From Myxococcota bacterium (GTDB taxonomy: Bacteria; Myxococcota; XYA12-FULL-58-9; JALHOP01), in the NCBI GenBank assembly GCA_041288095.1, contig JBGGMJ010000149.1, positions 1 through 49,426 on the forward strand: DNA of 49,426 nt. Reading direction: 5' to 3'. The notes under the pieces were generated by a model, which saw only the letters and a list, made by a program, of their open reading frames with translations, was not told the origin of the DNA and searched no databases. This document shows, piece after piece, positions 1-49,426 of this stretch. The first letter of the stretch is position 1; each line of letters starts with the position of its first letter. The position numbers and the translations under genes are program-made.

Positions 1-2
1 AC

Positions 3-503
3 GCCGGCATCCTGCGCGACGGCCTGCTCGTGAAGAAGGATCGCACGACCGGCGAGATCACCACGTTGTCGCGCGAGCAGTGGCAAGCGGTCATCGACAT
101 CAACCTTACCGGCGCCACCTTCATGGTTCGCGACGTGGTGGCGAGCATCGCCCGCAACGAGGCAGGCCCCGGATTCGTCATCAACATGTCGTCGGTTGCC
201 CGTCACGGTAACCGCGGGCAATCGAACTACACCGCCGCCAAGGCCGCTTTAGCAGCCAATACCGTCACCTGGGCCCGCGAGTTCGCCCCCTTCAAGGTGC
301 GTGTGGGTGCGATCGCCCCCGGCATGATCGAAACGCCCATGACGCAGGGCATGAATCAGAAGGCCCGTGACGCCCTCGTGGCGGCGGTTCCGGTCGGCCG
401 CATCGGCGAGCCGCACGACATTTGGTTGGGGGTCAAATTCATCATCGAATGCGACTACTTCAACGGACGTGTGCTGGACATCGATGGTGGCCTGCAGTTC
501 TGA
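3..503 (+). CDS. Short-chain dehydrogenase/reductase, FabG-like (5' truncated by window edge)
   Basis: Frame open from base 3 (AGILRDG..); catalytic YTAAK (YxxxK), NMSS, GMIETPM and VLDIDGG SDR motifs. Confidence 0.9.
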   Translation, partial: AGILRDGLLVKKDRTTGEITTLSREQWQAVIDINLTGATFMVRDVVASIARNEAGPGFVINMSSVARHGNRGQSNYTAAKAALAANTVTWAREFAPFKVRVGAIAPGMIETPMTQGMNQKARDALVAAVPVGRIGEPHDIWLGVKFIIECDYFNGRVLDIDGGLQF

Positions 504-522
504 GACCGGGTACCGTCTAGGC

Positions 523-1845
523 ATGAACATTCGCACCGCCTTGGTGTTGTCGTTCGTTTGCCTTTCTTCCTCCATCGCCCAAGCCCAGCAAGGTAGTCAG
601 CTGGTTGCGCGCCATAGCGGCAAGTGCGCCACGGTCGAGAGCACACGCACCGGCACACAGGTCGTGCAGCGTACCTGCGACACGCAGCGCGCCGATCAGC
701 AATGGCAGGTCCGCGCGAGCGGAGCTGGCGCAGCCGCGACAATCGTCTCCGTCGCGACCAACATGTGCCTCGACGTCGAAGGCGCTTCCACCGCGGAAGG
801 CGCCCACGTGAAAGCATTCGCGTGCAAGTCGACCAACAACTTCAACCAGCAATGGGTCATGCGCTCGACGCCACGCGGCACCCAGCTCGTCGCCATGCAC
901 AGCCAGCGCTGCTTGAACGTCGCCGGAGCGGACTCGGCCGACGGGGCCCGTCTCGTCCAGGGCGATTGCGGCGACCGCGAGCATCAGCTCTTCGATCTGC
1001 GGGCGGCTACCGGCGGCGGCTATGGCTACGGTCCGAGCACCAGTCCTTCGACAAGCTCGGGCGGCGAGCCCCTCATCGGCGAGTGGCGTTGGTTCAACGG
1101 CGCCACCATCACCGTCCGCTCCAACGGGACCATGCAGGGCACCAACAACCAGCGCGGCAAGTGGACGCGCGAGCCCAACAACCGCTACGTCCTTACCTGG
1201 GACGAAGGCTGGATCGATCGCGTGCTCCTCTCGGGTGACAGCCGCCGGCTCCAGGGCAGTAACCAGCACGGCACGCAGGTCTCCGCCGAGCGTATCGGTA
1301 GCGCTCCGAGCGTGGAGTCCGACAGCACGGTGGATCGCGAGCGCCGTGATCCGACGCCGTCGCAGCCAGACCTGCGCCCGCGCATGCAGGGCGATCGGCG
1401 CGACTGCGGCACCGGCAACGACGACCCCGGCTGCAACATGCAGCGCAACGGCGACTATCCGATGGAAGGCACCGCGTTCAATGCGATGCTCACCGGCATC
1501 AAGTCGACGCCCGCGGAGCCGCAGCGCGTGAACATGGTCCGCCAGATGGTCGTCAACAAGTGGATCACGGCGCAGCAGCTCGGCGTCATCATCGACCTGT
1601 TCCGCAGCGAGACCCAGGCGCTCGAAGCGGTGCGCGGTGCCGCCCATCGGGTCATCGATCGCGACAATCTATCGGTGAACATCACCAAGTTCCGCAGCAC
1701 GCCCAACAAGCAGGCCTACACCAAGATCATCGCCGCGCTCAGCAACACCAACGGCACCAACGACCGGCTCGACTCGCCGCGAGACACCAGCAGCAACAGC
1801 ACCATGAATCCCCCACCGCAGCGCCTGGACATGCGCCGCCGTTAG
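523..1845 (+). CDS. Secreted protein with ricin-B (beta-trefoil) lectin domain and C-terminal DUF4476-like domain
   Basis: Signal peptide MNIRTALVLSFVCLSSSIAQA; QQW/QLF trefoil repeats with CLDV/CLNV; C-terminal M..F..ML..IK...ITAQQL..II.LF..IDRDN pattern resembles DUF4476. Confidence 0.8.
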   Translation: MNIRTALVLSFVCLSSSIAQAQQGSQLVARHSGKCATVESTRTGTQVVQRTCDTQRADQQWQVRASGAGAAATIVSVATNMCLDVEGASTAEGAHVKAFACKSTNNFNQQWVMRSTPRGTQLVAMHSQRCLNVAGADSADGARLVQGDCGDREHQLFDLRAATGGGYGYGPSTSPSTSSGGEPLIGEWRWFNGATITVRSNGTMQGTNNQRGKWTREPNNRYVLTWDEGWIDRVLLSGDSRRLQGSNQHGTQVSAERIGSAPSVESDSTVDRERRDPTPSQPDLRPRMQGDRRDCGTGNDDPGCNMQRNGDYPMEGTAFNAMLTGIKSTPAEPQRVNMVRQMVVNKWITAQQLGVIIDLFRSETQALEAVRGAAHRVIDRDNLSVNITKFRSTPNKQAYTKIIAALSNTNGTNDRLDSPRDTSSNSTMNPPPQRLDMRRR

Positions 1846-1852
1846 CGACGCT

Positions 1853-3079
1853 TCAAGGTGCCGTGCGGGTCATCGCGGTGCCCGGCGATGGCGGCGGAGG
1901 AGCTCCCGCCGCCCCGGTCCGTAGCTGTCCGCAGCGCGAGAGCAGCACCGCGCCCGCGCCGACCAGCGACGCCATGAAGACCACGATGGTGCCGAAGACC
2001 GGCAGTAGCGTGTCGACGAGCGTCAGGATGACGAAGCCCAGCGCCAGCGCCGCGAACATGGTCTTCTTGTTCTTGAAGAGCGGTAGGCGCTCGCCGATCC
2101 ATACCGCCACGACGGTGAAGCCGAGGATCAACATCACCAGGAAGGCGACGACCGCCACCGGCGCGAGCGGGATGCCGATGATCGTCACCACCAAGAGGAT
2201 GCACATCGGGATGATGGCAACCAACGCCGCGATGCCCGCCAAGGCGGACACGAAGGGGCGCTCGGCGACGAAGCTCCGCATCACCGTCACACGCTCGGGA
2301 GCCAGCACGACGATCAGTGTCGCCAGCGCGAAGAGCACCAGGATGCGGATGATGCTCGCGACGAGGCTGATGAAGGTCCAGGCGGCGGCGCCTCTGTCGT
2401 GCTTGAACACGTTGCCGATGAAATGGGCGCTCGGAGCCAGGTTGACGCGGCTGCCACCGACCACCGCGCCGGGGTCGCTGTTGATGCTGCCGCCGATCGA
2501 CACCGCGTCGCCGTTCACGTAGGCGCCGGCTTCGAGGTGGACGTCGCCACCGACCGCGACGACGTCGTCCTCGACATAGCCGCCTGCCTCGATGATCACC
2601 GAGCCTCCGACCGCTACGGCGGACCGTACGTGTTGGCCGGCGCCGACCCGCAGGTCCTCACCGACGACCACCATTTCGCGGTCCGAGCCGCCGACGTCGA
2701 GGTCCGGACCGTCGTTGTCGTTGCTTTCGTCGTCTTGGTTCGCGGCTTCGGCCTCTTCGGCTGCTTCGTCGTGCTCTTCGAGCAAGCGTTCGGCTTCTTC
2801 GGCGCGGCGCTCGGCATCGCGCACCTGGCGTTCGGCATCGCGTAGGGCTCGGCGCGCGTCTTGCCGCGCGCGACGGGCGATATCACGCGGTGATTCGCCG
2901 GTGGGCGGCGGCGCTACCGGCGCTACCGGCGGCGGCGGCGGCACCGGCGGCGTCACGGTGATCTTCGGCGCGGGCGGCGGTGGGGAGGGTGGGGTGGTCT
3001 GGGCGAACGCCGGCAAGGCCACGAGAGCGGCCAGGACCAACGCATTCCACTTCGCGAGTCTCATCATCATCGTCTTCAT
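1853..3079 (-). CDS. Membrane protein: signal peptide, Pro-rich linker, coiled coil, bactofilin/polymer-forming-like beta-helix repeats, ~5 C-terminal TM helices
   Basis: Start MKTMMMRLAKW..ALPAFA; repeats AVAVGGSVII / VVAVGGDVHL / AVSIGGSINS; hydrophobic C-terminus; third gene of ECF operon. Confidence 0.8.
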   Translation of the reverse strand: MKTMMMRLAKWNALVLAALVALPAFAQTTPPSPPPPAPKITVTPPVPPPPPVAPVAPPPTGESPRDIARRARQDARRALRDAERQVRDAERRAEEAERLLEEHDEAAEEAEAANQDDESNDNDGPDLDVGGSDREMVVVGEDLRVGAGQHVRSAVAVGGSVIIEAGGYVEDDVVAVGGDVHLEAGAYVNGDAVSIGGSINSDPGAVVGGSRVNLAPSAHFIGNVFKHDRGAAAWTFISLVASIIRILVLFALATLIVVLAPERVTVMRSFVAERPFVSALAGIAALVAIIPMCILLVVTIIGIPLAPVAVVAFLVMLILGFTVVAVWIGERLPLFKNKKTMFAALALGFVILTLVDTLLPVFGTIVVFMASLVGAGAVLLSRCGQLRTGAAGAPPPPSPGTAMTRTAP

Positions 3080-3117
3080 GTACGCGCTGCCGGCCGAGTT
3101 ATTTCGATACGCGGAGA

Positions 3118-3624
3118 TCAACGCCCGGCCTCCTGCGCTGGCGAGGTCATCCACATGAGACGCGCCAGAACACTCAAGCCCCCAATGAGCAAGGCTGCCT
3201 GAACGGCAATCAACGTCAGGCCCGGCGACGACGGCGAGCTCACGGCGCGCATCAGGCTCAAGACCACTTCGCCGAGCGCCCGCACCGCGACGGCCCATGA
3301 CGAAACGCCGGCGACGATGTCCGTCCACGCGGACAAGGCGAGCACCGCCAAGGGCAGGAGCATGGCCGCGATGCCGCCGAAGGCGAGCACCGGCGCGCGA
3401 TAGGTCTGGTGGCTCATCTCGACGGCATAGGCGCTAGTGACGCGCGCCAAGAAGTCCTCGGGGGCGGCGGGTTGCGGCACGGTGGCGAGCCACGCGGTGA
3501 GACCTTGCTCGGCCGCCAGCGCCCCGGCGCATAGCGCGCACGCCGCGAGATGCGCTGCTTCCGCGTCGTCGGGAGTCGACGCGACGGCGAGCTCCATGAG
3601 TCGTTGATCATCGATGTGGCTCAT
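3118..3624 (-). CDS. Anti-sigma factor, zinc-binding (ZAS/zf-HC2) type, membrane anchored
   Basis: HLAACALC (HxxxCxxC) near N-terminus, two or more TM segments, 4-bp overlap with ECF sigma gene. Confidence 0.85.
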   Translation of the reverse strand: MSHIDDQRLMELAVASTPDDAEAAHLAACALCAGALAAEQGLTAWLATVPQPAAPEDFLARVTSAYAVEMSHQTYRAPVLAFGGIAAMLLPLAVLALSAWTDIVAGVSSWAVAVRALGEVVLSLMRAVSSPSSPGLTLIAVQAALLIGGLSVLARLMWMTSPAQEAGR

Positions 3625-4199
3625 GAAGCACTTCCCCTCGCGACCGGCACCTGCGCTTCTTCGAGGGCCTTCCGGAGCTGCGCGCGGCCGCGGTGCAGCC
3701 AGGTCATGACCGTCCCCATCGGGACGTTCATGATCTTAGCGATCTCATCATAGCTCAAGCCCTCCCAATGATAGAGCGCGATGGCTTCGCGTGGCCCGTC
3801 GGCGAGCTTCGAATGCGCTTGCTTGAGCTGGCCGAGCTGCTCGCGTGTCGCCAGTGTCGCCTCCGCATCGGGGTGCTCGTCGGCGGGGTCGAGCGGCCGG
3901 TCGTCCTCGGCGAGCACCGGCTTGTGCTTGCGAACGCGGTCGATGCAGAGGCGCCGCGCGATGGTGAGCAGCCATGGCAGGATGGGACGCGTCGGATCGA
4001 ACCGCTCGCGGTGCACGAACGCGCGCATGAAGGTCTCTTGCGCCAAGTCTTGTGCCTCCTCGGCGCCGTATCGCAGGCACAAGCGATAGACAGCGTTCTG
4101 ATAGCGGGTCACGAGATCCGCGAATGCCCGCGCGTCCCCCCGGGTGGCGCGTTCGGCTAGACGTCGCTCGTCGACCGCGTTTCCCGATGTGTCACTCAT
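3621..4199 (-). CDS. ECF RNA polymerase sigma factor (SigW/RpoE-like)
   Basis: Region 2 AQDLAQETFMRAF..WLLTIARRLCID; region 4 GLSYDEIAKIMNVPMGTVMTWLHRGR. Confidence 0.95.
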   Translation of the reverse strand: MSDTSGNAVDERRLAERATRGDARAFADLVTRYQNAVYRLCLRYGAEEAQDLAQETFMRAFVHRERFDPTRPILPWLLTIARRLCIDRVRKHKPVLAEDDRPLDPADEHPDAEATLATREQLGQLKQAHSKLADGPREAIALYHWEGLSYDEIAKIMNVPMGTVMTWLHRGRAQLRKALEEAQVPVARGSAS

Positions 4200-4223
4200 T
4201 CGCGCGTGCGCTCGCGTTGGGGA

Positions 4224-4249
4224 TACGGGTGAGGAGCCGGACTATTTCA
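4224..4249 (-). promoter_or_regulatory. Putative autoregulatory ECF promoter TGAAAT-N16-CGTA
   Basis: Minus strand TGAAAT agtccggctcctcacc CGTA, 24 nt before the sigma ATG; one mismatch to the Bacillus SigW consensus TGAAAC-N16-CGTA. Confidence 0.7.
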
Positions 4250-4385
4250 CTGGGTTCTCTATTTCATGCCGCCGCCGGTCCGAAGCAACCCAAGGCACGG
4301 TTCGTTTTTGCCACGCTACCCGCTCCAGCGGGTCAGCTTGGAACCCGAAGAGCATCGGGGCCACGCAGAATTGCCGAGCTTCGGC

Positions 4386-4401
4386 GGGTATGTCGTTTGC
4401 A
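4386..4401 (+). promoter_or_regulatory. Putative sigma54 -24/-12 promoter of BON gene
   Basis: GGGTATG-TCGT-TTGCA: GG-N10-GC spacing with TTGCA. Confidence 0.45.
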
Positions 4402-4444
4402 GGTGCGTCGCCCCGAAGTTCAACAACTTGGGGGGGATTCAGTC

Positions 4445-5251
4445 ATGGCGATGAGAGAAAAAGGCGGCGAGCGTTGGCGCAATGAGCACGAGAGACCGAG
4501 TGGCGGCCCGGGCTCGCACGACGACATCTCCGAGCACGGACGATCGAGCGAATACGGCGCGAACTTTCGCGACGAAAGCATGTTCGGCGGCGACCGCTCG
4601 CAGTACGGGCGCTATGGTGCGAACGAGCACTACCAGGGCAACGACGCGGGCGTGCCGTATCAGGCCAATCGCTACGGCTCGGATCAGAACCGTGGCCCCT
4701 ACGGCCGCGAGTACGGCAATCGCATGAGCAACTCGATTCCAGACTACGACTCGAGCATGTACGGTAGCGGTCAGAGCTATGGGAACCGCGACGCCATGCG
4801 CTCGTGGCGCCAGAGCTCGAACCATGTCGGTCAGTCCAGTTATGGAATGCGCGATCGCGGACAGCATGAAGGCGGCCACGACGAGTCCATGCTGGAGAAG
4901 GTAGGTCGCTTCTTCGGCATTGGTCCGAAAGGCTACAAGCGTTCCGACTCGCGTATCCAAGAGGACGCCAACGACGCCTTGATGGACGACGCGTTCGTCG
5001 ACGCGACCCACATCGAGGTGAACGTCAAGGACTCCGAGATCACCCTCGAGGGCTACGTCGAGGACCGTGAAACGAAGCGGCGCGCCGAAGACGTGGTCTG
5101 CAAGGTGCGTGGCGTCAAGGATTGCCACAATCACCTGAAGATCCGTCCGCTATCGCAGTCGACCATCGGCAACACGCTGGACGACAGCAGCACGACGACG
5201 AACGGCCAGGGAGAGCGGAAAGACCGCAATCGTCAGAGCTCCGTGAGCTAG
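4445..5251 (+). CDS. BON domain protein with long disordered G/S/Y/R-rich N-terminus
   Basis: GPKGYKRSDSRIQEDANDAL..IEVNVKDSEITLEGYV..KRRAED..VRGVKDCHNHLKI BON signature; G-rich RBS before ATG 4445. Confidence 0.9.
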   Translation: MAMREKGGERWRNEHERPSGGPGSHDDISEHGRSSEYGANFRDESMFGGDRSQYGRYGANEHYQGNDAGVPYQANRYGSDQNRGPYGREYGNRMSNSIPDYDSSMYGSGQSYGNRDAMRSWRQSSNHVGQSSYGMRDRGQHEGGHDESMLEKVGRFFGIGPKGYKRSDSRIQEDANDALMDDAFVDATHIEVNVKDSEITLEGYVEDRETKRRAEDVVCKVRGVKDCHNHLKIRPLSQSTIGNTLDDSSTTTNGQGERKDRNRQSSVS

Positions 5252-5254
5252 CGC

Positions 5255-7048
5255 TCACTGGAGCAAGCGGTCGACCTGCTTGCAGTAACCGCCGATGGCG
5301 TCGTGGATGCGTGAGAGCTCCGCGGCGTCATCGGCCTCCGCTTGGCATGCCGCGAGCTCACCGAGCTTGAAGGCGATGTATGCGAGCATGAACGCGCGCA
5401 AGGCGGGGCGGGGTAGGCGTGTGCCGCCGAGGCCGGCCTCGACCTCGGCGACGACGGCGCGCGCTTCCTTGCGACCGAGGTCCCACTCGACGAGGAGCGA
5501 GGCGACGTCCCACAAGACCGGTTGCACGCCGACGACGGTATGGCCGTGGGCGGTGGCGGCGCTGCCGACACGCGCGATGGCACCCTCGCTGGTGCGCATC
5601 CAGCAGCGAGGCGCGAGGTCGTAATCGAACGCCGCTCGCGCCCAGGCTGGCGGCAGCACGCTACCAGCCTCGACATAGGCGGCGGCGCGCTTGGCGGCGC
5701 TATCTCCCAAGGCATCGGCGAGATGGCGCGAAGCCCAGTCGGCGCGCCGGAGCTGCGCCGCGGCGAGCGCGGCGGAGTCGAGCGGCAGACCGGCCATGGC
5801 GCTGACGTAGTGCGAGAGCGACGAAAGCAGCTTTGCGTCGACATCGCTCGGGCGCAGCGCCGTGCCTTCGAGCCACGGCCGCGCGAGGTACCCGGCGACC
5901 ATGCCGATGGGCGCGGGCGCGAAGCCGCCGAAGGTACGCTGCTCGCACGCGGCGAGTGCCTGCGCCACCATGCTCTGGCCGTCGATGGTCGCGGTGCCGC
6001 CGAACTCGAGCGCCAGCGAGCCCGAGGTCGTGCGTACGCGATAGCGGCTGGTCGCGAAGCGGCCGCGGCTTGGCGGCCAATCTCCGGGGTCGTCGTACGC
6101 GAGCCGCCGCCAATCTTCGTCAGGCAAGAGCTCGGCGCGGACTCCCAAAGTGTTCGCGAGCTCGTGGTTCAAATGCTCGCGGAGAGTGCGCCCCCCGAAG
6201 ATCGGCGCCGTCACCGGCACCGAGAAGATAGCGACCTCGTTCCACATGGCGCGCACGTCGGGCGACGCCTTGGGGCCGGGCCCGTTCCTGTGGCTCGGCA
6301 GGAAGGCGATGGCCTCTCGGGGTAGACCCAGACGCTCGAGCGCGAAGCCGACGGCGGCCATCGACGAGCCGGAGGTCCAAGGCCCCTCGTCGACGACGAT
6401 GGCATGACTGGCGCCCGCGAGGACGTTCTTGTCGAGCACGAGCTCTCGCGACGTCGGCGATCCGCTGGGGCGGACAGTCATTCGATGATTGTCGATGCCG
6501 GCGCAGTCGAGCGCGGCGGCGACAATCGCCGACAGGGTCGTGCCGATGCTGCGCACGCCGACGACGAGCACCGAGCCCGTGAGCCGCGCTTTCCGCGCAC
6601 CGATGAACGCCCATGTCGCCGCGCAATATTGTTCGGGGTACAGCGAGTTGTAAGCGAAGCCCTCGGGGATCTTGAGGATGGCGTGCTTCGGCTCGACCCG
6701 CGCCCGCGTCTCGCGCTTCAGCGCATGCACGTAGGTACGCGGAGGCTGCACTCGCGTCGCTTCGGCGAGCGCGCCGGCCTGAGCCGCGCTGCGTAGCCAG
6801 TCAGCGTGGAATGCGCGCGCCGCGAAGTCCGTGATGGCGTGCATCCGGGCGACGAAGGGGTGGGCCCGGTGATCGCGCTTGCCGGCGAGGGCATCGTGCG
6901 CCGCCTGCTCGACCATGCCGCTGGCGATGAGGAGCTCACGCAGAGCATCGGTCGGCGGATCGGCCGGCAGACGCGTCACTCGCGCCGCGAGGTCGCGCCA
7001 CAGTCGCGCTAGGTCGACTTCGATCTGCGGATCCCCGTAGACGTGCAT
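5255..7048 (-). CDS. Conserved hypothetical protein; PRTase-like domain plus degenerate phosphotransferase-like C-terminus
   Basis: Long ORF with GC-biased codons; motifs PEGFAYNSLYPE, VGVRSIGTTLS, AIVVDEGPWTSGSS; start MHVYGD chosen (alternative 7114). Confidence 0.7.
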   Translation of the reverse strand: MHVYGDPQIEVDLARLWRDLAARVTRLPADPPTDALRELLIASGMVEQAAHDALAGKRDHRAHPFVARMHAITDFAARAFHADWLRSAAQAGALAEATRVQPPRTYVHALKRETRARVEPKHAILKIPEGFAYNSLYPEQYCAATWAFIGARKARLTGSVLVVGVRSIGTTLSAIVAAALDCAGIDNHRMTVRPSGSPTSRELVLDKNVLAGASHAIVVDEGPWTSGSSMAAVGFALERLGLPREAIAFLPSHRNGPGPKASPDVRAMWNEVAIFSVPVTAPIFGGRTLREHLNHELANTLGVRAELLPDEDWRRLAYDDPGDWPPSRGRFATSRYRVRTTSGSLALEFGGTATIDGQSMVAQALAACEQRTFGGFAPAPIGMVAGYLARPWLEGTALRPSDVDAKLLSSLSHYVSAMAGLPLDSAALAAAQLRRADWASRHLADALGDSAAKRAAAYVEAGSVLPPAWARAAFDYDLAPRCWMRTSEGAIARVGSAATAHGHTVVGVQPVLWDVASLLVEWDLGRKEARAVVAEVEAGLGGTRLPRPALRAFMLAYIAFKLGELAACQAEADDAAELSRIHDAIGGYCKQVDRLLQ

Positions 7049-7161
7049 GCGAGGGGCATGAGGTACTCGGGATGCACGCCCCAAGACAAGCGAACCGGTA
7101 GATCGGCGCCGCACCGATGGCGTAGCCGCCGCAAATCAGCGTACAATTCACGGGTCGCGCT

Positions 7162-7238
7162 GCGCCCGTAGCTCAGGTGGATAGAGCACCGGCCTTCTAA
7201 GCCGGTGGTCACAGGTTCGAATCCTGTCGGGCGCGCCA
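7162..7238 (+). tRNA. tRNA-Arg(TCT)
   Basis: Acceptor GCGCCCG/CGGGCGC, D-arm GCTCAGGTGGATAGAGC, anticodon arm CCGGC-CTTCTAA-GCCGG, T-loop TTCGAAT, encoded CCA. Confidence 0.97.
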
Positions 7239-7271
7239 CCCTTGCTCCGGCGATGACGCGCTACTGGCGGT

Positions 7272-8078
7272 TCAGCCGGCGTAGTCGAACAGCAGCCGGC
7301 CGTTCGGCGCGACGGCCGAGAACGTCGAGACGCTGGAGTAGTCGCAGAGTATGTACGCCTTCTTGCCGTCGACCACGAAGGCTCGCGCGCCGCAGGTGTC
7401 CGAGCAGCGACGCGACAGGAAATCGTACTGAGCGCGGACCGCGGGCGGCAGCGCGCTCGCCTCGACCTCACGACCTAGCTCATCGCCCTTTTCGCGGGAG
7501 GCCGTGAAAGCGGCCTCGGCCTTCTTGATCCAGGCGGCGTCGCTGATGTCGCCCTTCTTGTCGTACTGCATGGTGCAGACGACCGCGCCGGGCTTGCCGT
7601 CGGCGTCCACCCATTTCATCGTCAAGCGATACTGGTCGTCGGCGGTGATCTGGGCTTGCGACAGTGTTTTGCCCTTTGCGTCGAGTGCAGTGAACACCAC
7701 GGCGGCCTCGTCGTTGGCGCCGCTCAGGACGTAGACCCGCTCCTTGCCGAGCTTGAGCACGCCGACGGAGCAGCCCTGGCCGCTGCCGGTGTTCACTTCG
7801 GCGAAGGCTTCCAAGGCCGCGGCGACCGCCTTTGGCAGCGCCGTTTCCTTCACGTCGCCGAGGCTCGAGAGGAAGCCGAACCCGGCCTTGGTGATGGCGT
7901 TGCGGACCGCCTCGTCGAGCCCAATGCGCGCCTTCTTACCCGATGGGGCGCTCTCCCAGACGCGGCTCGAGCCGGAGTTCTGTGCGGGTGCGTGCCCAGC
8001 CCGCTGCGGGGGGGCTTGCGTCGTGGTTTGGGCGACTTCTCGAATGCGGACGGACTTCGCGGCGGGGACGGTGGTCAT
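7272..8078 (-). CDS. Hypothetical protein with low-complexity N-terminus and two internal repeats
   Basis: GGAGAG RBS before MTTVPAAK; repeats ALPKAV..VYVL..FTALDAKGKTL and ALPPAV..AYIL..FSAVAPNGRLL. Confidence 0.75.
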   Translation of the reverse strand: MTTVPAAKSVRIREVAQTTTQAPPQRAGHAPAQNSGSSRVWESAPSGKKARIGLDEAVRNAITKAGFGFLSSLGDVKETALPKAVAAALEAFAEVNTGSGQGCSVGVLKLGKERVYVLSGANDEAAVVFTALDAKGKTLSQAQITADDQYRLTMKWVDADGKPGAVVCTMQYDKKGDISDAAWIKKAEAAFTASREKGDELGREVEASALPPAVRAQYDFLSRRCSDTCGARAFVVDGKKAYILCDYSSVSTFSAVAPNGRLLFDYAG

Positions 8079-8101
8079 GGTCTCTCCGGGGTAGGTCGCG
8101 A

Positions 8102-8128
8102 TTTTCGCCGCCGAGAGGCGCAGGTTGC
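8102..8128 (-). promoter_or_regulatory. Shared motif copy 1: GCAAC-N16-CGAAAA
   Basis: Minus strand GCAAC ctgcgcctctcggcgg CGAAAA, 23 nt upstream of ATG 8078. Confidence 0.65.
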
Positions 8129-8197
8129 TCCCTTCCGAGAACGGGGAGTGTCCGCATGACATCTCTCGACGACGAAACGGCCAGTCCGGGCCCCGCC

Positions 8198-10087
8198 TCA
8201 GGGGCTTGTGAACTCCAGGACCTGAGTGCAGTCCGAGCTACAGTAGGTGCAGTCGAGGACGCCGGGCGGACAGTCGGTTTCATCCAGGTTGTTGCCGTCA
8301 TCGCAGGTCTCGGCGCCTGGCCCGGTGAGGAGCTGAAAGCCGTCGCCGCAGCTGTTTGCCTTGCAGTCCGGCAGGCACGCCCCGCCGTAACCGTTGTTGC
8401 TCCCCTCGTCGCATTCTTCGACGCCTGGAGACGCGACATCGAGCTCTCCGTCACCGCACGTTGCCGTCTGACAGGTGAGGGGGTCAGGCTGACTGCTCAA
8501 GCAGTTGTCGTCGTCCTGGTCGTTGCCGTCGTCACAGGTCTCGCCCGGATCGAGGCGGCCGTTGCCACAGGTCTCCAAGAAGCATGCGCTGCTGCACGCG
8601 AACGATGTCGGATTGTCCGCGCCGTCGCACTCCTCTCCAGCGTCGATGACGTCGTTACCGCAGTCCTCGATCTGGCAGAGGTCCGAGCAGCCGTCGCCCG
8701 CGTCGGTGCCGCCGTCGTCACAAGCTTCATTGGACGCGCGGTTGATGATGCCGTCACCGCAGACCGGCAGGGTGCAATCGAAATCGCACAGGTCGGTGTT
8801 GGCACCGCCGCTATCGCAGACCTCGGCCGGCGCCGTGGTCTTCACGACGTTGTCGCCGCAGCGTGCAAGCTGACAGTTGTCGAGGCAGTCGTCGGTGTTA
8901 TCGGCGTCGCTGTCGTCGCACTGCTCGCCGTTCAGGCTCTCGGTGACGCCATTGCCGCAGGTCTCGATTTGGCAGAGCGCCGAGCAGCCATCGCCGTCCG
9001 TCGTCCCGCCGTCGTCACATTGATCGACACCGGGAGCCAAGAGCGGAGTGAAGGAGCGGTTGATGATGCCGTCACCGCAATCGGGAGCGGTGCAGTCGAA
9101 GTTGCACGCGGCGCTGTTGATCGCCAGCGCATCGCACGCATCGGTGCCGTTGGTGACACCATCGCCACAGCGAGGCTGCTGGCAGTTGTTGCGGCAGGTG
9201 TCGGTATCCGTCTCGTTGCCGTCGTCGCATTGCTCGCCGTTGTCGGCTTCATGGACGCCGTTGCCGCAGGTCTCGATCTGGCAGAGCGCCGAGCAGCCAT
9301 CGCCATCGTCGGTGCCACCGTCGTCGCACTGCTCGACGCCAGGCGCGCCCGGCGGGGTGTGGTTGCGGTTCACGCGCGCGTCGCCGCACTCCGCTATCGT
9401 GCAGTCGCCGTCACAAGCTGGTCCGTCACCGCCGGCGTCGCACGCCTCGGCGATGCTGTCGATGCCGTCGCCGCATGCATGCCGCGTACAATCGTTGCGG
9501 CAAGCGTCCAGGTCATCGCTGTTGCCGTCGTCACACGCCTCTTCGCCGTCTGCTATCCCATTGCCGCAGCTTTCGAATTGGCAAACCGCCGAGCACCCGT
9601 CGCCGTCCACGGTGCCCCCGTCATCGCAGTGCTCGACCACGGTCGCCCCGGACGGCGTGAAGCTCTTGTTGACGTGTCCGTCGCCGCACGCGGGAGCCGT
9701 GCAGTCGGCGTCGCATGTCGCCGAATCGTTGCTAGTGTCGCAGAGCTCGTCGGTGCCGACGATGCCGTCGCCACAGCGCGGCTCGAGAGTCACCGATGTT
9801 TCGAGCTGGCAGGTCGACGAGCAGCCGTCGCCGTTCGCGGTTCCGCCGTCATCGCACTCCTCGGTACCGGCGGCGCCCGGCGGCGTGAAGCTAGCGTTGA
9901 CGCGGCCGTCGCCGCACGCGGGCGCGGTGCAGTCGCTGTCGCAGGTCTGCGACTCACCGCCGGTGTCGCAGGTTTCCTGTCCGTTGAGGATTGCATCACC
10001 GCAGGTCGCACCGACGAGCGTGGTGTCGATGGTGCCGGTACACGATACGGCAAAGAGTGCGAGGAGAAGGGGGGCGAGTGAGCGCAT
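8198..10087 (-). CDS. Lipoprotein with Myxococcus Cys-rich repeats (DUF4215-like)
   Basis: Lipobox FAVSC; more than a dozen CG(D/N)G...E.CD(D)G(N/G)...DGC...C repeats. Confidence 0.9.
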   Translation of the reverse strand: MRSLAPLLLALFAVSCTGTIDTTLVGATCGDAILNGQETCDTGGESQTCDSDCTAPACGDGRVNASFTPPGAAGTEECDDGGTANGDGCSSTCQLETSVTLEPRCGDGIVGTDELCDTSNDSATCDADCTAPACGDGHVNKSFTPSGATVVEHCDDGGTVDGDGCSAVCQFESCGNGIADGEEACDDGNSDDLDACRNDCTRHACGDGIDSIAEACDAGGDGPACDGDCTIAECGDARVNRNHTPPGAPGVEQCDDGGTDDGDGCSALCQIETCGNGVHEADNGEQCDDGNETDTDTCRNNCQQPRCGDGVTNGTDACDALAINSAACNFDCTAPDCGDGIINRSFTPLLAPGVDQCDDGGTTDGDGCSALCQIETCGNGVTESLNGEQCDDSDADNTDDCLDNCQLARCGDNVVKTTAPAEVCDSGGANTDLCDFDCTLPVCGDGIINRASNEACDDGGTDAGDGCSDLCQIEDCGNDVIDAGEECDGADNPTSFACSSACFLETCGNGRLDPGETCDDGNDQDDDNCLSSQPDPLTCQTATCGDGELDVASPGVEECDEGSNNGYGGACLPDCKANSCGDGFQLLTGPGAETCDDGNNLDETDCPPGVLDCTYCSSDCTQVLEFTSP

Positions 10088-10154
10088 TGGCGCGAACTTT
10101 AGCCGAAACCGCCGGGGCATTTCCTTACTTTCGTGGAGAGGGTAAACGACCCCC

Positions 10155-10700
10155 ATGCGCTTCGTGCTTCTTGGTTTGTTCGCGGTCGTGGCCTGCTCGG
10201 ATGGCGAGGGCGACGCGCCCATCGCGTTGCCGAGCGACGGTCCCGTCGGCGAGCCTTGTGCCGCGCCGGCGACGGGCTCCGCGACCGTCAGCGACAGCGG
10301 CCCTGATCTCGGGCTCGCGGGCATCGTCGGCGTCGGTTGGGCGAACCTTGGCCACCGTACTTTCGATCCGGACATCGTCTTCGCCAACGACATCGACATC
10401 AGCGTCACCAGCGGCTGTGGCCACTCGACGCCACGCCCCACGTTCACCATCCGAGTCGCGCGCGAGACCGTCGCTCTCGGGACTCACACGATCCCGGGTG
10501 GAGCCGACGCAACCCTCCTCTACAGCAACCAATTCGGCGTCGATCCAGTGCCGGCGACCGGCGGCTCGGTCACGCTCACCGGCTTCGATCCGACGACGGG
10601 CTCACTTTGCGGCGAAGCCATCCTCGAGTTTCCGTCGCGGCCCAATTTCGAGGCGCGCACGGTCTCCGCCACCTTCGCTGCCTACAGCTACTGCGACTAG
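10155..10700 (+). CDS. Hypothetical lipoprotein
   Basis: Signal MRFVLLGLFAVVAC; beta-rich body with paired Cys. Confidence 0.75.
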   Translation: MRFVLLGLFAVVACSDGEGDAPIALPSDGPVGEPCAAPATGSATVSDSGPDLGLAGIVGVGWANLGHRTFDPDIVFANDIDISVTSGCGHSTPRPTFTIRVARETVALGTHTIPGGADATLLYSNQFGVDPVPATGGSVTLTGFDPTTGSLCGEAILEFPSRPNFEARTVSATFAAYSYCD

Positions 10701-10703
10701 GTG

Positions 10704-11660
10704 ATGGCGGTGCTGGTCACAGGTAGCGCCGGCCACCTGGGCGAGGCGCTCATGCGGACACTCCGCTCACGTGGTGAGCCCGCGCTCGGTGTCGACATCA
10801 AGGCGGCTCCGTTCACCGACCGGGTGGCTTCCGTCGGGGACCGCGAAACCATGCGCTCCTGCCTGCGCGGCGTCGACGCGGTGGTGCACGCGGCGACGTT
10901 GCACAAGCCGCACGTCGCCACCCACAGCCGTGAGGAGTTCGTCGCCACCAACGTCCACGGGACGCTCGTGCTCCTCGAGGAAGCCAAGCGCGCCGGGGTG
11001 CGCTCGTTCGTCTTCATCAGCACGACCAGCGCCTTCGGGTTGGCGTTGACGCCGCGGCCGGGTGAGCCGGCAACCTGGATCACCGAAGACGTAACGCCGA
11101 TCCCCAAGAATATTTACGGCACCACCAAGGTCGCGGCCGAAGGCCTCTGCGAGCTCTTCGCGCGCAACGAAGGCTTGCCGGCGGTGGTGCTACGGACGTC
11201 GCGCTTCTTCCCCGAAGAAGACGACAACACCGCCATCGCCGCGACCTATGCGACGGCGAACGCGCAGGTGAACGAGCTGCTCTACCGGCGGGTCGATGTC
11301 GCGGACATCGTGGACGCGTGTTTCCTGGCGGTGGCGCGAGCACCGGCGTTGCGCTTCGGCAGGTACATCATCTCCGCGACCACGCCATTCGAGCGCGAGC
11401 ATCTCGCCCGCCTTGCAACGGATGCCGCCGCCGTCGTCCGCGAGCTCTTTCCGGCGCATGTCGCGCTCTATGCCGAGCGCGAATGGCGTATGTTTCCGAG
11501 CTTCGATCGCGTCTATGTCAACGCCCTCGCGCGGCAAGAGCTCGGCTGGAGACCCCGCCACGACTTCGCGAGCGCTCTCGCGATGCTCACCGCTAAAGAG
11601 GACTTTCGTAGCAGGCTCGCCCAGGAGATCGGCATGAAGGGGTACCATGCTCCAGCTTAG
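10704..11660 (+). CDS. NAD-dependent epimerase/dehydratase (extended SDR)
   Basis: VLVTGSAGHLG, VVHAATLH, YGTTK catalytic motif. Confidence 0.92.
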   Translation: MAVLVTGSAGHLGEALMRTLRSRGEPALGVDIKAAPFTDRVASVGDRETMRSCLRGVDAVVHAATLHKPHVATHSREEFVATNVHGTLVLLEEAKRAGVRSFVFISTTSAFGLALTPRPGEPATWITEDVTPIPKNIYGTTKVAAEGLCELFARNEGLPAVVLRTSRFFPEEDDNTAIAATYATANAQVNELLYRRVDVADIVDACFLAVARAPALRFGRYIISATTPFEREHLARLATDAAAVVRELFPAHVALYAEREWRMFPSFDRVYVNALARQELGWRPRHDFASALAMLTAKEDFRSRLAQEIGMKGYHAPA

Positions 11661-12618
11661 TATGGCGTTGCTCGTCGTCGCGGCGCCTTCGCTGAAGCTG
11701 CTCGACGCCACGATGCCGGCCATCGCCAAGCGCGCGGAGCCCGGCCGCCTCGGCGTCGCTGTGTACGACTTCGCAACCGGCCGGCGCTGGAGCCTGCGCG
11801 GTGACGAAGGCTTTCCCCTGCAGAGCGTCTTCAAGGTGATGGCGGGCGCGCGCATGTTGCAAGAAGTCGACGCCGGCCGGCGCCGAATCGACGAGCCGGT
11901 CCAGATCACGGCGCGTGAGCTGTCGGTCTTCTGGAGCCCAATCACCGACGAATGGCGGCCGCCGGCGAAGACCTATCCGCTGCGGCGGCTCATCGAGCTC
12001 GCCGTGGCGGTGAGCGACAACACCGCCGGTGATCACATCTTGCGGCTCGGAGGCGGACCAAGCGCTCTGAATGCGATGTTCGCCAAAGCGGGCATCAACG
12101 GCGTCCGCGTCGACCGCTACGAGCGTGAGCTGCAGCCCGAGTGCGCCGGTCTGCCGCCGTTCCCGCCCGAGGCCGTCATCGACGTGCCGAAGTTCGCGAG
12201 AGACGTGGAAGCGCAACCGGACGCGGTGAAGACGAGGGCGCTCGAGGCGTATCTCGCGGATCCGCGCGATACCGCGACTCCCAACGGCGCGGTCGACTTC
12301 CTCGTCGCTCTCGCGAACGGCAAGCTGCTCGGCGCCGAGTCGACGTCGCGGCTGCTCGCCATCATGACGAGCACGACGACCGGTAAGCACCGCATGAAGG
12401 CGGGGCTGCCGGCAGGGGTCGCTTTGGCGCACAAGACCGGCACCGCGAACACGGTGCTCGGCACGAGCCCCGCGGTGAACGACATCGGCATCGTCACGCT
12501 CGTAGACGGCCGCCGTGTTGCTATCGCGGTCTTCTTGAGTGGTGCACGGGGCGACGAGGCATCGCGCGAGGGCATCCTCGCCGAGGTCGCTCGGCTCGTC
12601 GTCGAAGCGTCGCGCTAG
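11647..12618 (+). CDS. bla: Class A serine beta-lactamase
   Basis: FPLQSVFK (SxxK), SDN, RYERE (E166-equivalent), HKTGT, NDIGI. Confidence 0.9.
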   Translation: MLQLSMALLVVAAPSLKLLDATMPAIAKRAEPGRLGVAVYDFATGRRWSLRGDEGFPLQSVFKVMAGARMLQEVDAGRRRIDEPVQITARELSVFWSPITDEWRPPAKTYPLRRLIELAVAVSDNTAGDHILRLGGGPSALNAMFAKAGINGVRVDRYERELQPECAGLPPFPPEAVIDVPKFARDVEAQPDAVKTRALEAYLADPRDTATPNGAVDFLVALANGKLLGAESTSRLLAIMTSTTTGKHRMKAGLPAGVALAHKTGTANTVLGTSPAVNDIGIVTLVDGRRVAIAVFLSGARGDEASREGILAEVARLVVEASR

Positions 12619-12625
12619 GTAAGCG

Positions 12626-14077
12626 TCAGAACTCTTCGGCGAGCAGGCGCTTGCCCTGCACCGACAAGCCGGCCGCGTTGAGGATCGGGTTGATGCTCTT
12701 TGGCGTCGTCGCGCGCTCGTATTCGAACGCGAGGACCGTGCCGATGAGCGCCGCGAGGCTCACGGCGCCCGTGACGAGCGCGCCGCTGAGCATCTGCTGC
12801 ACGCTGAAGTAAGCGGTCGCCGCCATCGCACCGGTGAACGCCGAGAGACCGAGCGCGGTGGTGCCGGCGCCGAGCACGCCACCCGGATAGTAGCTGGGCG
12901 CAAGACCACGTGCGCCGCTGCCACCAACGAAGGGCGCGGGGCCGCCTGGGCCCGCGAATCCAGGTCCGCCCGTCGGGGCGAGGCCAGGGAGCGTCGGATT
13001 CGGGTTGTACTTCTCGCGGTGCCGGCGAATCGACGAGCGGAACAAGTTCTTCACGAACGTCGTCGCCGACTCTCTTCGCGTGTTGGGGACGTCGGCCTTC
13101 CACAGGACGCGACCGGTGAGGCGAATCTCACCGACTTCGCCGGTCAGGCTCTTGTCGCCGGCCGCGGAGAAGGCAGCGACAGTCGGCGATGACGTCGACT
13201 TGGCGGAGAAGCTCACGCGGTCGTTGTAGGTGATGTTCTTGATCTCGCCCTTGTCGCGCACCGCGACGTAGAGCTTCGATTTCTCCGGCGTCTCGCCATC
13301 GGACTGGATGTACACGCGATCGTAGCCCGACTCGTTGAAGCCGGGATCGTAGTGCGCGATCATCTTGTTGAACATGTCCTGGAACTGCTGCGCGCGTTCG
13401 TCCTCGGGACGATTCGGCGATGGGCGCGGGATGCCACGAACCTCGGGGAGCGGAACGACGCAGTAGAAGGCTTCGCCGTTGATGTAGACGGGGCCGTGAT
13501 TGGCGAGACCGTTCGTGCCGCTGGCCATGAACTCGCGCAGGTCACGGATCTTGTCCATGAAGTCGGTGATGTTGCCGGCGTAGAGTTTCTTGCCGCCGTC
13601 CTGGAAGGCGCGCGCCAGCTCGTCGGGCTTGTCGAGGAGCGCCACCGCCTGCTTCAAGGCGCCATTGTCGAGAATGGTTTCCTTCGCGGGGATGCGGCCG
13701 AACTTGCCGGCGATGAGCTTCGCCGCCTCTTTGTGCGGTTCGCTCCAAAGCGCGTCGATGAGAAAATCGGGGATGGTGCCTTCGCCCTTGGGACCGACCT
13801 TCGGGGCGCCCAGGTAGGAATCGAGCGCGGCGACGCGATGAACGGCGTCCGGACCCGAGAGCTCGGGGATGCCGTCGTAGCCCTTGCCAGCCGCGATGTT
13901 CGCCTTCACCGCTTCGAGGTCGGCGACGGAGAGCTGGCTGACGAACGACGTGGTCTTGGACTTCCCCTGGACCTTCGTCTTCATGACGGCGATGGCCGTC
14001 GCCCGGTCGTACGGGAGGGTGATCTCGTGCGGAACGATACAGCGCGTGTCGGCGTTAGCCGAACCGAAGCCGAGCAT
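12626..14077 (-). CDS. Hypothetical protein with Gly/Pro-rich linker and C-terminal hydrophobic helical hairpin
   Basis: 483 aa ORF with strong coding bias, GAGGT RBS, no Sec signal, two C-terminal hydrophobic segments. Confidence 0.8.
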   Translation of the reverse strand: MLGFGSANADTRCIVPHEITLPYDRATAIAVMKTKVQGKSKTTSFVSQLSVADLEAVKANIAAGKGYDGIPELSGPDAVHRVAALDSYLGAPKVGPKGEGTIPDFLIDALWSEPHKEAAKLIAGKFGRIPAKETILDNGALKQAVALLDKPDELARAFQDGGKKLYAGNITDFMDKIRDLREFMASGTNGLANHGPVYINGEAFYCVVPLPEVRGIPRPSPNRPEDERAQQFQDMFNKMIAHYDPGFNESGYDRVYIQSDGETPEKSKLYVAVRDKGEIKNITYNDRVSFSAKSTSSPTVAAFSAAGDKSLTGEVGEIRLTGRVLWKADVPNTRRESATTFVKNLFRSSIRRHREKYNPNPTLPGLAPTGGPGFAGPGGPAPFVGGSGARGLAPSYYPGGVLGAGTTALGLSAFTGAMAATAYFSVQQMLSGALVTGAVSLAALIGTVLAFEYERATTPKSINPILNAAGLSVQGKRLLAEEF

Positions 14078-14111
14078 GGGTCACCTCTGGACGGATTTAC
14101 GCCAGGTACGT

Positions 14112-14138
14112 GTATCGACGTGCCTGCGGCGGGGTTGC
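14112..14138 (-). promoter_or_regulatory. Shared motif copy 2: GCAAC-N16-CGATAC
   Basis: Minus strand GCAAC cccgccgcaggcacgt CGATAC, 34 nt upstream of ATG 14077. Confidence 0.65.
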
Positions 14139-14187
14139 GTCGGAGGTGGCCTGCTGCGGCGGCAGGGGGTGCTTTGTTGTCACTCCG

Positions 14188-14673
14188 CTAGAACACGCAC
14201 AATTGCACGCAACGTCCGGCGGTCGTTTGCGACGTGGGCACGGCGCAGACCCAGCCAGCCTGGCAGAGGTTGCCGCTATCGCAGGCAGAAGCCCCCGCAG
14301 GCACTGATCCGTCATCGAGACAGATCGCGTCCCCGGTGACCTGGGAGGTGCATTGCGTGCCCGGACCGCAGCGGGTGTAGCCCTCGCAAGCGCAGTTGCC
14401 GCGGTAGAAGGCGGCGTCCGCAAGGCAGGACCCGGCGTTGACCGATTCGCAGGAGCTGGCGACGAAGTCGTCGCGCTCGGCGTCCGAGAGCCCTTCAGCG
14501 AGGCACTGGTCGACGTAAACACCGCGGCTCACGGCCCCTTGGCAGCCGATGTCCGCGAGGCAGAAGTCGGTGCGGTAGTAGACGTCTTCGCAGCGCTCGC
14601 GGGCGCGCTCGCCGATGTCGGCGTCGTCGCCGCAGGCCGCCAGCAAGAGGAGAAGGCTAAGAGCTTTTCGCAT
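14188..14673 (-). CDS. Cys-rich lipoprotein
   Basis: MRKALSLLLLLAAC lipobox; many Cys; overlaps folP 3' end by 17 bp. Confidence 0.8.
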   Translation of the reverse strand: MRKALSLLLLLAACGDDADIGERARERCEDVYYRTDFCLADIGCQGAVSRGVYVDQCLAEGLSDAERDDFVASSCESVNAGSCLADAAFYRGNCACEGYTRCGPGTQCTSQVTGDAICLDDGSVPAGASACDSGNLCQAGWVCAVPTSQTTAGRCVQLCVF

Positions 14674-15481
14674 CGCGCACCGCCGAGGCGACCTTCACCG
14701 CGTCGAGGCAGGCCGCCACATCATGGACGCGTAAGATGCTCGCGCCATTCATGATCGCAAGCGCATTGATGGCGGCGGTCGCACGCTCGCGGTCATCGAC
14801 GTCGCGCCCAGTGAGCTCGCCCAGGAAACGCTTGCGGGAGGCGCCGTAGACCACGGGGCCGAGTCGCGTGAGCGCCCGCAACGTCTTGGTGAGCACGAGA
14901 TTGTGTTCGGCGGTCTTGCCGAAGCCGATGCCGGGGTCGACGAGGATGCGGCCGATCCCCGCGGTGCGGGCCTTGGCGCAGGCGCGCTCGAGCTCGGTGA
15001 CCACGGTGGCGGTGATGTCGTCGTAGCGCAGCTCGCCTTGCTGCATGGTGCGGGGGTCGCCACGCTTGTGCATGAGGATGACCGCCGCGTCGTGGGCGGC
15101 GATGGTCTCCGCCATCTCGGCGTCTTCCAGAGCGGACACGTCGTTGACGATGTGGGCCCCGATCGCGAGCGCCGCCTTCGCGACCACTGCTTTGCGGGTG
15201 TCAACGGAGAGCGCCACCGGCAGACCGGCCGCCGCCAGGGCTTCGACGACGGGAATGACGCGTTCGAGCTCGTCGTCCGCCGAAACGGGCAGGGCCCCAG
15301 GGCGGGTCGACTCACCACCCACGTCGAGCAACGTCGCGCCTTCGCGGACCAGGCGCTCGGCATGCTCCAAAGCAGCACGGACGGCCATGTGCCGCCCGCC
15401 GTCGGAGAACGAATCCGGCGTCACGTTGACGATGCCCATGAGCAGGGGGGCATCGCTCAACGTTACCGGTCCAAGCCGCAA
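14657..15481 (-). CDS. folP: Dihydropteroate synthase
   Basis: MGIVNVTPDSFSDGG, DVGGESTRPG, SVDT, DPGIGFGK, SRKRF, LRVHDV; follows ftsH. Confidence 0.97.
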   Translation of the reverse strand: MRLGPVTLSDAPLLMGIVNVTPDSFSDGGRHMAVRAALEHAERLVREGATLLDVGGESTRPGALPVSADDELERVIPVVEALAAAGLPVALSVDTRKAVVAKAALAIGAHIVNDVSALEDAEMAETIAAHDAAVILMHKRGDPRTMQQGELRYDDITATVVTELERACAKARTAGIGRILVDPGIGFGKTAEHNLVLTKTLRALTRLGPVVYGASRKRFLGELTGRDVDDRERATAAINALAIMNGASILRVHDVAACLDAVKVASAVRDAKSS

Positions 15482-15486
15482 GCTGC

Positions 15487-17415
<1,929 letters not shown>

Positions 17416-17459
17416 GGGAGCTCTCCACATCTTGCGGCCCTACGGCCAACGCTCACAAC

Positions 17460-18818
17460 TTAGCCTAACACTTCGAGGGTAACGACTCGACGGGTGGATG
17501 CGGTGATAGGGGCGTCGGAGCCCCGACGCAAGCCAACCACCCAAACGATGCGGTCGGCATGCACGACGACGGGCCACCCAGGACGTAAGGCACCAGGAAC
17601 CTTGGCATTGGTGAACAAATCGCCGACCTTCACACTACCCCCAGACCCATCGTCCTTGTGCCCAAACGGCACCAACCGGTCTCCCGCCTCCCAACTTCGC
17701 ACCGTGACGTTAGAATGGAGACCGTCTGCATCGAATGCAACAACCCGCGCTGGGGAACGCGGGCCCAAAACCGCACCGTATCCGCCGCTTGGCGCCTCGT
17801 CTACCCTTGCGATGATGCGTCCTTGGCAATTCGGTAAGCGCGCTTCACCCGGAATGATCAGGTCCATGGCGTAGCTGGTGGGTGTTACGGTCCAGATCGT
17901 CTGCTTATCGACTAAAAATGTGCCTTCGCGGGCGCGTACGCGCGAATGGGGCTTATCGATCGCGGCGATCAAGCGATCGACGAGGCGACGACGGGGAACG
18001 TGGCCGAGGCGTGTGAGCCAGTCGCGAAGGGCCCGGCGGCGCAGGGTGAGGGGGGCGCTGGTCAATGGCTCGAGGGCGAGGCTCGGCGCCAGCGGGCCGA
18101 AGCGATCGGCGTCGCTGGGGTCGGGTGCCTTGAGCAGCCTCGCGGCGGCGGCGCGCAGGAGCGCTTCGTCCTCGGCGCGATCCTGCGTCCAGGCCCCGAT
18201 GGTGCGCTCGATGCGTGGGTTCAGCGAGCGCAGCACCGGCAAGACTTCTTCGCGGAGCCGAGCCCGGCTGCGGCGGCTGTCGCTGTTGCCGGGATCGGTG
18301 GCGTAAGGAATCTTGTGCGTCTGCAGGTGCGCGAGGACGTCGAACCGCCGTGCTTCGAGCAGGGGTCTCACCAGGCGGCCGCGTTTTTCCACCATGCCCA
18401 AGCGCGCGCCGATGCCGTCGCTGCGCAAGAGCGCGAGCAATACGGTTTCGAGCTGGTCGGTGGCGGTGTGGCCCACGGCGATGAAGTCACAAGCGTGCTC
18501 GTCCGCGATAGCGTTCAGGGCGGCGTAGCGGGCCTTGCGAGCTTGGGCGGCGACGTTGCCCTTCGCTACTTGTACGCTCATGCGGACGAAGGGCACGCCG
18601 AGCTTCGTCGCGAGGGCCTCGGCGAGGTCGAGCTCGCGTCCCGCGTTGGCGCGCAGCCCATGGTCGATCCCCGCCGCCACGAGCTGGTAGCCGACACCCT
18701 GCAGCACCGACAGCAAGGCTTGCGAGTCGGGGCCGCCACTGGTCGCCACCAGGACGCGGCTACCCCCGGGAATGAGGCGGTGAGCCGCGCGCTCCGCCAT
18801 GCGCGATAGGCGCGTCAT
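17460..18818 (-). CDS. tilS: tRNA(Ile)-lysidine synthetase
   Basis: SGGPDS, DHGLR, ARKARY, GHTATDQLET, RPLL, C-terminal KVGDLFTNAKVP; upstream of ftsH. Confidence 0.95.
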   Translation of the reverse strand: MTRLSRMAERAAHRLIPGGSRVLVATSGGPDSQALLSVLQGVGYQLVAAGIDHGLRANAGRELDLAEALATKLGVPFVRMSVQVAKGNVAAQARKARYAALNAIADEHACDFIAVGHTATDQLETVLLALLRSDGIGARLGMVEKRGRLVRPLLEARRFDVLAHLQTHKIPYATDPGNSDSRRSRARLREEVLPVLRSLNPRIERTIGAWTQDRAEDEALLRAAAARLLKAPDPSDADRFGPLAPSLALEPLTSAPLTLRRRALRDWLTRLGHVPRRRLVDRLIAAIDKPHSRVRAREGTFLVDKQTIWTVTPTSYAMDLIIPGEARLPNCQGRIIARVDEAPSGGYGAVLGPRSPARVVAFDADGLHSNVTVRSWEAGDRLVPFGHKDDGSGGSVKVGDLFTNAKVPGALRPGWPVVVHADRIVWVVGLRRGSDAPITASTRRVVTLEVLG

Positions 18819-19534
18819 CCTTGGGGGGCTTCCTCCGTTTTAGCGGGCGGGGTGCTCCACTTGAAGGCGGGTGGATCGTCACCAGGTCGCACCCGCGGGT
18901 CGCCCGGCTCGGGAGTGACCGCGCTCCAGCGGATGCTCCAGGGGCGGCGGTTGTCCTGGGTGTAGGACACGCGCTTGAGCTGCGGCCATTCGGCACCGAG
19001 CTCGAACTGTCCGGTCGTCAGGAAACGGAACGGTGTCAGCTGCGAAAAACCGCTGCTGGCGGCGCGCATGGTCCAAGTGAAGTCGAAGCTCGAGAGCGTC
19101 GTCAGGTCGCGCATGCTGGGCAAGCGATAGCGGATGCCGACGCGGCGGGTTTCACCGGGCGCGACGCGCCGTGTGCCCGCTACGGCGTACTCCTCGGAGA
19201 GGGTGGCGGTGGTGACGTGCGTGAGCGTGACCGAAGTCGTATCGAGATCGAGCTCGAATGGAGTTTGCGACTCGTTGCGCGCGAGCACCGTGAGCTCGAG
19301 CACGGGGATGCGTTCGCCGTTCGCGTCGATGGTGAAGACGCCGTTCGACCAGACCGCTACCTCGCCCAAGCGCTCGGCGTCGATGACCACGCCGTAATAC
19401 GAGGCGGCGTCGAAGTCCGAGATTGGAGACGTGTTGTCGAGTGTCTGGAAGCGCTTCTCTGGCCCGCCGCTCGTCGTGGCGCAGCCGCCGGCGACGAGCA
19501 CGAGCATGACAGCGAGGGCGTGTTGCGGTTTCAT
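18815..19534 (-). CDS. Hypothetical lipoprotein (paralog of upstream neighbour)
   Basis: MKPQHALAVMLVLVAGGC with GAGGAG RBS; GEVAVWSNG, PGETRRVGIRYRLP. Confidence 0.75.
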   Translation of the reverse strand: MKPQHALAVMLVLVAGGCATTSGGPEKRFQTLDNTSPISDFDAASYYGVVIDAERLGEVAVWSNGVFTIDANGERIPVLELTVLARNESQTPFELDLDTTSVTLTHVTTATLSEEYAVAGTRRVAPGETRRVGIRYRLPSMRDLTTLSSFDFTWTMRAASSGFSQLTPFRFLTTGQFELGAEWPQLKRVSYTQDNRRPWSIRWSAVTPEPGDPRVRPGDDPPAFKWSTPPAKTEEAPQG

Positions 19535-19545
19535 CGGCGTGCTCC

Positions 19546-20169
19546 TCATCGGCGCGGCGGCGCGGCGCGCATGTAGGGCCGCGGAGCCGGGCGGTAGTAA
19601 TAGGACGCACCGAAGCCGAAGCCCGGACCCCAGCCCCAGTAAGGTGAGCCGCCCCAGATATACGGGCTGTAGTAGACGCCGCGCTCGGTGGTGACGCGCT
19701 GGAAAGCGGTCGAGCGGCTGAAGGGACCGTCCGCGGTGGCGACCCGCCAGTAGAAGTCCAGAGCCGTGACTTTGTCTAAGTCCGTTTTAGCAGGCAGGGT
19801 GTAGCGCAGCGTGACGCGGCCCATGGCGCCGGGCGCGATGGTCGTGTCGCCGGTGGTCTCGGTCTCCTCATCGACCACCTCTTCGTCGTGTTCCTTCACG
19901 ACCTCGAGACCGCAGCCGCCGACGTCGATGGTGATTGGCGTGTCGACGTTGTTGCGCAGACGCATGCCGACTTCGACGACGAGCTTGTCGTTCTCTTCGC
20001 GGGCTCCGCTGGACCAGACCTTGACGTCGCCGACCGTGCGCTGCGCCGGATTGATCTCGTAGTAGGCGCCGGCGCCGGGAGCATTCAGCGGCGAATCGGC
20101 GGCTCGCAAGGCGGCGCTCTCCGTGGCGCAGGCGGAGGCCGCGAGCAGCAGGATGGCGAGGCAGCGCAT
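19546..20169 (-). CDS. Hypothetical lipoprotein with aromatic/Gly/Pro-rich tail
   Basis: MRCLAILLLAASAC; GDVKVWSSG, PGAMGRVTLRYTLP; tail YYSPYIWGGSPYWGWGPGFGFG. Confidence 0.8.
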   Translation of the reverse strand: MRCLAILLLAASACATESAALRAADSPLNAPGAGAYYEINPAQRTVGDVKVWSSGAREENDKLVVEVGMRLRNNVDTPITIDVGGCGLEVVKEHDEEVVDEETETTGDTTIAPGAMGRVTLRYTLPAKTDLDKVTALDFYWRVATADGPFSRSTAFQRVTTERGVYYSPYIWGGSPYWGWGPGFGFGASYYYRPAPRPYMRAAPPRR

Positions 20170-20254
20170 GACCCGAAGATCACGCGAGCCGGTGCGATGC
20201 GCAATAGCTACCGGCGGATCTGGCGGATGCGCATCCCCCTGGGCTCCTAAGCCC

Positions 20255-20283
20255 TTCACATTTGCGCTCAAGGTCCTTATAAA
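20255..20283 (+). promoter_or_regulatory. Putative sigma70 promoter of yceD-rpmF
   Basis: TTCACA-N17-TATAAA. Confidence 0.55.
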
Positions 20284-20314
20284 CGCGCGCTTCGGCGGTT
20301 TCGGGAGCCATGTC

Positions 20315-20863
20315 ATGAGCGCAAGCGCGATGAAGATCCCACTCGACCAAATTGGTCCCGAGGGCTTCGATCTGGACACCGGACTCGCGCGCGCCTGGCT
20401 CGAAGATACCCTGCGCGAAGCGAGAACCCCCTTCGAGCCGCACGGCGACGGCAAGCTAGTGGTCCGCCTCGACCGCATGGGCGATGTCGTGCATGTGCGC
20501 GGCAAGCTCGGGCTGTCGCTCGCGGCGCCTTGCGGCCGGTGCCTCGAGCGCCTGGTTTACGACCTCAATTTGCCCATTGAAGTCGCGCTGTTCCCGCACG
20601 GTCACGAGCCCGAGGCGGGCGAGGAAGGCGAGCTCGACGAAGACGACCTGGGCGTTGCCACCTACGACGACAAACAGATCGACCTCACGAACATCGTGCG
20701 CGACGAGATCTTCCTCGAGATGCCGGTGAACCCGGTGTGTGGCCCGGAGCCCAAGGATTGCGCCAACCAAGCGACCATAGCGGCTATCAAAGCCCCGGAC
20801 GTCGATATCAAGCCGAAGGAAGACCCCCGCTGGGCCGCATTGAAGAACATCAAGCTCAGTTGA
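20315..20863 (+). CDS. yceD: YceD/DUF177 family protein (23S rRNA accumulation)
   Basis: CGRCL, IDLTNIVRDEIFLEMP..VC..C, DPRWAALK; upstream of rpmF (alternative start 20330). Confidence 0.92.
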   Translation: MSASAMKIPLDQIGPEGFDLDTGLARAWLEDTLREARTPFEPHGDGKLVVRLDRMGDVVHVRGKLGLSLAAPCGRCLERLVYDLNLPIEVALFPHGHEPEAGEEGELDEDDLGVATYDDKQIDLTNIVRDEIFLEMPVNPVCGPEPKDCANQATIAAIKAPDVDIKPKEDPRWAALKNIKLS

Positions 20864-20876
20864 GGGTCGAAAAGGG

Positions 20877-20906
20877 TTGTCAAAACGCGCGCGTGTCTGC
20901 TACGAC
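20877..20906 (+). promoter_or_regulatory. Putative housekeeping promoter of rpmF
   Basis: TTGTCA-N15-TGCTACGAC; same architecture upstream of tRNA-Val and the OMP gene. Confidence 0.45.
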
Positions 20907-20948
20907 GCGCGCCTTGCTTTTCTAAGCTCTACGGTCGGAGACAGTGTC

Positions 20949-21128
20949 ATGGCAGTTCCAAAGAAACGTCAGTCCCACTCGCGCACGCGTCTTCGCCGCT
21001 CGCACGACTTCTTGACCCCCACTTGGTGGCTCACCTGCCCGCAGTGCAACGAACCGCACCGCCCGCACATGGTGTGCTCGAACTGCGGCTACTACCGCAG
21101 CAAAGAAGTCGTTCCGCAGCAGCAGTAG
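20949..21128 (+). CDS. rpmF: 50S ribosomal protein L32 (Zn-binding CxxC form)
   Basis: MAVPKKRQSHSRTRLRRSH..CPQC..PHMVCSNCGYY. Confidence 0.98.
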   Translation: MAVPKKRQSHSRTRLRRSHDFLTPTWWLTCPQCNEPHRPHMVCSNCGYYRSKEVVPQQQ

Positions 21129-21193
21129 GGCGGCGCGGGTGAGTAACCCGCACGACTGATCAAGATTTTCGCGTCGCGTTTTGCGACAGAGCC

Positions 21194-21223
21194 ACGCGCC
21201 CTTCCACGGGCGCGTTGTTTTTT
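21194..21223 (+). terminator. Rho-independent terminator after rpmF
   Basis: ACGCGCCC-ttccac-GGGCGCGT stem followed by TGTTTTTT. Confidence 0.8.
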
Positions 21224-21256
21224 GTGCTCTCGGGCGTTGCGTCGCCGCGCCCGCGT

Positions 21257-21272
21257 TGGCCCGCATCCTGCT
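21257..21272 (+). promoter_or_regulatory. Putative sigma54 promoter of dprA
   Basis: TGGCCCG-CATC-CTGCT, 12 nt before ATG 21285. Confidence 0.55.
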
Positions 21273-21284
21273 CGGTTGGGCGGC

Positions 21285-22085
21285 ATGCCGCCGTACGTCG
21301 ACGACGCCGAGCTTCGCCTGCTCATCGAGCTGTGGCTGACGCACAAGGCGCGGCCGTCAGCGCTGGCCCAGGCGATCTTGTGTCGCGGCTCGATGCTCGC
21401 TTTGGCGGACAGCGACGCGTGGCGGCCTCGTCCGGGCGTGGCCTACGAGGCGCGGCGCGTGCTCGTTGCCTTGCGCCGGTCGGCGTTGCACGTCGTGTCG
21501 GTCCTCGAGCTCCCCGAGCACTTGCGACGGGTCCCGGGGGTACCGCCCGCGCTTTTCGTCCGGGGCGACCTCGAGCTCTTGCGCAAGCCGGCAATCGCCG
21601 TGGTGGGCGCGAGGCGTGCCCATCGCAGCGCCGAGGGCTGGGCGCGGAGTGTCGCGGCGCGCGCCGCCGGGGAAGGGTGGCTCGTCGTCTCCGGGGGCGC
21701 TCGGGGCATCGACACGGCGGCGCATCTCGGTGCTCTCGACGCCAACGGGCCGACGCTCGCGTATCTCGGCGTCGCGGCCGACTGTATCTATCCGCGGCAC
21801 AACGCGCGTCTCTTCCTGCGCATCGTCGAGAGTGGCGGCGCGCTCGTGAGCGAGCACTTGCCGCTGGCTCGAACCTTCAAGGGTGCGCACGCGATGCGCA
21901 ATCGCTTCATCGCCGCGCATGCGAGCCACTTGTACATCGCCGAGGCCGACGTAGGGTCGGGCTCGCTAGGGACAGCGGCGATGGCGACGCGGCTCGGCGT
22001 GCCGATTCGCGTCTCCCCGCCCGGAGTGGGCATCCGCCGTGGGGGACTCGAGCTGTTGGTCGCGCAAGGAGCGGAGGTCGTATGA
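21285..22085 (+). CDS. dprA: DNA-processing protein DprA (compact form)
   Basis: PPALFVRGD, IAVVGARR, VVSGGARGIDTAAH, IYP, LVSEH, RNRFIA, EA..SGSL. Confidence 0.9.
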   Translation: MPPYVDDAELRLLIELWLTHKARPSALAQAILCRGSMLALADSDAWRPRPGVAYEARRVLVALRRSALHVVSVLELPEHLRRVPGVPPALFVRGDLELLRKPAIAVVGARRAHRSAEGWARSVAARAAGEGWLVVSGGARGIDTAAHLGALDANGPTLAYLGVAADCIYPRHNARLFLRIVESGGALVSEHLPLARTFKGAHAMRNRFIAAHASHLYIAEADVGSGSLGTAAMATRLGVPIRVSPPGVGIRRGGLELLVAQGAEVV

Positions 22086-22088
22086 AAC

Positions 22089-23561
22089 CTACTTGAGGCC
22101 ATACTCCTTGAGCTTGCGGTAGAGCGTGGTGCGGCCGATGCCGAGCTGCTGCGCGACGAGCGAGCGGTTGCCGCGCGCGCGTTGCAGGGCCATCTCGATG
22201 GCTTGGCGCTCCAGGTCGGCGAGCGATTGCACGTTGCGCTCGGCGTCGCGATTGGCGGCGGCGAGGGTTTCCTCAGCCTTGGCGATCGCCAGGGGGCGGA
22301 AGAGTTGTCCGTCGCCGCGGACCGATGGGGGCAAGTCGTGTGGCTCGATGGTGAGGCCATTGCAGCTGACGACGGCACGCTGAATCGCGTTCTCGAGCTC
22401 GCGCACATTGCCGCGGAAGGGGTGGCGGCTGAGCATGTCGACGGCGGCGGGCGAGAGGTCGGGAGTCGCGCCGCGCAGACGCGGGCCGAACTTGCGGACG
22501 AAGTGGTCCGCGAGCATGGCGACGTCGCCCTCGCGGTCGCGAAGCGCCGGGACCTCGAGCTCGAAAACCACGATGCGGAAGTAGAGGTCCTCGCGGAAGC
22601 GGCCTGCGCGCACTTCATCGGAGAGGCGGCGGTGGCTCGCGGCGAGGAGGCGGAAGTCGACGGGGATCTCCTGGGTAGAGCCGACGCGGGAGACGCGACG
22701 CTCCTGGAGGACGCGCAGCAGCTTCGATTGCAACGCGGGCGATAGCTCCGCGACCTCGTCGAGGAAGAGGGTGCCGCCTTCGGCTTGCTCGAACTTGCCG
22801 GCGTGACGGTTGGCGGCGCCGGTGAAGGCTCCGCGCTCATGGCCGAAGAGCTCGGACTCTTGCAGCGACTCGGGAATGGCGGCGCAGTTGAGCGCGACGA
22901 ACGGACGTTCGTGACGGCCGCTGTTGTCATGGATGGCTTGGGCGACCAGCTCCTTGCCGGTGCCACTCTCGCCGTGGATGACCACCGAGATGTCGCTGGC
23001 GGCGAGCCGCTCGATCTGCCCGCCGAGCTCGCGCATCGCCGCCGAGTTGCCGATGAGGCCGGCGAACGATGGGCCTTGAACCTCGCGCTCGAGCTGGGCG
23101 ACGCGCAGGGCCATGCGATGCGATTCGACGGCGTTGCGCACGGTGGTGAGGAGCTTGCTCTCGCCGAGAGGCTTCACCAGGAAGTCGTAGGCCCCGCCCT
23201 GCATGGTGCTGACGATGGTCTCGACCTCGCGCTCGACCGTCAGGACGACGACCGGGAGGAAGCGATTGTGGGCTTTGATCTGCCCGAGAGCCTGCACGCC
23301 GCCGATGCCGGGCATGTTGAGGTCGAGGAGGACGACCGACGGTAGCCGCCGACCCAAGGCCGCGACGCATGCCTCACCGCTGGCGAACTGCTCGACCGTG
23401 AACCCCGCGCGGCTGAGCCAGAGCGCGAGCAGGCCGCGCAAGTCGTCGTCGTCATCGACGACGAAGACCGGACCGTCCTCTTCCGCGCGATTCACCGCGC
23501 GTAGTCCCGTGCCGTCATTGCGTTGGCCAAGCCCGCTGTGGAGGAGGTGCGACGTCATCAC
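22089..23561 (-). CDS. Sigma54-dependent response regulator (NtrC family: REC-AAA+-Fis HTH)
   Basis: VVDDD..LLDLNMP, GESGTGKE, ESELFGHERGAFTGA, LFLDEV, GNVRELEN, LGIGRTTLYRKL. Confidence 0.96.
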   Translation of the reverse strand: MMTSHLLHSGLGQRNDGTGLRAVNRAEEDGPVFVVDDDDDLRGLLALWLSRAGFTVEQFASGEACVAALGRRLPSVVLLDLNMPGIGGVQALGQIKAHNRFLPVVVLTVEREVETIVSTMQGGAYDFLVKPLGESKLLTTVRNAVESHRMALRVAQLEREVQGPSFAGLIGNSAAMRELGGQIERLAASDISVVIHGESGTGKELVAQAIHDNSGRHERPFVALNCAAIPESLQESELFGHERGAFTGAANRHAGKFEQAEGGTLFLDEVAELSPALQSKLLRVLQERRVSRVGSTQEIPVDFRLLAASHRRLSDEVRAGRFREDLYFRIVVFELEVPALRDREGDVAMLADHFVRKFGPRLRGATPDLSPAAVDMLSRHPFRGNVRELENAIQRAVVSCNGLTIEPHDLPPSVRGDGQLFRPLAIAKAEETLAAANRDAERNVQSLADLERQAIEMALQRARGNRSLVAQQLGIGRTTLYRKLKEYGLK

Positions 23562-23709
23562 TCCGGTATAGCGGCACGATGTCCCAAAACATGGAACCGT
23601 TTGAATATGTTTCCACGTTATTCACGGCGTTGCCGTGTTTGGCGCGATTCCGGATGTAGGCGCAACTGGGTTTTGCGCACCCCGCTATGGCGGAGCACCC
23701 GGGGGACAC

Positions 23710-23738
23710 TTGGCAGAGCCGATGCCCCGTGCTACCTG
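23710..23738 (+). promoter_or_regulatory. Putative promoter of tRNA-Val
   Basis: TTGGCA-N14-TGCTACCTG, 16 nt before the tRNA. Confidence 0.45.
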
Positions 23739-23754
23739 CCGGTCGCGCTTTTTG

Positions 23755-23826
23755 GGGCGAATAGCTCAGCGGTAGAGCGCCTGCTTTACACGCAGGATGT
23801 CGGGGGTTCGAGACCCTCTTCGCCCA
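23755..23826 (+). tRNA. tRNA-Val(TAC), CCA not encoded
   Basis: Acceptor GGGCGAA/TTCGCCC plus discriminator A, anticodon arm CCTGC-TTTACAC-GCAGG, T-loop TTCGAGA. Confidence 0.96.
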
Positions 23827-24018
23827 TACCTTGCCCCTTGTTCCGTCGCTGCGCGACGGCGGGGCTGTCGGGATCGCGCGGAAAACGACGGCGAACCCGA
23901 CCTCATTGTGACCTTGCGCTTCGAACGTATCGTGTTGCGGTGCGCGCGGCTTCGGCGGCGGGTCGGCGCCTCAGCTGCGGCACTGCGCATCGATGGCCTC
24001 TTGCGTGCGCAATAACAT

Positions 24019-24033
24019 AACGAAAAAACCGTC
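24019..24033. promoter_or_regulatory. Putative LysR(NhaR)-type dyad upstream of ice-binding gene
   Basis: AACG-AAAAAAC-CGTC in AT-rich tract; same CG-N7-CG geometry as the dyad upstream of the LysR gene. Confidence 0.4.
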
Positions 24034-24123
24034 ATATTCTAATGAAAGTTCCTTATTTTCAAACTGTCCTCGATAGCGCACAGTGGCTCGAATAGAAAAT
24101 AGTCACGCTATCCAGGAGTCCTG

Positions 24124-25548
24124 ATGATTTCGAAATCGTATCGGTCCGCTTCAACAGCCGCCATGGCAGTCGCTTTCGTGTTGCTCTCGCTGACCGCCGC
24201 TTGCGGTGGCGACGATGATGGTTCACCGGACCGCGCGCCGACAGTGAGCTCCAACAGCCCTCTCAATGACGCAGTCGGCGTTCCTCTCAACGCGGAAATG
24301 AGCGTCGCCTTCAGCGAGGCCATGGACCCGTCGACCCTCACGACTTCCACGTTTGCGTTGAAGCAGGGATCGACCACGGTCGCCGGCGCCGTGAGCTATA
24401 GCGGCAACACCGCGACGTTCAATCCGACGAGTAATTTGTCGCCCAGCTTGATTTATACGGCGACGGTCACCGAAGGGGCGAAGGGCCTCGACAACAATGC
24501 TCTCGCCAACGACTACGTATGGGCCTTCACCACCGGGTCGAGCGCGGACACCAGCGCACCGACGGTCTCCTCCGCGGATCCACTCAACCTTGCGACGTCG
24601 GCGTCGACTAACCGGAGCATCACCGCGCGCTTCTCCGAGGCGATGAATCCCACGACATTGAACGCGTCCAGCTTCACCGTCAAAGGCCCGGGCAACAGCG
24701 CCGTGTCAGGTGTGGTCAGCTACTTCGGCATGCATGCGACCTTCAACCCGGACGCGAACCTCGCGCCCAATACGTTGTTCAATGCGACCATCAGCACCGC
24801 TGCCAAGGACCTCGCGGGCAACGCTTTGGCGAGCAGCTACGCATGGAGCTTCACTACCGGCGGCACCGCCTCCATGGGCCCAGACCCGGTCCTGCTCGGC
24901 TTGGCCGGAGACTACGTCATTCTGGCGAAATCAGGGATCGACACTGTTCCAGGCTCGGTGATCACGGGCGACCTTGGAGTTAGCCCCATCGACTCTACGG
25001 CGGTCACTGGATTTTCGCTCACCGTACACGCCAGCAACGAGTACGCGACCTCGGCACAGGTCACCGGTAAGGTTCGCGCACCCGACTACGCGTCGCCGAC
25101 TCCCGCGCTTCTGACGACCGCGATCAGCAACATGGAAACGGCTTACACGGACGCAGCCGGACGGCCCACACCCGATGCGACCAACCTCGGCGCTGGCGAG
25201 ATCGGCGGGCTGACGCTTGCCCCCGGTCTCTACAAGTGGGGCACCGGCGTGTCGATTGCGACTGACGTGACGCTGCAAGGCGGCCCCAACGACGTCTGGA
25301 TCTTCCAGATTTCAGGCGACCTCACTCAGGCCTCGAATACCAACGTCACCCTCGTCGGTGCCTCGCCGAAGAATGTCTTCTGGCAGGCGTCTGGCCAGGT
25401 GCTGATTGGCACAGGCGCCGACTTCCGGGGCATCGCGCTCTGCGAGACGGCGATCATCCTCGGGACAGGCGCGTCCGTGAACGGCAGGCTGCTGGCTCAG
25501 ACAGCGGTCACGCTCGATCAGAACGCGGTGACGCAACCGGCGCTGTAG
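24124..25548 (+). CDS. Ice-binding family (DUF3494) lipoprotein with two Ig-like (Big_5) domains
   Basis: Lipobox LTAAC; two APTVS..P...FSEAM(D/N)P.TL...ATFNP...Y.W.FTTG domains; DUF3494 motifs YVILAKSGI, ITGDLGVSP, AYTDAAGR, LAPGLYKW, WIFQI, NVFWQ, GRLLAQTAVTL. Confidence 0.93.
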   Translation: MISKSYRSASTAAMAVAFVLLSLTAACGGDDDGSPDRAPTVSSNSPLNDAVGVPLNAEMSVAFSEAMDPSTLTTSTFALKQGSTTVAGAVSYSGNTATFNPTSNLSPSLIYTATVTEGAKGLDNNALANDYVWAFTTGSSADTSAPTVSSADPLNLATSASTNRSITARFSEAMNPTTLNASSFTVKGPGNSAVSGVVSYFGMHATFNPDANLAPNTLFNATISTAAKDLAGNALASSYAWSFTTGGTASMGPDPVLLGLAGDYVILAKSGIDTVPGSVITGDLGVSPIDSTAVTGFSLTVHASNEYATSAQVTGKVRAPDYASPTPALLTTAISNMETAYTDAAGRPTPDATNLGAGEIGGLTLAPGLYKWGTGVSIATDVTLQGGPNDVWIFQISGDLTQASNTNVTLVGASPKNVFWQASGQVLIGTGADFRGIALCETAIILGTGASVNGRLLAQTAVTLDQNAVTQPAL

Positions 25549-25563
25549 GCCTGCGAGCGCGCG

Positions 25564-26472
25564 CTAGAGCCCGGCGAAAATCTGCTGCCGGGCTGCCTCG
25601 CGGATGGCGACGACCGCCGGGTGCTTGATCTTCCGCTCCACCGAGATGGCGTAGAACTGCTGGCGTACGGCGCGCTGCCGCCCAATGACACGCACGCCGT
25701 ACTGCTTCAGAACCTCCGCCTCGATGACGGTCGGCGCGCCGAAGACCCCCATGCCGGCCGCCCCGAGGTCCTTCGCCAATGCGCTGTCGTCACACTCGGC
25801 GATGATCCTGGGTCGGAGGCCTTCGGAATCGAACCATTGCTGCAAGACGCGCCGCACCGTCGATGGTCCACCTGACAGAAGAAACGGAACGCCATCCAGA
25901 GAGCGCGGGAACGTGCGTCGAAGCTTCGCGGCGAGCTTGGGGTGGGCGAAGAACGTCGTGCCGCACTCGCCGAGCAGGTGATTGTAGACCCGCACCGACA
26001 CATGGGCCGGCGCCAGTCCATCGGCGATGACCACGTCGACCTTGTGCAGGGCGAGGTCGGCGACGAACTCCTCGACCGACTTGTCGGCGCGACAGATGAT
26101 GCGCACCGAGCTTGCCAGGCCGAAGGCCGGCTCCAGGAAGCGCCGCACCAGGGACGGTGGCAAGACCTGCGCGATACCGACGACCAACCTGAGGGGCGCG
26201 CCGCTGCCGCGCCCCTTGAGCGTGTCGACGAACTCGCGCCCGAGCGAGAAGATCTCATCGGCATAGCGAAAGGCAATCTGCCCTGAGTCGGTGAGCTCGA
26301 GCCCACGGCCTCGGCGGCGAAAGAGCTTCTCGCCGAGCACCTCCTCCAAACGGTGGATCTGGCCGCTGATGGTCGGATGTGCGAGCCGCAGCTCTTCGCT
26401 GGCGCGGGCGATGCTACCGTGTTTGGCAGTCGACCAGAAGTACAGCAGGTGATGGTAGTTGAGCCATTCCAT
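25564..26472 (-). CDS. nhaR: LysR-family transcriptional activator, NhaR-like
   Basis: MEWLNYHHLLYFW..GSIARASEEL..PTISGQI; YADEIFSLGRE; DDSALAK; FYAISVERKIKHPAV. Confidence 0.9.
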   Translation of the reverse strand: MEWLNYHHLLYFWSTAKHGSIARASEELRLAHPTISGQIHRLEEVLGEKLFRRRGRGLELTDSGQIAFRYADEIFSLGREFVDTLKGRGSGAPLRLVVGIAQVLPPSLVRRFLEPAFGLASSVRIICRADKSVEEFVADLALHKVDVVIADGLAPAHVSVRVYNHLLGECGTTFFAHPKLAAKLRRTFPRSLDGVPFLLSGGPSTVRRVLQQWFDSEGLRPRIIAECDDSALAKDLGAAGMGVFGAPTVIEAEVLKQYGVRVIGRQRAVRQQFYAISVERKIKHPAVVAIREAARQQIFAGL

Positions 26473-26487
26473 GGCGCAGGCTCATAG

Positions 26488-26502
26488 GTCGCATTCTACG
26501 AC
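26488..26502. promoter_or_regulatory. LysR T-N11-A dyad upstream of nhaR-like gene
   Basis: Perfect dyad GTCG-CATTCTA-CGAC 15 nt upstream of the ATG. Confidence 0.6.
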
Positions 26503-26587
26503 ATGTCACTGTCGCACCTGATCCGCCGCGATGTGGCTACGTGGGGTTGCGCCGGCACCACCGCGCGCCGAGAAAACCCGACAGAGC

Positions 26588-26641
26588 CGTGGGTAGCTTT
26601 CCTTGCGTGGGAACCGCCCGACTTGAGTGGAGTTACCCACG
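26588..26641. repeat. Imperfect inverted repeat (possible enhancer or RNA stem)
   Basis: CGTGGGTAGCT ... AGTTACCCACG, 10 of 11 Watson-Crick pairs plus one G-T. Confidence 0.5.
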
Positions 26642-26848
26642 TGTCAAGCGATCTCTGGGTGTCACGAATCGACTGCGGAGAATCTCAGAAGGTCCAAGGG
26701 TCCGACTGGATGTTCTTCCTCGACTGGATCGAGTTGAGGTCGCCGTTCCTACAAGTGGCCTGGTGTCGAGGTGACTCAGAGGCCACCACACCGCACCGCC
26801 GATACGCGTGGACGCGCTCCGCTTTGGCGTTCGTCTTGGGTTCCTCGA

Positions 26849-26864
26849 TGGCACGTGGGCTGCA
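26849..26864 (+). promoter_or_regulatory. Sigma54 -24/-12 promoter
   Basis: TGGCACG-TGGG-CTGCA, one mismatch to TGGCACG-N4-TTGCA. Confidence 0.7.
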
Positions 26865-26950
26865 CCTGGCGTTGAAACACCTGCGTCGCCAAAGCGGCTG
26901 CGCACGCGCTGGAGAGCTCTCTGAGAACCTACACGTCGCGCCCGTTCGCC

Positions 26951-28621
26951 TTGCCGCTTGCGTGTATCACCGTACTCATCGCCGGCTGTACCGGCGAGGT
27001 CATGGTGGGAAGCACCTATGCAACCTTGGTCAGCATCGCCTCCGAGCCCGCGGGTGCGAATTGCGTGGCCGGCGGCAGCGCCATCAGCAGTGGTCTCGAT
27101 AACGGTGGCGGCGGGGGGATCGCCGGTGACGGTGTGCTGTCGCCCGGCGAGGTCACCGCGACCTCGTATGTTTGTTCTGGCGTCGCCGGCGCGAATGGCA
27201 ACAACGGCGCGAATGGCCTCGATGGAATGAGTGGTGTCGCTGGCGCGGACGGAACAGACGGCACGAACGGCACGGATGGCGCTAATGGAGCTGACGGCAC
27301 CAACGGAAGCGACGGTGCGAGCGGAAGCGACGGTGCGAACGGAAGCGACGGCGCCAACGGAAGCGACGGCGCCGCCGGCCACAATGCCCTGATCGCCATG
27401 ACACCTTTCGAAACCAACACGGTGTGCCCAGCGGGTGGCCAACAAGTCGACGTTGGCGTCGACGATGGCTCCGGCGTCGGCAGTATCAGCGACAATGCCA
27501 TTCTCGACCCCGGCGAGATCGATAGCACCGCTTACGTTTGTAACGGCTCGAGCGGCAATGACGGTTCGAACGGTGGTGACGGCGCGAGCGGCTACAACAG
27601 CCTCCTACGCGTGACGCCCGAAGACGTGGGTGACCATTGCGCCGTCGCCGGCTTCCGCGTCGATGCGGGTCTCGACAACGGCGACAACGAGGGCGTTGCC
27701 CGCGATGGCGTACTCCAAGACGGCGAAGTCGATGCCACCGCCTATCTGTGCGAAGCGCCGCCGGTCGTCGCGAGCATCCTCGCGTTTGGCGGCTCATTCG
27801 GGTCGACCGCTTTGCTCGTGCTCGACCTCCGCGCCGGTACGTGGTCGCAGCCCTTCATCGATCTGACCGCCATTTACTACACGCAGTTTGGCGGCGGCGC
27901 TTATATGGTCTCCGACCACGATAACGGACAGCACGCTCGGGTGTATTACGAAGGCGGCAACGCGCTCGTCAGTAACGTCTCCTACTACGAGTGGAGTCGC
28001 TTCGCGGTCCGCGGCCCCGATGTCGCATTCACTGACCCGTCCTCCGGCGCCTGGAACATCACCTTCGGTGACTACGCGACTAACAGCTACACGACGATCA
28101 CCAACAACCAGACGCCGTGCTGCGAAGACTATCGGGCCGTCGACGTCGACAGTGATTGGGTCGTTTACCAGCGCTACAACTTCCCCGAGGTCACCGACAC
28201 CGTGGTTGCGTACAACCGCGCGACGCAGACGGCGACCGACATCACGTTCGGCACGCAACCCCACGTCTCCGGCTCCAAACTGGCTTACGTCACCGCGGGT
28301 GGTAGCCAGCTCGTGGTCCATGACCTCGTCACTCTCGACAGCGTCATCGTGAACGCGGACATCGCCGGCTACCCAGAGTACGTCTCGATCGACGGTAACT
28401 TCGTCGCCTTCACGCAGGATGGCGAGGCCTTCGTCTACGACATCGCGCTCGCGACCCGCGTCGATGTCGGCTCCGCCTCGCGGACCAAGATGACCGAGGG
28501 CTACTTGCTCTATGTCAGCGGCGACGGACGCTCGGTGAAGAGCTACAACGCGGCCACGCACGCCGAGAAGCTGGTCATCCACCAGGACAGCGGCTGGTTC
28601 GATTTTCAGAACATCGACTAG
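26951..28621 (+). CDS. Surface lipoprotein: three Cys-flanked repeats (DUF7151-like), Gly-X-X repeats, C-terminal beta-propeller-like domain
   Basis: Lipobox IAGC; three C..GG....G.D.G......DG.L..GE.....Y.C repeats; GANGSDG repeats; beta-rich C-terminus; start may be CTG 26921. Confidence 0.85.
   Translation: MPLACITVLIAGCTGEVMVGSTYATLVSIASEPAGANCVAGGSAISSGLDNGGGGGIAGDGVLSPGEVTATSYVCSGVAGANGNNGANGLDGMSGVAGADGTDGTNGTDGANGADGTNGSDGASGSDGANGSDGANGSDGAAGHNALIAMTPFETNTVCPAGGQQVDVGVDDGSGVGSISDNAILDPGEIDSTAYVCNGSSGNDGSNGGDGASGYNSLLRVTPEDVGDHCAVAGFRVDAGLDNGDNEGVARDGVLQDGEVDATAYLCEAPPVVASILAFGGSFGSTALLVLDLRAGTWSQPFIDLTAIYYTQFGGGAYMVSDHDNGQHARVYYEGGNALVSNVSYYEWSRFAVRGPDVAFTDPSSGAWNITFGDYATNSYTTITNNQTPCCEDYRAVDVDSDWVVYQRYNFPEVTDTVVAYNRATQTATDITFGTQPHVSGSKLAYVTAGGSQLVVHDLVTLDSVIVNADIAGYPEYVSIDGNFVAFTQDGEAFVYDIALATRVDVGSASRTKMTEGYLLYVSGDGRSVKSYNAATHAEKLVIHQDSGWFDFQNID
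27179..27380 (+). repeat. Coding Gly-X-X tandem repeat (about 22 triplets; 18-bp DNA unit AACGGAAGCGACGGTGCG)
   Basis: GVAGANGNNGANGLDGMSGVAGADGTDGTNGTDGANGADGTNGSDGASGSDGANGSDGANGSDGAAG. Confidence 0.85.
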
Positions 28622-28693
28622 CGAGAGGGCGTTGCCGCGACCGCCAGATGACGCGGCGGCAGGCTGGTAGTCGTTCGACCGCCGACCGGCGCA

Positions 28694-28720
28694 GCAACTC
28701 CGGTCGAGCCGCGCCGAAAA
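28694..28720 (+). promoter_or_regulatory. Shared motif copy 3: GCAAC-N16-CGAAAA
   Basis: GCAAC tccggtcgagccgcgc CGAAAA, 30 nt upstream of GTG 28751. Confidence 0.65.
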
Positions 28721-28750
28721 GATAAGAGCCGCGCTGTCGATGGAGCTGTC

Positions 28751-30190
28751 GTGCACCCGAGTGTCCCGACGTCGAACATCATTGGGGGTCTGGGTTGGCG
28801 TTACGTCAAAGCGGAAGGCTTTGGCTGGACCGACAACCGGACGGCTGAAGAGCTGAGCAAGATCGACCAATGGCAGGCCAAAAGATGGCTCGATAAGATC
28901 TGCAGAGATGCGGAGACCAGCAAGCGCCCCGATGTCCTCGACGCGGCCCAGGCGGCGCGCGCAACCTTGGCGCAGAGTGGCTGGAAGCAATTCCTTCACG
29001 GCGTCGTAGCCTCTCTCGAGCGCTTTCCCGAAGCACGGTCCTTCGCGGCGCTGGTCGACACGGCACCGGCCGCCACCGGAGCAAGCGCCGCCGTCGAGGT
29101 TCAGACGAAGCCCGACGGGATCGTCAAAGCGTCCTTTCTGCGCGCGCGCCTCGACGACATGGTGGTGGGCCAGGAAGCCGCCAAGCAGGCGCTGGTGGTC
29201 GGCGTGCGCAACCACGCCAAGCGCGCGCATCTGCTGCAAATCGGGACCGACCCGGCGACGGTACCCGCCAAGAGCAACATCTTGATGATCGGGCCCACGG
29301 GCGCCGGCAAGACCAAGCTAGCGAGCATCATCTCGCGTTGCTGCGGCTTCCCCTTCGTCCCCGTCGACACGACGCAGTACACGGCGACCGGTTATGTCGG
29401 CCGCGATGTGTCGTCGATCGTCCTGGACCTGCTCGATGCCGCTGGTGGTGATCTGGCGAAGGCACAGCTCGGCATCGTGTTTCTCGATGAGATCGACAAG
29501 CGCCGCCAGTCGGAGGGGAGCGGTGCGGACGTGAGCGGCGCCAAGGTTCAGCACGAGCTCTTGAAGATGGTCGAGGGCACGATCGTGAAGATCGAGCGCC
29601 CGGGAAAACCGCCCATCCATTTCGATACCACCAACGTGTTGTTCATCGCGGCTGGCGCGTTCGCTGGTCTCGAGCGCGTGATCGCCGAGCGCAAGCTCGA
29701 GGAGGCTCGTGCCGGCAACACCTCGAGCATCGGTTTCGGCGGCACTCTCATCGACGTCGAGGCCATGAAGAACGCGGCGGCCGCACGCGACTATTTGCGG
29801 GCCACACAGCCCGAAGACGTGAGCAAGCTGGGCATCATGCCCGAGCTCATCGGCCGCTGTCCGGTGCTCGTCACCTTGGACAAGCTGACGGTCGAGGACT
29901 ACGAGCGGATCCTCACCGAGCCCAGCGATGCGCTCGTTCGTCAGTTCCAGGCACTGTTCGCGCTGGACGGCGTCAAGCTGAGCTTCGAAGCGCCCGGGTT
30001 GCGTGCTATAGCGGAACGCGCGGAAAAGCTGCCAACCGGCGCGCGCGGTTTGCGAACTCTCATCGAGAGTGTCCTTGGCGGGGTTCAGGCGAACCTCGAG
30101 GACTATGCGGCGCGGGGCATCAGCGAGTGTGTGGTGACGCGCGAGTTCGTCGAAGGTCACGCTCCGGAGCCGAAGCTGATTGGCGCATGA
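28751..30190 (+). CDS. clpX: ClpX-like AAA+ unfoldase with atypical N-terminal domain (no C4 zinc finger)
   Basis: VVGQEAAK, KSNILMIGPTGAGKT, TGYVGRDV, GIVFLDEIDK, DVSG..VQ..LLKMVEG, IGF loop, PELIGR, TGARGLR. Confidence 0.88.
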   Translation: MHPSVPTSNIIGGLGWRYVKAEGFGWTDNRTAEELSKIDQWQAKRWLDKICRDAETSKRPDVLDAAQAARATLAQSGWKQFLHGVVASLERFPEARSFAALVDTAPAATGASAAVEVQTKPDGIVKASFLRARLDDMVVGQEAAKQALVVGVRNHAKRAHLLQIGTDPATVPAKSNILMIGPTGAGKTKLASIISRCCGFPFVPVDTTQYTATGYVGRDVSSIVLDLLDAAGGDLAKAQLGIVFLDEIDKRRQSEGSGADVSGAKVQHELLKMVEGTIVKIERPGKPPIHFDTTNVLFIAAGAFAGLERVIAERKLEEARAGNTSSIGFGGTLIDVEAMKNAAAARDYLRATQPEDVSKLGIMPELIGRCPVLVTLDKLTVEDYERILTEPSDALVRQFQALFALDGVKLSFEAPGLRAIAERAEKLPTGARGLRTLIESVLGGVQANLEDYAARGISECVVTREFVEGHAPEPKLIGA

Positions 30191-30197
30191 GCGCTAG

Positions 30198-30566
30198 CTA
30201 GGCTTCCATGAGCCGGCCGCGTGGCCTGATCGGTGCTCGCTCGCCGGGACCTGGGGCCGGTGTCTGCTGGGGCGCGGGCGGCGCCTTCGGGCCGTCGATG
30301 ATGGCGTTCACGATGGCCTTTGCCGTCTGGCGCGCGTTCTGCAGAACCAAGCCGCCGGCAACACGGGGACACTCGAGTGGCAAGGCCTGCATGGCTTGGC
30401 CGATGGCGCTGATGGCGCTCGCGGTACGCTGCTCGATGGCGTCACGTTCCGCGGTCGTGATGGTCTTGCCTTCCGGCGAATCGTCCTGGCGCGCTGCTTC
30501 GACCTCGGCGGCGGCTTGGGCCGCGACGGGAGAAAGGTCGAGCTTGATTGCGCAAACTGCATCCAC
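30198..30566 (-). CDS. Small helical hypothetical protein
   Basis: GTG start after AGGGG; GC-biased codons; shared promoter motif upstream. Confidence 0.6.
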   Translation of the reverse strand: MDAVCAIKLDLSPVAAQAAAEVEAARQDDSPEGKTITTAERDAIEQRTASAISAIGQAMQALPLECPRVAGGLVLQNARQTAKAIVNAIIDGPKAPPAPQQTPAPGPGERAPIRPRGRLMEA

Positions 30567-30604
30567 GTTACACGCCCCTATTTCGACAAGGTCAGTCCTC
30601 GTCT

Positions 30605-30631
30605 TTTTCGGCGGGCGCCGAGCATTGTTGC
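30605..30631 (-). promoter_or_regulatory. Shared motif copy 4: GCAAC-N16-CGAAAA
   Basis: Minus strand GCAAC aatgctcggcgcccgc CGAAAA, 38 nt upstream of GTG 30566. Confidence 0.65.
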
Positions 30632-30672
30632 GTGAATTCCCGCTGCCTGACGCTGTGACGGGCGCGGCTTCG

Positions 30673-30700
30673 ACAACGGCCCTGGCTGTGAGCGCGATAC
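30673..30700 (+). promoter_or_regulatory. Shared motif variant: ACAAC-N17-CGATAC
   Basis: 34 nt upstream of GTG 30735. Confidence 0.4.
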
Positions 30701-30734
30701 GCTTCGAGATAGCGCCGCTATCGGGAGCCTAGCC

Positions 30735-31316
30735 GTGCGTTTGCATCCCACCTTCGATGTCGGTCACGCACCCCGCGCCCCGGTCGGCTTGTCGTGGGCA
30801 CATGACCCGGTCATCCGCGAGCCCATCGTCGCACCCACGCTCATCGAGCGGGCTCGAGCCATCGGCTACGGTGCGCTATCGCCGGCACGGCACATGATTG
30901 ATCTCGCCGCCCTCACGACCGTCGCGTCGCTCGTCGGTGGGCTCACCGAGGCGGGAGCCGCAGTCGTCATCGGTGTCTCCGCGGGGGCGTTGGCGCTCGT
31001 CGGCAGCTGCCGCGAAGCCCTGCGGCCGACACGACCGCTGACATCGGCACCGCTATCGCAGACGACCATCGTCAGCGGCATTCCCGCGGCTACGCCATGG
31101 ATGAGCACTCCCCACGCGACCGACGAACCTTCGCTCGGTGAGCGCCTGCTCGACTCGCAGCTGGTGCGCGGCGCCGGCTTCGGGGCGGTCGGTGCCGCGC
31201 TCACCGCCGGCGGCCTTGCCGCATTCGACTTGCCGCAGATGTGGCAGATCCTGACTCTCGGTGGCCTTAGCGTGAGCTTCGTCGGCCTCGTCGCGACTCG
31301 GCGCTTGGCGGGGTGA
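30735..31316 (+). CDS. Hypothetical membrane protein (two hydrophobic helical hairpins)
   Basis: GGAG RBS; four Gly/Ala-rich hydrophobic segments; no signal peptide. Confidence 0.65.
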   Translation: MRLHPTFDVGHAPRAPVGLSWAHDPVIREPIVAPTLIERARAIGYGALSPARHMIDLAALTTVASLVGGLTEAGAAVVIGVSAGALALVGSCREALRPTRPLTSAPLSQTTIVSGIPAATPWMSTPHATDEPSLGERLLDSQLVRGAGFGAVGAALTAGGLAAFDLPQMWQILTLGGLSVSFVGLVATRRLAG

Positions 31317-31375
31317 CGCGGCTCCCCCCTCGGCGCATTGCGCCCTAGGTTTCAAAGCGTTAGGGGAGCCGCGCG

Positions 31376-31912
31376 ATGTCGAAGTGGCTCGTCACTTTCC
31401 TTACCGTGTCTCTACCAGCGCTGGTGTTCGCGCAGCCTCCCATCGGCACCCAGCGTCCCAACGTCGCCTTCGAGGACAGCTGGGAGCGCCCCGACGCATT
31501 CGACAACTACGCCGGTATGCCGATGCTCCTCCTTTACGAAGACCGTGGCTCGGCCAAGCTCAACGCCGACTTCAAGAAGGAGCTCACCGAGGTCGCGCAA
31601 GACGGCGGCTACAAGGGAATCGTCGCCTTCATGCCGGTCGCCGACATGTCGAGCTACGACTACTGGCCGGTGCGCGGTTTCGCGCGCCGCTCGGTGCAGA
31701 AGCAGTCGATGGCCACGCGCACCAACATCATCTGCGACTGGCACGGCACCATCCGCGAGACACTCGCGCTGACCCGCGACACCAGCAACGTCGTGCTCTA
31801 CGACAAGGAGGGCAAGGTCGTCTTCGCGCACGCCGGCGCCATGCCGCCCGAGCAGCGCGCCACGCTCTTCGCGCTCCTCAAGGTGCAAGTCGACGCCGTC
31901 CAGAAGCGATGA
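31376..31912 (+). CDS. YtfJ-like secreted thioredoxin-fold protein
   Basis: Signal peptide ending LVFA; LLLYED...ICDWHG...NVVLYDKEGKVVFAHAG. Confidence 0.7.
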   Translation: MSKWLVTFLTVSLPALVFAQPPIGTQRPNVAFEDSWERPDAFDNYAGMPMLLLYEDRGSAKLNADFKKELTEVAQDGGYKGIVAFMPVADMSSYDYWPVRGFARRSVQKQSMATRTNIICDWHGTIRETLALTRDTSNVVLYDKEGKVVFAHAGAMPPEQRATLFALLKVQVDAVQKR

Positions 31913-32892
31913 AAATTCTCGTCGACCACTTGGTGAAACACTACCGCGTGCACTCGCGCTCGGCGGGAGCCATGGCGGCTCTACGCTCGCTCTTCGTGCG
32001 GCGCTACGACACGGTGCGCGCCGTCGACGACATCTCGTTTGCCATCGCCGGTGGTGAGCGCGTCGGTTTTCTCGGGCCGAACGGAGCCGGCAAGACCACC
32101 ACCCTGAAGGTGCTCGCGGGGCTGTTGAAGCCCACCGCCGGCGTCGTGCGCGTCGGTGACTTCGTGCCCAACGAACGACGGGCGCGGTTCCTCCGGTCGG
32201 TGATGCTGGTGACCGGCCAGAAGCACCAGCTGCTCTGGGACCTACCGCCAGCGGACACCTTCGAGCTCAATCGGGCCATCTACGACGTGCCGCGCGCCGA
32301 CTTCGTGCCGCGCATGAAAGAGCTGGTCGACCTCCTCGAGATCGGCGAGGTCATCAAGAAGCCGACACGCCAGCTCTCGCTCGGCGAGCGCATGAAATGC
32401 GAGCTCGCGGCGGCGCTGGTGCACCAACCGATGCTCTTGTTCCTCGACGAGCCGACCATCGGCCTCGACGTGACCATGCAGGCGCTGGTGCGCAAGTTCA
32501 TCCGCACCTACAGCCAGCGCCATGGCGCGACCGTGCTGCTCACGAGTCATGACATGGACGACGTCTCGGCGATCTGCGACCGCGTCGTCATCATCAATCA
32601 CGGCAAGCTCTCGTACGACGGCTCGATCGGCGAGCTGGTGACGAAGACGCGGCCGGAGAAGCGGGTCACCTTCACGCTGTCGGAGTCGGTGCCCAGCGAA
32701 GCCGTGCAGCGACTCGGGAGGGTGGTGAGCTCGTCGGATCGCGTGGTCACCTTGCAGGTCGACCAAGGGCAGCTCAAAGCGGTCATCGAGAACGCACTGC
32801 GGACGTTGCCGGTGAGTGATCTCACGGTCGAGAACGCGCCGCTCGAAGAGGTGCTGGCCGACATCTTCGCCAAGGCCAAGAGCGCCGCGTGA
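31909..32892 (+). CDS. ABC transporter ATP-binding protein
   Basis: GPNGAGKTT, LSLGERMK, LFLDEPT, LTSH. Confidence 0.96.
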   Translation: MKILVDHLVKHYRVHSRSAGAMAALRSLFVRRYDTVRAVDDISFAIAGGERVGFLGPNGAGKTTTLKVLAGLLKPTAGVVRVGDFVPNERRARFLRSVMLVTGQKHQLLWDLPPADTFELNRAIYDVPRADFVPRMKELVDLLEIGEVIKKPTRQLSLGERMKCELAAALVHQPMLLFLDEPTIGLDVTMQALVRKFIRTYSQRHGATVLLTSHDMDDVSAICDRVVIINHGKLSYDGSIGELVTKTRPEKRVTFTLSESVPSEAVQRLGRVVSSSDRVVTLQVDQGQLKAVIENALRTLPVSDLTVENAPLEEVLADIFAKAKSAA

Positions 32893-33698
32893 TCGCCGCC
32901 GTCAAGAGCGTGCTCAAGCCGCTGCCGACGCTCTATCGCGTAAGTCTCGCGGACGCTGTCGCTTATCGCGGACAAGCGCTCATCTGGATTCTCTCAACCA
33001 ACACGCCTCTCATCATGTTGCTGCTCTGGAACGCGGTGGCGGCGGAAGGCCCGATCGGCCGCTTCGGTCAGGCGGAGTTTCGCGCCTACTTCCTCGTGAC
33101 CCTCATCGTTCGCCTGCTGCAGGGCGTCTGGGTGGCCTGGGAGATCAACATGGAGGTGCGCGACGGCAGCATCGCCGGCCGGCTCTTGAAGCCCATGCAC
33201 CCCTTCTGGGCGTACGCTTTCGAGAACATCGCGGCGTGGCCGGTGCGCTTCGTCATGACCGCGCCCGTGATCGGGGTCGCGGCATTTCTCGTCGGCAGTG
33301 ACCAGGTGACCCACGACTGGCGCCAGTGGGCGCTCTTTCCGCTCGCGCTCTTCGGCGGCTGGGCGCTGTCGTTTACCAGCAACCTCGCCATCGGCTGTCT
33401 GTCGTTCTTCTGGCAGAGCGCGCTCGGCGTCGCCGAGGTGTGGTTCGGACTGTACGTCGTGCTCTCGGGCTACATCGTGCCGCTCGAGCTCTTTCCTCCC
33501 TGGGCACAGGCGATCGTCATGAGGCTGCCTTGGGCGCACATCGTGTCGACGCCGGTGCGGCTGGTGACGGGCCACGACACCTTCGCGCAATCGCTGGTCC
33601 AGCTCGGCGAGCAGTGGGCGTACATCGCCGCCTTCACGGTGGTGGGCTCGATCCTGTGGAGTCGCGGGGTGCGGCGCTACGAAGCGTTCGGCGGCTGA
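32889..33698 (+). CDS. ABC-2 family permease (DUF990-like)
   Basis: Six TM; VRDGSIAGRLLKP, LSGYIVPLELFP, C-terminal YEAFGG. Confidence 0.9.
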   Translation: MIAAVKSVLKPLPTLYRVSLADAVAYRGQALIWILSTNTPLIMLLLWNAVAAEGPIGRFGQAEFRAYFLVTLIVRLLQGVWVAWEINMEVRDGSIAGRLLKPMHPFWAYAFENIAAWPVRFVMTAPVIGVAAFLVGSDQVTHDWRQWALFPLALFGGWALSFTSNLAIGCLSFFWQSALGVAEVWFGLYVVLSGYIVPLELFPPWAQAIVMRLPWAHIVSTPVRLVTGHDTFAQSLVQLGEQWAYIAAFTVVGSILWSRGVRRYEAFGG

Positions 33699-34483
33699 TG
33701 CGATACGTCAGACTCATCGCCGTTCAAGCGCGCGTCTCGTTCCTCCTGCTGGTGCAGTACCGCCTCGAGGCCGCGATCAGCTTGCTGCTCGCCGTCTTCT
33801 GGACCTCGTCGGCGCTGGTGCCGCTGCTCGTCCTCTTCAGCGAACGCACCAGCGTTGGCGGCTGGAGCTGGGGCGAAGCGTTGCTCGTCGTCGGCTGGTT
33901 CAACGTCTTGAAGGGTGTGCAGTCCATCGTCATCCAGCCGTCGATGAACCTCGCGGCGGAGCAAGTTCGCAAGGGCACCCTCGACTTCGTGCTCTTGAAA
34001 CCGGCCGACGCGCAGCTCTTGGTGTCGGCGCAACGCTTCGACTTTCGCCAGCTCTCCGACGTGCTGGTCGGCGCCGTGATGCTCGTCTACGCCTTGGCGA
34101 AGCTCCACGTGGTGCCGTCGCCGCTCGCGTTGCTCGTGACCGCCGTCGCTTTGGTGTGTGGGGTGGCGATCCTCTACTCCATCTGGGTGATGGTGATGAG
34201 CCTCGCCTTCGTGTTCGTCAAAGTCGACAACCTGACCTTCCTCTTCCAATCGATCTACGACGCGGCGCGCTGGCCGGGGACCATCTTCCGCGGTGTCTTC
34301 GCTTTCGTCTTCACCTTCGTATTGCCGCTCACGCTGATGACGACGGCCCCGGCGCTGGCGCTGCTCGGTCGCTTGCGCGGACAAGAGCTGCTCCTCTCCG
34401 TCGTAGGAGCAGCTCTCTTCCTGGTGATGAGCCGCTGGGTGTGGACGACTTGCGTCGCGCGCTACACCAGCGCTGGTGGTTGA
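33698..34483 (+). CDS. ABC-2 family permease (DUF990-like)
   Basis: VGGWS, VRKGTLDFVLLKP, RWPGTIF, C-terminal YTSAGG. Confidence 0.9.
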   Translation: MRYVRLIAVQARVSFLLLVQYRLEAAISLLLAVFWTSSALVPLLVLFSERTSVGGWSWGEALLVVGWFNVLKGVQSIVIQPSMNLAAEQVRKGTLDFVLLKPADAQLLVSAQRFDFRQLSDVLVGAVMLVYALAKLHVVPSPLALLVTAVALVCGVAILYSIWVMVMSLAFVFVKVDNLTFLFQSIYDAARWPGTIFRGVFAFVFTFVLPLTLMTTAPALALLGRLRGQELLLSVVGAALFLVMSRWVWTTCVARYTSAGG

Positions 34484-36843
34484 GCATCGCCGTTGCTGGC
34501 ACTGGGCATGGGCGCGTCATGGTCGAGCGCCGCTGCCAGCACCTCGCTCATGTCCTCGGCGAAGAAGAACGTGAGGTCCTTCTTTGCCTCCTCGGGCACG
34601 TCGTCGATGTCACGCTCGTTCTTCTTGGGAAGAATGACGCGCTTCATGCCGGCGCGGTGAGCCGCCAGGACCTTCTCCTTGATGCCGCCAACCGGGAGGA
34701 CGCGGCCGCGCAGGGTCACCTCACCGGTCATCGCCGTGTCCGACCGGACCTTGCTGCCGGTGAGCAGCGAGGTCAGCGCCGTGAACATGGTGACGCCCGC
34801 CGACGGACCGTCCTTGGGAACGCCGCCCGCCGGGATGTGGATGTGCAAGTCCTGCTTGTCCATGAACTCCGGGTCGACGCCGAGCTTCTCGGCGTTGCTG
34901 CGGACGTACGATAGGGCCGCTCGAGCGGACTCCTTCATGACGTCACCCAGCTGACCGGTGATCTCGATGCGTCCCTTGCCGCGCATGCGGCTGGTCTCGA
35001 TGAACAAGATGCTGCCGCCGACCGGTGTCCATGCGAGACCCGTGGCCACGCCCGGCACCGATGTGCGCTCGGCGACCTCGTCGAAGAACCGGATCTTACC
35101 CAAGTACTTCGATAAGTCTTTCTCGGCGATGACGAACTTGTCGCTCTTCATCTCCGGATGCCGCTCGAGCTCGAGCACCAGGGCACGGCAGAGCTTGGTG
35201 ATCTGCCGCTGCAGCTGGCGCACACCCGCTTCACGCGTGTAGCTGCCAACCACCGCGCGTAGCGCATCGTCGCTCACCGACAGCATCTCCTCGGCGATGC
35301 CGTGCTCTTTCAAAGCCTTGGGGATGAGGTGCTTCTTCGCTATCGCGAACTTCTCGTCGAGCGTGTAGCCCGACAGCTCGATGATCTCGAGGCGGTCGCG
35401 GAGCGGTGCCGACAGCCCGTCGATCTGGTTCGCGGTGCAGATGAACAGCACCTCGGACAAGTCGAAGGGCAGCTCCAGGTAGTGATCCTGGAAGGTCTTG
35501 TTCTGCTCGGGGTCCAGCACCTCGAGGAGCGCCGCCTCCGGCGATCCGCCCCAGCCGACACCCATCTTGTCGATCTCGTCGAGCAAGAAGACCGGGTTCT
35601 TCACCTTCGCCGTCTTCAAGGCGTGCAAGACGCGGCCGGGCAGGGCACCGACGTAGGTGCGCCGGTGGCCTCGGATCTCGGCCTCGTCACGCACGCCACC
35701 CAAGGCGACGCGCACGAACGGCCGACCCAGGGCATCGGCGACCGATTGGCCCAGCGACGTCTTGCCGACGCCGGGAGGTCCGAAGAGACACAAGATGGTC
35801 GCTTTGGTGTTGCCGGTGACCTTGAGCACCGCGAGGTGCTCGAGCAGACGCTTCTTCACGTCATCGAGCCCGAAGTGATCGGCGTCGAGCTTCTCGGACA
35901 TCTTGGCGATGTCGACGACGCCGTCGGCGCGCTTCGACCACGGCAACGAGGCGATGAGCTCGAGGTAATTACGGATCACCCCATGCTCGGCCTGCATCTG
36001 GTTCATACCTTCGAGACGCGCAAGCTCGCGCTCGGCGACCTTCTTTGCCTCGTCGGGCAAGCCGGCTTCCTCGATGCGGCGGCGCAGCGAGCTGCCGCTG
36101 TCCTCGTCTTCGTCACCGAGCTCCTTCTTGATGGCGCGGAGCTGCTCGCGAAGGATGGCTTCGCGTTGCCCCTTGGTGAACTCCTTGCGCACCTCGCTGT
36201 CGATCTTGCTCTTCACCTCGCCGGCGACCTTCGCCTCGGCGAGTCGCGCGGCGACGTCACGCAAGCGTTGCACGATGTCGAGATTCAGGAGCAACTCGAT
36301 CTCGCGCTCGGCCCCGAGACCCAGGGCGCTGGCGACGCGGTCGGCGAGCAACCCGGGGTCTCCCGCCGGCTCACTCAAGAGATCGGCGAGGTCCTCACTG
36401 CCGGCGCTGCCAAGCTCGCGCAGGCTCTCGACCAAGGCTTCCGCCAAAGCGGACGCCTCGACGGGGTCGCCCGGGACTTCGACGGCGGGTTTGCCGGCGG
36501 CCATCCAGTAGGGCTCGGTTTGCACCACGTTCTCGAGCGTGAAGCGGCCGAGACCTTCGACCACGATGCGCGCTTCGCGGCTGCCGTTGCGCATGATCTG
36601 GCGCACGCGCGCGTACGTGCCCACCGGGAAGAGGTCGGCGACACCAGGGTTCAAGACCTGGGGATCGCGTTGCACGCCGACGCCGATGATGGCGTTCGGC
36701 TCCAGATGATTCACGAGCTCGAGCGACTGCTTTCGGCCCATGGGCAACGTGATGGCGGTGCCGGGGAAGAGCACGCCGCGCCGCAGCGGCAACAGCGGAA
36801 AGGGGGACGCGGGTGCTTTGAAGTCCGTGTTGGACTTACGCAT
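34462..36843 (-). CDS. lon: Lon protease (endopeptidase La)
   Basis: [54 protein letters not shown]. Confidence 0.98.
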
Positions 36844-37031
36844 GGGAGCCTCCGGGCCTGCACGCCATCCGAAGATGGTCGCTCGGCCACAAGGGTCGGG
36901 ATCATTCGCTGCTCAGGCAGCGGGTAAACGCGCGGCGGCTTTTCGATGGGGCGGAATCGTCAGTTTCGCTGCGTAAAACTAGATATGTGCATTGCTGACG
37001 CTTAGCGCCAGGTCTCGCTGCTTCGAATGTT

Positions 37032-37637
37032 CTAAGCGCGGCGTAGCAGGCCATGGACGACCAGCTCGTGCGTCGCGGCGAGGATGCGTTTGGTCTCGGC
37101 GGGGTCTTGCTCGAAGAGGCGCGGCGGAGCGTAGGTCGCGTAGATGCGTAGGAGAACGCCTGCGCTGGCCGGCGCATCGACGATGCGTAGCTCACCGGCG
37201 GCATCCCCAGCCTCGAGGAGCTCGATCAGCAGAGCCTGCTCGGCTTCCTCGAAGCGCTCACGCTCGAGCGCGGTGCCGGAGCAAGTGCCGGGGGAGACCA
37301 GCTCGAGGGCGTGCGGGCCGGTGCTCGCGACCTCCCAGAAGTGAGTTGCGCGGGCGTCGAAGGTGGCCCGCAGGCGCCTGGCGAAGGACTCCTCGGCGGA
37401 CGCCGCGTGGCGCATCGCCGTGAGCACGTGGTCATGGCAGCGCTTCGAGAGCTCGCGCGCGACCGTCTCCTTGGAATCGAACTCCAGGTAGACGCTGCCG
37501 ACGCCGATGCGCGCCGCATGGGCGATGTCGGCGACCGTGGTCTTCTCGAAGCCGTAGTGCTTGAACAAGCGGTCGGCGGCTTCGAGGATCGCGGTGCGCC
37601 GCTTCACCCGGAGGGGATTCTCTTGTGCTTCTGACAT
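37032..37637 (-). CDS. TetR/AcrR family transcriptional regulator
   Basis: ILEAADRLFKHYGFEKTTVADIAHAARIGVGSVYLEFDSKE HTH. Confidence 0.93.
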   Translation of the reverse strand: MSEAQENPLRVKRRTAILEAADRLFKHYGFEKTTVADIAHAARIGVGSVYLEFDSKETVARELSKRCHDHVLTAMRHAASAEESFARRLRATFDARATHFWEVASTGPHALELVSPGTCSGTALERERFEEAEQALLIELLEAGDAAGELRIVDAPASAGVLLRIYATYAPPRLFEQDPAETKRILAATHELVVHGLLRRA

Positions 37638-37730
37638 CCAACCACTCGCTCTTCGCCCGGGCAGGCGAAAAGTGAATGGCGAGTCATAGCGATCGCCGCG
37701 GAACGCGACAAGGGAAAACTGAATATCGCC

Positions 37731-39617
37731 TCAGCGGCCAGCGAACGCGACGGAAGAGGTCACCTGGTCGGCGTACGTGGCGTCGTCGAGCACTCCGGTG
37801 TCGTGCAGCTTGTGCAGGATGTCGTTGACCCGCTCGTTCCAGGTATCGCTGAGCTCACCGCGGGCATAGTAGCCATAGTAGCGCACCGGGTTCGGGATGA
37901 TGCTGGCGAGGTAGGCGGCTTCCTTGGCGGTGAGACTAGCCGGGTGCTTGCCGAAGTAGCGCTCGGCGGCCGCGCCGATGCCGTAGAGACCGGGGCCCCA
38001 CTCGATGACGTTCAGATAGATCTCGAGGATGCGGGGTTTCGACAGCGTGCCTTCCAGCGCCAACGCGATCAGTGCCTCGCGCACCTTGCGGCTGTATGTT
38101 TTAGCGGACGAAAGGTAGAGGTTCTTGGCGAGTTGCTGCGAGATCGTCGAGCCGCCTCGCACGGTCTTCCCGGAGCTCGTGACCGCGGCGATGCTGTTCC
38201 TGATCTCCACGAGATCGAAGCCATGATGTCCGAAGAAGCCGCCGTCCTCGGCGGTGGTGATGGCGCGCACCACGTGCTCGGGGAGGTCGGCGACCGACAC
38301 GAAGCTCTCGTTGGAAAACCCGACGAAGATCTCGCGTCGGCTGCCGTTGTCGTCGACGAGGTGGTGCGTGAAGGCGCCGCGAAGCTTCTCCGCGCCGGTC
38401 GGCTTGTCGCCCTTGGCGGCTTTGACGTCGATATCGCCGGCGAGCGTCCAGGCGCTGGGGTCGGCGAGAGGCCCCTCGAGATCGGCCCACGCCGCTAGCT
38501 CGCCGTGAGGCTTCGGATCATCCGCTTCGGGACGTAGGGCCTCCGGGAGGCTCGCCAGCAATGCGTCGAAGGGGATGCCGATGGCGCGGCTGTGGAGCGT
38601 CGCTTTGTAAGGCTCGGTCGTCTCGATGGCCGCGTCGAAGCGCAGGCGCACACGTGGGTCGGAGCCCAAGCCCACGTAGGCGTCGTGGATGCCCAGCCGC
38701 TTCTCGCGCACGCGATAGTGGACATTGGCGCCGACGCTGGCCGCGGGAATGACGACCGGCGCGCTGTCCAGGCGGGACGCGGGGAGGACGATCTCTTCAC
38801 CGGTCATGCCGAGCTGACCGTCGGCGCTCGCCAACCGGCCATTCACCAAGCGCAGGTCGGCCGCCACCGTCGCATCGATGCGGCCATGCGCGCGGTCGAC
38901 GTTGCGGGTGAGCTGCGAAGGCAGGGTCGCGAGCGGCAAGCCGATCAGGTGAAAAGTCGCGTTGACCACCTGGTCGTCGAAGGCGCCAGGGTCGTTCAAG
39001 TTGGTCTCGGTGGAGACGCTGGCGGTGAGCTCGCCGCCGCTCTCGAACACCACGTGGGCATCGCCGGTACAAACGCCACGGCAGACGGCGTCCGCTTCGA
39101 GCGAAGCCAAGGTGAGCTCGACCTCGCCGCGCTCGCTGGTTTGGGCATGCACGTAGATGTCGGTGGCGACGAGGCTCAAGTGGTCACGCAAGTAGGGCGC
39201 CAGCCGCTGGGCCAGCGCGGTGCGCACGGCGTTGCCGGTGGCGGTGCCGGACTTTTGGCTGAGACGTTCGAGCTCGACGATGACTCCGTCCGCTTTGACG
39301 GATGCGATGCGTGGGGCGCCTTCGAGGAGGCTGCCGAGGACGGGCGTCACGGTGAGGCGTGTCACTTGGATGTGACGCACCAGAGAGCCCGCCGGCCACT
39401 GCATGTCGACGGGACCCAACGTGACGCGACCGTTCAAGCTGATGTCGACGTCGGAGCCCAGAGCACTGTCGGCCGCGAACTCGTGTAACGCCACGAGGAC
39501 GTGAGCCCGAAGGGACGGCCCGAGCATGCGGCTGGCGATGGCGACGGTCAAAGCAGGCGAGGCGAGCCCCAGAAGGACCGCCACGGCAATCACCTGCGTA
39601 CGTCGACTCTTGCTCAT
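37731..39617 (-). CDS. Monofunctional peptidoglycan transglycosylase (GT51) with long beta-rich N-terminal region
   Basis: AEDGGFFGHHG, GGSTISQQLAKNL, RKVRE, KPRILEIYLN, EAAYLASIIPNP; no transpeptidase domain. Confidence 0.9.
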   Translation of the reverse strand: MSKSRRTQVIAVAVLLGLASPALTVAIASRMLGPSLRAHVLVALHEFAADSALGSDVDISLNGRVTLGPVDMQWPAGSLVRHIQVTRLTVTPVLGSLLEGAPRIASVKADGVIVELERLSQKSGTATGNAVRTALAQRLAPYLRDHLSLVATDIYVHAQTSERGEVELTLASLEADAVCRGVCTGDAHVVFESGGELTASVSTETNLNDPGAFDDQVVNATFHLIGLPLATLPSQLTRNVDRAHGRIDATVAADLRLVNGRLASADGQLGMTGEEIVLPASRLDSAPVVIPAASVGANVHYRVREKRLGIHDAYVGLGSDPRVRLRFDAAIETTEPYKATLHSRAIGIPFDALLASLPEALRPEADDPKPHGELAAWADLEGPLADPSAWTLAGDIDVKAAKGDKPTGAEKLRGAFTHHLVDDNGSRREIFVGFSNESFVSVADLPEHVVRAITTAEDGGFFGHHGFDLVEIRNSIAAVTSSGKTVRGGSTISQQLAKNLYLSSAKTYSRKVREALIALALEGTLSKPRILEIYLNVIEWGPGLYGIGAAAERYFGKHPASLTAKEAAYLASIIPNPVRYYGYYARGELSDTWNERVNDILHKLHDTGVLDDATYADQVTSSVAFAGR

Positions 39618-39695
39618 CCTACTTCACGCTGCTTCCGCCAAGGTGACCATCGGCGCTTTCGCGCGCATGTTGTTTCATGCCATGAGCGAAAGGTC

Positions 39696-40250
39696 ATGAG
39701 CTCGAGGGGCCCAGTTACGCGCCGCATCCCACCCGGGGATGACCGTGAGCGCCTGGTATGCCTCGATTGCGGATTCGTCAACTACGAGAACCCCAAGGTG
39801 GTGGTGGGCTCGGTCGTTACCGCCGGCGAGGAGATCCTTCTATGCCGGCGAGCCATTGAGCCACGGCGGGGCTACTGGACGATTCCTGCTGGGTTTCTCG
39901 AGGCGCACGAGGACCCCCAGACCGGGGCCCGCCGCGAGGCCATGGAGGAGGCGACCGCGGAAATCGCCATCGATGCGCTGCTCGCGGTCTACTCGGTGGC
40001 CCGCATCAGCCAGGTGCAGCTGATCTACCGCGCCACCCTGGTGGGGACCTTCGCGCCGGGCCCGGAGAGCCTCGAGGTGGCGTTGTTCGCCTGGGACGAG
40101 CTGCCCTGGGACGACCTGGCCTTCCCGAGCGTCCACTGGGCGCTACGGCATCACCGATCGGTGAACGGGCAAAACGCTTTCGCCCCGTTCGTGAACCCGA
40201 CCGGTGAAACCGGTGACTTGCTACCGAACGCGACTACGAGTCGTACTTGA
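39696..40250 (+). CDS. NUDIX hydrolase with N-terminal zinc-ribbon-like region
   Basis: DDRERLVCLDCGFVNYENPK, LLCRRAIEPR, GFLE..E...GARREAMEE Nudix box. Confidence 0.93.
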   Translation: MSSRGPVTRRIPPGDDRERLVCLDCGFVNYENPKVVVGSVVTAGEEILLCRRAIEPRRGYWTIPAGFLEAHEDPQTGARREAMEEATAEIAIDALLAVYSVARISQVQLIYRATLVGTFAPGPESLEVALFAWDELPWDDLAFPSVHWALRHHRSVNGQNAFAPFVNPTGETGDLLPNATTSRT

Positions 40251-40854
40251 CGCTGCAGCCGTAGGCCTCGGTCTGGGCCTTCTCGACCTTGCCGGTCGCG
40301 ACGCCCTTGATGGCCGCGTCGACGAAGTTGATGGCGCTGCCGTCGGCCTTGCCCAGCGGGGCGTTGTCGAGCGCTCCGTTATAGCGGAGGACTCCTTCCT
40401 TGTCGATCACGTACATGTGAGGCGTCGTCTTGGCGCCGTAGAGCTTGCCCACCTTGCCGTCGCTGTCGAGGAGGATGGGGTAGCTCATGCCGTACTCCTT
40501 GGCGGCCTTCACGTTGCGCTCGGTGCCGTTACCCTGCTTGCCCGGCGCGCTCGAGTTGACGGCGAGCCACACCACGCCCTCACCGGTGGCGCGCTTCGGC
40601 TGAGCCACGAGCGGCCCCTTATCGCCGTGCGCGAACTTCACGAACGGACAATCCGGGTTGAACCACTCGAGGACCACTGTTTTGCCGGCGAAGTCGTGCA
40701 ACGAGACCTTTTTGCCGTCAGTGGTGCTGAGCGTGAAGTCGGGAGCCTTGTTGCCGACCGTAACGTCGGCTCGAGCGGCGGTAGCGAGGGTCGTGAGGGC
40801 GAGCGCGGCAAGAACGGGAACGGAACGAAACACTCGGTGCATGGTCATCCTCAT
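40234..40854 (-). CDS. Exported AhpC/TSA-like redoxin (thioredoxin family)
   Basis: Signal peptide; APDFTL, LEWFNPDCPFV, YGAKTTPHMYVID, YGCSVKY (alternative start 40842). Confidence 0.9.
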   Translation of the reverse strand: MRMTMHRVFRSVPVLAALALTTLATAARADVTVGNKAPDFTLSTTDGKKVSLHDFAGKTVVLEWFNPDCPFVKFAHGDKGPLVAQPKRATGEGVVWLAVNSSAPGKQGNGTERNVKAAKEYGMSYPILLDSDGKVGKLYGAKTTPHMYVIDKEGVLRYNGALDNAPLGKADGSAINFVDAAIKGVATGKVEKAQTEAYGCSVKYDS

Positions 40855-40954
40855 GGTTGCGGTTGAACCGCGGGCAAGGTTGTAACCCTGATGGACGGCG
40901 TCAACTTCCGTCGCAAGGTAGCCTTCTGTGAACGGGTGAGCGGCGCCGCGAGCT

Positions 40955-41449
40955 TTAGCCGAGCGCCTTGATCGCCGCGTCGTAGTTGGGCTCTTGGGCG
41001 ATCTCGGGCACTTGCTCGGTGTAGAGCACACGATTCTGCCCATCGAGCACGACGATGCAGCGTGAGCACAGCCCGGCCATCGGGCCGTCGACGATCTGCA
41101 GGCCGAAGTCCTTGGCGAAGGTCGAACGGAAGCTCGACAGGGCATGGACGCGCTCGAGCCCCTCGGCACCGCAGAAACGCTTCATCGCGAAGGGCAGATC
41201 CGCCGAGATATTGAGCACCGCGACGTCACCGCGTCCCGAGAGCTTGCTGTTGAAGGTGCGCACCGAGGTCGCGCAGATCGCCGTGTCGACGCTGGGGAAA
41301 ATGTTGAGCACCTTCTTCCCGGGGAAGTCGTCGAGGCTCACGTCGGTCAAGTCGATCTTCGTAAGCTTCAGTTTTGGCGCTGCATTTCCGACCGCCGGCA
41401 GGGAACCGCTGGTGTGGATTGTGTTCCCCTTGAGCTTGATGTCCGTCAT
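40955..41449 (-). CDS. tpx: Thiol peroxidase Tpx
   Basis: LNIFPSVDTAIC, ISADLPFAMKRFC, EPNYDAAI; AGGAGG RBS. Confidence 0.96.
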   Translation of the reverse strand: MTDIKLKGNTIHTSGSLPAVGNAAPKLKLTKIDLTDVSLDDFPGKKVLNIFPSVDTAICATSVRTFNSKLSGRGDVAVLNISADLPFAMKRFCGAEGLERVHALSSFRSTFAKDFGLQIVDGPMAGLCSRCIVVLDGQNRVLYTEQVPEIAQEPNYDAAIKALG

Positions 41450-41548
41450 CGGCATCCTCCTGATGATCCGTTTTTGGAAGCGTGGCTGGGCAATCGCAGA
41501 GAATGCCGCCCATGCGCAAGCGGCCGCTGACCAGGGAGGAATACGGTC

Positions 41549-42184
41549 ATGGCTAAAGCGACTTCCGCTCTTCACGACGCCTTGATGCGCACGGCGGCGC
41601 GCCTCCGCGGCGGCGCCACCTACCAGTGGAGCCACATGGGTGCCTGCAACTGCGGACACCTGGCCCAAACCGTGACCCGCGTCTCACGCGCGGAGCTCCA
41701 CGCCATGGCGCTCGAGCGTGCCGGCGATTGGAGCGAGCAAGTGGTCGAGTATTGCCCGACCAGCGGCCTGCCCATCGACCACGTCATCGCCACGATGCTG
41801 ACCATCGGCCTCACCACGGAGGATCTGGCGCATCTCGAGCGCCTCACCGCGCCGGAGGTGCTCGAGCTCCTCCCGCCGGACGAGCGCCAGCTCGACTACC
41901 GCAAGCGCGACGACGTCGTTCGCTACCTCGAGACGTGGGCCGCACTACTTGCTCACCAGCTTCACGAGGGTCACCAAACCATGCACGGCGGCCGCGGCCC
42001 CGACCAACGCGGCGAGGGCATGCCACACGGCTCCACCGTGACCACCAGCGCGCCAGAGCTGGGCCGGCCCAGGCGCGACGACGTCGATAACGTGACGTGC
42101 CTGCGCAACGGCGAACCAGGCGCCGACCGCGAGCTCGGTGATGGGCACGGCGTAGGGGCCGCCGAAACGGGTAAGGCCGCCTAG
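41549..42184 (+). CDS. Conserved hypothetical protein (YQWSHMGACNCGHLAQ motif) with low-complexity C-terminal extension
   Basis: GGAGG RBS; Cys/His motif; last ~75 codons lie antisense to the next ORF. Confidence 0.75.
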   Translation: MAKATSALHDALMRTAARLRGGATYQWSHMGACNCGHLAQTVTRVSRAELHAMALERAGDWSEQVVEYCPTSGLPIDHVIATMLTIGLTTEDLAHLERLTAPEVLELLPPDERQLDYRKRDDVVRYLETWAALLAHQLHEGHQTMHGGRGPDQRGEGMPHGSTVTTSAPELGRPRRDDVDNVTCLRNGEPGADRELGDGHGVGAAETGKAA

Positions 42185-42286
42185 AGGCGGAGCGGGTTGC
42201 TCCTCTTTGGCGGACGCCGGCTTCGACGCAGACGTCTCTCGCACTTCCTGGACTACCGGGACCACACCACTGACACGACGAACCAT
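41945..42286 (-). CDS. Small hypothetical membrane protein
   Basis: GAGGAGG RBS; two hydrophobic segments; GC-biased codons on this strand. Confidence 0.55.
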   Translation of the reverse strand: MVRRVSGVVPVVQEVRETSASKPASAKEEQPAPPLGGLTRFGGPYAVPITELAVGAWFAVAQARHVIDVVAPGPAQLWRAGGHGGAVWHALAALVGAAAAVHGLVTLVKLVSK

Positions 42287-42361
42287 ACGAGCCTCCTCGA
42301 GGCTCAGCCGTTCGCAGCAATCGTGCCGAAGGGAGTGAGGCCAAATCGGCCGAGAGGCGCG

Positions 42362-43354
42362 TCAGGCCGGCGGCGGCGCCGTGGGTGTCGCGTTTTGCGA
42401 CGCGTTTTTCCGAGGCGGCGTCTCGCGGCGCGTGACCAGCAGCGAGACCACCGCTGACACCGCGATGGACGCGGCGATCACCGCTAGCGACACGGTGACC
42501 GGCAGCTTGATGTGCCAGTATTCGGCGATCATCTTGCCGCCGACGAACGCGAGCACGAAGGCGAGGCCGTATTTGAGGTAGCGGAAGCGTTCCATGATCC
42601 GCGCCAAAACGAAGTAGAGGGCGCGCAGGCCCAGAATGGCGAAGATGTTCGACGTGTAGATGATGAAGGGGTCCTGCGAGACACCGAAGGCCGCCGGCAC
42701 GGAATCGATGGCGAAGATGATGTCCGTCGTCTCGATGGCGATGAGCACGAGGAGCAGGGGAGTGGCGTGCAGGCGTCCGTTCTCGCGGACAAAGATGTGC
42801 GGGCCTCGCATCTCCGGAGTCACGGGCAAGATCGCCGCGATGATGCGCGCGAACATCTTGTAAAGGCGGCCCTCGGTCGGTGCCTCGTGTGCGTTACCGC
42901 CGCGAACCAGCTTCAGCGCTGTCCACACCAAGATGGCGCCAAACGCGTACATCACCGCGTGGAACTGAGCCACCAAGGCGGTGCCCGCGAAAACGAACAA
43001 GGCGCGGAACACCATGGCGCCGAGGATCCCCCAGAACAGCACCCGGTGCTGGTTCTGTGACTCGACCTCGAAGAACTGGAACAGCACCAGGAAGACGAAC
43101 AGGTTGTCGACCGACAGCGCTTCTTCGATCAGGTAGCAGGTCGCGAACTCGAGAGCCGCCTCGCCGCCGAAGCGCCAGTAGAGGAAGCCATTGAAGGCGG
43201 CTGCGATGCTAAACCAGAGGGCGGTCCACATCGACGCTTCGCGGACCGATACCGTGTGGGCGCGGCGATTGAACACGCCGAGGTCGAGGGCCAGAAGGCA
43301 GAAGACCAGCGCGGTAAAGCCGGCCCACAGCCCGGGCGTGCCGATCGAGTGCAT
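42362..43354 (-). CDS. terC: TerC/Alx family metal-homeostasis membrane protein
   Basis: LALDLG, EEALSVDNLFVF, QHRVLFWGILGA, DIIFAIDSVPA, TSNIFAILGLRALYF. Confidence 0.95.
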   Translation of the reverse strand: MHSIGTPGLWAGFTALVFCLLALDLGVFNRRAHTVSVREASMWTALWFSIAAAFNGFLYWRFGGEAALEFATCYLIEEALSVDNLFVFLVLFQFFEVESQNQHRVLFWGILGAMVFRALFVFAGTALVAQFHAVMYAFGAILVWTALKLVRGGNAHEAPTEGRLYKMFARIIAAILPVTPEMRGPHIFVRENGRLHATPLLLVLIAIETTDIIFAIDSVPAAFGVSQDPFIIYTSNIFAILGLRALYFVLARIMERFRYLKYGLAFVLAFVGGKMIAEYWHIKLPVTVSLAVIAASIAVSAVVSLLVTRRETPPRKNASQNATPTAPPPA

Positions 43355-43398
43355 GGGCGGCGCAGACTATGCGAGGGGCTCCGGCAGTCAAGCCCACC

Positions 43399-45282
43399 CT
43401 ATGGCTTTGTGACCCCCAGCGTCGCGAGGTGCGCCTTGGCCTGTTCGAGCCAGTTGCTCTTGGGCCGCGCCAGCACTTGCTCGAACGCCGCGACGGCTTC
43501 CTGCGTGCGGCCGCGCGCCTGCAGGATTTCGCCGCTGTGGAAGTAAGCGTCGTCGACGAACTCGTTCTTGGGATAGGTGGCGATGAAGTCGGTAAAGCGC
43601 GTCAAAGCGAGCGTCGACTGCCCACCTTGCTGCTGCGCGCATGCGAGGCTGAACGCCGCTTCCCAGTCGAGGGCACCCGCTTTCTCGAGAGCCAGACCCG
43701 CAGCGACCGCCTTGGCGAACTCGTCGTGCGCGACGCCGCCGAACAAGTCGCGACGCAAACGCTTGCGCTCGCTCTCCGGCAAGGTCGACTCGGGCGACTG
43801 CTTCGCGGGCGCGGCCTCCACAGCGGCGGGCTCGGCCGGCCCGGCGCCGTCCGGCACCCCGGCGAGCTCCGGCTCGGCGTCGGGTGCCTTCGCTCGGCCC
43901 TCGTCCATTGGGGGCGCTGCCTTCTCGGCGGTGATCGTCGCCTTCACGTCCATCGCGGCGCCCACGGAGCCGGGTGGCTCATACGCTACAGCGGACAGGG
44001 GCTCGCTCGCATGGTCGGGCGACAAATGCAGGCCCAGCCCGAAGCCCAGCACGATACCCACGACGACGCCGGCCAAGGCGCCGTGCCGTCGACCGCTCGA
44101 GCGGACGCGGGTGAGCTCGAGGGCGTGATCGGCTTCGAGGGCCTCGATGCGCTCCTGGTGGGCCAAGCGCGGCCCTTCGATGTCGGGCGACGGCGCGCGC
44201 ACCTCGGGGGTGAGACCACCGGGCGGTGTCAACGTGTTCCAGGTGTCGTCGACCGGCGGTGTCGGTGGCGGCGTTAGTGGAGACGGCGCGGCGGGGACAG
44301 TCGGCGCCTCCATCGGTTCGCTCAAGCTACCGATGCTGCGTTGCACTTCGTCGTCTTCGAAGAGGGAGCGCCAGAGGTTCTCCTCGGTGCGCTTCAATGC
44401 GACGCCGCTCAAGACTTCGCGCAGCGTCGGGTAGTCCGCCAGCAAGGGCATGAAGTCGTCGCGGTCGAAGAACAACAACGTCGTCTCACCTACGGTCCAG
44501 ACCGATGCGGACCGCTTGCGGTCCGAGAGCATGGCCATCTCACCGAAGAAACCGCCGGCACCGATGCGGGCGATCCCCTGATTGTTCTTCTCGGCCAGCA
44601 TGACCCGCACTTGGCCTTCGACCACGAGATAGAAACCATCGCCGGGACCGCCCTCGGCGATGACTTGCTCGTCGCTCATGCGAAGCTCGTGCTTGGCCAT
44701 GGCGGCGATGCGATTGAGGCCCGGCTCGTCGACGACAGCGAGTATCGAGTTGTCGCGCTGAAAACGCTTCAAGGCCGCTAAAGCGAACACGCCTGATGTG
44801 GTGTACGACGCTTGCCCGTCGTTGGTCGGGGGAGCTGGTGCGCGTTCCGGCAGATCCGGGATAGCGGCGCGCAGCCCGTCTAACGTCAGCGGCTCGGTGA
44901 TGGTCGGCACGTTGGCGGCGCTCTCGAGGTTCGCTGGCTCTTCCGGATCGATGAGGATGGCGACGCGGGTGCCCGGCGCTTGCGACTCGATCATGGCCGC
45001 GAAGCTCACGCCCGACAGGCCCGGGAGCTGGGCGCTGCACAGGACGAGGCCGGGCTCTTCTTCGAAGAAGCGCGCGAAGGCGTCGCCACCATCCGGTGTC
45101 GCGATGACCTCGAAGCCGGCCTCGCGCATCAAGTCGACGGCGCTACGGAGACGCTTCGTGTTGCCGTGGGCAACGAGCACTCGCACCGCAGACGCGGCGC
45201 GAGTGCTTTTGGCACTGTCTTCCGTGGCTTCGCCACTAGTCGGCCGCGTCTGGCGCGGCCCGTTGCCGGCGTTGCTGCTCAT
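43399..45282 (-). CDS. Multidomain signalling protein: pseudo-receiver, cNMP-binding domain, TM, C-terminal TPR
   Basis: REC-like fold lacking Asp; cNMP motifs EGGPGDGFYLVVEGQV..GFFGEMAML..RSASV; one TM; TPR FIATYPKNEFVDDAYF. Confidence 0.85.
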   Translation of the reverse strand: MSSNAGNGPRQTRPTSGEATEDSAKSTRAASAVRVLVAHGNTKRLRSAVDLMREAGFEVIATPDGGDAFARFFEEEPGLVLCSAQLPGLSGVSFAAMIESQAPGTRVAILIDPEEPANLESAANVPTITEPLTLDGLRAAIPDLPERAPAPPTNDGQASYTTSGVFALAALKRFQRDNSILAVVDEPGLNRIAAMAKHELRMSDEQVIAEGGPGDGFYLVVEGQVRVMLAEKNNQGIARIGAGGFFGEMAMLSDRKRSASVWTVGETTLLFFDRDDFMPLLADYPTLREVLSGVALKRTEENLWRSLFEDDEVQRSIGSLSEPMEAPTVPAAPSPLTPPPTPPVDDTWNTLTPPGGLTPEVRAPSPDIEGPRLAHQERIEALEADHALELTRVRSSGRRHGALAGVVVGIVLGFGLGLHLSPDHASEPLSAVAYEPPGSVGAAMDVKATITAEKAAPPMDEGRAKAPDAEPELAGVPDGAGPAEPAAVEAAPAKQSPESTLPESERKRLRRDLFGGVAHDEFAKAVAAGLALEKAGALDWEAAFSLACAQQQGGQSTLALTRFTDFIATYPKNEFVDDAYFHSGEILQARGRTQEAVAAFEQVLARPKSNWLEQAKAHLATLGVTKP

Positions 45283-45330
45283 CGATGTGCGATTGGCTCC
45301 GCCGGGAAGCGTATCGCAAATTCGACTCGC

Positions 45331-46626
45331 TTACCGCGTACGCTTTTTGGTCTTGGTCTTCACCTTGACCTTGGTGGCTTTGACTTTCGTTTTGCTCTTG
45401 GCCCCGGCGGCGGCAGGCGTCGCGGGCTCGCCGGGCTTCATGCCTTCGCCCATGCCCCACTCGCGCTCCCAGACCGAGCCGTCGCCGTCTTCCTGAGCGG
45501 CACAGACGTTCACGAGGTCGGCGAAGCCGAAGTCACCGGTCGTGCGGCCATCGGCGAGCGTCAGGTTGACGTTGTGCACCTCTTCCGCCGTGACCTCCTT
45601 GCAGAAGAGCTTGAAGGGGATGCGATAGCGGAGCTCGCCGTACTGATAGACGCTGAACGAATCGCGCACGTAGGCATCGCCGAACGACTTGGACAGCTCG
45701 TCGCGCTTGGCGTCGACCTTGTCCGCGGGATAGGCGAACCACTGCGTCAGGGGCGTCTCGAGCTTGCCCTCGGCGATGGTGCGGACCGCGCGCGTCGCAT
45801 TGGTGGCGGTCATGCGAAAGGCCACAGGCTTGTTGTGCGAGCCGGCGCTGGGATCGTCGAGCATCACCAACTTACCGATGAGCGCGCTGCGCGAATACGA
45901 ATAGACGTTGTCGAGCTTGCCGAAGTCGAGGGGCGCTTCGATGGCTTTGTCGACGCTCGCGGCGGCATCGCGTTGCTGGACGAACGCCTGCGAGCTCGGG
46001 TGACGGATCAGCGGTTGCCCGATGGCGCCTTTTTCACTGACCGCGTATTCGATGGGGAGGGCGTAGTTGAGCTTCGGCGTCAGCTTGAACTGCATGATAC
46101 CGACGAGCTGGCCCGAGCGATCGAAGATGCCCGCGCCCTCGACGTTCTCGTCGACCACCAGGTCGGTCTCGAGATAGGCGCGCTTCTGGCTCGCCCGGAA
46201 GCCGGTGAACTTGGCGGTGAGGGCGCTGCCCTTGCCGTCCTTGTCGTAGACGAAGGCCGTGACCGGATCGCCGACCTTCAGGGCGCCCGAGTCGCCGAGT
46301 GACGCGCCTTCGAGGCCGCCACCCTTCACCTTGAGAACAGCGATGCCGCGATCAGCATCGCGATAGAGGACGTTGGCGTCCCGCGTCTTGCCGTCGGAGG
46401 TCACGACCTTCAGCAGGTCGGCGCCCTTCGTCAGGTCGATGTCGGTGACGATGTGGTCGCCGTCGAACGCGGTGCCTCCGCGATTGCGGAAGCCATCGGT
46501 GACCTGAACGGCGGAAAGGGTCGCGAGCTCAGCGGGTGATTTGGAGGGACAACCGCTGACCAGAAACGCGACCAGCGCGCCCGCCGACGACAAGGTGATT
46601 GTACGACGACGAGCGCGCTGGAACAT
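45331..46626 (-). CDS. Lipoprotein with trypsin/HtrA-like domain, catalytically degenerate
   Basis: Lipobox VSGC; IAVLKV, LGDSGALKVGD, YLETD, GQLVGI scaffold, but triad positions substituted. Confidence 0.8.
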   Translation of the reverse strand: MFQRARRRTITLSSAGALVAFLVSGCPSKSPAELATLSAVQVTDGFRNRGGTAFDGDHIVTDIDLTKGADLLKVVTSDGKTRDANVLYRDADRGIAVLKVKGGGLEGASLGDSGALKVGDPVTAFVYDKDGKGSALTAKFTGFRASQKRAYLETDLVVDENVEGAGIFDRSGQLVGIMQFKLTPKLNYALPIEYAVSEKGAIGQPLIRHPSSQAFVQQRDAAASVDKAIEAPLDFGKLDNVYSYSRSALIGKLVMLDDPSAGSHNKPVAFRMTATNATRAVRTIAEGKLETPLTQWFAYPADKVDAKRDELSKSFGDAYVRDSFSVYQYGELRYRIPFKLFCKEVTAEEVHNVNLTLADGRTTGDFGFADLVNVCAAQEDGDGSVWEREWGMGEGMKPGEPATPAAAGAKSKTKVKATKVKVKTKTKKRTR

Positions 46627-46645
46627 GCGTTACTCTACTTCGTGC

Positions 46646-47386
46646 TCAAAGGGTCCGTTGGTCGTCCAGTCCCCCGGAGGAGATCAGGTCGACCAAGCCA
46701 GCTTGCTGAGCACACTGATTGGCGGTGGCCTCGCTGATGTCCTCGAGCGAGCCAGCGTTATCAAACAAGCATGCGAGGAAGTCGATGAGCGCGCAGAACA
46801 CCGCCGCGAGCTCCGGGCTGTCCGCGAAAGCCTCCGCGAGGCCCTCCTGGAAGCGCGGGTCGTTGACGGATGCCCGGCACTGAGCCCCGGAGAAATCTCC
46901 GCAGTCAGCTTCGGCATCGGCGCAGATCGCTTCGACAATGTCGCAGATGGCGCTCAGGTCGCAGGAAGCACCGTTCAAGATCACGGTGCCGCTGAACGAC
47001 GCGGAGGCCCCTGTCGAGCCCGAGAAGCCAACAGAGGTACCGGTGCCGCCGCTGAACGACGTGCTGCCTCCGGTGGAACCGCTGAAGCTCGCCGAGCCGC
47101 CGGTGGATCCCGAGAAGAAGCCACCACCGCCACCGCCGCCTCGCTCCTCTTCCTCGTCGACTTGGCCCTTGATGGCCATGTTGAGGACGGAGGTGCCGTC
47201 GATGCTGGCGAGGTGCAACCCGCGGTCAGCCGAGTAGCCGAGCGCTGCGGTTCCACCATTCGCTGCCCCGAAGGTCAGGAAGGTGACATCTTGCACCGGC
47301 TTTTCGTCGCCGTTGCATGCCGTGGCGCCGGCGAGCGCGAAGCCCGCGATAGCGACCAAGGCTAGTTTGGACCGTCGAAGCTTCAT
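46646..47386 (-). CDS. Lipoprotein with Ser/Gly decapeptide repeats and Cys-rich helical C-terminus
   Basis: Lipobox ATAC; FSGSTGGS(A/T)S repeats. Confidence 0.8.
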   Translation of the reverse strand: MKLRRSKLALVAIAGFALAGATACNGDEKPVQDVTFLTFGAANGGTAALGYSADRGLHLASIDGTSVLNMAIKGQVDEEEERGGGGGGGFFSGSTGGSASFSGSTGGSTSFSGGTGTSVGFSGSTGASASFSGTVILNGASCDLSAICDIVEAICADAEADCGDFSGAQCRASVNDPRFQEGLAEAFADSPELAAVFCALIDFLACLFDNAGSLEDISEATANQCAQQAGLVDLISSGGLDDQRTL

Positions 47387-47388
47387 GC

Positions 47389-47937
47389 TTACTCCCAGTA
47401 GATATTGGCGACGAGCGCCGACTGGAAGGTACCGAGACGCACCGGCTCGCCGTTACCGGCCCGGATGATGTCGATACCAACACCGGCTTCACCACCGATG
47501 CTGAAGTTTCGCACGGGGAACCACTCGGCGCCAATGCCACCAGCGATGCCCAGCTCGGGGTCGTTGTCGCCGCCGGTGTCGTGGAAGCGCAGGTTGACCT
47601 GGCCCAAGAAGTACGGATTCACGACGCCTTTGGCCATGTAGTAGCGAATGGCCGGAGCGAGGAGGATGTCCCAGTTTGTGGTGGTGTCGGCACCGGTATC
47701 GATGCGGTCGATACCCAGACCGACATTGATACCGAGGTTCATGTCGTCGCTGATCATGTACCAGATACCAGCCGCGCCGTTTGCGTAGCGGTTACCACCG
47801 CCGGGGACCGCGAACGACAACGACTTGGCTCCAGCGACCAGAGCGTTGGCGCCGCTGGCGCTCGTCTCTTGGGCGCGTGCGGCCGACGCGGTCATAGTGG
47901 CGATCATGCAGGCAACGACCAAACCAATTCGCTTCAT
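47389..47937 (-). CDS. Outer-membrane beta-barrel protein (small, about 8 strands)
   Basis: Signal ASAARA; amphipathic strands PAIRYY, NPYF, GIGAEWF, FSIGGE, terminal NIYWE. Confidence 0.85.
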   Translation of the reverse strand: MKRIGLVVACMIATMTASAARAQETSASGANALVAGAKSLSFAVPGGGNRYANGAAGIWYMISDDMNLGINVGLGIDRIDTGADTTTNWDILLAPAIRYYMAKGVVNPYFLGQVNLRFHDTGGDNDPELGIAGGIGAEWFPVRNFSIGGEAGVGIDIIRAGNGEPVRLGTFQSALVANIYWE

Positions 47938-47998
47938 CCGTTCCTCACTTTAATGCGTGTGACTTAGTTGAGCGAACACGAACACACGCTTGGACGGG

Positions 47999-48028
47999 GG
48001 GTTAGCAGGGGCTCGCGATTCGAGTCAA
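47999..48028 (-). promoter_or_regulatory. Putative housekeeping promoter of the OMP operon
   Basis: Minus strand TTGACT-N15-TGCTAACCC. Confidence 0.5.
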
Positions 48029-48121
48029 AAGCAATTTTCGATGGCGCGATCGCGACTTACGACGCGTTGCAGCGATTTCTCATCATTTTTAGCAACGCGT
48101 TCGCTCCGCCATCGCGGTCAG

Positions 48122-49426
48122 TCATTGCACGACGCGGATGACGAAAATCGACGCCAAGGCTCTACCATCGGCGTCCTGCGCGGCGAACGTGCCGACGCCG
48201 ATCGCGTCGCCGCCGGCGTCGACACCGACACGGTGGCCGCGCGCCGCCGTCGTGCTCGTGAAGCGTAGCCACTGTGGTGTTCCGTCGTTTCCCGCGAAGC
48301 GCGCGAGCGCCATGGAGGTGTCCGCGGTGCTGACGGCGTTTAGCGCGCCGAGCTGGAACGTGCCGCTGAAGGTGGCGTTGAAGAGCAGGTCTTCGGTGCC
48401 GTCCGCGAGGTCGACGACGTCGAGCATCGCGGTGTTCGGGAGGTTCACACGGGTCGTCCAGATGGTCTCGCCGGTCGCGCCCGACAGGCGCGCAAGTCGC
48501 AAGTAGATCGTCGGGCCGAGCGGGTCGTCGGCGTCGGCGGCATCGTCCGCGAAAGCGAAGATGCCGGCCATGGCGACGTCGCCGTTGGCGAGCGGGGCCA
48601 CGACGATGCGATCGGCGTTGGCGCGCTTGCGCAGCGGCCGGCTCCACAATGCGGCGCCCGAGTCGCGGCCGATCTTGGCGACGAAGCCGGCTTGCTGTCC
48701 GGGGATCTGGGTGTACACCGCGGCGAGGGTGAGAGTGCCGTCGAAGGCGCCGCCGGCGAGCAGGTTCCCATCGGCATCGATGCCCACGCTCTCGATGAAG
48801 ACGTTGCCGGTCCCCACACCGAGGGGTCGCGAGGAGAGCAGGGCGCCGTTACTCGGCGCAAGCCGCTCGATCCGCGCCTGGGTGAAGCCACTATCCGGGG
48901 GACCCGCGACCTCGCCGGCGACGACCGTGCTGCCGTCCGGGTCGGCGAGCACGAAGCGCGGCCGCTGATTGACGCTCACGCTCCAGCGGGTAAAGCCATC
49001 GGCGAGCGAGAGCTGAGCGACGATGCTACCGGTGTGCGGGCCGGCGCCGAGATCGAGCTCGCCGTCGAAATCGCCCAACGCCAGCAGCATGTTCCCGTCC
49101 GCGTCCGCCGCGAGCGCTGGTCGGGTGTTCGCCGCGAACGCCGCCGCGCCGCTGACGCTCCACATGGCTTGCAGTCGCTCGTTGTAGCGGCCGAGCACCG
49201 CGATCGGAGGTTCGTTCGCGGGCCGCCCAACCTCGCCGCGGCCATAGTCGGCGGGACCGCGTTGCAGCGCCGCGAGCAGGAGGCCATCGTGGGCGGGATC
49301 AAAGGCGACGTCGAGCGCCACCGCGTTGGTGCCGAGAAGGTTCTGCAGGCTGCGGATGGCGCCGCTGCCGAGCTCTGTGGGGTCCGGCCCGTTGCCGCCG
49401 CACGCGAGCGCGGTCGCGCAGGCGCA
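48122..49426 (-). CDS. Beta-propeller lipoprotein (start beyond window edge)
   Basis: Frame open to window end with ALAC lipobox; blades AADADGN, ADPDG, GIDADGNLLAGGAF, GFVAKI..G...WS. Confidence 0.8.
   Translation of the reverse strand, partial: CACATALACGGNGPDPTELGSGAIRSLQNLLGTNAVALDVAFDPAHDGLLLAALQRGPADYGRGEVGRPANEPPIAVLGRYNERLQAMWSVSGAAAFAANTRPALAADADGNMLLALGDFDGELDLGAGPHTGSIVAQLSLADGFTRWSVSVNQRPRFVLADPDGSTVVAGEVAGPPDSGFTQARIERLAPSNGALLSSRPLGVGTGNVFIESVGIDADGNLLAGGAFDGTLTLAAVYTQIPGQQAGFVAKIGRDSGAALWSRPLRKRANADRIVVAPLANGDVAMAGIFAFADDAADADDPLGPTIYLRLARLSGATGETIWTTRVNLPNTAMLDVVDLADGTEDLLFNATFSGTFQLGALNAVSTADTSMALARFAGNDGTPQWLRFTSTTAARGHRVGVDAGGDAIGVGTFAAQDADGRALASIFVIRVVQ

Follow-up and report, generated by a model that had tools for sequence, protein, structure and literature searches.

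Two described systems bear on what we report here. WhiG of Streptomyces is a non-flagellar sigma-28 that drives sporulation genes (PMC12871210). In M. xanthus, a partnership between the Tad pilus and the type III secretion system that lacks a needle (T3SS*) has been reported (PMC12075869). Our analysis of a 49,426-nucleotide stretch of DNA (contig JBGGMJ010000149.1, hereafter the window) and of the genome to which it belongs (G000; 5.85 Mb, 212 contigs, a 90%-complete assembly) indicates that GCAAC-N16/17-CGATA(A/C) is a genuine promoter, of which this uncultured soil myxobacterium makes use hundreds of times. No earlier description of this promoter regulon was found in the literature searched.

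A preliminary description of the window had reported four exact copies of GCAAC-N16-CGAWAM, 23–38 nt upstream of start codons. All four were found where it had placed them, against 0.07 expected, and none of 100 dinucleotide shuffles contained four or more. In coordinate order they lie 23, 34, 30 and 38 nt before plausible start codons, each of which is preceded by a purine-rich stretch. The promoters and their targets are as follows.

8102–8128, (−) strand: promoter GCAAC-N16-CGAAAA, 14.4 bits, 23 nt before the ATG at 8078
7272–8078, (−) strand: its target, a 268-aa orphan with a polar N-terminus and no Pfam family, starting MTTVPAAKSVRI
14112–14138, (−) strand: best promoter of the window, GCAAC-N16-CGATAC, 23.7 bits, 34 nt before the ATG of 12626–14077
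12626–14077, (−) strand: target of promoter 14112–14138, a 483-aa orphan without a Pfam family
28694–28720, (+) strand: promoter GCAAC-N16-CGAAAA, 13.1 bits, 30 nt before the GTG at 28751
28751–30190, (+) strand: target of promoter 28694–28720, a 479-aa atypical ClpX-like AAA+ protein (AAA_2, ClpB_D2-small)
30605–30631, (−) strand: promoter GCAAC-N16-CGAAAA, 19.3 bits, 38 nt before the GTG at 30566
30198–30566, (−) strand: target of promoter 30605–30631, a 122-aa orphan without a Pfam family
30673–30700, (+) strand: variant promoter ACAAC-N17-CGATAC, 34 nt before the GTG at 30735
30735–31316, (+) strand: target of promoter 30673–30700, a 193-aa orphan that has a low coding score and lacks a Pfam family

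For the first target, the gene caller over-extended the reading frame to 7272–8162, the promoter-compatible start being the ATG at 8078, and Pfam was searched with the 296-aa product of the over-extended frame. In the ClpX-like protein, about 120 aa at the N-terminus are unique; the search found no orthologue of the protein, even in the same genus, and its best matches are ClpX paralogues with 43–44% identity. The promoters at 30605–30631 and 30673–30700 are divergent. The latter, also listed in the preliminary description, is probably a weaker site of the same promoter class: ACAAC-N17-CGATA occurs 16 times genome-wide versus about 3 at control spacers, and the site falls below the 8-bit floor of our weight matrix, which took strict seeds only. 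A further weak site that had been proposed, GCTAC-N16-CGATCT at 7100–7126 (−), exists, but neither of its deviations is enriched genome-wide (GCTAC, 5 versus 4.2; CGATC, 35 versus 28.5); it was excluded from the regulon, and it is not among the weight-matrix matches of at least 8 bits. One ECF gene is located inside the window, at 3621–4112.

The scan of the whole genome that had been suggested as a check gave 135 matches to GCAAC-Nx-CGAWAM with a 16-nt spacer and 65 with a 17-nt spacer, versus 6–16 at spacers of 10–15 and 18–23 nt. With CGATA as the second box, the counts were 133 and 60, versus 4–15 at every other spacer in the 10–23 nt range. Using gene starts from our own simple gene caller, 101 of the 135 and 42 of the 65 were intergenic and at most 150 nt upstream of a same-strand gene, a placement shared by only 0–1 of 8–11 matches at control spacers of 13–15, 18 and 19 nt. 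Among strict GCAAC-N16/17-CGATA sites, 151 of 193 were intergenic and had a gene on the same strand no more than 200 nt downstream. Of the 167 intergenic strict matches, 151 face a gene start within 200 nt, as against only 54 after flipping, and the median from motif to gene start is 45 nt. At 12 bits or more, the weight matrix found 322 intergenic matches, versus 142 in coding DNA that is 13.6 times larger. The weight matrix gives about 290 target genes, and the exact motif about 190. One correction applies to the −10 box, given earlier as CGA(A/T)A(A/C): genome-wide it is CGATA (T in 81% at the fourth position; gcCGATAa/c with flanks); the CGAAAA form seen at three of the four window sites is a minority variant (25 versus 11 background).

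The strict spacer of 16 or 17 nt, the unrelated spacer sequences and the strong bias of orientation and position bear out the view that these are promoter boxes, not a mobile repeat. The same can be seen at the 483-aa gene. Its protein is restricted to the genus (68–89% identity) except for one weak distant match in the genome G025, and each genome has one paralogue of 24–26% identity, likewise a motif target. At the orthologues in three same-genus loci the boxes are kept and the spacer differs; the paralogues have GCAAC-N17-CGATAT at 4/4 loci; and the distant homologue in G025 also bears the motif. Counting the loci of G000 itself, boxes are kept while spacers drift at 4/4 orthologue loci, 4/4 paralogue loci and one distant homologue.

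In a typical ECF promoter, a −35 box that contains AAC is separated by 16–17 nt from a −10 box that contains CG, an arrangement which GCAAC and the CG-starting −10 box resemble. The genome also yields 36 Sigma70_r2 matches, most of them ECF-sized, with about 30 ECF-like sigma genes. Even so, it is highly improbable that the motif is an ECF-type (group 4) promoter. ECF sigmas usually autoregulate, but no strict motif was found within 300 nt upstream of any of the 32 sigma genes covered by the gene caller. Moreover, the extended −10 box, gcCGATAa, is of the sigma-28 type, some 300 promoters far exceed the usual ECF regulon, and the motif follows a FliA-like sigma across the phylum and physically flanks it, as described below.

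Two FliA/WhiG-like sigmas are present in the genome, both just below the family cut-off, at C92:35188–36072 and C127:21744–22571. The C92 sigma aligned end to end with its best family, TIGR02479 (FliA_WhiG), with 164 bits against a curated cut-off of 189.6. Of the solved chains, a 278-aa sigma factor (6pfv/6pfj, E 7e-39) comes nearest to it, followed by E. coli FliA (6pmi, 5e-38) and Aquifex sigma-28 (1rp3, 7e-34), and the next structural class reaches only 2.5e-19. Because close relatives have real flagella and a separate canonical FliA, the C92 sigma is not the flagellar FliA but a sigma-28 (FliA/WhiG) paralogue. It belongs to a conserved module ordered motif, p185 (secreted-looking and possibly a needle- or pilus-type protein), a small chaperone-like TPR protein, p159, and sigma. 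This module adjoins a T3SS* operon; SctV, U, R, S, T, N, L, J, Q and O-like genes were found in the genome. The preliminary description had proposed looking for the motif at such loci, and ACAAC-N16-CGATAA does precede the first genes of both module and operon, p185 and p163, in G000. A strong terminator follows p185 here, so that autoregulation of the sigma gene itself is at most putative. Taken together, the gcCGATAa/c −10 box, the sigma beside the T3SS* operon and the motif-bearing promoters of both support the earlier idea of a dedicated sigma-28-like factor, and most likely the C92-type sigma reads GCAAC-N16/17-CGATA.

Our comparison across Myxococcota showed that the motif is enriched throughout the order and in several other families. 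About 30 MAG loci show synteny of the sigma module, with the motif 50–143 nt before p185 in 19 of 28 loci and at most 300 nt before p163 in 19 of 34; no match to the relaxed pattern was present at the other 9 p185 and 15 p163 loci. In G109, a 9-Mb single-contig Myxococcus-like genome from another family, the sigma has 46% identity and the orthologue of p185 lies behind an exact GCAAC-N16-CGATAA. We surveyed 121 genomes of the phylum. At least 20 exact matches were present in 25 of 37 genomes with a sigma orthologue of at least 50% identity, 2 of 35 with one of 35–49% and 4 of 49 without any. Within a single genus (g18), G057 has the sigma and 23 matches versus 0 at the control, and three genomes without it have 5 versus 0 (G024), 1 versus 2 (G033) and 2 versus 1 (G040). 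The Myxococcus-like family f17 keeps the sigma and has only 7–12 exact matches versus 2–7, and G007, a 1.9-Mb, 65%-complete assembly, has the sigma with 2 versus 2. Enrichment without a sigma orthologue was seen in G016 (22 versus 7), G023 (21 versus 1) and G060 (23 versus 4), and also in G046 and G022. An unexplained exception to the link is G005 (97% complete), which has a p163-SctJ operon and 54 matches versus 7; no C92-type orthologue turned up there, the best match having 31% identity, and the surroundings of p163 out to 1.5 kb contain none either.

These exceptions bear on whether another sigma, the canonical flagellar FliA or the C127 paralogue, reads the motif, the link to the sigma of the T3SS* cluster then being only physical neighbourhood. 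Both G005 and G016 have a true FliA together with the enriched motif, the true FliA of same-genus genomes scores 215 bits, which exceeds the cut-off, and lies in an FlhA-FlhF-FlhG-FliA-FlgF cluster, and such a gene may be missing from the 90%-complete assembly of G000. A CGAT-type −10 box should be common to all three sigmas, and the C127 sigma has a weak variant, GAAAC-N16-CGAAG, 277 nt upstream. We nevertheless regard this reading as quite unlikely. The flagellin promoters of relatives, in 4 of the 9 inspected, are CTAAAGGT(T/C)-N11-G(C/A)CGATG and not GCAAC; with GCAA aligned to TAAA, both have the same 17 nt to the CGAT box, which fits the sigma-28 type of the motif. G000 has the full regulon but no flagellin, second FHIPEP gene, true FliA or excess of TAAAG-N16-CGAT. 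Likewise, flagellin is absent from G004, G010 (100% complete) and G015, which each have one FHIPEP gene and whose only FliA-like gene is of the C92 type; they are still enriched (58 versus 6, 35 versus 1 and 66 versus 9). The motif is also kept across families before the genes that flank the C92-type sigma.

The adjoining p159 is predicted to bind this sigma. In structure prediction, sigma residues 66–293 with p159 (159 aa) gave a median score of 0.85, versus 0.00 for the best of three controls; of 157 solved complexes, 116 passed the calibration mark, as did 2 of 215 mismatched pairs, counts that are only approximate since our own alignments were used. The runs had at least 31% of contacts in common with a partner pLDDT of at least 59, and placed p159 on sigma residues 154–202, 226–233 and 285–293. 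No Pfam match to FlgM was found in p159, whose action as an anti-sigma factor, like the biological role of the regulon, we infer.

The targets had been described as orphan, signal-less and effector-like, and the statistics agree. No Pfam family at E 1e-6 or better was found for 120 of 151 targets (79%), versus 27 of 95 controls (28%; 9 of 39 window non-targets and 18 of 56 others; Fisher p = 1.5e-15). By a crude hydrophobicity heuristic, not SignalP, 8% of targets versus 34% of the other 4891 genes scored positive for a signal peptide, and a lipobox was found in 2% versus 9%. Among proteins failing this score (138 targets, 3219 others), the S/T/P/Q/N fraction of residues 2–30 was 0.318 versus 0.243 (p = 8e-17), a difference lost by residues 100–130 (p = 0.07). 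The independent 147 matrix-only targets showed the same pattern (10% Sec-like; S/T/P/Q/N 0.316). Polar leaders replace Sec signals in two S8 proteases, M64, S41 and S9 peptidases, a GH3 glycosidase and a serpin. Clear Sec signals do occur in some targets, namely trypsin-like protease, OmpA-like, solute-binding and planctomycete-type PSD-domain proteins. A signal-less polar N-terminus is also compatible with cytoplasmic or disordered proteins.

If the sigma and promoter are rightly assigned, the regulon could still be a cytoplasmic programme (for example developmental, dormancy or stress), with the T3SS* operon as one target among many. WhiG (PMC12871210) offers the precedent of a relative of sigma-28 that occurs in the absence of flagella. 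Cytoplasmic proteins likewise lack Sec signals, and cytoplasmic-type targets include homoserine dehydrogenase, a glutamate-synthase domain protein, M24 peptidases, glutathione peroxidase, a ferredoxin reductase-type protein and the ClpX-like AAA+ protein. This reading is unlikely, however, as the polar bias is limited to about the first 40–50 residues and is significant even against other proteins without a Sec-like signal. Polar leaders stand in for Sec signals in normally extracellular enzyme types (S8, M64, S41, GH3, serpin, lytic transglycosylase, PHB depolymerase). Furthermore, conservation is highest for two targets, the T3SS* operon and p185, the latter beside the TPR chaperone-like gene, and the regulon includes a Flp-type pilin, matching the Tad-pilus/T3SS* partnership reported for M. 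xanthus (PMC12075869).

We therefore favour the following model: a dedicated sigma-28 paralogue in the T3SS* cluster probably reads the motif, and the regulon would be T3SS* cargo with an accessory set. As FlgM does with FliA, p159 would keep the sigma inactive until its release, possibly, in a more speculative step, through export of p159 via T3SS*. RNA polymerase with the freed sigma would then transcribe p185 and the T3SS* operon and, in this genus, about 190 exact and 290 matrix-level dispersed genes. Most of the products are lineage-specific proteins that lack a Sec signal and whose N-terminus is polar and looks disordered; among the products are proteases, glycosidases, a serpin and the Flp-type pilin. 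Secreted, as we infer, through the T3SS-like machine, this cargo and accessory set would act with a Tad-like pilus, probably for bacterial predation. The motif marks several hundred export-signal-less proteins of unknown kind as candidate T3SS* cargo.

Our analysis confirmed the four copies of GCAAC-N16-CGA(A/T)A(A/C) that the preliminary description had reported in the window, at 8102-8128(-), 14112-14138(-), 28694-28720(+) and 30605-30631(-). Only 0.07 copies were expected, and none of 100 shuffled sequences gave four. A start codon follows each site at 23–38 nt, as had been described, with a purine-rich stretch preceding the start, and the N17 variant was likewise confirmed at 30673. The weaker site at 7100 exists, but it was dropped because its deviations lack enrichment anywhere in the genome.

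The genome (G000), of which the window is contig C149, is assembled into 5.85 Mb on 212 contigs, with 66% G+C and 90% completeness. The same pattern was found genome-wide 135 times with a 16 nt spacer and 65 times with a 17 nt spacer, versus 6–16 times at the other spacers between 10 and 23 nt. Counts for the core GCAAC-Nx-CGATA were 133 at N16 and 60 at N17, versus 4–15 at the remaining spacers. Upon one-base changes in either box the counts mostly fell to background, the exceptions being ACAAC, GAAAC, GCACC and CGAAA. At the 135 N16 sites, G (53%) and C (56%) precede the invariant CGA-T(81%)-A, which is followed by A (56%) or C (43%).

Genes were called with our own simple codon-usage caller, giving 5045 genes and covering 93% of G000. 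Sites with exact boxes, GCAAC-N16/17-CGATA, are called strict. There are 193 of these on 101 of the 212 contigs: 151 are intergenic and at most 200 nt upstream of a same-strand gene (median distance 45 nt), 16 are otherwise intergenic, and 26 lie within called genes. Thus 151 of the 167 intergenic strict sites face a gene start, and 54 did so when flipped. With a weight matrix derived from the strict sites, 322 intergenic matches were obtained at 12 bits or more, versus 142 in 13.6 times more coding DNA (a density ratio of 31), and these matches yielded 292 first-gene targets. The spacer, orientation and position counts indicate a major promoter class and not chance, and they bear out the earlier view that the boxes belong to promoters rather than to a mobile repeat. 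Two further patterns, GCAAC-N17-CGACA (76 occurrences) and GCAAC-N17-CGAGA (57), were seen in G000 against about 27 at control spacers, and may represent promoters of a class that is related to the motif or overlaps with it. A search of sequencing runs for this DNA returned three DNA datasets from one soil study and no RNA datasets.

The motif was also found in relatives. Three same-genus genomes have 116–168 exact N16 matches versus 6–8 with a reversed-pattern control. Nearly all genomes of the same order are enriched, most having 23–66 matches versus 1–12 in the control; weaker cases are G012 (12 vs 2) and G007 (2 vs 2). Several further Myxococcota families are enriched for the exact N16 pattern as well. 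The relatives located are all uncultured Myxococcota MAGs, some of which carry the older labels Bdellovibrionales or Deltaproteobacteria. Upstream of the gene for a 483-aa protein of the window, the boxes stay constant while the spacers drift in 3/3 same-genus orthologue loci. The boxes are likewise kept with varying spacers in 4/4 loci of its paralogues (N17, CGATAT) and in one distant homologue of another family.

A FliA/WhiG-like sigma gene shares contig C92 of G000 with genes of a type III secretion system of the needle-less, non-flagellar Myxo type (T3SS*), and the motif is probably the promoter of this sigma-28 paralogue. The genes concerned are listed here; p185, p159 and the like are proteins named by length.

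Genes of the sigma module and of the T3SS* in G000, with the RND efflux operon and the second FliA-like sigma
C31:3248-5395, FHIPEP (SctV)
C41:2102-3184, FlhB/SctU
C92, FliP, FliQ, FliR, FliO, FliM/N, FliK-like, YscO, ATPase, FliH and YscJ_FliF
C92:24471-33560, RND efflux operon (outer-membrane factor, two AcrB-type pumps, HlyD-type adaptor)
C92:35188-36072, FliA/WhiG-like sigma (C92 sigma)
C92:36185-36664 (L159:10185-10664), minus strand, p159, between the TPR gene and the sigma gene
C92:37386-37943 (L159:11386-11943), minus strand, p185, first gene of the sigma module, behind the motif across the phylum
C127:21744-22571, second FliA-like paralogue (C127 sigma)

The T3SS* core set (SctV, U, R, S, T, N, L, Q and J) is completely present in G000, and Flagellin_N has no match in this 90% complete genome. 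The order STK-p230-p215-p111-p185-TPR-p159-sigma is kept in 39 loci of other MAGs, and in most of these the sigma gene is directly followed by p163-SctJ-FliG-like-SctL-SctN-SctO-(FliK-like)-SctQ-SctR-SctS-SctT. In the genus of G000 an insertion, the RND efflux operon, separates the sigma module from the p163-SctJ operon, whereas the two adjoin in most other MAGs. The motif was found 50–143 nt before p185 in 19/28 loci and at most 300 nt before p163 in 19/34. The relaxed pattern was unmatched in 9/28 p185 loci and 15/34 p163 loci, some of which belong to lower-G+C relatives that may use variant motifs. G000 itself has ACAAC-N16-CGATAA before both p185 and p163, and a strong terminator downstream of p185. 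G109, a Myxococcus-like genome of another family (a 9.0-Mb single contig with two FHIPEP genes), has a sigma that is 46% identical and retains the gene order p189-TPR-p160-sigma; 76 nt upstream of p189, the p185 orthologue, stands an exact GCAAC-N16-CGATAA. Myxococcus-like genomes keep the module, yet they have just 7–12 exact matches, compared with 116–168 in the genus of G000.

On another contig, at C41:2102-5144, SctU/FlhB is followed by an orphan of 170 aa and a TPR protein of 162 aa, and then by a motif among the highest-scoring (23.6 bits) ahead of an orphan of 284 aa where the contig ends. Here, too, a TPR protein adjoins a motif target.

The best-scoring family of the C92 sigma is FliA/WhiG, matched end to end (HMM positions 1–223 of 224) through regions 2, 3 and 4. 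Its FliA_WhiG (NCBIfam TIGR02479) scores of 163.7–164.4 bits, like the 166.1–166.4 bits of the C127 sigma, miss the cut-off of 189.6; the same-genus genome G001 has a true FliA_WhiG member at 215 bits, above the cut-off. A profile of the C92 sigma family searched against PDB matched 6pfv/6pfj (7e-39), E. coli FliA 6pmi (5e-38), Aquifex sigma-28 1rp3 (7e-34) and WhiG 7lq4 (1.2e-24). The PDB title of 6pfv/6pfj is merely "RNA polymerase sigma factor", and we take these entries to be the Streptomyces WhiG-RsiG complex. The next classes of matches were at 2.5e-19, 1.8e-17 (a chain named just "sigma factor") and 1e-12 (RpoS/SigA). The FliA-family promoter consensus has the -10 box GCCGATAA and the -35 box TAAA. 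Compared with this consensus, the -10 box of the motif, gcCGATAa, is of the GCCGATAA type and its -35 box, GCAAC, is not of the TAAA type.

Could an ECF sigma read the motif instead? G000 has 36 Sigma70_r2 matches, of which 32 are covered by the gene caller and 4 lie outside. The motif was absent within 300 nt upstream of all 32 genes, apart from a weak variant before the C127 sigma, which argues against a self-regulated ECF sigma. The linked C92 sigma also spans the full three-region FliA model, unlike ECF sigmas, which have two domains and lack region 3, and we regard an ECF reader as highly improbable. The sigma gene near SctV, at C31:7743-8564, was likewise set aside as a candidate; it has regions 1.2, 2 and 4 and a weak FliA score (69.9 bits), and the strict motif is absent from C31. 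The window itself carries an ECF sigma gene at 3621-4112, followed by orphans at 3118-3624 and 1853-3154, all on the minus strand (1853-4112); this is probably a sigma/anti-sigma unit unrelated to the motif.

Presence of the motif was then compared with that of the C92 sigma orthologue in 121 genomes of the phylum, hand-counted from two tables with a threshold of at least 20 exact matches.

Genomes with at least 20 exact matches, by sigma orthologue
Sigma orthologue with at least 50% identity: 25/37
Sigma orthologue with 35–49% identity: 2/35
No sigma orthologue: 4/49

The genus g18 is a small case of the same kind: its sole sigma-bearing genome has 23 matches versus 0 in the control, and the three sigma-less ones have 5/0, 1/2 and 2/1. 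However, some genomes are enriched and have no C92-type orthologue, as would be expected if another FliA-like sigma read the motif. The clearest is G005 (97% complete), which has the p163-SctJ operon and 54 matches versus 7 in the control. No sigma orthologue was found in this genome, and no sigma gene lies within 1.5 kb of p163. The stretch upstream of p163 lacks a motif match, and the one relaxed-pattern match of the locus lies downstream, within the operon. G016, G023, G060, G046 and G022 are milder cases of this kind.

One other FliA-like sigma is the flagellar one. Unexpectedly, real flagellar genes were found in the same-genus genomes and in many of the order, so that uncultured Myxococcota of this genus and order appear to be flagellated. 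One such cluster is as follows.

G001, C2:521990-525625 (locus L209; also L253-L266), flagellar cluster FlhA-FlhF-FlhG-FliA-FlgF, with FliA at 215 bits; flagellins are present too

G000 has one FHIPEP gene, and flagellin, a true FliA and a whole flagellar set are absent from its 90% complete assembly. Of nine flagellin promoters of relatives that were inspected, four have CTAAAGGT(T/C)-N11-G(C/A)CGATG, which we take to be the canonical sigma-28 promoter form. The flagellin-type and GCAAC promoters have a similar -10 box at the same 17-nt distance but a different -35 box, and the flagellin-type CTAAAGGT form is not enriched in G000. In addition, three flagellin-less genomes, G004, G010 (100% complete) and G015, each with one FHIPEP gene and just one FliA-like gene, keep the motif (58/6, 35/1 and 66/9 against the control). 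Because flagellin promoters differ and flagellin-less genomes keep the motif, it probably pairs with the sigma paralogue and not with flagellar FliA. With G005, G016 and similar genomes on the other side, we consider a different FliA-like reader improbable, and the C92 sigma stays the probable one.

Orthologues of p159 are 140–170 aa long and begin with a conserved MxRIGGGG; their first half is polar and of low complexity, and their C-terminal half is helical. No Pfam family, FlgM included, matched p159 up to E 10. The predicted sigma-p159 complex, with alignments for both chains, scored 0.85 (median), whereas the best of three controls scored 0.00. In the calibration, 116 of 157 solved complexes and 2 of 215 mismatched pairs attain the mark; with our own alignments these numbers apply only approximately. 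The runs had at least 31% of contacts in common and a partner pLDDT of at least 59, with predicted contacts at sigma residues 154–202, 226–233 and 285–293. Since solved sigma-28/FlgM complexes exist (1rp3), likeness to these may add to the score. On this model p159 is a candidate anti-sigma of a new family, working like FlgM. Its export by the T3SS*, FlgM-style, is a speculation drawn by analogy.

The product of the first gene of the module, p185, may be a subunit resembling needle or pilus proteins, in a system called needle-less. Among 22 orthologues, one matched HrpA_pilin weakly (E 0.0027) and one T3SS_needle_F (E 0.02), and 11% of the members of a neighbouring Atlas cluster have T3SS_needle_F. 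From these weak family matches, its C-terminus may resemble needle subunits. The AlphaFold2 model has a mean pLDDT of 53 and is confident only for a long C-terminal helix. An assignment of p185 as a needle protein by sequence found no support: Pfam gave none up to E 10, phmmer against PDB gave just glycine-rich chance matches, and the profile search against PDB gave no needle protein and nothing below E 0.7.

Among the 151 strict targets, 120 lack a Pfam family at E 1e-6 or better. The corresponding numbers are 9/39 for non-targets of the window and 18/56 for genes of four arbitrary 20-kb regions (Fisher p = 1.5e-15). The 31 Pfam-bearing targets include many peptidases (three S8 subtilases, a trypsin-like protease, M64, C11, S41, S9 and two M24), and also a serpin, a gamma-glutamyltranspeptidase, a GH3 glycosidase, an amylase-type enzyme, a PHB depolymerase, an adenosine deaminase and a lytic transglycosylase. 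Two more of the 31 lie directly behind strict motifs as follows.

C23:7871-8122 (L014), minus strand, Flp/Fap-type pilin, just under the Pfam cut-off
C190:4574-17047 (L088), minus strand, AAA_5/VWA giant of 4157 aa

Substrates of T3SSs have no cleavable Sec or lipoprotein signal and carry a polar, disordered N-terminal signal of about 20–50 residues. By a hydrophobicity heuristic on self-called gene starts, 8% of the targets were Sec-like versus 34% of the other 4891 genes. When only proteins failing this heuristic were compared, the S/T/P/Q/N fraction of residues 2–30 was 0.318 in 138 targets versus 0.243 in 3219 others (p = 8e-17). Residues 2–30 of the targets also contain fewer hydrophobic and acidic residues; the difference fades by about residue 50, and residues 100–130 do not differ significantly. 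Polar leaders were found in two S8 proteases, the M64, S41 and S9 peptidases, the GH3 glycosidase and the serpin. Ordinary signal peptides were found in the trypsin-like protease, an OmpA-like protein, a planctomycete-type PSD-domain protein and a solute-binding protein. The 147 matrix-only targets showed the same pattern (10% Sec-like, S/T/P/Q/N 0.316). By these heuristic tests on self-called starts, the target set has N-termini of the T3SS-substrate type. Set beside them, the alternative that the regulon is a cytoplasmic programme seems unlikely. These protein features, together with the two conserved core targets, are best read as a regulon that is largely T3SS* cargo, to which we give about even chances.

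The 483-aa target is confined to the genus save for one weak distant match, and its orthologues are 68–89% identical where those of the sigma are 95–99%. Judged from such comparisons, the targets are fast-evolving. No orthologue of the AAA+ target at 28751 was found in 30 relatives including the genus, the matches being ClpX-type paralogues of 36–47% identity. The adjoining stretch of the window at 24163-28621, next to the motif-rich 28.7–31.3 kb segment, has a lower G+C (0.63–0.64) and carries an ice-binding-like/Big_5 gene (24163-25548), a LysR gene and a collagen-repeat/DUF7151 gene (26951-28621); it may be a variable island.

The system resembles the FliA/FlgM class-3 regulon of Salmonella and E. 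coli in the sigma family (by HMM and solved relatives), in the kind of -10 box and in the distance between boxes, which is equal if GCAA is aligned with TAAA. The sigma gene adjoins a gene for a small partner predicted to bind sigma, and late products would, as in that regulon, be exported by a type III apparatus. It differs in the -35 GCAAC, in the sigma score (164 vs 189.6 bits), in the lack of the FlgM Pfam in p159 and in its non-flagellar T3SS*, and relatives keep a separate canonical FliA for flagella. The C92 regulon is also about ten times larger than the FliA regulon, and it is composed of orphans. As in the WhiG/RsiG system of Streptomyces, a FliA/WhiG-family sigma serves a non-flagellar programme with a dedicated non-FlgM anti-sigma (predicted here). 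In the parts available of two reports, WhiG has a small sporulation regulon under c-di-GMP control (PMC12871210, PMC7005675), whereas the sigma gene of G000 sits within a secretion-system cluster and the targets of this sigma number in the hundreds. In Bordetella, BtrS belongs to the ECF sigmas and not to the sigma-28 relatives, and it serves a needle-bearing injectisome acting on animal cells. Its logic is the one proposed here for p159 and the C92 sigma, with p159 export speculative: according to the accessible part of PMC10732220, the T3SS-exported anti-sigma BtrA frees BtrS, which drives T3SS and effector genes.

The available text of Abby and Rocha describes the Myxo NF-T3SS as an early, flagellum-derived branch at the base of the non-flagellar T3SSs (PMC3459982). 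In M. xanthus, the accessible portions of previous studies identify the needle-less T3SS* as mxan_2434-2464, tied to the Kil Tad pilus (PMC12075869, PMC10849154, PMC12288465). They report that it is required for prey lysis, with effectors called "potential" and no regulator named (PMC12075869, PMC10849154), and that Tad pilus and T3SS* cooperate (PMC12075869). These portions and that of PMC3459982 describe neither a sigma factor nor a promoter nor an effector set for the T3SS*; the word "sigma" does not occur in PMC12075869 and PMC3459982, and FliA is not mentioned in the portion of the latter. A literature search of full texts returned no paper that treats the motif or reports regulation of the myxobacterial T3SS by a sigma-28-like factor, and one Myxococcus preprint with "FliA" refers to E. 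coli. The apparatus type of M. xanthus is the same as here, G109 shares the p185-TPR-p160-sigma module with the exact motif, and the Flp-type pilin in the G000 regulon parallels the Tad pilus that partners the T3SS* in M. xanthus; the scarcity of exact motif matches in Myxococcus-like genomes is the difference.

A broader reading is tentative, and we give it somewhat less than an even chance: the motif may be a genome-readable label for the complete T3SS* cargo (about 300 fast-evolving proteins here, a handful in Myxococcus), combined with a flagellum-derived checkpoint of p159 export. In this scheme p159, as a FlgM-like anti-sigma with the MxRIGGGG N-terminus, would be exported once the machine engages prey. 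Its export would free the sigma-28 paralogue, which would then turn on the needle- or pilus-like p185, the apparatus and the effector arsenal. If the label and checkpoint exist, the long-sought T3SS* effectors would be identified, and the system would preserve an intermediate stage of regulation from the time when injectisomes evolved out of flagella.

The promoter can be read from the genome and ties the cluster-encoded sigma, the apparatus operon and dispersed genes into a testable effector list. The exact motif stands before the p185 orthologue in a Myxococcus-like genome, and the model organism is therefore usable for first tests. The Myxo T3SS is regarded as the earliest branch between flagellum and injectisome (PMC3459982), and if a sigma-28 paralogue on that branch has an anti-sigma of its own, flagellar late-gene logic was carried into non-flagellar secretion. 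The two sigma-28-type promoters, similar in the -10 box and different in the -35 box, would exemplify how promoters become insulated in nature once a sigma has been duplicated. The approximately 300 mostly Pfam-less proteins of the regulon are a large unexplored pool, probably antibacterial.
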